From positions 1-33,006 of the IMG/VR virus record IMGVR_UViG_3300017560_000026: a stretch of DNA of 33,006 bases; one strand, written 5' to 3'. The notes below the pieces were generated by a model that saw only the letters and a program-made list of their open reading frames with translations, had not been told where the DNA came from and made no database searches. Below, one piece after another: positions 1 to 33,006 of this stretch. How positions within the stretch are numbered: the first letter of the stretch is position 1; the number at the start of each line of letters is the position of its first letter. Origin of the DNA: a virus (lineage: Duplodnaviria > Caudoviricetes). The position numbers and the translations under genes were made by a program.

Positions 1-43
1 ACTCGTCGCTGTAACCGGTGTCGGTGTCGCTCAGAACAAACAT
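1..43 (-). CDS. Partial CDS (N-terminus only, MFVLSDTDTGYSDE...), hypothetical, runs off the left edge
   Basis: ATG at 43-41 preceded by AGGAGAG RBS on the minus strand; open to the window edge. Confidence 0.6.
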   Translation of the reverse strand, partial: MFVLSDTDTGYSDE

Positions 44-171
44 GGTGTCTCTCCTGTCGGATGCCGCTGTGCGGCGTGCTGTAAAGCTCCTCGGTTGAGG
101 TGCTGTAAAGGACACTACGCGCTGTAAAGGGAGCACGCGGTGCGATCCACTTGATTCCTTCCACGCCGAGC

Positions 172-197
172 GGGACCGGACCCGAAGGCCCGGCCCC
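172..197 (-). terminator. GC-rich hairpin with C(UUCG)G tetraloop after the 204..587 gene (terminator or RNA-stabilising stem)
   Basis: Minus strand GGGGCCGGGCC-TTCG-GGTCCGGTCCC, 11 bp including two G-U pairs that only work on the minus strand; no U tract. Confidence 0.6.
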
Positions 198-203
198 TGC
201 CGA

Positions 204-587
204 CTACCAGCGGCCCGTCATGCTCACCGGCTGGGAGTTGAGCTCGGCGCTGACGACCTCGCCAGACTGGAAGTCGTAGATGGCCTTCTGATCGAAGGCA
301 CGAGCCACCACCAGGGCGTCAGTGCGCGATCCCTTGACGTGGACGACGCGGTCGATGTGGAAGATGCCGGTCTCGGGGTCGAGCCAGGTACCGATCAGCA
401 TGCCGCCCTCACCGGTCGCCGTCTCCGCCTCCGGCTGGAACAGCGGGGTCAGCCCGACCGCGTAGCCCCGGTGCGTGCCGTACTCAGGGGCGGGGTAGTA
501 GGGCTGCACTCCGCCGTTCTCGGTGATGAGGAACGTACCGTCAGCACGGTCGGTGGCAATGGCGATGGTTGCGTAGTCAATGAGCAT
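204..587 (-). CDS. Hypothetical 127-aa protein; C-terminal half weakly resembles phage SAM-lyase-like motif pattern
   Basis: AAGGAGA RBS, high-GC3 codon usage; motif GTWLD..G...ID..V.V...DAL..AR.FDQKAIYD. Confidence 0.8.
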   Translation of the reverse strand: MLIDYATIAIATDRADGTFLITENGGVQPYYPAPEYGTHRGYAVGLTPLFQPEAETATGEGGMLIGTWLDPETGIFHIDRVVHVKGSRTDALVVARAFDQKAIYDFQSGEVVSAELNSQPVSMTGRW

Positions 588-597
588 GATGTCTCCT

Positions 598-756
598 TTA
601 GAGTCCGTCGCGGGTATCGCGGACGGCGTCGATGATGATGGCTACAGTGAACAGAACGAGGACAGCTACCGAGGTAGCCAGTGCCGCGTATGCAAAGAAC
701 ACGATGTCTCCGATCTGAGGTGGTCGCCGTGTTGCGACCTGTAAAGATCTCATCAT
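598..756 (-). CDS. Small membrane protein (about 52 aa; start uncertain, ORF extends to 786)
   Basis: Hydrophobic stretch IVFFAYAALATSVAVLVLFTVAIII; stop abuts the RBS of the next leftward gene. Confidence 0.6.
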   Translation of the reverse strand: MMRSLQVATRRPPQIGDIVFFAYAALATSVAVLVLFTVAIIIDAVRDTRDGL

Positions 757-854
757 GCATCTTGAACCAGGGCTCAAACGATCCATTTGATTCGCCGCTA
801 CGGAGCCCGAGTTCGTGACCCCCCAGGTAACCCTACGTATCGCCTGAGCAAGCG

Positions 855-863
855 TGGTATCCT
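855..863 (+). promoter_or_regulatory. Putative extended -10 promoter (TG-n-TATCCT)
   Basis: Matches TGnTAnnnT; 7 nt upstream of the first stem of a structured region. Confidence 0.45.
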
Positions 864-869
864 TATAGA

Positions 870-1113
870 GCCCTCGCTTCCTAGGAACGGTGAGGGATAG
901 TGCCTCGGAGTGCCGATAGCTCGGCTCAGCAACGCAGGCTCAGTAACCTAGCGGCTCCGGGGCACTCTTGTGGTAACCTGATGGAGCCGTGACGTACTGG
1001 CCCCCTTCGCGGGTAGGGCGCTACTGAACTGCAACGCTTTGCATGGCGTGAATCTCCTTTCTACTAACGGAGAAGGCTCTGGAGGGCTCCCCAGCTTCCG
1101 GGGCCTTTTCTGT
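870..1113 (+). ncRNA. Candidate structured non-coding RNA (about 240 nt)
   Basis: No ORF of 60 aa or more; several stems (871-877/890-896; 899-910/955-966 enclosing two hairpins; TGCAA/TTGCA); bounded by putative -10 and a hairpin plus T tract. Confidence 0.45.
1083..1113 (+). terminator. Putative intrinsic terminator
   Basis: GGCTCC-loop-GGGGCC followed by TTTTCTGT. Confidence 0.5.
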
Positions 1114-1151
1114 GCCCGCTGTCAAGTGACCCAAAGCTTCCGGCCGCAGGG

Positions 1152-1160
1152 TGCTACCCT
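1152..1160 (+). promoter_or_regulatory. Putative extended -10 promoter (TG-C-TACCCT) for the rightward arm
   Basis: TGnTAnnnT about 30 nt upstream of the 1192 start; same GTGCTAC context as 12431-12440. Confidence 0.4.
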
Positions 1161-1191
1161 TGTCGGAGCCCACTAGCTAGGAGGTAACCCA

Positions 1192-1674
1192 ATGTCCGAT
1201 GAGAACCCGTTCGAGGACCTGAAGCAGCCGTCTTCCGCCTCGGACTCGAAGACCAAGCCCGCAGCGAAGGCCAAGGCCGCCAAGCCCGCCCCGGAGGTGA
1301 AGTCCGCCGCCGAGGACGCGCCCAACCCGCCTGCCCTTGACGACGTCACCGCCGAGGAGATCCGCAAGACCGAGGCAGCCGCTGCCAAGGTCGGCATCGA
1401 CAAGGCACCCGAGCAGGGCGAGCCGGTCACCAAGGAGGCCAAGCCCGCCACGCGCAAGAAGAAGGTCGACTTCAACAAGGCCGTCGCCGAGAAGGGCGTC
1501 CTGTCGGCGTCCTCGGGCCAGGTCGCAGCGACCATCGACATGAACCACGTCGCCGTTCCGGTGCTGAAGGTGTCGATGCTCGGCTGGGTCGGCCCGGACC
1601 CGCTGACGCTGGAGGCCACGGCCATCGCGGACATCCGGAAGGTCCTCGACGAGCTGGAGAAGCAGGCCAGCTGA
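1192..1674 (+). CDS. Hypothetical 160-aa protein, Ala/Lys/Pro-rich disordered N-terminus plus small folded C-terminal domain
   Basis: AGGAGG RBS, strong GC3 codon bias. Confidence 0.85.
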   Translation: MSDENPFEDLKQPSSASDSKTKPAAKAKAAKPAPEVKSAAEDAPNPPALDDVTAEEIRKTEAAAAKVGIDKAPEQGEPVTKEAKPATRKKKVDFNKAVAEKGVLSASSGQVAATIDMNHVAVPVLKVSMLGWVGPDPLTLEATAIADIRKVLDELEKQAS

Positions 1675-1682
1675 CCTTCGGC

Positions 1683-1731
1683 TTGACAGCAAGGGGCTGT
1701 GTTGGGATACTTAATCCTGACACAGCCCCTT
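1683..1731 (+). promoter_or_regulatory. Sigma-70/SigA-type promoter TTGACA-17-GATACT overlapped by a long inverted repeat (1691-1731) that may also terminate the upstream gene
   Basis: TTGACA 1683-1688, GATACT 1706-1711; arms AAGGGGCTGTGT/ACACAGCCCCTT. Confidence 0.7.
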
Positions 1732-1748
1732 ACTGATTGGAGGACACG

Positions 1749-1991
1749 ATGGCACTCAATAAATGGGACGATCCGGTTCCGGACGTCGCTGATCGATTCA
1801 TGACTGCGCAGAGCAGCCCGACGCCGGACGACATCGACCGTCGCAGGATCGTTCAGACCGAGATCCAGGCGAAGGTCCTGGACGCGGCACAGACGATGGC
1901 CGACCAGATCAAAGACGGACGCGAGCTCAGCCTCGCGCTCACCCACCTCGAAGAGGCCCTGATGTGGGCCGGAAAGGCGATATTCAAATGA
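1749..1991 (+). CDS. Acb2/Tad1-like helical-hairpin protein (putative immune-signal sponge), 80 aa
   Basis: GGAGGA RBS; C-terminal GRELSLALTHLEEALMWAGKAI resembles the RE.SLA.T.LEEA.MW hairpin motif of Acb2/Tad1-family proteins. Confidence 0.7.
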   Translation: MALNKWDDPVPDVADRFMTAQSSPTPDDIDRRRIVQTEIQAKVLDAAQTMADQIKDGRELSLALTHLEEALMWAGKAIFK

Positions 1992-2094
1992 GCTGGCTTA
2001 TCGTCCGACTCTCGACACGGAAGTGCCGAGGGTGTGCGGACACCTCACCCCACACCCACCACCTCACCTGGATCGGAAAGCTCAGGTACACACG

Positions 2095-2457
2095 ATGAAC
2101 ACCGACACCATGCCCGACTACTTCGAGAATGCCGACGAAGGCATCGACGAGAACGCCCCTGTCGAGAACGGCGAGCTCAGCCTGTTCGAGCTGAGCTCCG
2201 AGATGGACCGGAAGATCCTGGCTCAGTGGGCGGACACGATCATCCCCGGCATCGACATCGTCGCGCTCCAGCAGCGTGTTCGTGTCGGTGACCTCGTCCT
2301 GAACCGGCCGGGAAGCCCTGCCTTCGAGGTCTACACCCGAGGCGACAACGCGAGCTTCGAGCGAATCCAGGCCCGCCTCGGAATCCTCAACATCATCGGT
2401 GGCGACATCGACAAGGCGAAGGACCTCGACGCCTGGGTTCACGGGGACCTGGCGTGA
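2095..2457 (+). CDS. Hypothetical acidic protein, about 120 aa
   Basis: ORF with typical codon bias; stop overlaps next GTG start (GTGA). Confidence 0.8.
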   Translation: MNTDTMPDYFENADEGIDENAPVENGELSLFELSSEMDRKILAQWADTIIPGIDIVALQQRVRVGDLVLNRPGSPAFEVYTRGDNASFERIQARLGILNIIGGDIDKAKDLDAWVHGDLA

Positions 2458-2717
2458 ACGTCCGGGGGCAAGCACAGCGCGTCCGCGAGGGAATGTGGCT
2501 GCATACCGGCGACATCCTGAGCACAGCGGACACGGGTGGGAAGGGAACGCGGGTGGTCTTCATCGAGAAGATCATCTACAACTCCGACCTGACCCGGAGC
2601 TTCGTGCTTGCCCCCGTGGACGCCGTCAACCCTAAGCTGTATCGCAGCTTGACGAGCGAGAAGACTCTGCGGCAGAAGTACCGCCGCCTCAACACCAACG
2701 AAGTAAGGATCATCTGA
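2454..2717 (+). CDS. Hypothetical 87-aa beta-rich protein
   Basis: Translationally coupled at both ends (GTGA, TGATG). Confidence 0.8.
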   Translation: MNVRGQAQRVREGMWLHTGDILSTADTGGKGTRVVFIEKIIYNSDLTRSFVLAPVDAVNPKLYRSLTSEKTLRQKYRRLNTNEVRII

Positions 2718-3193
2718 TGGACATCAAGACGCTGGAGCTCATCGCCCGGCCCGTCCAGGCCACACAGTTCACAGGCGACAACTACGCCGAGCTGTCGACC
2801 TGGATTCAGGACAAGCTCTCCTTCCAGAACGTGACGGCCAACGCCGACCGCCTGTACCTGCCGAGCGTCGGCGGCACAGAGATCCTGGAGCCCGGCGACT
2901 GGGTCTTCTACGACGAGATCGACAACGTCTTCCGGGCCGCGACGGACGGGGCGGTGAAGACCCACTACCGCGAGACCGACGAACCGCTGGAAGCCTCAGG
3001 TGCAGTGTACAAAGTGAGCGTGCCTGTCGCTGAGCTGAGCGTCGAGAACGTCTTCGGGGCGCTCGAAAGGGCTCACTCCCATGTGAAGGACGAGGTGCCT
3101 GACGGCCGGGTGATCTCTCTCGATCTCGGGACCGACTACGACATGAACCTTCGGGCAGTGGAGGTGCAGGTCCTCAAGGCTGAGGAGCTGTAA
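2717..3193 (+). CDS. 158-aa protein; N-terminal domain resembles the widespread phage PVxAxQFTGxN...PGDW family, plus an extra C-terminal domain
   Basis: RPVQATQFTGDN...LPSVGG...LEPGDWVFYD...F...HY pattern; coupled to neighbours. Confidence 0.8.
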   Translation: MDIKTLELIARPVQATQFTGDNYAELSTWIQDKLSFQNVTANADRLYLPSVGGTEILEPGDWVFYDEIDNVFRAATDGAVKTHYRETDEPLEASGAVYKVSVPVAELSVENVFGALERAHSHVKDEVPDGRVISLDLGTDYDMNLRAVEVQVLKAEEL

Positions 3194-3726
3194 TGGCTGT
3201 AAAGATCCATCGAGTGCAGCGCAACCCCCTCGACTGGGCGCTCGACAAGCTCGGTATGACGCGAGTCGAGTTCCAGGTCGAGGGGGGCTACAGCAAGCCC
3301 TACCTCCTGCGGCTGAGCCAGGGACGGCACTCCCACATGGGCGACCGCGTCCTGACGGATCTCTACCGCATCGCCGGGGAGAAGGGCATCGACCTCGACG
3401 ACGAGATCACGGGCGTCTATGGCCCGTCCATCGATCTCGCCAGCGCCTACGAGCACTGGATCTACGAGCATCGAGCCGCTCAGACGATGCCCGACCCAGT
3501 GCGCGACTCCGACATGAACCCGTTCATGCGACTCGTCAAGGCGGTAGGCTCGGTCTCGCGCATGTCAGCACTGCTGGCAGCTCCGGACCAGCTCGTCGAA
3601 CGCTACGCCAAGGGCGTCTCGTACACGATGCCGATGCCGGTGATGGCAGCCCTGACCGACATGGGGTATCCGCACACGGCAGCGCTGGAGGCGTCGATGA
3701 GGAAGTGGGGCGAGAACCATGCTTGA
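3193..3726 (+). CDS. Tandem XRE-like HTH DNA-binding protein, 177 aa
   Basis: Two repeats: NPLDWALDKLGMTRVEF...YLLRLSQG and NPFMRLVKAVGSVSRMS...LVERYAKG. Confidence 0.65.
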   Translation: MAVKIHRVQRNPLDWALDKLGMTRVEFQVEGGYSKPYLLRLSQGRHSHMGDRVLTDLYRIAGEKGIDLDDEITGVYGPSIDLASAYEHWIYEHRAAQTMPDPVRDSDMNPFMRLVKAVGSVSRMSALLAAPDQLVERYAKGVSYTMPMPVMAALTDMGYPHTAALEASMRKWGENHA

Positions 3727-3844
3727 GGCACGAGTGCCTGACCCGGCCATGTACGAGGTCGTCGGTCCGCTGTGGCTCGTTGCCGGACTGCTCCTGCTCG
3801 TCGGGGCGGGGTGGCTGATCGATAGGTGGCAGAACCGTGGCTGA
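3719..3844 (+). CDS. Small single-TM membrane protein, 41 aa (absent from ORF track)
   Basis: MLEARVPDPAMYEVVGPLWLVAGLLLLVGAGWLIDRWQNRG*; fills the gap and overlaps both neighbours by 8 nt. Confidence 0.65.
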   Translation: MLEARVPDPAMYEVVGPLWLVAGLLLLVGAGWLIDRWQNRG

Positions 3845-4574
3845 GCAGGTCTTCTCTCTCGACGACGACGACTCGGTCGTGGTCGTCCAGCAGGATGGCA
3901 GGGTCAAGCGATCTCCGGTGCCGGAGGGCTTCGACCCTGTCGTCTTCCGCGACATACTGGCGGCCGTCAACATCGCCTACACCCGGCTCGGCTACATGCC
4001 CTCTATCGACGAGGTCTACGCGCTCTGGAAGAACATCCCGAAGAAGACCTACTCGAAGGCGTGGTCCACAGACGAGTTTGCCGAGGCGCTGGAGATCCGA
4101 GGCATCACAGCCAGCCGGGACTCCGGCATCAGCCCGCTTCAGGCGATGGCGATCCAGCTCCTGTCGGACCCGACCGACCGCCGCACGCTGAACACGAAGC
4201 TGCGGCAGCTCGGCGTCTCGATGCCGCAGTACCAGAACTGGATGCGGCAGCCGCTGTTCGCCCAGACGCTCACTCAGAGGTCAGAGCAGAACCTCGGAGA
4301 CGCTGTCCACGTCGCCATGAACAAGCTGATCGGCAACGCCGACGCCGGGGACCAGCGGGCCATCGAAAAGGTGCTGGAGATCTCCGGGCGGTACAACCCG
4401 CAGCAGCAGGAGGTCAACAACGCCCGACAGGTGGTGCTCGTTCTGGTGGAGGCTGTGCTGAAGCATGTATCCTCGAAGGACGAGAAGAACGCGATCCTCG
4501 CGGAAGTGGAGGCCGTCATGCAGAAGGGCTCCGTCATGAACTCGTTGAACACGATGAAGGGGTTGGAGGAGTAG
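3837..4574 (+). CDS. HTH protein, probable terminase small subunit
   Basis: SPLQAMAIQLL...LGVSMPQYQNWMRQPLF HTH followed by AGDQRAIEKVLEISG helix pair seen in TerS-like proteins. Confidence 0.55.
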   Translation: MAEQVFSLDDDDSVVVVQQDGRVKRSPVPEGFDPVVFRDILAAVNIAYTRLGYMPSIDEVYALWKNIPKKTYSKAWSTDEFAEALEIRGITASRDSGISPLQAMAIQLLSDPTDRRTLNTKLRQLGVSMPQYQNWMRQPLFAQTLTQRSEQNLGDAVHVAMNKLIGNADAGDQRAIEKVLEISGRYNPQQQEVNNARQVVLVLVEAVLKHVSSKDEKNAILAEVEAVMQKGSVMNSLNTMKGLEE

Positions 4575-4882
4575 TGCCTGCCTTTACAGCACGAGTCAAT
4601 TTCTACCTCCCTGGCGGAGGGTCGCTCAACATCGGTGGCGACGACGAGGTCGCGGACATCGACCGCATCAACCAGAACCTCCAGAAGATCGATGAGTTTC
4701 TCGGCATCCCTGACGCCGTGAGCTTCCCTGCCGACCCGTTCCCCGGCCAGGCCGTCACGATCAACGGGAACAGCTTCCGCTGGCGGGATGACGCCGGTCG
4801 ATGGGACCAGCTGACTGTCCCGGTCGGGAAGACTGCTCCCGCCAACCCCGAAGAGGGCTGGCTCTGGGTGGACACAAACTGA
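4574..4882 (+). CDS. Small virion or tail-fibre anchor protein, 102 aa
   Basis: GTG start after GGAGGAG; FYLP..DEVADIDRINQNLQKID resembles tail-fibre N-termini; ends GKTAPANPEEGWLWVDT. Confidence 0.65.
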   Translation: MPAFTARVNFYLPGGGSLNIGGDDEVADIDRINQNLQKIDEFLGIPDAVSFPADPFPGQAVTINGNSFRWRDDAGRWDQLTVPVGKTAPANPEEGWLWVDTN

Positions 4883-4883
4883 C

Positions 4884-6011
4884 ATGCCTACCCTCACGCT
4901 CCCTGGAACGGACAGCCCGGCGACGACAAGCTACATCTCGCCGGGCGGTTCGTTCTACATCTACAGCAACGTGACCGTGCCGCAAGGCCGGGCAATGGCG
5001 AACGGCAGTCGGAACATCCGCACCGTCAGCCTGAGCCTATACGTCGCAGGCAGGTCCGGGACGGTCAATATCCGGCCGTACTTCGCGGGAGCTCGTGGAA
5101 GCTACACGGGATACGGTGCGCAGGGCACGCCGACGAAGAAGACGATGAGCGTCAACGTGCAGACGGCGGGAGGCGGCACCTTCCCCTATGGCATCTACTG
5201 GGGCGGCGGCGGCGTCAACTTCCGCCGAGGCGGCGGAGGCAGCACGGAGTCCTCCGGATCGAGCAGCTGGGGCTCCTCCCTGTCGGGGACCCTCCAGTGG
5301 GCACAGGCTCCGGAGGCCCCTACCCCCATCGGGGTCGACTCTGCTACGAGCTCCTCTCTGCGAGCTCGGTTCTCCGCGAACGACAACGGCGGGATGACGA
5401 CGACCGGATGGGTCTTGCGGTACAGCAAGAGCTCGAATATGTCCGGAGCGAAGACCGTCGCATCTAGTGGCACCACCACCGTAACGGGCCTGGACCCGGA
5501 CACGACCTACTACTTCCAGGCGGCCGGGCGCAATCCCGTCACGGACTACGAGGACACCACCGGGCCGTGGTCGACGACGTTCAGCGGCAAGACGCTCTCG
5601 GCGACACCGGGACCGCCGAAGCTGAGCAGGACGGCCATCGGGGCGACCCAGACGAAGCTGACATGGACGGCACCGAACAGTGGCGGCTCGTCGATCACCG
5701 GCTACCGGGTTCAGTACAGCAAGAACTCGAACTTCTCCGGGGCGACGAACGTTGATCTCGGCAACGTGCTCACCTGGACCTCGCCAGTCCTCGACACAGG
5801 GAACTGGTACTTCCGCGTACTGGCGAAGAACGCCAACGGCAACGGCACCTGGAGCAACGTCGTCACGAGCAACATCACCCGAACCGGCTATCCAAAGGTG
5901 CAGCTGAGTGGGGACTTTGTCGGCAAGCCAGTGAAGGTATACTTGTCCGGTAACTGGGCGATCAAGCCCATGAAGGTTTATCAGGGCGGCCAGTGGGTCA
6001 CCTTGCTGTAA
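4884..6011 (+). CDS. Minor virion protein with two fibronectin type III domains, 375 aa
   Basis: VTGLDPDTTYYFQAAGRN...GPWS and LTWTAP..GGSSITGYRVQY...YFRVLAKNANGNGTWS FN3 signatures. Confidence 0.85.
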   Translation: MPTLTLPGTDSPATTSYISPGGSFYIYSNVTVPQGRAMANGSRNIRTVSLSLYVAGRSGTVNIRPYFAGARGSYTGYGAQGTPTKKTMSVNVQTAGGGTFPYGIYWGGGGVNFRRGGGGSTESSGSSSWGSSLSGTLQWAQAPEAPTPIGVDSATSSSLRARFSANDNGGMTTTGWVLRYSKSSNMSGAKTVASSGTTTVTGLDPDTTYYFQAAGRNPVTDYEDTTGPWSTTFSGKTLSATPGPPKLSRTAIGATQTKLTWTAPNSGGSSITGYRVQYSKNSNFSGATNVDLGNVLTWTSPVLDTGNWYFRVLAKNANGNGTWSNVVTSNITRTGYPKVQLSGDFVGKPVKVYLSGNWAIKPMKVYQGGQWVTLL

Positions 6012-6022
6012 AGGGAGGCGAG

Positions 6023-6670
6023 ATGAGCTACCAGTACGAACGAATCGACGGCCAGCGGGTCGAGAAGAACGTCGCCGCTGCCTTCCGGGCGCTGCGGTTG
6101 GCTTTCGAGAAGGAGTTCAGCCTCGACCTGCTCGTGACCAGCGGCACCCGCACGGCGGCCGAGCAGAAGAAGCTCCGTGACGCCCACCTCGCAGGCCGAG
6201 GCGGGCTTGCAGCCCCTGTCGGCTTCTCCAACCACGAAGAGAACGGGCCTCGCGGCCCACGAGCTCTCGACGTGCGGGACAGCGGTTGGGACGCTGGTGT
6301 CACGCGAGCGGGCAGCGTCCGTGCGAAGTGGCTTCGGGCCAACGCCTCGCGGTTCGGCTTCAACCCCGCAGGCTACGGTTTCTCGCAGGTTGAGCCGTGG
6401 CACATCGAGTTCACCGGCACTGTCGGCAAGTACGCAGCCCCGGCGAGCACCCCCAACAAGACCCCCGCTGGAGTCCCCAGCACGACGTCCGAGGAGGACA
6501 CGATGATCATCAACATCAAGGGCAAGGCAGGCGCTCGACGCGGCGGTCTGTACCTCATTCAGGGCTCGCAGGCTACGTTCCTGGGGCCTCACGCAGGCAA
6601 GGGCTTCCCCACCCTGACGGATGAGACGGAGATCCGCAACCTCCAGCGCCGGGTCAACGGTATCGGCTGA
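6023..6670 (+). CDS. Endolysin, M15-family Zn peptidase
   Basis: GGGAGG RBS; SGTRT..EQ, SNHE, ALDV and EPWH motifs; upstream of membrane genes. Confidence 0.85.
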   Translation: MSYQYERIDGQRVEKNVAAAFRALRLAFEKEFSLDLLVTSGTRTAAEQKKLRDAHLAGRGGLAAPVGFSNHEENGPRGPRALDVRDSGWDAGVTRAGSVRAKWLRANASRFGFNPAGYGFSQVEPWHIEFTGTVGKYAAPASTPNKTPAGVPSTTSEEDTMIINIKGKAGARRGGLYLIQGSQATFLGPHAGKGFPTLTDETEIRNLQRRVNGIG

Positions 6671-6674
6671 CCTC

Positions 6675-7133
6675 ATGCAGTTCAAGGAGATCCTTGAGAA
6701 CGTCGACCTGTGGACAGCTGTCCTGTGGATACTGCTGGCTGCGGGGATAATCCTGGCAATGGTGAAGGGCTTTCCGGTCATCCGGAAGTTCGTCGCCTTC
6801 GTCAACGACGTCGCAGGAGAAGAGGCTCGGCCCGGTCGAGAAGCCAGGCCGGGCCTCTTCGAGCGACTCCAAGGGATCGAGTACACGCAGCGACAGGTGG
6901 CGACGAAGGTGAACCTCGTTCATCACGAACTGTTCCCGAACAGTGGCAAGAGCCTTCGAGATCAGACCAACAGGATTGAGGAGAAGGTCAATCTCGACTA
7001 CCGTGAGATCGCAAGCCTGAAGCAGTCCGTCCAGCGTCTCGAAGAGCTGCACGGGATCACGGAGCAGAAGCTCGACGAGACTCTGTCGACGCAGACTGAT
7101 ATCCTGAACGCAGTAACCGACTCCGAGGAGTAA
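6675..7133 (+). CDS. Membrane-anchored coiled-coil protein of the lysis cassette
   Basis: N-terminal TM LWTAVLWILLAAGIILAMV; PNSGKSLRDQ motif and coiled coil; between endolysin and holin. Confidence 0.75.
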   Translation: MQFKEILENVDLWTAVLWILLAAGIILAMVKGFPVIRKFVAFVNDVAGEEARPGREARPGLFERLQGIEYTQRQVATKVNLVHHELFPNSGKSLRDQTNRIEEKVNLDYREIASLKQSVQRLEELHGITEQKLDETLSTQTDILNAVTDSEE

Positions 7134-7135
7134 CC

Positions 7136-7387
7136 ATGTCCTTCGACCAGCCCATCTCTGTCGACAACACGCCCAACGTGGTCGTGCAGAACCCCACGGT
7201 TCGCCTCGTGGCGAACATCGTCCTGGGCGCAGCACTGATCCTCATCCCGGCAGCCATCGTCCTGGACGTCAATGCGCCTGCGTTCGACTGGTCCTTTTGG
7301 ACGACTCCGGCGATGGCCGTCACCGGCTTCCTGGCCGGTGTCTTCGGCCTGTCGGTCACCGCGCCGAACGTCCCGCGAAAGCTCTGA
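7136..7387 (+). CDS. Probable holin, 83 aa, two TM helices
   Basis: Two hydrophobic segments, basic C-terminus, lysis cassette position. Confidence 0.7.
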   Translation: MSFDQPISVDNTPNVVVQNPTVRLVANIVLGAALILIPAAIVLDVNAPAFDWSFWTTPAMAVTGFLAGVFGLSVTAPNVPRKL

Positions 7388-7389
7388 CA

Positions 7390-7665
7390 ATGGCTGACAT
7401 CGACTTCGGCGGCATCAGTGCGGAGGACGTTGAGAAGATCCACCTCAACGCCGACACTGATGTCCGTCGAGAGTCAGTCCACCACACCCTCGGCCCCCGA
7501 GACACGCAGGCTGCTCCGGGGAGCCACAAGCACGACGGCTCCGACAGCGCTCTGCTGCTCGAAGGCGTGACCATCAACGGGCAGCGCAGCGTCTCGGCGT
7601 CTATCCTCCCCTCGATCATCTCCGCGCTCGTTCGTCTAGGGGCAGTCGATCAGAGCAGCTCGTAG
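7390..7665 (+). CDS. Small probable virion protein, 91 aa
   Basis: HHTLG...QAAPGSHKHDG motif resembling phage fibre-type proteins. Confidence 0.7.
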   Translation: MADIDFGGISAEDVEKIHLNADTDVRRESVHHTLGPRDTQAAPGSHKHDGSDSALLLEGVTINGQRSVSASILPSIISALVRLGAVDQSSS

Positions 7666-7677
7666 AAGGGCGTCCCG

Positions 7678-9270
7678 ATGGCTGTAAAGCGCGGCAGAGA
7701 CAACAACACCGTCGAAGGTCTTCTGGAGTTCGCACTCTCTGAGCTGGAGAACCCGGTCAAGCGAGGGAACCGCTACAGCTACGTGCCCTACCCCAAGCAG
7801 GAGTCCTTCCATAAGTCGCCCTGCCTTGGCCGCTACGTCGCCGGAGCCAACCGAGCAGGTAAGTCCGACGCCGAGGTCATGGAAGCGATTTGGTGGTGTA
7901 CGAACACGCACCCCTACCTCGACCGGCCAGAGAGCTGGGGAAACGGCCCGATCCGAGGCCGGTTCGTGGTCGTCGACATCGTCAAGGGTGTCGAGGATAT
8001 CATCCTGCCGAAGCTGAAGCGGTGGTGCGCGACCAGCGACCTCGTCAACGGTCGCTTCGACGACTCCTGGGATAACCGCACGCTGACGTTCACCTTCAAG
8101 AACGGCTCGACGATCCAGTTCCTGACGCACGGAATGGACCTCGACAAGCACGGCGGTGTGCCTCTGCACTTCGTGTTCTTCGACGAGATCCCGCCTCAGC
8201 CGATCTTCAACGAGAACCTCATGCGTCTCATCGACTTCAATGGCTTCTGGGTCATCGCAGCGACCGCCGTGCAGGGCATGGGATGGACCTACGACTACAT
8301 CTGGGAGCCGTGGGAGAACGACGACGAGATCAACGGCGTCCCAGCCCGAGACTTCATCTTCTGCGTCCAGCTCAAGCAGTCGGACAACCCCTACCTCGAA
8401 GCAGATGCGGAGGAGCGTGGGAAGTATTACATCGCAATGGACGATGCTGAGCGGCACATCCGCGAGGAGGGTGCCTTCGTCGCCAAGAGCGGTCTCGTCT
8501 TCCCGAACTTCAAGAAGAAGACACACGTTCTGTCGGAACCGCTCGACATCGGAGAGTTCCGAAGCTGGGCCTGGTATTCCAGCGCCGACTTCGGCTGGAA
8601 CAACCCGACAGCATGGCTCTGGCACGCCGTGGCTCCGGACGGCCGGATCTACACCTTCGGCGAGCACTACAAGAGCTTCATGACGACGGACGAACACGCC
8701 CGGATCATCCACGAGAAGGAGTCGGCCTGGTACAAGCAGCCCGAGGTTCGCGTCGGCGACCCTGCGGGCAACCAGAAGCAGATGAACACGGGCACGAGCG
8801 TCATCAGCGAGTACGCCCGCCGAGGGATCTACATCGGCACCGAGGGCATTCCGAAGGACCCACAGATCGGCATCGACAAGATGCAGCAGTACCTTGCTGT
8901 AAAGGACAAGACCCCGTGGGGCGAGAACACTCCGATGTGGATGGTCTCCCCGGACTGCTCGAACTTCATCCGCGAGATGTCCCGGCTGAGGTGGGCCGGG
9001 TACGAGTCCGACAAGAAGAGCTACGAGATGAACAAGAAGGAGGAGGTCCACAAGAAGGACGACCACTCCTTCGACTCCGCCAAGTATTTCGCCACGCTCA
9101 TGCCGGATCTCCGCCCCTCGTCGCAGGAGATCTTCGAGAAGGCCCCGGTACATCTGTCGTTCACGCAGATGATGTCCGTGCTCAACAACGACCCTGATGT
9201 GGTGATGCTCAACGAAACGTGGGATACTCAGGAAGTCAACGACTTCGACGATCTGGAAAGGATCTGGTGA
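7678..9270 (+). CDS. terL: Terminase large subunit
   Basis: Walker A AGANRAGKS, Walker B FVFFDE, coupling motif ATA, nuclease ADFG...GDP...DDHSFD. Confidence 0.93.
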   Translation: MAVKRGRDNNTVEGLLEFALSELENPVKRGNRYSYVPYPKQESFHKSPCLGRYVAGANRAGKSDAEVMEAIWWCTNTHPYLDRPESWGNGPIRGRFVVVDIVKGVEDIILPKLKRWCATSDLVNGRFDDSWDNRTLTFTFKNGSTIQFLTHGMDLDKHGGVPLHFVFFDEIPPQPIFNENLMRLIDFNGFWVIAATAVQGMGWTYDYIWEPWENDDEINGVPARDFIFCVQLKQSDNPYLEADAEERGKYYIAMDDAERHIREEGAFVAKSGLVFPNFKKKTHVLSEPLDIGEFRSWAWYSSADFGWNNPTAWLWHAVAPDGRIYTFGEHYKSFMTTDEHARIIHEKESAWYKQPEVRVGDPAGNQKQMNTGTSVISEYARRGIYIGTEGIPKDPQIGIDKMQQYLAVKDKTPWGENTPMWMVSPDCSNFIREMSRLRWAGYESDKKSYEMNKKEEVHKKDDHSFDSAKYFATLMPDLRPSSQEIFEKAPVHLSFTQMMSVLNNDPDVVMLNETWDTQEVNDFDDLERIW

Positions 9271-9632
9271 TGGCTTCTCGCTTCACAGTCACGAACGCCC
9301 CTGAGCGGCTCCCTGGCGTGGACTACGTCACAGGGACGGCAGTCGGCCCGTTCATCGACACCGGCCGCGACATCGAAGGCCCTGGCGGTCGTATACTCGG
9401 CCGCATCTACTTGTCGAAGGACACGGTCGCCGAGATGGCCCGTGAGCTCGGGATCATCAAGCAGAACGACGACAGCATCGCAATCCAGGCGGCCTACAAC
9501 AAGGGCAAGCTGGACGGACTCAGGGAGGAACTCGGTGGAGATCTTTACAGCATTGTCAGTGTTCTGCGCCGTTGGCTGGAGCACGTCGATCCTTCTGGCG
9601 TTTCTCCTGCTGACAGCTCGCCGCAGAGCTGA
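9270..9632 (+). CDS. Hypothetical 120-aa protein
   Basis: TGATG coupling to terL. Confidence 0.75.
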   Translation: MASRFTVTNAPERLPGVDYVTGTAVGPFIDTGRDIEGPGGRILGRIYLSKDTVAEMARELGIIKQNDDSIAIQAAYNKGKLDGLREELGGDLYSIVSVLRRWLEHVDPSGVSPADSSPQS

Positions 9633-9972
9633 ACGCGAGCGTGCGGCTCTCCGCGACGAGTTCAAGACAGCGCTCTCCCTTGTCGTGGAGACCTCCCGCA
9701 CGCAATCCGAGGTCTCAGCAGAGCTCCAGACGGGTCAGCTCGGTCTACTGGAGAAGGCGTTCGCTCAGCTGCGGGCCACAAATGCATGGGAGTACCAGGC
9801 GATCATGTCGATGAACGGTGTCTCCGCGTATGATGAGAGCTACGACCCCTCGCCGGAGGCTGAGGCTGAACGAATTGCCGACAGGCGCAACGCAAAGGAT
9901 GAGCTAGATGAGTCCCTCACCGCTGAAGAGGAAGGCGTCCTCGGAGACCTCTTCCCCGGTGCCTTCGGCTGA
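9535..9972 (+). CDS. Membrane-anchored helical protein, 145 aa
   Basis: GGAGGAA RBS then GTG; N-terminal TM followed by RRR; overlaps the upstream gene by 98 nt. Confidence 0.65.
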   Translation: MEIFTALSVFCAVGWSTSILLAFLLLTARRRAERERAALRDEFKTALSLVVETSRTQSEVSAELQTGQLGLLEKAFAQLRATNAWEYQAIMSMNGVSAYDESYDPSPEAEAERIADRRNAKDELDESLTAEEEGVLGDLFPGAFG

Positions 9973-12172
9973 TGCCGACGCCAACGCCGGAACATCGGTC
10001 GTACACGCACCGGAAGCCGAGGGGTTCGACCTTTACAGCTTCCGGGAGTCCGACGAGGGCAAGAAGCTCGTCTCCTGGGTCCTGAACGAGTTCTCTCGCT
10101 CTCGCGGCCAGAAGACCCGCAAGCACCGCCAGTGGTACACCTTCATGTCCTTCCATTTCGGCCACCAGTGGATCGACATCATGGGCCAGGCGGTGCCGGG
10201 AGCACAGCTCAAGGCGAAGCCTGCCCCTCCGTACATGCACCGCCGAACGGTGAACCGTATCCGGTCCTTCGTCCGGACGGAGCAGAGCAAGTTCCTGTCG
10301 ACGCTGCCATCCGTGACTGCTGTCCCTGCCACGAGCGAGGAGGAGGACATCCGGGCAGCCTATGCAGGCGAGCAGGTCATCGAGAGCTATACCTCGAAGC
10401 GGAAGCTCCGCCGAGAGTACAGCAAGGCCGTGTGGTGGATGATCATCACCGGCAACGGCTTCCTGAAGACGTGGTGGGACCCCACTGTCATCGACAAGAC
10501 GTCCGGCCAGCCCGGCGACATCATGTACCGCTCGGTGACCCCCTTCCACATCTTCGTTCCCGACCTCCGCGAGCGTGAGGTCGACGACCAGCCCTACATC
10601 ATCCAGGCGCAGGTCAAGCCGATGGAATGGTGCAGGCAGCAGTACGCCGAGGAGCTGAAGGGGCAGGAGCTCAAGCCCTCTCAGTCCTCCTCCAACACAC
10701 TGCTTGACGAGGCGTTCTACACCCTGTCGAATGCTACGAAGTCTGAGCTCGATGCCGTCGTCATCCTGGAGGCGTGGGTCAAGCCCGGAACGACGCCGCT
10801 GCTGCCGAATGGCGGTCTCGTGATCCTCGTGGATGATGTCCTCGTCGGTGCGTACATGGACGGGATGCCGTACAAGCACGGCGAGTACCCGTACACGAAG
10901 ATCGAGCACCTCTCGAACGACACCTTCTTCGCCGACAGCCCTCTCGCTGACCTCATCGAGCTCCAGAAGGAGTTCAACGACGTCCGCACGCAGATCGGCG
11001 TGGCGGCGAAGCGGATGGGCAACCCTCAGCTGCTCGCTCAGCAGGGGTCCATCGTCCCCGGCCGACTCACGAACGAGCCGGGTCAGGTGATCCTCTACCG
11101 GCCGGGCACACCCCCGCCCAGCCCGATCCCCCTCCAGCCGCTGCCGGAGTATGTCACGAACCAGCCTGCGCAGATCGTCCAGGACTTCGAGGACCTCTCC
11201 GGACAGCACGAGGTGTCGAAGGGCTCGACCCCGACCGGCGTCACTGCGGGAACGGCCCTAGCCTTCCTGAAGGAGACGGACGACAACTACCTGACGGCCC
11301 AGTACCAGAACGTCGAGGACGCCTTCGAGCGCATCTCGGTGCAGACCCTGTCGCTCTTCCAGCAGTTCGTGGACGTGCCCCGCAGGATCAAGGTCGTTGG
11401 AGCTGACGGTGCATTCGACAGCGCACTGCTCGCCGGAGCCGACGTCGACGGTGCTTCGGACATCCGCGTGGAGCCGGGCTCCAGCATCGGTCAGAGCCAG
11501 GCAGCCAAGCGTGCTGCCGTCATGGATATGTTCTCTGTCGGCATCCTCCAGGACCCGAATCAGGCGCTCCGGCTCCTGGAGGTCGGAGGTGCTCAGAAGG
11601 TGCTCGATACTGTGTCCGTGGCCGAGAAGAAGGCACAGCGCGAGAACACCAAGATGAAGTCGCTGAAGAACGAAGAGGGTATGGCTCTGCTTCAGCAGCA
11701 CACCGAACAGAACATGCAGCAGATGCTCACAGAGATGTCTGAGAGCCTGAGCACCGAGCCTGAGATCGACGAAGCGACGGGGCAGCCGGTTGCTCCCCCC
11801 GTGCCGGTGTCTCCCGAGATGCTGGCTCAGGACCCCGAGGTCGTGGCTGCCCTCCAGGAGATGATCCCTCCGTTCATCCCGGCCGACGACTTCGACATGC
11901 ACGCGATCCACATCGACGTCCACAACCGTTACCGCATGGGCCAGGAGTACGAGACGCTGCCGGACGAGGTCAAGGCCGAGTTCGACAAGCACGTCGAGAT
12001 GCACAAGTCCCTCTTGCAGAATCAGATGCTGGAGCAGATGATGATGGGTGGCGGAATGCCCCCTGAGGAAGAGGGTGCAGGGGGTGGCGCTCCTGAAGGC
12101 CCCGGTCTCACTCAGGAGACGGGCGGCCCTGGTATCGTAGGCCCCGCACCGGCACTCCCGCCCGGTGCCTGA
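9908..12172 (+). CDS. Portal protein (podovirus type), 754 aa
   Basis: Position after terL; TVNRIRSFV, GNGFLKTWWD, LIELQKEFN, DLSGQHEVSKG motifs; Q/M/P-rich C-terminus. Confidence 0.88.
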   Translation: MSPSPLKRKASSETSSPVPSADADANAGTSVVHAPEAEGFDLYSFRESDEGKKLVSWVLNEFSRSRGQKTRKHRQWYTFMSFHFGHQWIDIMGQAVPGAQLKAKPAPPYMHRRTVNRIRSFVRTEQSKFLSTLPSVTAVPATSEEEDIRAAYAGEQVIESYTSKRKLRREYSKAVWWMIITGNGFLKTWWDPTVIDKTSGQPGDIMYRSVTPFHIFVPDLREREVDDQPYIIQAQVKPMEWCRQQYAEELKGQELKPSQSSSNTLLDEAFYTLSNATKSELDAVVILEAWVKPGTTPLLPNGGLVILVDDVLVGAYMDGMPYKHGEYPYTKIEHLSNDTFFADSPLADLIELQKEFNDVRTQIGVAAKRMGNPQLLAQQGSIVPGRLTNEPGQVILYRPGTPPPSPIPLQPLPEYVTNQPAQIVQDFEDLSGQHEVSKGSTPTGVTAGTALAFLKETDDNYLTAQYQNVEDAFERISVQTLSLFQQFVDVPRRIKVVGADGAFDSALLAGADVDGASDIRVEPGSSIGQSQAAKRAAVMDMFSVGILQDPNQALRLLEVGGAQKVLDTVSVAEKKAQRENTKMKSLKNEEGMALLQQHTEQNMQQMLTEMSESLSTEPEIDEATGQPVAPPVPVSPEMLAQDPEVVAALQEMIPPFIPADDFDMHAIHIDVHNRYRMGQEYETLPDEVKAEFDKHVEMHKSLLQNQMLEQMMMGGGMPPEEEGAGGGAPEGPGLTQETGGPGIVGPAPALPPGA

Positions 12173-12186
12173 CAAAGGACTGGATC

Positions 12187-12414
12187 ATGGCAACCGTCGA
12201 CCTCACCAATGACATCGAACCGAAGCACCCGTTCCGGCCGCTTCGGACTCCGCTGTCGGACCTCCGAGCGGCCATCAAGGCGGCGGACACCGGAGGCAAC
12301 TACAAGGACTCGTATCTCGACAAGTGCAACCGCAACGACCTCGTGCAGATCGCACGCTCGGTCGGCGTGGAGCTTCCGGTTCGCTACGTCGAACCGACTG
12401 AGCCGGAAGCGTGA
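12187..12414 (+). CDS. Hypothetical 75-aa protein
   Basis: AAGGA RBS, typical codon bias. Confidence 0.75.
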   Translation: MATVDLTNDIEPKHPFRPLRTPLSDLRAAIKAADTGGNYKDSYLDKCNRNDLVQIARSVGVELPVRYVEPTEPEA

Positions 12415-12440
12415 GATCCCTGTAAAGGGTGTGCTACAGT
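12411..12440 (+). promoter_or_regulatory. Putative promoter for scaffold/capsid (extended -10 TG-C-TACAGT) with CTGTAAAG in its spacer
   Basis: TACAGT 12435-12440 preceded by TGC; intergenic; motif at 12420-12427. Confidence 0.5.
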
Positions 12441-12490
12441 AACCACATCAGCCAAGGCTCGATAGTTCGAGTACAGCGGAAAGGATAGAG

Positions 12491-13357
12491 ATGGACCTCG
12501 AAGACCAGGGCCAAGACTCTGAGGTGGAGATCACCGAAGAGAACAGCCTCGTAGAGCAGGAACCTCAGCAGCAGACGGAGGAGCACGAGAACGGGTACAA
12601 CCCCGTATTCGAGCCCATTCGACAGGAGCTGGGACTCCAGTTCGAGTCCATCAAGCCGCACCTCCTTGAAATTGAAAAGGGGTTCAACAGCGGTATCACG
12701 AAGGCCAACTCCAAGTACGATCCGTGGAAGCAGTTCGACGAACGGGGCATCACGCCCGACGCGGTGACTCAGGGCTTCGCCACACTTCAGCGCATCAACG
12801 ACGACCCTGTCGGAACCTACCAGGCGCTTCACAAGTTCCTGGAAGAGAACGGCAGGCTGCCGGAGACGCAGGCTGAGGTCAAGCAGGCCATCGACGAGGC
12901 CAACGAAGAGGATGACCTCCTCTCCGACAGCGACAAGAAGATTGCTGAGCTTCAGCAGAAGCTCGAAGAGCAGCAGCAGTTCCTCCAGGCTCAGGCTGAG
13001 AAGCAGGAGATGGAGCAGCTGAATGCTCGGATGGAGCAGTCGGTCGCCCAGGAGTTCGACGCATTCGAGAAGGCTCACCCTGAGCTCACGGACGAAGACC
13101 GTCAGGAGATCTACCAGCGCCACTTCCAGTATGCAGCCTCAGGGCCGCAGAACATCCGTTCTCTAGAGGACGTGGCGAAGGAATACCTCGGGCTCGTGAA
13201 TCGCATCCGATCTGCCCCGCGCCCGAACGACTCAGCCCCCCGACTCCTCGGATCGGGTGGCGGTGTTCCGACCGGACAGCGCAAGCCAGTGGACCAGCTC
13301 TCCCGTGAGGAGAGCCAGGACATGCTGGCGGAGCTGCTCCGGACGGGCAAGAAGTAA
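12491..13357 (+). CDS. Capsid scaffolding protein
   Basis: Acidic, E/Q-rich coiled coil between portal and capsid. Confidence 0.75.
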   Translation: MDLEDQGQDSEVEITEENSLVEQEPQQQTEEHENGYNPVFEPIRQELGLQFESIKPHLLEIEKGFNSGITKANSKYDPWKQFDERGITPDAVTQGFATLQRINDDPVGTYQALHKFLEENGRLPETQAEVKQAIDEANEEDDLLSDSDKKIAELQQKLEEQQQFLQAQAEKQEMEQLNARMEQSVAQEFDAFEKAHPELTDEDRQEIYQRHFQYAASGPQNIRSLEDVAKEYLGLVNRIRSAPRPNDSAPRLLGSGGGVPTGQRKPVDQLSREESQDMLAELLRTGKK

Positions 13358-13390
13358 CACCTCCCACCCTCTGCACGAAAGGACAGTCCA

Positions 13391-14590
13391 ATGGCTGCCA
13401 CCCTCGCCACGATTGAGCCATACCTCAAGGAGGTATACACCGGGAAGATCCGGCGTCAGCTCAACGAGGAGATCACCACGATCAAGCGCGTGACCCGCTC
13501 GGGCTCCGGCGTCAGCCGCGAGACGAACGGTAAGTACGTCACGTTCCCGATCCACACCCGCCGCAACTCCGGCATCGGGTCGCGGAACGAGATGGACCCG
13601 CTGCCCATCCCCGGTCAGCAGGGCTACGCGGCTGCGCGTCTCGCCCTGAAGAGCGCCTACGGCGGCTTCCAGATCACCGGCCAGGCCATCGACCTCGCGG
13701 ACACCGACGAGAAGGCATTCGCCCGCTCGATGGACGAAGAGATCGAGCGCCTCAAGGTCGACGTCAAGAAGGACATGAACCGCCAGATCTACGGCAACGG
13801 TTCCGGCGCAATCGGTGTCATCACCGGCGCTGCGACCGGCAACGTCATCCCGGTCAAGGATGCGCGCCTGTTCTGGGTCGGCTCGAACGTCGACATCGTC
13901 ACGCTCCCCTCGACCATCGCCATCTCGAACCGTGTCATCACGGGCGTCGACGTGGCGAACAACACGGTCACCGTCTCGGGCGCAGCCCCGACCGTGTCCG
14001 CTAACCAGATCATCACCCGGCAGGGCTCCCTGTCGAAGGAGATCACCGGCTTCGCGGCCATCGTGGACGACACCTCTGTCGTCTACAACATCAACCCGGC
14101 CGTGGAGCCCGAGTGGCGCTCCGAGGTCGACGCGAACGGCGGCACCCCCCGAGCCATCACCGAGCAGCTGATGGTCCAGATGACCGACCGCATCCGCACC
14201 CGTGGCGGCAGCACGACGGTCATCTTCCAGAGCCTCGGCGTCCGCCGTGCGTACTGGAACCTCCTGTCGCAGCTGCGCACCATCGTCAACGACCAGGACT
14301 TCAAGGGCGGCTTCACCGGCCTTGCGTTCACCACCGACAAGGGCGAGATCCCTGTCGTGGCCGATGTCGACGCGCCTCTCGGCACCCAGTGGTACATCAA
14401 CGAGGACGCGCTGACGTTCTACCGCGACAAGGACTGGGACTGGCTGGACCGCGACGGTTCGATGTTCAAGCAGCTCCACGACGCCAACGGCGTCTACGAC
14501 GCTTGGTACGCCCAGCTCGTCGAGCGTCACGAGCTCGGAACCGACCGACGCAACACTCACGGTGTCATCAAGGACATCACCGAGGGCTGA
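13391..14590 (+). CDS. Major capsid protein, 399 aa
   Basis: GAAAGGA RBS, extreme codon bias, position, KKDMNRQIYGNG and GEIPVVADVDAP segments, strong hairpin downstream. Confidence 0.88.
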   Translation: MAATLATIEPYLKEVYTGKIRRQLNEEITTIKRVTRSGSGVSRETNGKYVTFPIHTRRNSGIGSRNEMDPLPIPGQQGYAAARLALKSAYGGFQITGQAIDLADTDEKAFARSMDEEIERLKVDVKKDMNRQIYGNGSGAIGVITGAATGNVIPVKDARLFWVGSNVDIVTLPSTIAISNRVITGVDVANNTVTVSGAAPTVSANQIITRQGSLSKEITGFAAIVDDTSVVYNINPAVEPEWRSEVDANGGTPRAITEQLMVQMTDRIRTRGGSTTVIFQSLGVRRAYWNLLSQLRTIVNDQDFKGGFTGLAFTTDKGEIPVVADVDAPLGTQWYINEDALTFYRDKDWDWLDRDGSMFKQLHDANGVYDAWYAQLVERHELGTDRRNTHGVIKDITEG

Positions 14591-14615
14591 CCCCCTCAAG
14601 CGCTGTAGGAGCGCG

Positions 14616-14656
14616 GGACGGCCCCTGATAGACTTCAGGGGCCGTCCTCTATTTTA
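14616..14656 (+). terminator. Terminator after the capsid gene (13-bp perfect stem, loop TAGACT)
   Basis: GGACGGCCCCTGA-TAGACT-TCAGGGGCCGTCC then TCTATTTT. Confidence 0.75.
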
Positions 14657-14665
14657 GGAGCAGCC

Positions 14666-14902
14666 GTGAGCATCACAGACGCAGAGCGAGAGTTTTACGA
14701 GTCCGTCCTCGAAGACATGGACGGGGCATCCCTGTCGGATCTTCGGTATGCCTACTTCCTTGCCGCGCTAGACGGCACCCTCCCGAGCAGCAATAAGGCC
14801 GGGCTGAACACTCTCGGTGTCGCAGAGGCGGTCTACATCGAGAATGGAGGGACGGTTCCGGCAGGGACGCCCGCCTACACCCTCGTCATAGAGGTGCCGT
14901 AA
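14666..14902 (+). CDS. Small probable virion protein, 78 aa
   Basis: AGGAG RBS; coupled (TAATG) to the next gene; ends VPAGTPAYTLVI. Confidence 0.7.
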   Translation: MSITDAEREFYESVLEDMDGASLSDLRYAYFLAALDGTLPSSNKAGLNTLGVAEAVYIENGGTVPAGTPAYTLVIEVP

Positions 14903-16467
14903 TGGCCGTGAGCTTCAGGGCACTGATACCGCTCGCCGAGCAGGGCAACTCCGTCGTTGCCAACTTCTCCTCGCTCGGCGTGCAGGACGGGGACGTGCTC
15001 GTATTCTTCGCACGCTCGCAGGCGTCTCCAGCCACCGACATCACGCCGCCGACTGGCTGGGCACGGTCTGGGAGCGGGACTGTCCCCGCCGACCGCTTCC
15101 TCGGGATCTTCTACAAGGCCATCCCGTCCGTTGCAGCGGAGAGCTCTCTCAGCTATACCTTTACAGGTATCGCCAGCGGCGGGTCCTCTCGGATCATCGC
15201 GGCCCTCGGCATTATCACAGGTGTGGACCTGGACAACTTCCCGGACGGCGGTGTCCGGTACAGTACGACGGCGACGGTGCCCTCGGACACGGCAGGAGGC
15301 GAGCCGTTCAGCGTGATCGCTCTCGTCGGTGCTGAGTTCACGGCAGGCAACTCCGTCGTCCCCTCCAGCGTCCCCGCAGGCTTCAATGCCGCCCTCGTGG
15401 CGCAGACGGCCGGTGGCTCCCCGGCGACTGTCCTCGACAACTCGAACACGGCGGTATCGCGCACAGGGCTCGTGATCTCGACGCTCCTGAACCAGAGCGG
15501 CTCCCTGTCGGTTCCGGCGCTCGCTACGACATGGGCAGGGACGGCGACGGACCCGAAGTCAGCTTCGCTGATCGTCCGCACCAGCAGCATCGAGCCCCCG
15601 TCCGGGCTTCCTGTAAAGATCGGAGATGGGACCACAGCCCGGTTGACCTACCTGGATGACGACGGCGAACGGAAGACGCCCAACAGCGTCTCCCTCTGGC
15701 TGCCGGGGTTCAACGACGTCGACGCACTGCTTGCCAAGGGTGGAGCCACGGTCTCGCACCGGGGCGGCTCGCTTGACTGGCCAGAGTTCTCCGAGGTGGC
15801 TTACGACCGCTCCGTGCGGCGCGGTTATGGCGCGCTGGAGTTCTCCTGCGGCTGGACCAGCGACCTGGTCCCCTTCGGCCTCGGTGACCGCTACCTCGAC
15901 GCCGCAGCTGGCGTGACTGGCAGTGTGGACCCGACGACGATGACCTGGGCCACGCTGGCGGCCACCTACCAGAACAAGCTCCGTCCGGTGGTGCCCGGCC
16001 AGTTCCAGCCGTTCTACCGCCTGGAGGAGTTCCTCACGAAGTACACCCCACACCACGTCGTCGCGGTCGACCCGAAGTTCGGCGCAGGGGAGACGCCCCA
16101 GATCAACGCGATGCTCGACATCTGCGACGAGATTGGCGGCCCCGAGAAGATCGTCATCAAGTTCGACAGCCCCATCACCGGCTCCGACCTTGTAGTCGCT
16201 GCAAAGGCGCGCGGCTATGTGACCATGAACTACTGGGGCACCGAGATCGAGAAGCTCACGCCGACCTACCACACCGACAAGTGGGACCTGATCGGCGTGC
16301 GCTACGACGCGGACCAGAGCATGTACGACGCAGCCCTTGCCCTCGGCAAGCCTGTGTGGGCAGCAGTCATCCCCGACCAGGCCGGATACGACCTCGCGGA
16401 CGTCCGAGGGGCCAGCATAATGATGATCTCCAACCCCTCAGGTGTCGACCCTGTCGGAAGGAGCTGA
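14902..16467 (+). CDS. Tail or virion appendage protein with C-terminal glycerophosphodiester phosphodiesterase-like domain
   Basis: SHRGGS..WPE.S..AY..S...GY.ALE......SD aligns with GDPD HRG...PENT..AF...G...IE.D...TKD; beta-rich N-terminal domain. Confidence 0.75.
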   Translation: MAVSFRALIPLAEQGNSVVANFSSLGVQDGDVLVFFARSQASPATDITPPTGWARSGSGTVPADRFLGIFYKAIPSVAAESSLSYTFTGIASGGSSRIIAALGIITGVDLDNFPDGGVRYSTTATVPSDTAGGEPFSVIALVGAEFTAGNSVVPSSVPAGFNAALVAQTAGGSPATVLDNSNTAVSRTGLVISTLLNQSGSLSVPALATTWAGTATDPKSASLIVRTSSIEPPSGLPVKIGDGTTARLTYLDDDGERKTPNSVSLWLPGFNDVDALLAKGGATVSHRGGSLDWPEFSEVAYDRSVRRGYGALEFSCGWTSDLVPFGLGDRYLDAAAGVTGSVDPTTMTWATLAATYQNKLRPVVPGQFQPFYRLEEFLTKYTPHHVVAVDPKFGAGETPQINAMLDICDEIGGPEKIVIKFDSPITGSDLVVAAKARGYVTMNYWGTEIEKLTPTYHTDKWDLIGVRYDADQSMYDAALALGKPVWAAVIPDQAGYDLADVRGASIMMISNPSGVDPVGRS

Positions 16468-16468
16468 C

Positions 16469-17005
16469 ATGGCCGAGCCGACGATCAAGGGGATCGAGCG
16501 GTTCCAGATCTGCCGTATGGACGACGGCATTCGGGACGACCAGCTCTATTTCCGCTACGGGGCAGAGTTCCCGTGGCAGCCGATGGGCTACTACATGACG
16601 GGGTTCTCTCTGCTGTTCCTCGCATACCAGGCGCTCTCCTACAGCTTCACCCCAGGTGTGACGAGTTCATGGTCTTTCGAGTTCTTCCCGCCAGGCTTTT
16701 CCTTGGGGCCTTTTGACTTCCGAGACGGGGGCGGGTACATACGAGTGGTGTGGGGGGCCAGCTCACGGAACGAGAACAGCAGCAGGTTTTCGATGATCCT
16801 TCCAGAGAATACCTACGTCGACCTGTTCACCAAGGACAACGTTAGGCTGGCGAGGGTCCCGTCTGAGCTCGGTCTTCTCTCCCAAGAGCAGATGCTCGAA
16901 ATCGCCAGCCCTGTCCTGGTGCCAGGGACGTGGGACGAGTGGATTCCTGTCGACGGCACCAACAGGGCCATCTCGCAAAGTGTGGACTACGGCACGGCCC
17001 TGTAG
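16469..17005 (+). CDS. Hypothetical 178-aa aromatic-rich protein
   Basis: GAAGGAG RBS; visibly more A/T-ending codons than neighbours. Confidence 0.7.
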   Translation: MAEPTIKGIERFQICRMDDGIRDDQLYFRYGAEFPWQPMGYYMTGFSLLFLAYQALSYSFTPGVTSSWSFEFFPPGFSLGPFDFRDGGGYIRVVWGASSRNENSSRFSMILPENTYVDLFTKDNVRLARVPSELGLLSQEQMLEIASPVLVPGTWDEWIPVDGTNRAISQSVDYGTAL

Positions 17006-17015
17006 GATACCTGTC

Positions 17016-17480
17016 ATGAACACCTTTTCAGCCGGAGAAGCCAAGATCTACGACAGCACCGTGAGCGACTTCATCTCGCGGAAGCACCAACGATTCGCCG
17101 AGGTCCTCGCGGACTACAACGAGTCACTGTCGCTGGAGTTCGTCCCGTCGATGGCTCGGGACGTGGACGACACGAAGCCGTTCCGCATCGTCGAGAACAC
17201 GCCGGAGCGCGGCCGACAGGTCGTGAAGTACCTCACCGAGCGCGAGCTGGACGACCCCGAGGCGATCCTGCTGTGGATCTGGGAGGGCGACTTCCGCAAG
17301 CACAGCCCCGACGCCATCTTCAACCGCCTGGAGGCCAAGCGACTGGCCTCGGAGATCCTCAAGCAGAAGCAGGAGGATGATGAGCGAGAGGAGCGGGTAG
17401 ACTTGCTGGCGAACCTCGTCTCCGGTGGACGGGATCACAAGCACTTCTTCCGCCACGGCGGGCAGACCTTCCGGAGGTAG
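17016..17480 (+). CDS. Hypothetical 154-aa protein (probably leaderless)
   Basis: ATG 7 nt after TAGGAT; typical codon bias. Confidence 0.75.
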   Translation: MNTFSAGEAKIYDSTVSDFISRKHQRFAEVLADYNESLSLEFVPSMARDVDDTKPFRIVENTPERGRQVVKYLTERELDDPEAILLWIWEGDFRKHSPDAIFNRLEAKRLASEILKQKQEDDEREERVDLLANLVSGGRDHKHFFRHGGQTFRR

Positions 17481-17482
17481 TC

Positions 17483-18127
17483 ATGACGCTCAGGCCGAGC
17501 ACCCGAAGCTACGGGATGGTGAAGCGTGCTGTAAAGCGCCTGTTCGGTGATGAGGCCGGTGTGCAGCTCGAAGACCCCGACATCCTCCAGTGGGCCAACG
17601 ATGCCCAGCAGGCCATCAACACGAAGAACAAGATCTTCAAGGCCAAGAGCGTCACGATGAGCGTGCCCGGCCAGGCCAGCTACGAGTTCCCTGTCGAGCT
17701 CATTCAGCAGGTCGAGTCGCTGACCTACGACGGCAGCCCGATTCAGCCGGTCGAGATGGCCGAGGCGCAGATGCGTATCCAGGGCAGCGACCCTCACGGC
17801 ACACAGTCGGGCGCTCCGGTGTGCTGGTACGAGTGGGGCGGAGAGTTCATCCTCTACCCCTACCCGGACACCGCCAAGGAGATCGCGCTCTACTACACCC
17901 GCTACCCGACCCCTCTGACGGGCTCTGAGGAGCAGATGCTCGATGTGCCTGACAAGTATTTCCAGGCCGTCGTCGACTACGTCCTCTGGAAGTGCTACGA
18001 GATGGACGAGGACTGGAACGGAGCTCAGATGAAGGAGGGCCACTTCCGTGGCGCTCTGGAGGAGCAGGCCGAAGAGGAGCGCGAGGTCGCTCACATGGTG
18101 TACCCGACGATCCAGGAGGTCTGGTGA
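17483..18127 (+). CDS. Head-tail adaptor (tail tubular protein A-like)
   Basis: ILQWANDAQ...YEFP...G.P..W...LYPYPD...LYYTRYP..L...VPDKY..AVVDYVLWK pattern; precedes nozzle. Confidence 0.75.
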   Translation: MTLRPSTRSYGMVKRAVKRLFGDEAGVQLEDPDILQWANDAQQAINTKNKIFKAKSVTMSVPGQASYEFPVELIQQVESLTYDGSPIQPVEMAEAQMRIQGSDPHGTQSGAPVCWYEWGGEFILYPYPDTAKEIALYYTRYPTPLTGSEEQMLDVPDKYFQAVVDYVLWKCYEMDEDWNGAQMKEGHFRGALEEQAEEEREVAHMVYPTIQEVW

Positions 18128-20253
18128 CCACCCGCAAGGCCATCATCGTCGGCCCGTTCTCTCGCGGCATCAACACGTTCGACGACCCCACGGCCATCCA
18201 CGACCAGGAGTGTGCAGAGGCCCTGAACTTCGATCCCGGCCTCGACGGATCTCTGAAGAGCAGGCCGCCCTTTACAGACGTTGGAGCTGGAATCCCGTTC
18301 GTCGGCCGGACGCCGAGGCTCCTCGGATTCTTCTACGACACGGCGGGTGTCCCGATCCTGATCGCCAGCGACGGCCTGTCTTCCACGTACAGGTTCTCGT
18401 CCGGGACGTGGACGCTCATCACGAGCACGTTTGCCGCTGCCGACATGACGCAGTTCGATGGCAAGGCTTGGCTCGTAGCCCCTGTCGGAGAGGCTGACCC
18501 TGGAGGGTACTGGACCCCCGCAGGGGGCTTCGTCGCTGACTCTGCGATGCCGAAGGGGTCGAGCATCACTTCGTACAAGAGCCGCCTCTGGGTTGCTCAG
18601 GGGATCGGCGGATCGAACCCGACACGGGTCTACTACTCCAAGGTGCTTGGGCAGCCGAGCTTCTGGACGTCTCCAGCGTTCATCGACGTCGGTTCCGGCG
18701 ATGGTCAGAACGTCGTCAAGATCGTGACCTACTACGACACAATGCTCGTCTTCCGCACCAAGAGCATCTGGAGCTTCCAGTATGGCTCAGATCCTGCCGC
18801 AGCGATCCAAGGTGTGATCGTGCCCGGTGTCGGACTTCAGTCTCGGCACGCTCTCGTCACCTACGAGAACTACCTGTACTTCATGTACGACGAGAAGGCG
18901 TATGAGTTCGTCAACAACCGTGTGAGCCAGATCAACATCAAGGTGCCGTTCCGAACCAACAACCCCGGATCGACGGACACTCCGTTCACTGTGTCGCTGT
19001 TCAACAACCGCGTCCTTTACAGCTTCTACGAGAACATCTACGTCTACAGCCTTCGCACGAAGACGTGGACCACTTGGCGGTCGGACGCTTGGGGACCCAT
19101 CGGTCAGATCATGATGCCCTACACCGACTCGGATGCGGACGTCGGCTACGCTCTCCCGTCCGGCAACGGCTTCAGCTCTGCTGAGGTGTCCCGAAACCTC
19201 ATCTGGAACCCAGAGGCCGCACAGGGAAAGGGCTACTGGGGCAACAGCACAGGGTCCAAGGACATCGCTTTCAACTCCAGTAACCCCTCCGGCTTTGCTG
19301 CCGTTGAGTTCCTCACCACTGGAGATAATGTGAGGTCGCAGGTCCGCACCTACAACACGCGGGTGACACCCGGCCAGGTTATCTATCTGGTGAGCTTCCT
19401 GCGCTCTGCCCAGGCGGGGTCGTTCGAGGGGTACATCTACGCAGACTTCATCGATGAGACGGGAACAGAGGGGGCGGGCAACGGCACCATCGTCGGCTCG
19501 ACCATCTCCGACATCACCTATACGCCCATCACCAACACGGGGTGGACGACGGTCTCCCAGACCATCACGGTTCCGCAGGGAGCGGTGTTCATGAGGACGC
19601 CGACCGGAATCCGTATGCCTGTAGCTACAGCCAACCTGAAGTTCTGGATCGACAAGGCAGGGGCTCTCACGAACGGCGAGACTGAGACCTTCAGCGGATA
19701 CAACGCAGAGACTGAAAATTTCCGGTTCTCCTGGTCCGGAGAAGTGTCTGGCTCCCCTTCGATCAAGGCGAACAACTCCCTCGTCCCGCTTCTCCGGATC
19801 GAGGACGGCTTCGGCAGCGGCAGGGAGGACATGCTCTGCATCCTCCGCACGAAGAACTACAACTTCGATGTACCGGGCTCGTTCAAGGTGCTCTTCTGGT
19901 GGGGCATCGACGCAATCTTCAAGACGGAGATCCAGGGTCAGGTGATCCCTGGCGTCTACAACCTCTCAACGACTTGGGGCAAGCTCTTTACAGAGGCGAT
20001 CTCCTGGGGGACCATCCTCGGAGGCACCTGGGCGCACCCCTACCTGTCGGACTCCTCGGTGACAACGGACGTGAATGCAGGACCGGGGCCGTTCCGGAAG
20101 TTCGTGAAGTTCATGAAGAAGCTGCGGTTCCGGCAGCTCCAGTTCCGGGTGACCTTCAAGACGGACGGATCGGACGCCACAGCGCCTGTCCAGATCTTCA
20201 CGCTCTCGACCTACATGACCGAGAAGCAGACTGTGTCCAAAACGATCTCTTGA
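18124..20253 (+). CDS. Tail nozzle (tubular protein B-like beta-propeller) with an inserted carbohydrate-binding-like domain
   Basis: FSRGINTFDDP, YKSRLWVA, RVYYS blades; insert begins RNLIWNP. Confidence 0.75.
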   Translation: MTTRKAIIVGPFSRGINTFDDPTAIHDQECAEALNFDPGLDGSLKSRPPFTDVGAGIPFVGRTPRLLGFFYDTAGVPILIASDGLSSTYRFSSGTWTLITSTFAAADMTQFDGKAWLVAPVGEADPGGYWTPAGGFVADSAMPKGSSITSYKSRLWVAQGIGGSNPTRVYYSKVLGQPSFWTSPAFIDVGSGDGQNVVKIVTYYDTMLVFRTKSIWSFQYGSDPAAAIQGVIVPGVGLQSRHALVTYENYLYFMYDEKAYEFVNNRVSQINIKVPFRTNNPGSTDTPFTVSLFNNRVLYSFYENIYVYSLRTKTWTTWRSDAWGPIGQIMMPYTDSDADVGYALPSGNGFSSAEVSRNLIWNPEAAQGKGYWGNSTGSKDIAFNSSNPSGFAAVEFLTTGDNVRSQVRTYNTRVTPGQVIYLVSFLRSAQAGSFEGYIYADFIDETGTEGAGNGTIVGSTISDITYTPITNTGWTTVSQTITVPQGAVFMRTPTGIRMPVATANLKFWIDKAGALTNGETETFSGYNAETENFRFSWSGEVSGSPSIKANNSLVPLLRIEDGFGSGREDMLCILRTKNYNFDVPGSFKVLFWWGIDAIFKTEIQGQVIPGVYNLSTTWGKLFTEAISWGTILGGTWAHPYLSDSSVTTDVNAGPGPFRKFVKFMKKLRFRQLQFRVTFKTDGSDATAPVQIFTLSTYMTEKQTVSKTIS

Positions 20254-20267
20254 GGTAAGATGCGATC

Positions 20268-20480
20268 ATGGCTGCGAACTATCTGAACCCTCTCAAGGGC
20301 AAGAACGCCTCGACAGAGGGCGGAGGTGCCTACAACCCCCTGTCGGCAGGTCGCAGGGCCTACGGCGGAGGTCGCCCCTACCCGAACGCAGGAAAGTCCG
20401 GGGCGGCGGCCAAGACCGGCTACACGGAGCGCGATGCTCGTCGCCGGGCCATCATGAAGCGACAGCAGGGAGGCCGATAA
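20268..20480 (+). CDS. Small basic Gly-rich protein, 70 aa (probably leaderless)
   Basis: ATG 6 nt after TAAGAT; coupled to next gene. Confidence 0.65.
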   Translation: MAANYLNPLKGKNASTEGGGAYNPLSAGRRAYGGGRPYPNAGKSGAAAKTGYTERDARRRAIMKRQQGGR

Positions 20481-21232
20481 TGGCATTCAGGATCGACCAG
20501 CCAGCGCGCGGCGGAGCGCCTGCATTCGACATCCGAAACAGTCCGCTGATCCCCAAGCCTGCCCCGAACCTCGGGAAGGGGCCGGTGAACCCTCGCAGTG
20601 CTGCGTGGGCTCCGATGGCCCCTGTCCGGAACGCGCCTCGGACGTCGTCCGCCCCGAAGCGGTCGAGCGGCGGTAGCGGTGGTGGCGGCAGCTTCGGAGG
20701 CGGGAGCACCCTTTACAGCGTGGATGGCGGGGGCGACGGCGGCCTCTCTGTTTCTGTGCCCTCCGAGGAGGACTACCTCAAGGGGGACGCTTCCTACCAG
20801 GCGACCCTGTCCGCGCTGCTGAAGCAGCTGACGAACTTCAACACGGACATCGACACCCAGCTGTCGAACCGGAAGCTCGACTACAGCAATGCCCTGGAGC
20901 AGCTCGGCTACATCGCGCCGTCCGGCGAAGGCGTTGACCCGTCCTGGAACTACGAGGACCAGACAACGGCCGCTGGCCGTGCCTACCAGGCGATGCTCAA
21001 CGACTATGCCGCTCGGAACATGGTCCAGAGCTCTGCCTACGGCGAGGCTCAGAACGACCTCTCTCGTACCCTGAACAAGCAGTACGAGGGTCTCAGCACG
21101 TCGAATGACCAGTTCGTCCAGGACCTCACCCGACAGAAGACCAAGGCTGCGGACGAGAACACCGCAGCGCAGCAGGCTGCACGGGCCGAGGCGATCATGC
21201 GCCGTGCGGCCCAGTACGGATTCGGGGTCTGA
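20480..21232 (+). CDS. Probable internal virion/ejection protein, 250 aa
   Basis: Low-complexity N-terminus plus Q/A helical C-terminus; position after nozzle. Confidence 0.65.
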   Translation: MAFRIDQPARGGAPAFDIRNSPLIPKPAPNLGKGPVNPRSAAWAPMAPVRNAPRTSSAPKRSSGGSGGGGSFGGGSTLYSVDGGGDGGLSVSVPSEEDYLKGDASYQATLSALLKQLTNFNTDIDTQLSNRKLDYSNALEQLGYIAPSGEGVDPSWNYEDQTTAAGRAYQAMLNDYAARNMVQSSAYGEAQNDLSRTLNKQYEGLSTSNDQFVQDLTRQKTKAADENTAAQQAARAEAIMRRAAQYGFGV

Positions 21233-21233
21233 G

Positions 21234-22343
21234 ATGGTTGACAAGAACCGCAACGGCATCGACGACAAGTACGAGGTCGGGCTCCAGCCGATCAACACGG
21301 CGGCCGACGCTCTGGCGGCCTACGAGAAGAAGAACCGGCTCAAGAAGGGGACGATGGTCGACCCCCGAGCGGTCGGCAGCGGTGGGTACTCTGGCTGGGA
21401 CTCCGCAACCATCGCTCAGCGTCAGATGGCAGATCGCACCCCGAAGGTGAGCGATCTGCTCGGCGGCGGAATTCTCAACATGGCTGCTCAGGGACCGGCT
21501 CCCTCCCCTGTCGGAGACACCCCTCTGCCGAGCTTCATGGACTTCCTGAAGCAGGTCAGCTCGATGAGCCAGGGAGGCTTCGGGCAGGTCAACTACGACC
21601 CGCAGCGCAATGACGCACGTCGGCGTGCAGGGGAGTATGACGCCCGGCTCCAGGCCATGTATAACCAGCTGACCAACTCCATTCGGGGTGACGCTGCTGG
21701 CATCAAGCAGAACTACCAGGGCGCTATCGACGACTCTGCTTCTCGCACAGCTGACACGCAGCAGGCTATTCAGGGTGCATCGAACGCGGCCGACGACCGC
21801 AACCTGGAGGTTCTCCGGAACCTCGGAATCGAAGAGGCTCAGGGCAACATCATCGCAGGAGGCCGAGACCTGAACTCCCAGACGGCTGGAGCCGTTGCGG
21901 AAGCTGCCGCTCGCGGTCAGATCTCTGGCGATGCGCTGTCCCGGAACCAGCAGGCGGCTCTGACGCACAACACGAACCTGGCCGGAGCGTCGGGCCTGGA
22001 GGGCAACCTTCAGCGATCTCGCGTGCAGTCGGAGCTTGCATCTCTGCTGGCTCAGTACGACATGCAGGAGCAGGAAGCGAACCGGCAGGCTCAGCAGCAG
22101 TCGCAGTCGCAGAACATGGGCCTGGCGAATGCCCTCTACGAAGACGCCTGGCGTCAGCGTAACTACAATGACGACGTGAGCAAGTGGCTCTTCGAGCAGC
22201 AGAACCAGCCTCAGCCTGTCGACCGGGCAGGTCTGGGCCTGAACTTCGTGACCCAGCTCCAGCAGCAGTTCCCTGACCTGGACATCTCGGACATCGTCAA
22301 GCTCGTTCAGGGCATCGGGACTGCTGGCAAGCTTTACGGTTGA
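21234..22343 (+). CDS. Probable internal virion/ejection protein, 369 aa
   Basis: Q/A-rich helical protein; position. Confidence 0.65.
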   Translation: MVDKNRNGIDDKYEVGLQPINTAADALAAYEKKNRLKKGTMVDPRAVGSGGYSGWDSATIAQRQMADRTPKVSDLLGGGILNMAAQGPAPSPVGDTPLPSFMDFLKQVSSMSQGGFGQVNYDPQRNDARRRAGEYDARLQAMYNQLTNSIRGDAAGIKQNYQGAIDDSASRTADTQQAIQGASNAADDRNLEVLRNLGIEEAQGNIIAGGRDLNSQTAGAVAEAAARGQISGDALSRNQQAALTHNTNLAGASGLEGNLQRSRVQSELASLLAQYDMQEQEANRQAQQQSQSQNMGLANALYEDAWRQRNYNDDVSKWLFEQQNQPQPVDRAGLGLNFVTQLQQQFPDLDISDIVKLVQGIGTAGKLYG

Positions 22344-22360
22344 CCGAGTAGGATTACCTC

Positions 22361-25300
22361 GTGGTCACCTTCTCCGATTACTACAGCCAGATGGCTGCTG
22401 CTGGCTCCCGCCCCCGGCAGCAGCCATCTGCTATGCCGAAGTACGACTTCTCAGGTCTCTCCGGCGCGGCGAAGAACACCGATAAGCCCTACGGCGTGCT
22501 CGACACCATCATCGATGTCCTCAGCCGTCCTCTGTATGGCGTGACAAACGCGGTGACGGGCGTCTCGGAGGGCATCGCTGACTCCCGCGAGAGCGGCAAC
22601 CCGATAGCGGCTGCTGGCGGCATCGCAGCCATCCCAACCAACTTCCTGTCGAGCTTCTTCGGCACCTCCGGTGAGGAGGGCAAGCGCACCTTCAGTCGGG
22701 TCATCGAGGAGCAGACCGACCGTCACGGCAAGATCAACGACCCGAATTACGAGGACATCGAGGACAACGTCAACCCGGTGCTGAAGGGCGTTCTCGGGTT
22801 CGTCGGAGACGTCGGGCTGGACCCGCTGACATACATCCCTGGCGGACTCATCGCCAAGGCCGGGTCGAAGGCCGCGTCTTTCGGCAAGTCTGCTGTAAAG
22901 GGCGTCGAGGACGCCGTCCAGGCCCGCAAGGTCGTGGACGAAGCTGCCCCTGCTGCACGAGCTGTGGACGAAGGCGAGGCGCTTCTCGACGACGCGCTGG
23001 CATCTACGCCTGCTGCCCAGAGAGCGTCTGCACCTGTTCGCACCATCGAGCCGCAGGAGCTCACTCCCGGCACCGTGTCGAAGTGGGCTTCCGAGTCCAA
23101 GATCCCGGAGGTGCAGTCGGCGTGGCTCGACTACAACCGGAAGGTGGAGCGGGCCGCTGGGTCCGTCTCCGGCGACGTCGCCAAGGGCACCTTCCTGTCG
23201 AAGACCCTGCCGGACGCCGAGAAGCAGCTGACCAAGCTCTACGAGCGCTACAACGCTCCGGTGCCGAGGGTCAAGGTGCCGGACAACTACGACCGGACGT
23301 TCACCGAGATGTTCGGGGACGCTGTAAAGAGCCCCGCCGCTGAGGGCATCCGACAGGAGCTGACCAACGTCCTGAAGATGGTCGGTGGCGAAGCCGCGAG
23401 CACAGCCAAGCAGGTCCCTGTCAGGGACTGGATTCGCCAGAACTCGAAGCGAAACCTCTTCGATGCGGAGGACGTACCCAGCGCGCAGCTCAGCGGTCTT
23501 CTCAGTGCGGCCGGGAAGACCCCTATCGGGTCCATAGCCCGTCTCGCCGAGATCACTGGACGGGCCGACCTCCCCATGCCGATTCGCCGTGAGGCGGACT
23601 CGTTCATCAAGCGCTTCCATCAGCGGTCTGCGGCTCAGCCCAGCACCACCGTCACGGATGCCCTGACGGCGTTCGCCGTGCGTCGGCAGCAGAGCGAAGA
23701 CGCTGTGCGGCAGGGCCTCGGCCAGGACATCTTCAACCTGCTGGAGCGGAAGGCGGACGGCAAGTCCGGAGCGAAGGCGTTCGACAAGATCGTCCGCGAG
23801 CTCGGCCGGATGTCGGACATCCGAGGGGACGTCTCCGTGCTCGACCGCGTCAGCGCAGAGGCCCGCGACGCCTTTACAGCGTCTCTCGGTCTGCCGAAGT
23901 ACGTCAAGCCGGAGGCTGGCACGGCCGACGACGTCGCCCGCATTTCGTCCTCGATCCACGCGGCACAGACACCGGCTGACGAGGTGCTGCTGCGCACCTT
24001 CGGCAGCGAGCTCCCTATCGGGGAGGGCTTCAAGAAGAAGTACGTCCACCGCGAGGGCCATGTGGCCTACACCGAGGCCGACAGGGAGCTCCGCTACGGC
24101 CGCCACGTCCGCCAGCTCAACTCGATGTTCCAGTACGACCTCAACAAGCGCCTGTTCGCCGCGATCAGCAAGCGCATGGAAGCGGTGTCCGGTGCTCCCC
24201 TGTCGGAGCTGAAGGGCCTTCAGCGGACGCAACTGTACCGCCAGGCGTTCTACGAGAACTGGGAGGCTCTGTCGCGCTCCCTGGACGGTCTCGGCGTCAA
24301 GCTGCACGTCGGTGTCGGAAAGCAGGAGTTCCTGCCGATGAGCTTCCGCGACGTCGTCGAGCTCACCGAGAAGGGCTTCGCCAATGAGGCGGCAGCTCTG
24401 TCGGCTCTGTTCAACGGCGGCACCTCGATCCCCCCGTCCCGGCTCATGCAGGCGGTTCACTGGGTCACCACGACAGGGGCTCGTGGGGACGACGCTCTCG
24501 AAGGCGTGCGTGAGATCCTCCGGAACAAGAAGATCGCAGGCTACCGAGGCCAGGTGCTCGACCACGACCTGCCGAACTTCTCGACGATGAAGGGTAGGAC
24601 GGCAGCTCACTTCCTGGCGAACGGGGAGAAGGCGGCTCGGCAGTTCGCCAAGGACATCGGCGGCACGGTCACGAAGAACCCGAATGGCGGGTGGCGGGTT
24701 GTCACTGGCAGTGGCGGCCTGACCGAGCACATCGCCCAGGCCGTCGTTCGCGTTGCTGACGCCTATGCTGCTCGTGCGGCCGAGAACAGCGCTGCCTATG
24801 CAGCTCGCGGGCTCTCCGAGGCCAGGAGCCTCACCTCCTCGCAGCTGGCCCGGATCGGCCGCGTGCTGTCCGCTGGGACGATGGACGAGCAGGTCGAAGC
24901 TCTGGCGAAGCTCCGGGCAGGGGTCCAGGAGGCAGGGCAGGAGATCGGCGCATTCCCGAGCTCGGTCCTCGCCGCAGAGGACGCCGTCAAGCAGGCTGTC
25001 GGAGGCTTCGATGTCCAGCGTGCCACCTACCTCCACAAGGCCAAGACCGCAGTCGACGCGAGCAACGTCGCCCGCAAGCCCGCCGTCGCTGAGGCGTCCA
25101 CGAGGGTCAGCTCCAGCACCGGCCGTGAGGCTGATGAGATCGTCGAGGCTGGCGGCTTCGAGGACATCGTCACCCCCGGCGAGAGCTCGACAGCTGTAAA
25201 GGCCCGCGTCAAAGAGGGTGATCCTGAAGTGGAGGTCTACGACCTCGGCATCATGGACAAGAACTACGGCATCCCTGAGCTCGCCGGGCGAGAGGGTGCG

Positions 25301-27304
25301 ACGGCGACATTCCTGGGCCGCAAGCTGAACGAGGTGTTCAACCAGCGGTATGGCATGAACACGATCTTCGACATCTACCACGCCCGCAAGAGCGTGGCAG
25401 GTCAGTACCTTGCCGAGACGACGCAGGCGCTGCGGTCCCTGACGAAGTTCGACAACGCCCAGCTGAATGCTGCTGTAAAGGCCGTCCAGACCGGGACCCG
25501 GAATGCGGACCCGGCCATCTCCGAGGCGATGCGGACCATCGAGTCTGTCCTGTCGAGGGCGGTGGACGTGACGCCTGGTGCGAAGAGCCTTCTGAACAGC
25601 CCCCTGCTGCGTACCGAGCCGAACATCGACCACATCAACGCGATCCTCCGCCAGAAGTTCGGCAAGGAGACGGACTTCCAGTTCTCCGAGATCGAGGACT
25701 TCGGCGAGCTCGCAAACCAGTGGCGCAACTGGCAGTTCAAGGAGCCCCTGAAGGAGCTCTACGCCCTGTCGGACGCGATGGCGACCGTCGCAGAGCACCG
25801 CAGCATCGTTGGGAACTTCCTGCACGTCATGGGGAAGGAAGGGCTCGTCTCCACGTCCTACCGGCCGGGCATGGTGAAGGTCCAGAACAGCAGCAACTCG
25901 AAGTTCGCCGACCTCATCCCCGAGGGCACCTACCTCGACAAGAACGTCGCACGCGAGCTGCACAACCTCGACATCATGGTCCGCACCGACAGGAAGCTCT
26001 CCGGCGAGCTCGGAGAGTTCCTTCAGAAGAGTTTCATTCCGGCTCAGAACATCTGGAAGCAGGCGGTCACGGTCTACCGCCCCGGCCACCACGTTCGCAA
26101 CGAGCTATCGAACGACTTCATGAGCTTCGTTGCTCGCGGATCGAGCTACTGGCTGAGGAGCCAGAAGGACGCCATGAAGGTGCTCGGCCTGTCGAACGAG
26201 TACACCGGGGCGAACCTGATCGACTCCCTGACAGCCATCGTCGAGCGCATCCCTACCGGAACCGACAAGATCGTGTCCGGAAGTCGCCACTCCTTTACAG
26301 CGGATGAGATCGCCAAGCTGTTCCAGGACCACGGGCTGAAGACGACGTTCAACATCTCTGAGGACCTCATGCAGGACGTCGCTCAGGGCAAGCTCGCCGA
26401 GATCGGCACGAAGATGACGAACAGCCGTGTGGGCCAGCTGGCGGGCTCCGTGTCGCACCTCGTCGACCACAAGGGCAAGATGCAGCACTTCATCCAGATC
26501 CTCCATCAGGAGGCCACCGGCAAGGGCCGCTGGGGGAAGATCTCGAAGGACGAGCTCGTTCGGCGTGCCGTCCGCGAGGTGAAGCGCTCGCACCCGGACT
26601 CCCTGATGCTGACCCCGACAGAGGCGAAGCTCCGCTTCCTGATCCCGTTCTATACGTGGTTCGGCAAGACCCTGCCGTTCGCTATGGAATCGGCCGCCCG
26701 TAACCCCGGCCGCTTCATGACGATCCCGAAGGCGTCCTACAACCTCGCTGTGGCGACGGGCATTAACCCGAACAACCTGGCAGACCCGTTCCCGGACGAC
26801 CAGCTGTTCCCGAGCTTCGTCACCGACCAGTTCCTCGGCCCGCAGCTCCAGATCGACGGCAACTACATCAACCTGAATCCTGGCGCTCCGCAGATGGATA
26901 TGCTGGAGACCCTGTTCACTCCGGACCCGATCCAGGGCGTCCTCGGGATGACATCTCCGCTGCTCCGCGTGCCCGCAGAGCTCGCCACCGGCAGCCGCGT
27001 GGGCGGCCAGAAGATCAACGACTACAGCGACTACATCGACCAGAACCTGCCGCTCATCAACTACCTGGCGAACATCACCGGGACGAGCGTCTCCGGCTCT
27101 GCTGTGTCCGTGCTCCAGGGCCAGGGTCTCGACCCCCAAGCCCAGGTGGCGAAGGGCAACAAGGAGCTGTTCGATCAGATCCTGTCGGGCTCGAACTTCA
27201 TCTCCGGTCTCAACGCCCAGAACTGGAGCCGTCCGAGCTTCATCAACTACGCTGAGATCGAGAAGCGGAACAGGGCTTCTGGCACGGATAGGAGCGGATT
27301 CTGA
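22361..27304 (+). CDS. Large probable ejection/internal core protein, 1647 aa
   Basis: Ala-rich helical; GFVGDVGLDPLTYIPGG near N-terminus; RPGHHVRN and LIPFYTW in the C-terminal region, as seen in large podophage virion proteins. Confidence 0.7.
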   Translation: MVTFSDYYSQMAAAGSRPRQQPSAMPKYDFSGLSGAAKNTDKPYGVLDTIIDVLSRPLYGVTNAVTGVSEGIADSRESGNPIAAAGGIAAIPTNFLSSFFGTSGEEGKRTFSRVIEEQTDRHGKINDPNYEDIEDNVNPVLKGVLGFVGDVGLDPLTYIPGGLIAKAGSKAASFGKSAVKGVEDAVQARKVVDEAAPAARAVDEGEALLDDALASTPAAQRASAPVRTIEPQELTPGTVSKWASESKIPEVQSAWLDYNRKVERAAGSVSGDVAKGTFLSKTLPDAEKQLTKLYERYNAPVPRVKVPDNYDRTFTEMFGDAVKSPAAEGIRQELTNVLKMVGGEAASTAKQVPVRDWIRQNSKRNLFDAEDVPSAQLSGLLSAAGKTPIGSIARLAEITGRADLPMPIRREADSFIKRFHQRSAAQPSTTVTDALTAFAVRRQQSEDAVRQGLGQDIFNLLERKADGKSGAKAFDKIVRELGRMSDIRGDVSVLDRVSAEARDAFTASLGLPKYVKPEAGTADDVARISSSIHAAQTPADEVLLRTFGSELPIGEGFKKKYVHREGHVAYTEADRELRYGRHVRQLNSMFQYDLNKRLFAAISKRMEAVSGAPLSELKGLQRTQLYRQAFYENWEALSRSLDGLGVKLHVGVGKQEFLPMSFRDVVELTEKGFANEAAALSALFNGGTSIPPSRLMQAVHWVTTTGARGDDALEGVREILRNKKIAGYRGQVLDHDLPNFSTMKGRTAAHFLANGEKAARQFAKDIGGTVTKNPNGGWRVVTGSGGLTEHIAQAVVRVADAYAARAAENSAAYAARGLSEARSLTSSQLARIGRVLSAGTMDEQVEALAKLRAGVQEAGQEIGAFPSSVLAAEDAVKQAVGGFDVQRATYLHKAKTAVDASNVARKPAVAEASTRVSSSTGREADEIVEAGGFEDIVTPGESSTAVKARVKEGDPEVEVYDLGIMDKNYGIPELAGREGATATFLGRKLNEVFNQRYGMNTIFDIYHARKSVAGQYLAETTQALRSLTKFDNAQLNAAVKAVQTGTRNADPAISEAMRTIESVLSRAVDVTPGAKSLLNSPLLRTEPNIDHINAILRQKFGKETDFQFSEIEDFGELANQWRNWQFKEPLKELYALSDAMATVAEHRSIVGNFLHVMGKEGLVSTSYRPGMVKVQNSSNSKFADLIPEGTYLDKNVARELHNLDIMVRTDRKLSGELGEFLQKSFIPAQNIWKQAVTVYRPGHHVRNELSNDFMSFVARGSSYWLRSQKDAMKVLGLSNEYTGANLIDSLTAIVERIPTGTDKIVSGSRHSFTADEIAKLFQDHGLKTTFNISEDLMQDVAQGKLAEIGTKMTNSRVGQLAGSVSHLVDHKGKMQHFIQILHQEATGKGRWGKISKDELVRRAVREVKRSHPDSLMLTPTEAKLRFLIPFYTWFGKTLPFAMESAARNPGRFMTIPKASYNLAVATGINPNNLADPFPDDQLFPSFVTDQFLGPQLQIDGNYINLNPGAPQMDMLETLFTPDPIQGVLGMTSPLLRVPAELATGSRVGGQKINDYSDYIDQNLPLINYLANITGTSVSGSAVSVLQGQGLDPQAQVAKGNKELFDQILSGSNFISGLNAQNWSRPSFINYAEIEKRNRASGTDRSGF

Positions 27305-27939
27305 TGGCTGGCATCGTCAATCCCCTGTCGGCGCTGAGCGGGTTCCGGAACCAGCAGCTCACGCGGTTCACCAACCCCGGAAATTCTGTGCGAGCGACGA
27401 CGGCCGTGACAACCGATCAGCAGGCCCCGCAGGAGGATTTGAGCGGTTTCGGTCGGATCTCCGACAGAGCTACGAGGCAGCACAATATGTTCCTCACCGC
27501 TCTACAGGCACAGCAGGCCCGCAGGCAGCCTCAAAAGCCTCAGACGACCCAGAGTACCGGGACGCGCAGAACGGGCGGCGGAGGGTCACTGGGCGGCCGA
27601 TACAACCTGGTTGCGGGGGCCGACAGGGCTCTCCAGGGACTGAATGCTGCTTATCGTCAGCAGTTCGGTCACGATCTGAAGGTCAACTCGGGTGGTCGCT
27701 CCTACGCGGAGCAGGCTCGCTTGTACGCGCTGTACAAGGCCGGGAAGGGCAACCTCGCGGCCCCTCCGGGGAAGTCCGTCCACAACAGCGGTCGTGCCGT
27801 CGACTTCGGCGGGGCGATCCAGAACGCGGGCTCCCGCGAGCACCGCTGGCTTCAGCAGAACGCTGGCCGGTGGGGCTACAAGTGGACCGGAAAGAACTTC
27901 TCGCAGGTCGAGCCCTGGCACTGGGAGTGGCAGGGATGA
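27304..27939 (+). CDS. Virion-associated M15 peptidoglycan peptidase, 211 aa
   Basis: SGGRSYAEQ, SVHNSGRAVD and EPWH motifs after a Q/T/G linker; coupled to the 1647-aa gene. Confidence 0.8.
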   Translation: MAGIVNPLSALSGFRNQQLTRFTNPGNSVRATTAVTTDQQAPQEDLSGFGRISDRATRQHNMFLTALQAQQARRQPQKPQTTQSTGTRRTGGGGSLGGRYNLVAGADRALQGLNAAYRQQFGHDLKVNSGGRSYAEQARLYALYKAGKGNLAAPPGKSVHNSGRAVDFGGAIQNAGSREHRWLQQNAGRWGYKWTGKNFSQVEPWHWEWQG

Positions 27940-27970
27940 GGTTTCCGCTCTGAGGAGAGTCGGGACAAAG

Positions 27971-28011
27971 AAGAGGCCCTGCTCACCTATCCAGGTCGAG
28001 CAGGGCCTCTT
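27971..28011. terminator. Bidirectional terminator between convergent arms
   Basis: 14-bp perfect stem AAGAGGCCCTGCTC/GAGCAGGGCCTCTT. Confidence 0.8.
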
Positions 28012-28048
28012 ACCCCTTTTGAGATCGGAGAATCTCAGGTACAGCGTA

Positions 28049-28519
28049 TCAGAGGATCTCGTTCGCGTGCAGCCAGTACCGGCCATGCAGCCAGGCGCTG
28101 TCCTCGTCGGGTAGGTGCTTCTTGTTGCCGGTCTTCGTGACGGGCTTCTCGTAGCCGGTTATCATCATGGCGACAGAGAGCACCGAGGCGGGCTGCACGT
28201 ACACCGGAGTCTCCGTCTGCTGACCGAAGGTCTTTACAGACCCGACGACTTGCGAGGCCCAGTGCTCTGATCCGCCCTGCTTGATAGTCGGGTCGTGCGT
28301 GAATCCCTCAACGATCAGCTTGTCGATGTCGTCGTAGTCTCCCTTGAAGAGCAGGTACAGATCTCCAGAGTAATCGCTCGACAAGACCAAGGGCCGATTC
28401 GAGATGACTGGCGAGAACCAGTCGTCGAACTGGATGACGCCCCGCTCGACTTCAGCGCCGTCGTTCTCGAAGATCGCATAGCCGATGCGTTTGCCGGGGT
28501 CGATTGCGAGGATGGTCAT
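28049..28519 (-). CDS. RuvC-like Holliday junction resolvase
   Basis: ILAIDPG, LIVE, and HLPDEDSA acidic motifs; GGAGG RBS. Confidence 0.75.
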   Translation of the reverse strand: MTILAIDPGKRIGYAIFENDGAEVERGVIQFDDWFSPVISNRPLVLSSDYSGDLYLLFKGDYDDIDKLIVEGFTHDPTIKQGGSEHWASQVVGSVKTFGQQTETPVYVQPASVLSVAMMITGYEKPVTKTGNKKHLPDEDSAWLHGRYWLHANEIL

Positions 28520-28668
28520 TGGCTCACACCTCCTCGTCCGTACTTGATGCGGTCGCGGACCTTTTGGTACCACGGCCGCTTCGGGCAGGTCCGGAAGTGC
28601 TTGGGGATCTGGCCGTCGTCGAAGCCTAGGCGCTCAGCACGAGCGCACTTCCCGCAGATCATTGCCAT
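28516..28668 (-). CDS. Small Zn-finger-like basic protein, 50 aa (absent from ORF track)
   Basis: MAMICGKCARAERLGFDDGQIPKHFRTCPKRPWYQKVRDRIKYGRGGVSQ*; GGAGA RBS; ATGA overlap with resolvase. Confidence 0.65.
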   Translation of the reverse strand: MAMICGKCARAERLGFDDGQIPKHFRTCPKRPWYQKVRDRIKYGRGGVSQ

Positions 28669-28702
28669 GAGGGTTCTCCGTTCTGTGTGGGTTTGGGTTA
28701 CT

Positions 28703-30574
28703 TCAGGCTACCAGATCATAGTCGATCTCGGAACCGTCCCAATATTCGACCTCGACAGCGAACTTCACCGGGAACAGCTCTTCGCCATCCGGCGAGCAGA
28801 TGCCGTTGACGTCTTCCATCATCGCCTTGATCTTTACAGCGTACTCAGCGGCCTGGTCCTCGCGTACCTCGAACACGAGTGCGTCGTGGACCTGGAGCAG
28901 CAGACGGCAATCCTCGTTGTCGAGGTTGTCCATCACATGCACCATGACACGGTCGACGATGTCGGCAGCTCCGCCCTGGATGACGCTGTTCATGCCCTTG
29001 TAGCTCTGGCTCTTGTACTTGAAGTGGCGGTAGCGACCTGTCCACACCCGAGCCTTGAGGGTCTTCTCGACCGAGCCCGCGATGTTCTCCTCCAGCAGAC
29101 GGAACCGAGGGAACGCCCGGTAGTAGTTGCTGCGCAGGATCGTGGCTTCCTTCTTCGAGATCCCGAACGCCGACATCAGGCGTTTCACGCCGCCGCCATA
29201 CTGGATGCTGTAGACCATCGTCTTCGTCTTCTGTCGGGTCCAGCCCTCGGCGAGCTTCGGGTTGGTCTTGGCGAGCTGCTCCTTGATCTGGAGCGTCATC
29301 TCGTCGAAGATGTCCCGGCCCTCGGCGAAGACCTGCTTCAGGACAGGCTCCTGGCAGTAGGCGGTGCCGAGCCGGAGCTCCAGCTGCGAGTAGTCGGCCG
29401 ACAGGAGGACATGGCCTGGCTTCGGCACGAAGCACTTCTTGATCCTGTCGTTCCAGGGCTTCGGATCGGCTCCCTTGGAGATCTGCTGGAGGTTCGGGTT
29501 GCGCGAGCTCAGCCGCCCAGTCACCGTGACGTGCGTGGTGTACTCAGTGCGCAGCCGCCCGTCCGGGCTCGTGAGCTTGAGGTACGGATTCAACAGCAGG
29601 CCGACAGCGGTGTTCCAGCCCCGGTATTCGCGGATCAGGTGGGCGGTCGGGTTATCGTCCATCCGCTCCAGCATGGCCTCGTACTCGGGCATGACGCTCT
29701 TGTCGAAGTTGGGGGCGTTCGTCTTCTCGGAGCGCTTCAGTACCGGCAGACCGAGCTCGTCGATCATCAGCCGCTGCATGTCCTTGTTGCTGCCGGGATT
29801 GGCTCCGAGCTCTTCGATGACTCTGGCCTTCACCTCTTCGCCCTCGTCCCGCAGCTGCTCTGCGAGCTCCAGGTCGACCTGGATGCCTCGGCGGCGCATC
29901 TCGGTGAGGACGCGGATGACCTTCATCTTCGTCGCCCAGACGTCGGCGGGGAGCTGCTGCCAGCCGGGCGTGGAGCACTGCACCTCCCAGATGAGGTAGG
30001 TCAGCTCGGCGTCCACACAGGCGTACTCGAACATCATCTCAGGGGTGGTGTTCGGCCACCCCGTCTTCTTCTCGACCGCCAGCTTGAACTGGTCCTCCCA
30101 GGGCCAGACAGCGATCTTCCGTTTGCCGTCCTCCAGAGTGTAGACGGCGAGCTCATCGAGCCCTCGGCGGCCGATGGTCCAGTTCTCGTTGATGAGGTTC
30201 TGCATCGTGAGGACGTCGAAGAACGGGTTCTTGCGGAGATCCAGGCCCATGTTCAGCATCCCGATGATGTCGAACTGGTAGTTCGCCAGGATGAGCGGGC
30301 GGTGCTTGCGGGTCAGCACCCAGCGGATCTTCTTCGCCGTGAGGGCGTCGATGTTCTGCTCCTTGCCCGCCTTGTGGCGGATTCCCCAGTAGAAGCTCAC
30401 GAGCTCCTCGTCGGCACGGAACGCGATACTGATGCCGATCACCTTCGACCGACCGTCGTGCGTGTCCAGGCCGTCCGTCTCCGTGTCGATTGCGACAGGG
30501 GCTGTGGGGTTCTCGTTCAGCCAGTTGAGTACGTCATCAGATTGCCAGGCTGGGCTTGTCTCCGTCATCATCAT
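28703..30574 (-). CDS. Family A DNA polymerase with 3'-5' exonuclease
   Basis: IDTETDG exo I; TGRLSS..PNLQ; ADYSQLELR (A); RQKTKTMVYSIQYG (B); VHDAL (C). Confidence 0.95.
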   Translation of the reverse strand: MMMTETSPAWQSDDVLNWLNENPTAPVAIDTETDGLDTHDGRSKVIGISIAFRADEELVSFYWGIRHKAGKEQNIDALTAKKIRWVLTRKHRPLILANYQFDIIGMLNMGLDLRKNPFFDVLTMQNLINENWTIGRRGLDELAVYTLEDGKRKIAVWPWEDQFKLAVEKKTGWPNTTPEMMFEYACVDAELTYLIWEVQCSTPGWQQLPADVWATKMKVIRVLTEMRRRGIQVDLELAEQLRDEGEEVKARVIEELGANPGSNKDMQRLMIDELGLPVLKRSEKTNAPNFDKSVMPEYEAMLERMDDNPTAHLIREYRGWNTAVGLLLNPYLKLTSPDGRLRTEYTTHVTVTGRLSSRNPNLQQISKGADPKPWNDRIKKCFVPKPGHVLLSADYSQLELRLGTAYCQEPVLKQVFAEGRDIFDEMTLQIKEQLAKTNPKLAEGWTRQKTKTMVYSIQYGGGVKRLMSAFGISKKEATILRSNYYRAFPRFRLLEENIAGSVEKTLKARVWTGRYRHFKYKSQSYKGMNSVIQGGAADIVDRVMVHVMDNLDNEDCRLLLQVHDALVFEVREDQAAEYAVKIKAMMEDVNGICSPDGEELFPVKFAVEVEYWDGSEIDYDLVA

Positions 30575-32360
30575 CTCCGATCATCGAAATTATGTCTTGC
30601 GTGCGAAGTCCGTCGAGCTCGTCTCGCTGGAAGTACAGATGGCTGTCCCGGCTCACCTTCCAGACCTCCGTCAGGAGGGGGCGGAAGCGAGCCTTCAGCA
30701 GGTTGAGGTCCAGGTAGCCGTCCGGGTCGTTGCGATCCTCCAGGTCGAGCGCGAAGTCGATGGACGCCGAGATCTGGTACGAGCCGTAGATGTCGGACTG
30801 GTTGTTCGCCTGCTTGCGGCTGGCGGCGTCATTGGCCTTCTTGCGGTGGTGGTGGATGAAGACGAGACCGAACTTGTGGTAGCGGCGCAGCGCCTTCAGG
30901 AAGCCGAACAGCTTCTTCATCTCGTCGTCGCTGGAGATGTCCGTGGCTGCCTGGCTGAGCGAGTCGACGATCACCACGTCAGGCTTGTACTCGTCGAGCC
31001 AGCCGTCCACGAGACGCTGCCCTGCTTCCTCTGTGAAGTAGACCGGCTCTCCTCGGCCGTAGATCGTGAGGTTCTTGTTCAGGGCGGACTCCCGGTAGCT
31101 GTGAGCCAGGTGCGTCGTGAAGTGCTGGAGCTGGTAGGCGCTCATCTCGAAGCTCAGGAAGAGGACCTTTACAGGCTTCCCCGGCAGAGCGAAGTCGAGG
31201 AACTTGTTCCGCCCGCACGCGAGGTCTGCTGCGAGCTGGAGGGACAGCTGAGTCTTGCCGGTGCCAGGTCGTCCCGTTATCAATCCGAGACCTTCCTGAG
31301 TGAGCAGCCCCTCCACGAGCCAGTCGTCGCGGCCAGGGATCTGGTTGATCTGCCCGACGCTCATGAAGTCCGGCAGCTCCTCGACCTCAGGGCGCTCCTC
31401 CCTGTCGCCGTGCAGCAGCTTCGACAGGAGAGCCTTGGTCTGATCGGCGTCGTACCCGACCTTGGCACGAGCCCGGTTGACGAGCTCCTCCAGGATCTTG
31501 ATGCGATTCGAGCGGCCCTTGTACTTGCCCCACCTGTCGTCGGCGTCCAGCAGGGCGCGCATGATCCACGGGTCCTCCCACCCGAGCTCTGCGCCCTTGT
31601 ATGAGATGCGAGCGAGCGCGCCGGAGCGGTCCCAACCCTTGCCCTGAGCCTCGTCAGCCCCTGTGTCGAAGAGCTCGATCAGGTCGTCGTCCCACTCAGC
31701 CCGCGTGCGGACCTCGTCCATAGACGGCAGGTTGTCGAGGTCGATCTTCTCCCGGATGACGTCCTTCGGCGTCGGGATGTGCTCGAAGTCTCCGACAGAG
31801 TAGGGGGCGAGCTCCTCGCGGTCGACGGCCACCTTGACGGTGATCGGCTTGCGGTACTTGCGGTTCGTGCTCAGCGGCGGGCGTAGGAACTGGTTGGCGT
31901 CCCAGCCGCTCGTGTCGGCTCCGAGCGCGTAGGCCAGCGAACGGTTCAGTGTCTCGATCTGCTTGCCGCTCAGGAAGTCATCGAGCAGCCAGTACGTGTG
32001 GCGGTTCGACTCGCCGGAGGACTGCACCTCGATGGACGGCACAGGTGCCAGCTTCTCCGGCCAGGTGTGCGGGAAGTTGTTGTCGAAGTCGGCCCACGCG
32101 ACCTGAGCACCGAGGACGTCCTCGTTGCGAGACCGCATACGGCTGTAAAGGGCAGGCGAGAAGAAGACCTCTGCGCCCTCTGTCGCAGACCACTTCAGGA
32201 TGTGCCGATAGACGGCCTCTTCCTTCTGGGGCCATTGCAGGAAGAACTTGCGGACGCGACCTGCCTCGCTGTCCTTGACAGGGAGGTAGACGTAGCCCTC
32301 ATGCTCGCCCCAGATCTTGTGGAAGAAGTCCCTCAGACCGGCTGTTGCCGGATTACTCAC
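30537..32360 (-). CDS. Primase-helicase: RepB-like AEP primase fused to a RecA-like AAA helicase
   Basis: WADFD and SSGESNRHTYW primase motifs; GRPGTGKT Walker A, VVIVDS Walker B, IHHHRK, YGS. Confidence 0.85.
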   Translation of the reverse strand: MSNPATAGLRDFFHKIWGEHEGYVYLPVKDSEAGRVRKFFLQWPQKEEAVYRHILKWSATEGAEVFFSPALYSRMRSRNEDVLGAQVAWADFDNNFPHTWPEKLAPVPSIEVQSSGESNRHTYWLLDDFLSGKQIETLNRSLAYALGADTSGWDANQFLRPPLSTNRKYRKPITVKVAVDREELAPYSVGDFEHIPTPKDVIREKIDLDNLPSMDEVRTRAEWDDDLIELFDTGADEAQGKGWDRSGALARISYKGAELGWEDPWIMRALLDADDRWGKYKGRSNRIKILEELVNRARAKVGYDADQTKALLSKLLHGDREERPEVEELPDFMSVGQINQIPGRDDWLVEGLLTQEGLGLITGRPGTGKTQLSLQLAADLACGRNKFLDFALPGKPVKVLFLSFEMSAYQLQHFTTHLAHSYRESALNKNLTIYGRGEPVYFTEEAGQRLVDGWLDEYKPDVVIVDSLSQAATDISSDDEMKKLFGFLKALRRYHKFGLVFIHHHRKKANDAASRKQANNQSDIYGSYQISASIDFALDLEDRNDPDGYLDLNLLKARFRPLLTEVWKVSRDSHLYFQRDELDGLRTQDIISMIGDDDDGDKPSLAI

Positions 32361-32673
32361 CGCTCAGCCGCTCCTTCGTGGCTGCCGCAGCCATGTAGTC
32401 GGCAGCCTGGCTCATCAGCCTGTTGGCGACCTCGTTGAGTGCCTTCTGCTCGGCGGCAGGCCCGCAGATCTCGTTCCATTCGTCCGCCGTGCGCTGGATG
32501 TATGGAGCGGCCGGAAGACGCTCGGGGTCGAAGATGATCCACAGCTCGACAGGGATCTGGTCGAGCTCGTTCTTGATGCGGTCCTCGACGTCGCAGATGC
32601 AATCCTCGGAGCAGCGCAGCCAGGTGTTGCGCCCGCTGTAAAGATACCCGATAATGGTCATCGTAGGTTTCAC
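32353..32673 (-). CDS. Hypothetical 106-aa protein
   Basis: GAGGAGAG RBS then GTG; overlaps primase start by 8 nt. Confidence 0.7.
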   Translation of the reverse strand: MKPTMTIIGYLYSGRNTWLRCSEDCICDVEDRIKNELDQIPVELWIIFDPERLPAAPYIQRTADEWNEICGPAAEQKALNEVANRLMSQAADYMAAAATKERLSGE

Positions 32674-32713
32674 TGTAAAGACTCTCCTCTCTAGGGGTGG
32701 ACCTCACGAAAAG

Positions 32714-32756
32714 CAGGGGATCTCGACATTGTATCGAGATCCCCTGTTCGTGTCAG
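32714..32756 (-). promoter_or_regulatory. Promoter CTGACA-17-TACAAT with -10 in the loop of a 13-bp inverted repeat that also reads as a terminator
   Basis: -35 at 32756-32751, -10 at 32733-32728; stem CAGGGGATCTCGA/TCGAGATCCCCTG followed on the minus strand by CTTTT. Confidence 0.65.
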
Positions 32757-32805
32757 TCCCTATCTTGGCGGGGCCAGTCATCGAGACTGTACGGGAACGC
32801 TCGAC

Positions 32806-33006
32806 TCACCCCCCGAAAGGGTTGTCATCGTCATCGTCGTCGGACTCCTCGGCCTCAGCCGCAGCGCGAGCAGCCTGCTTGGCCTTCACGCGAGCCTTCG
32901 CCTCGGCATCCTCCTTGGAGATCGCCTTGGCAGCGGGCTTGGCCGGAGCCTTCTTGGCGGCGGTCTTCTTCGGAGCCGGTTCGGGCTCCTCCTCGACCTC
33001 CGTCAG
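32806..33006 (-). CDS. Partial CDS (C-terminus), probable ssDNA-binding protein tail
   Basis: A/K/P-rich linker ending EESDDDDDDNPFGG*, like SSB acidic PF tails; upstream of replication genes. Confidence 0.55.
   Translation of the reverse strand: MTEVEEEPEPAPKKTAAKKAPAKPAAKAISKEDAEAKARVKAKQAARAAAEAEESDDDDDDNPFGG

Follow-up and report, generated by a model that had tools for sequence, protein, structure and literature searches.

Short words repeated along a phage genome are known from several systems. In the temperate cluster A mycobacteriophages such as L5 and TipsytheTRex, the available part of the report (PMC9283540) describes dispersed repressor sites of 13 bp that lie at promoters and in short intergenic gaps, are oriented with transcription and serve lysogeny. 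According to the accessible portion of PMC7302621, Microbacterium phages of clusters EC, EF, EG and EI carry repeats of 13-30 bp in 5-12 copies, which are intergenic and upstream of start codons. Primases also read short words: the sections available on RSF1010 (PMC8567376) state that RepB' initiates at the T within a GTG triplet in ssiA, a hairpin of 40 nt found a single time on each strand, and the excerpt on the NrS-1 PrimPol (PMC8718748) describes an 8-nt site, TTTGGTTA, together with the short site GTG.

The window, i.e. the whole stretch of 33,006 nucleotides analysed here, represents 33 kb of a Shocker-like actinobacterial podophage (kin of Microbacterium phage Shocker), with a computed GC content of 62.8%, not the ~65% assumed in the initial annotation. 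Repeated along it is the word CTGTAAAG (Table 1). Judged against the accessible text on cluster A, the likenesses are more than 20 dispersed copies of one asymmetric site, some of them at promoters, a candidate reader of ~180 aa with two HTH-type domains (predicted here), and related phages that differ in both site and recognition helix. In contrast to the sites described there, CTGTAAAG spans 8-9 bp, lies in coding sequence in 25 of 31 cases and is equally frequent in sense and antisense (13/12 in the window, 16/16 in the second set counted), neither an integrase nor a repressor is annotated in Shocker, and a sequence-level comparison found no similarity between our HTH protein and the cluster A repressor. 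Like the EC, EF, EG and EI repeats, as far as the excerpt describes them, CTGTAAAG is a repeated word that lacks a known function and occurs in Microbacterium phages with neither repressor nor integrase (the EC repeats are asymmetric too), but it is an 8-bp word with ~45 copies per genome, mostly coding and in both orientations. No description of CTGTAAAG or of such a system was found in the mostly open-access literature searched. Integrase and partitioning genes were found neither among Shocker's 66 annotated genes nor in 43 scanned window ORFs (the window lacks ~12 kb of the phage), and the Shocker-like phage is apparently lytic. The host genus is inferred to be Microbacterium from Shocker and from endolysin matches, and the relatives bearing CTGTAAAG are soil and compost phages of Shocker kinship.

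Table 1. Copies of CTGTAAAG and other features in the window, with retention in related genomes (G numbers) and loci (L numbers)
Feature	Position	Strand	Remark
CTGTCG, second dispersed word, 85 copies (53 +, 32 -)	54..32552	.	likely primase recognition site
CTGTAAAG	79..86	+	intergenic, third of three downstream of early-region element
CTGTAAAG	103..110	+	intergenic, 35 nt from element
CTGTAAAG	122..129	+	intergenic, 16 nt from element
Conserved element GAATCAAGTGGA	146..157	-	upstream of leftward gene running off window start; likely early-promoter part
CTGTAAAG	739..746	+	35 nt downstream of second element
Conserved element GAATCAAATGGA	782..793	-	divergence of leftward and rightward genes
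177-aa tandem XRE/Cro-C1-type HTH	3193..3726	+	candidate reader of CTGTAAAG, from sequence signatures
CTGTAAAG	3197..3204	+	codons 2-4 of HTH gene; lost in G007
Terminase small subunit (terS)	3837..4574	+	HTH gene's neighbour in relatives aligned
CTGTAAAG	4582..4589	-	just past terS stop
CTGTAAAG	6006..6013	+	peptidase ORF (AVK)
CTGTAAAG	7682..7689	+	codons 2-4 of terL; kept in G007 and Shocker
CTGTAAAG	8897..8904	+	terL; kept in G007
CTGTAAAG	9543..9550	-	LYS; kept in G007
CTGTAAAG	10031..10038	-	portal; kept in G007
CTGTAAAG	12420..12427	+	intergenic, before scaffold gene
CTGTAAAG	15159..15166	-	GDPD-domain gene
CTGTAAAG	15611..15618	+	GDPD-domain gene (PVK)
CTGTAAAG	17529..17536	+	adaptor gene
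CTGTAAAG	18270..18277	-	PFTD; kept in G007 and Shocker
CTGTAAAG	19015..19022	-	LYS; kept in G007
CTGTAAAG	19986..19993	-	LFTE
CTGTAAAG	20711..20718	-	250-aa gene
412-aa ORF 'ej2', likely internal virion protein	21105..22343	+	role from gene position; rival candidate reader
CTGTAAAG	22893..22900	+	1647-aa gene; kept in G007
CTGTAAAG	23322..23329	+	1647-aa gene
CTGTAAAG	23872..23879	-	1647-aa gene; kept in G007
CTGTAAAG	25194..25201	+	1647-aa gene; kept in L242
CTGTAAAG	25473..25480	+	1647-aa gene
CTGTAAAG	26293..26300	-	1647-aa gene; kept in G007
CTGTAAAG	28232..28239	-	resolvase gene; kept in G007 and L242 despite S/A change
CTGTAAAG	28832..28839	-	DNA polymerase A; kept in G007
RepB'-like primase (catalytic and helix-bundle domain) fused to DnaB/RepA-type helicase	30537..32360	-	likely reader of CTGTCG
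CTGTAAAG	31167..31174	-	primase-helicase gene
CTGTAAAG	32143..32150	+	primase-helicase gene
Small acidic gene, 5' of primase	32353..32661	-	presence largely follows CTGTAAAG; no known fold; minor candidate
CTGTAAAG	32636..32643	+	first codons of small pre-primase gene
CTGTAAAG	32673..32680	+	start region of small pre-primase gene; slot also filled in L240, L241, L242, L244

The 31 exact copies counted by eye in the initial annotation were all recovered (18 on the plus and 13 on the minus strand, from 79 to 32673-32680), as was the GCTGTAAAG form in 22 of them. An order-3 Markov model of the window predicts 1.36 copies (log10 P ~ -30), and in 1000 synonymous-codon shuffles the 25 coding copies compare with a mean of 0.44 and a maximum of 4, which rules out amino-acid or codon bias as the source of the word. 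Both checks had been proposed in the initial annotation, whose claims of selection on the DNA and of a site-specific system gain support from the shuffle excess and from the comparison of relatives below; CTGTAAAG is thus shown to be held by selection acting on DNA. With a set of 36 genes, the remaining 6 copies are intergenic (1.8 expected), and the intergenic excess recurs in Shocker (13 versus 2.5). All 31 TGTAAA hexamers of the window belong to CTGTAAAG, and its 24 one-mismatch variants occur 0-3 times apiece. The base 3' of the word is A in 10, C in 3, G in 18 and T in no case, and the site consists of 8 invariant bases with one biased base on either side. Coding copies use sense frame 1 (xCT GTA AAG, 13 copies) and antisense frames 0 (CTT TAC AGC, 6), 2 (TTT ACA, 5) and 1 (1), so the reported presence in both orientations holds; the codons involved are indeed rare in the window (GTA 6% of Val, TTT 5% of Phe, CTT 7% of Leu). 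The sole SLQ copy falls in the putative ORF 598-786(-). The longest gap does cover scaffold and capsid (2739 bp, 12420-15159), and spacing is weakly more even than random in the window (CV 0.71, p 0.045; 0.84, p 0.17 in Shocker).

Flanking sequence was surveyed in 212 pooled sites. No hairpin adjoins CTGTAAAG (mean fold energy of 40-nt flanks -4.1/-3.8 versus -4.3 for random sequence), and no fixed spacing to CTGTCG was seen. The suggestion that the word acts as a decoy -35 element is not supported, since TANNNT lies 16-18 nt beyond TTTACA in 4 of the 212 sites (0-8 in background and shifted controls), the C and G that flank it never vary, and the homologous slot of Shocker holds the word inverted. 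A real sigma-70 -35 role of TTTACA was rejected on the same count of -10 hexamers.

Related genomes carry CTGTAAAG in similar numbers (45 in Shocker, split 16/29 between strands, 46 in G002 and 28 in G003). G007, with an amino-acid identity of 71% and of 0.67 at third positions, retains the word at 11 of 17 aligned sites, and does so at 10 of 10 sites with matching amino acids. More distant relatives retain few window sites (2/19 in Shocker, 0/19 each in G002 and G003), and yet the same genes hold 16, 24 and 16 copies of their own, respectively. On position conservation, a check proposed earlier, the comparison shows that about one copy per kb is retained while positions turn over; the conserved property is CTGTAAAG density and not position. 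The word itself is invariant across phages with core proteins ~50% identical, and among the genomes compared it is restricted to part of one clade. A scan over 4/64 parts of the viral collection returned 120 loci with two close copies, none of which is related to the window's family in its primase, capsid or terL. L093, L082 and L064 are the richest among them; the first two proved to be repeats, and the third holds 7 copies scattered along it.

The word is almost absent from Microbacterium chromosomes. Sixteen genomes (55 Mb) contain 32 copies, 0-5 per genome, versus 191 (5-20 per genome) for the reversed pattern, so that CTGTAAAG is ~1,600-fold rarer there (0.6 versus ~940 per Mb in the phage). 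It is also missing from five other Microbacterium phages (Albedo, BonaeVitae, Gretchen, Magritte and Ixel). Chi, KOPS and nucleoid-protein sites are families of host chromosomal motif, and the earlier proposal of a Chi-like or host nucleoid-protein site is not supported by either count.

Upstream of early genes lies a conserved element with the consensus GAATCAA[AG]TGGA, and CTGTAAAG occupies a slot 14-35 nt downstream of it in either orientation. Across six word-positive genomes, 11 of 13 element matches have the word 10-45 nt downstream, where 0.35 would be expected. The inverted copy in Shocker's homologous slot, together with the even sense/antisense split in coding sequence, bears out the contrast with the oriented stoperators of L5 drawn in the initial annotation. 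A sigma-70 promoter scan of window positions 1-1300 returned no promoter.

As to what reads the word, the initial annotation had offered the tandem HTH protein or an ejected protein as a coating or protecting factor; the former emerges as the best-supported candidate judging from sequence, and the latter remains a rival. Orthologues of the HTH protein, collected through the neighbouring terS and terL, match HTH_31 (6), HTH_3 (4) and HTH_26 (1) among 12 members (best E 2.5e-6), and their Atlas matches are XRE/Cro-C1 (0.90-0.92), so an N-terminal XRE-type HTH is supported in the orthologues; the second half is judged HTH-like from the alignment. The window copy itself gave no Pfam match, its two halves do not align to one another, and no significant match was found among PDB sequences. 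A tblastn search of 50,697 phage records reached significance in Shocker only, where the orthologue gp10 is currently a 'hypothetical protein'. Two helix signatures, K35-x-x-L-x-R40-L-x-QGR and D132-x-L-V-E-RYA-x-G, occur together in 8 of 8 word-positive and 0 of 34 word-negative loci (42 distinct orthologues), a split that amounts to about three clades with a poorly supported backbone and uses signatures defined, like the G001 word below, after the data were seen. The two word-positive HTH groups share just 34-43% identity.

A sister clade with altered helices has another word, which matches CTGTAAAG in density and fills the slot that CTGTAAAG occupies elsewhere. Five loci with the helix NHLLL-x-AQGRK carry CTGTAAAG at 0-0.05 copies/kb, and have CTACC[TC]C at 0.62-1.32/kb versus 0.14-0.56 in 14 other GC-rich loci. 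G001 contains 43 copies of TACC[TC]CA (0.94/kb), of which 29 lie in CDS versus 10.3 in shuffles (reached by 0 of 500), and the word fills the element slot at 2 of 3 elements. The gene trees disagree on G001, which groups with the window in some, joins Shocker in others or falls outside; the terL tree makes its clade the sister of the window's group (0.71 support). Word-negative relatives outside this clade (G010, G004, G006) keep both the HTH gene and the element, G010 has a comparable word at 0 of 3 elements, and their top word lists show no comparable genome-wide word.

On balance, sequence comparison leads us to favour, with somewhat better than even confidence, CTGTAAAG as the asymmetric operator of the tandem HTH protein, which would both repress early promoters and tag the whole phage chromosome. 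The conserved element would be the early promoter, and one HTH monomer with two heads would read the 8-9 bp word. Expression of the rightward operon (HTH, terS, terL) would then let the protein, bound 14-35 nt downstream of the element, block RNA polymerase, and the clustered copies at the predicted leftward early promoters may mediate this repression. The coding copies, ~1 kb apart, would form a self-tag; given ~940 versus 0.6 copies per Mb, phage DNA would be almost the sole target of the protein, whose loading would most likely come late and in step with packaging, the weakest step of the proposal. Dispersed repressor sites have been known from temperate phages, where they are oriented and intergenic; ~45 non-oriented, mostly genic sites kept at the cost of rare codons and amino-acid changes suggest a purpose probably beyond promoter repression. 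If the proposal is true, the phages carry a self-tag almost absent from Microbacterium chromosomes. The cultured phage Shocker, with gp10, permits direct testing, and the swap in the G001 clade provides a built-in specificity control. A broader reading is possible and is offered tentatively: a lytic phage family may tag itself with a two-headed HTH protein and a private 8-bp word, placed in essential genes at one copy per kb, for early-gene shut-off and for packaging, protection or kin exclusion, word and helix switching together (CTGTAAAG versus TACC[TC]CA), with [CG]TGT-N-G words as the code of the RepB'-like primase family.

That another phage protein reads CTGTAAAG, namely ej2 coating incoming DNA, the small acidic pre-primase gene product or a protein encoded outside the window, seems to us rather unlikely. 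The HTH protein does not stand out in whole-protein trees, and residues exclusive to word-positive genomes are densest in ej2 (6.2 per 100 aa, versus 5.5 in the HTH protein and 1.9 in the primase), whose tree also puts G001 outside the word-positive genomes (support 0.99); ej2, however, has no Pfam or PHROG match. The small gene lies upstream of the primase in 13 of 13 word-positive loci listed, is absent from G001 and L245, and has CTGTAAAG at its start in 5 loci, but its product is acidic and 10-64% conserved, the gene is present in word-negative L253, and the protein model (pLDDT 91) resembles no known PDB fold (best Z 3.8). Searches with this protein gave no Atlas match, and the only notable BFVD match was Shocker's own uncharacterised protein (E 0.16); the lack of matches means no known fold and is not evidence of novelty. 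An SprT-like gene is found in 4 word-positive genomes and is absent from G001. A second HTH protein (Shocker gp57) is disfavoured by its presence in word-negative G001, G006 and G010, and it was not found at the syntenic place in L242. Since ~12 kb of the phage lies beyond the window, further readers could be missed.

The primase needs separate consideration. The initial annotation had overlooked a second enriched word, CCTGTCG/CTGTCG, which has 51 coding copies versus 10 in shuffles and no intergenic excess. The model of the primase matches RepB' (3h20, Foldseek E 1.1e-10; PF16793 weakly, E 0.032), and [CG]TGT-N-G words are the top words in 65 of 69 loci with this primase versus 2 of 40 controls. 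These words (GTGTGG, GTGTGC, CTGTGG, CTGTAG and CTGTCG) follow the primase across siphoviruses, podoviruses and Gram-negative hosts. The RepB' fold and the short, T-centred family words resemble RSF1010 as described in the available sections of PMC8567376, but dispersed hexamers at 2-3 per kb without a hairpin differ from ssiA there, and the likeness fits CTGTCG, not CTGTAAAG.

The proposal that CTGTAAAG is the recognition site of the primase proved unlikely, because CTGTCG, the word that tracks the primase, keeps its density in close relatives nearly without CTGTAAAG: 2.66, 2.86 and 1.55 per kb in G001, G010 and G006, which hold 1, 0 and 0 copies of CTGTAAAG. CTGTAAAG is thus probably not a primase site. 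A variant in which it serves the primase-helicase as a second, high-specificity priming site beside CTGTCG is also unlikely. It would account for the opening CTGT shared with the primase-family words, the presence on both strands, the RepB' match and the variant CTGTACAG found 5 times in 4.6 kb of L007, and has a precedent in the two sites of the NrS-1 PrimPol as given in the excerpt of PMC8718748. Besides the three relatives just named, the replacement word TACC[TC]CA, which has no TGT core, speaks against it, as do the enrichment of CTGTAAAG, not of CTGTCG, in intergenic sequence and by the upstream element, the few primase residues special to word-positive genomes and the lack of an ssiA-like hairpin. 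A further lead, that the reverse strand of the word presumably shares its start with ssiA, was dropped.

We regard as quite unlikely that a host protein recognising TGTAAA reads CTGTAAAG and that the phages gathered sites to recruit it, titrate it or gain protection. The invariance of the word across phages with divergent core proteins would fit, and the unrelated M. paraoxydans phage Gretchen carries 14 dispersed copies of GTGTAAAC on both strands (0.3 expected), with no match in an HTH profile search, which hints at a shared host reader. Taking Microbacterium as the host genus, however, its chromosomes hold CTGTAAAG below the reversed control, four of the five other phages show no TGTAAA excess, and the co-variation of the HTH helices is left unexplained.

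T5, phiKMV-like phages and tf have programmed single-strand nicks in their packaged genomes, but it is very unlikely that CTGTAAAG marks such nicks. For Pseudomonas phage tf, a podophage whose 46-kb genome has terminal repeats and gene sets that converge, the available text (PMC3517423) describes 14 nicks within TACT/RTGMC, a short asymmetric consensus repeated along the genome and similar to CTGTAAAG in length and AT-richness. All of these lie on the top strand, whereas a total of 45 spread over both strands would be a large number, and the clustering at the upstream element would stay unexplained.

Annotations as 'RecA-like DNA recombinase' in Gordonia, Mycobacterium, Microbacterium, Arthrobacter and Serratia phages often denote homologues of the primase-helicase, and the likely priming word of each lineage is readable from its genome.

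The octamer CTGTAAAG occurs 31 times in the window (18 plus- and 13 minus-strand copies, 22 of them as GCTGTAAAG), exactly as counted in the initial annotation, where an order-3 Markov model predicts 1.36. All occurrences of TGTAAA lie inside it, and its one-mismatch variants are at background level. The coding location, varied frames and rare codons reported earlier were likewise confirmed: 25 copies lie within coding sequence and are spread over four frame classes, versus a mean of 0.44 and a maximum of 4 in 1000 synonymous shuffles. Neither the shuffles nor the Markov model reproduces the count, and CTGTAAAG is a real, selected word. In a literature search of mostly open-access papers, the titles and abstracts listed gave no description of it or of the primase words treated below.

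The window encodes a terminase, a P22-like portal, an SU10-type capsid and adaptor, a family A polymerase and a primase-helicase; its kin are Microbacterium phage Shocker (terL 52%), Arthrobacter phage Jasmine and relatives, and Cellulosimicrobium phage DS1. The relatives, together with endolysin matches, point to Microbacterium as the probable host. The window covers 33 kb of a roughly 45-kb genome; a strain contig in sequencing run X8 measures 45,240 bp, and Shocker has 484-bp terminal repeats and no integrase or repressor among its annotated genes. Strain contigs of runs X5, X8, X9 and X12 differ from the window in two variable modules, and the contig of the relative G006 carries at its ends a 24-bp tandem repeat array of more than 30 units.

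Copies of CTGTAAAG number 45 in Shocker, 46, 28 and 29 in the related genomes G002, G003 and G007, and 16, 21 and 21 in loci L242, L248 and L286. Position conservation in relatives, a check proposed in the initial annotation, was found in G007, which shares 11 of the 17 coding sites that align, among them all 10 with unchanged amino acids, while elsewhere only 67% of third positions match. It did not extend to Shocker, G002 and G003, which keep 2, 0 and 0 of 19 sites but hold 16, 24 and 16 copies of their own within the same genes, indicating that selection maintains site density while positions turn over. The complete genomes of the close relatives G001, G004, G006 and G010 contain 1, 1, 0 and 0 copies, and five other Microbacterium phages (two on M. 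paraoxydans) contain none. Seven scattered copies on both strands were seen in the 6.4 kb of an unrelated viral locus of 40% GC (L064), and the palindromic variant CTGTACAG occurs five times in the 4.6 kb of L007, whose terL falls within the Shocker group and whose contig does not include its HTH gene.

Across six word-positive genomes, CTGTAAAG lies 10-45 nt downstream of the element GAATCAA[AG]TGGA at 11 of 13 matches (0.35 expected), with offsets of 14-19 or 32-35 nt; the remaining two are imperfect matches elsewhere. Several times a GC-rich inverted repeat, judged by eye, directly precedes the element, which is a putative promoter; a sigma-70 scan found no promoter there. Intergenic copies exceed expectation in the window (6 versus 1.8) and in Shocker (13 versus 2.5), where 10 copies also lie near start codons (4.0 expected, p 0.005), and the copies show no sense bias. 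In Shocker the word is inverted in the slot. Such a site, beside a likely promoter and usable in either orientation, has the look of an operator bound by a protein that reads double-stranded DNA. The earlier idea of decoy -35 elements was not supported, as a -10 follows the word at 4 of 212 sites.

The candidate reader is a 177-aa tandem HTH protein, whose gene adjoins terS and whose orthologues match XRE/Cro-type HTH families, the second HTH-like half being judged by alignment. Among 42 distinct orthologues, all eight from word-positive loci (the window's own copy included) carry K-x-x-L-x-R-[LI]-x-QGR and D-x-[LV]-V-[EQ]-RYA-x-G, versus none of 34 from word-negative loci; compared as proteins alone, 45 database homologues keep these residues at 98-100%, against a protein mean of 65%. 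Five loci with the changed helix NHLLL-x-AQGRK have lost CTGTAAAG and are richest in CTACC[TC]C, and the terL tree places this clade as sister to the window's group (support 0.71). In the sister clade (G001, including L219-L221, and L295, L288 and L330), TACC[TC]CA replaces CTGTAAAG, both in overall density (about one copy per kb) and in the upstream slot; G001 has 43 copies, 29 of them coding versus 10.3 in synonymous shuffles, and they occupy the slot at two of three elements. This co-variation involves only about three clades, whose order differs by gene, and G010, which has neither word, still encodes the HTH and carries the element.

The selection, distribution and co-variation of the word are observed, while HTH binding, promoter function and the role of the coding copies are inferred. 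The reading we lean towards, by a modest degree, is that the HTH protein, expressed from the rightward operon, would bind the asymmetric CTGTAAAG as a monomer, shut the early leftward promoters and load along the rest of the phage genome; such loading could act as a self-tag, because Microbacterium chromosomes are almost without the word. A connection with packaging is suggested by the location of the gene next to terS. It is unlikely, if not negligibly so, that another phage protein reads the word. Two observations speak against the HTH: the 412-aa putative internal virion protein ej2 is as rich as it in residues private to word-positive genomes, and the presence of a small acidic gene that precedes the primase likewise follows CTGTAAAG, L253 being an exception. 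The acidic protein, encoded between an SSB-like gene and the primase, is a homologue of Shocker gp45, and its confident model (pLDDT 91) gave no fold match.

A second enriched word, CTGTCG, overlooked by the initial annotation, has 85 copies in the window, and CCTGTCG occurs 51 times in coding sequence versus 10 in synonymous shuffles. The AlphaFold model of the primase-helicase (pLDDT 86) matches DnaB/RepA helicases and also RepB' (3h20, E 1.1e-10), which initiates at the T of a GTG (PMC8567376). Phages sharing this primase-helicase, with another virion type or host, have top words related to one another, and the variants largely follow clades of the primase tree. A [CG]TGT-N-G hexamer tops nearly all of them (loci L002, L003, L012-L015 and L136-L218, and the window). 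Words of this pattern, defined after seeing the data, rank first to third among the 6- or 7-mers in 65 of 69 primase loci that are 10 kb or longer, counted without dereplication, versus 2 of 40 controls (the first 40 loci of that length among those with two close CTGTAAAG copies); in three of the four exceptions CTGTAAAG fills the top list. Albedo, BonaeVitae, Gretchen, Magritte (60 kb of it) and AddiRose have neither such a top word nor a primase-profile match, and the word in CN1A, whose primase domain is distantly related, is CCGTGCG. In G004 (L009/L228), with a weak helicase match alone and no close primase orthologue, CTGTCG is low (1.1 per kb), as expected if it belongs to the primase. 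Because CTGTCG tracks the primase and persists where CTGTAAAG is missing (G001, G006 and G010, with 1.55-2.86 copies per kb), it is likely the priming site and CTGTAAAG an added signal. The same persistence makes it improbable that CTGTAAAG is a second primase site, an explanation kept in play by NrS-1, one primase able to use two sites (PMC8718748). At L146, L151-L154 and L188-L217 the primase-helicase occupies two consecutive frames with a break near residue 175, either a frameshift or a split gene, and G012 has two primase-helicase profile matches.

We consider it doubtful that a host protein reads TGTAAA. Gretchen, which has no HTH of the window type, holds 14 dispersed GTGTAAAC (mostly CGTGTAAAC, spread over both strands at intervals of about 3 kb; 0.3 expected) that share the TGTAAA core with CTGTAAAG, but 16 Microbacterium genomes (55 Mb) hold 32 copies of CTGTAAAG, below the 191 of the reversed word; their density is about 0.6 per Mb, whereas the window has about 940 per Mb. 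That the word marks nicks is very improbable. Set against known systems, the proposed HTH mechanism comes closest to that of the cluster A repressor, a two-domain monomer with dispersed asymmetric sites (PMC9283540), but it departs from that system in orientation, site length, location and homology. Repeats described in Microbacterium phages are longer and fewer than CTGTAAAG, and intergenic (PMC7302621).

The heptamer TACCCTA occurs 25 times in Shocker, 20 in G002, 17 in G003 and 14 in L286, and is absent from the window group. It is mostly intergenic, often directly preceded by TGC, and looks like an extended -10 element; kin have TAAACTAA, TACGCTAA and CATACTAA.

Positions of features in the window and other loci, and top words of phages with the RepB'-like primase-helicase
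Feature	Position or phage	Strand	Remark
Conserved element GAATCAA[AG]TGGA	146-157 and 782-793	-	upstream of leftward early genes
Tandem HTH gene	3193-3726	+
Fn3-repeat protein and two separate VanY-type peptidase genes	4884-6011, 5993-6670, 27304-27939
ej2	21105..22343	+
Primase-helicase	30537-32360
Small acidic gene	32353-32661	-
CTGTCG copies	54-32552
Variable module	198-697		gene at 204-587 replaced
Variable module	14651 onward		similarity ends before GDPD-domain gene
Tandem repeat array	G006 4-172, 43921-44449
CTGTAAAG copies	L064 2245-5947
CTGTACAG copies	L007 780-4461
GTGTAAAC copies	Gretchen (L395) 101-46526
TACCCTA copies	Shocker (L001) 63-45010
GTGTGG as top word	GTE2, Muddy, Serbin, Lebethron
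GTGTGGCC as top word	Ixel
GTGTGC as top word	Amigo
CCTGTG as top word	Polewnik
CTGTGG as top word	Jasmine
CTGTAG as top word	ctEqG8 and kin
CTGTCG as top word	DS1 and the window's wider clade
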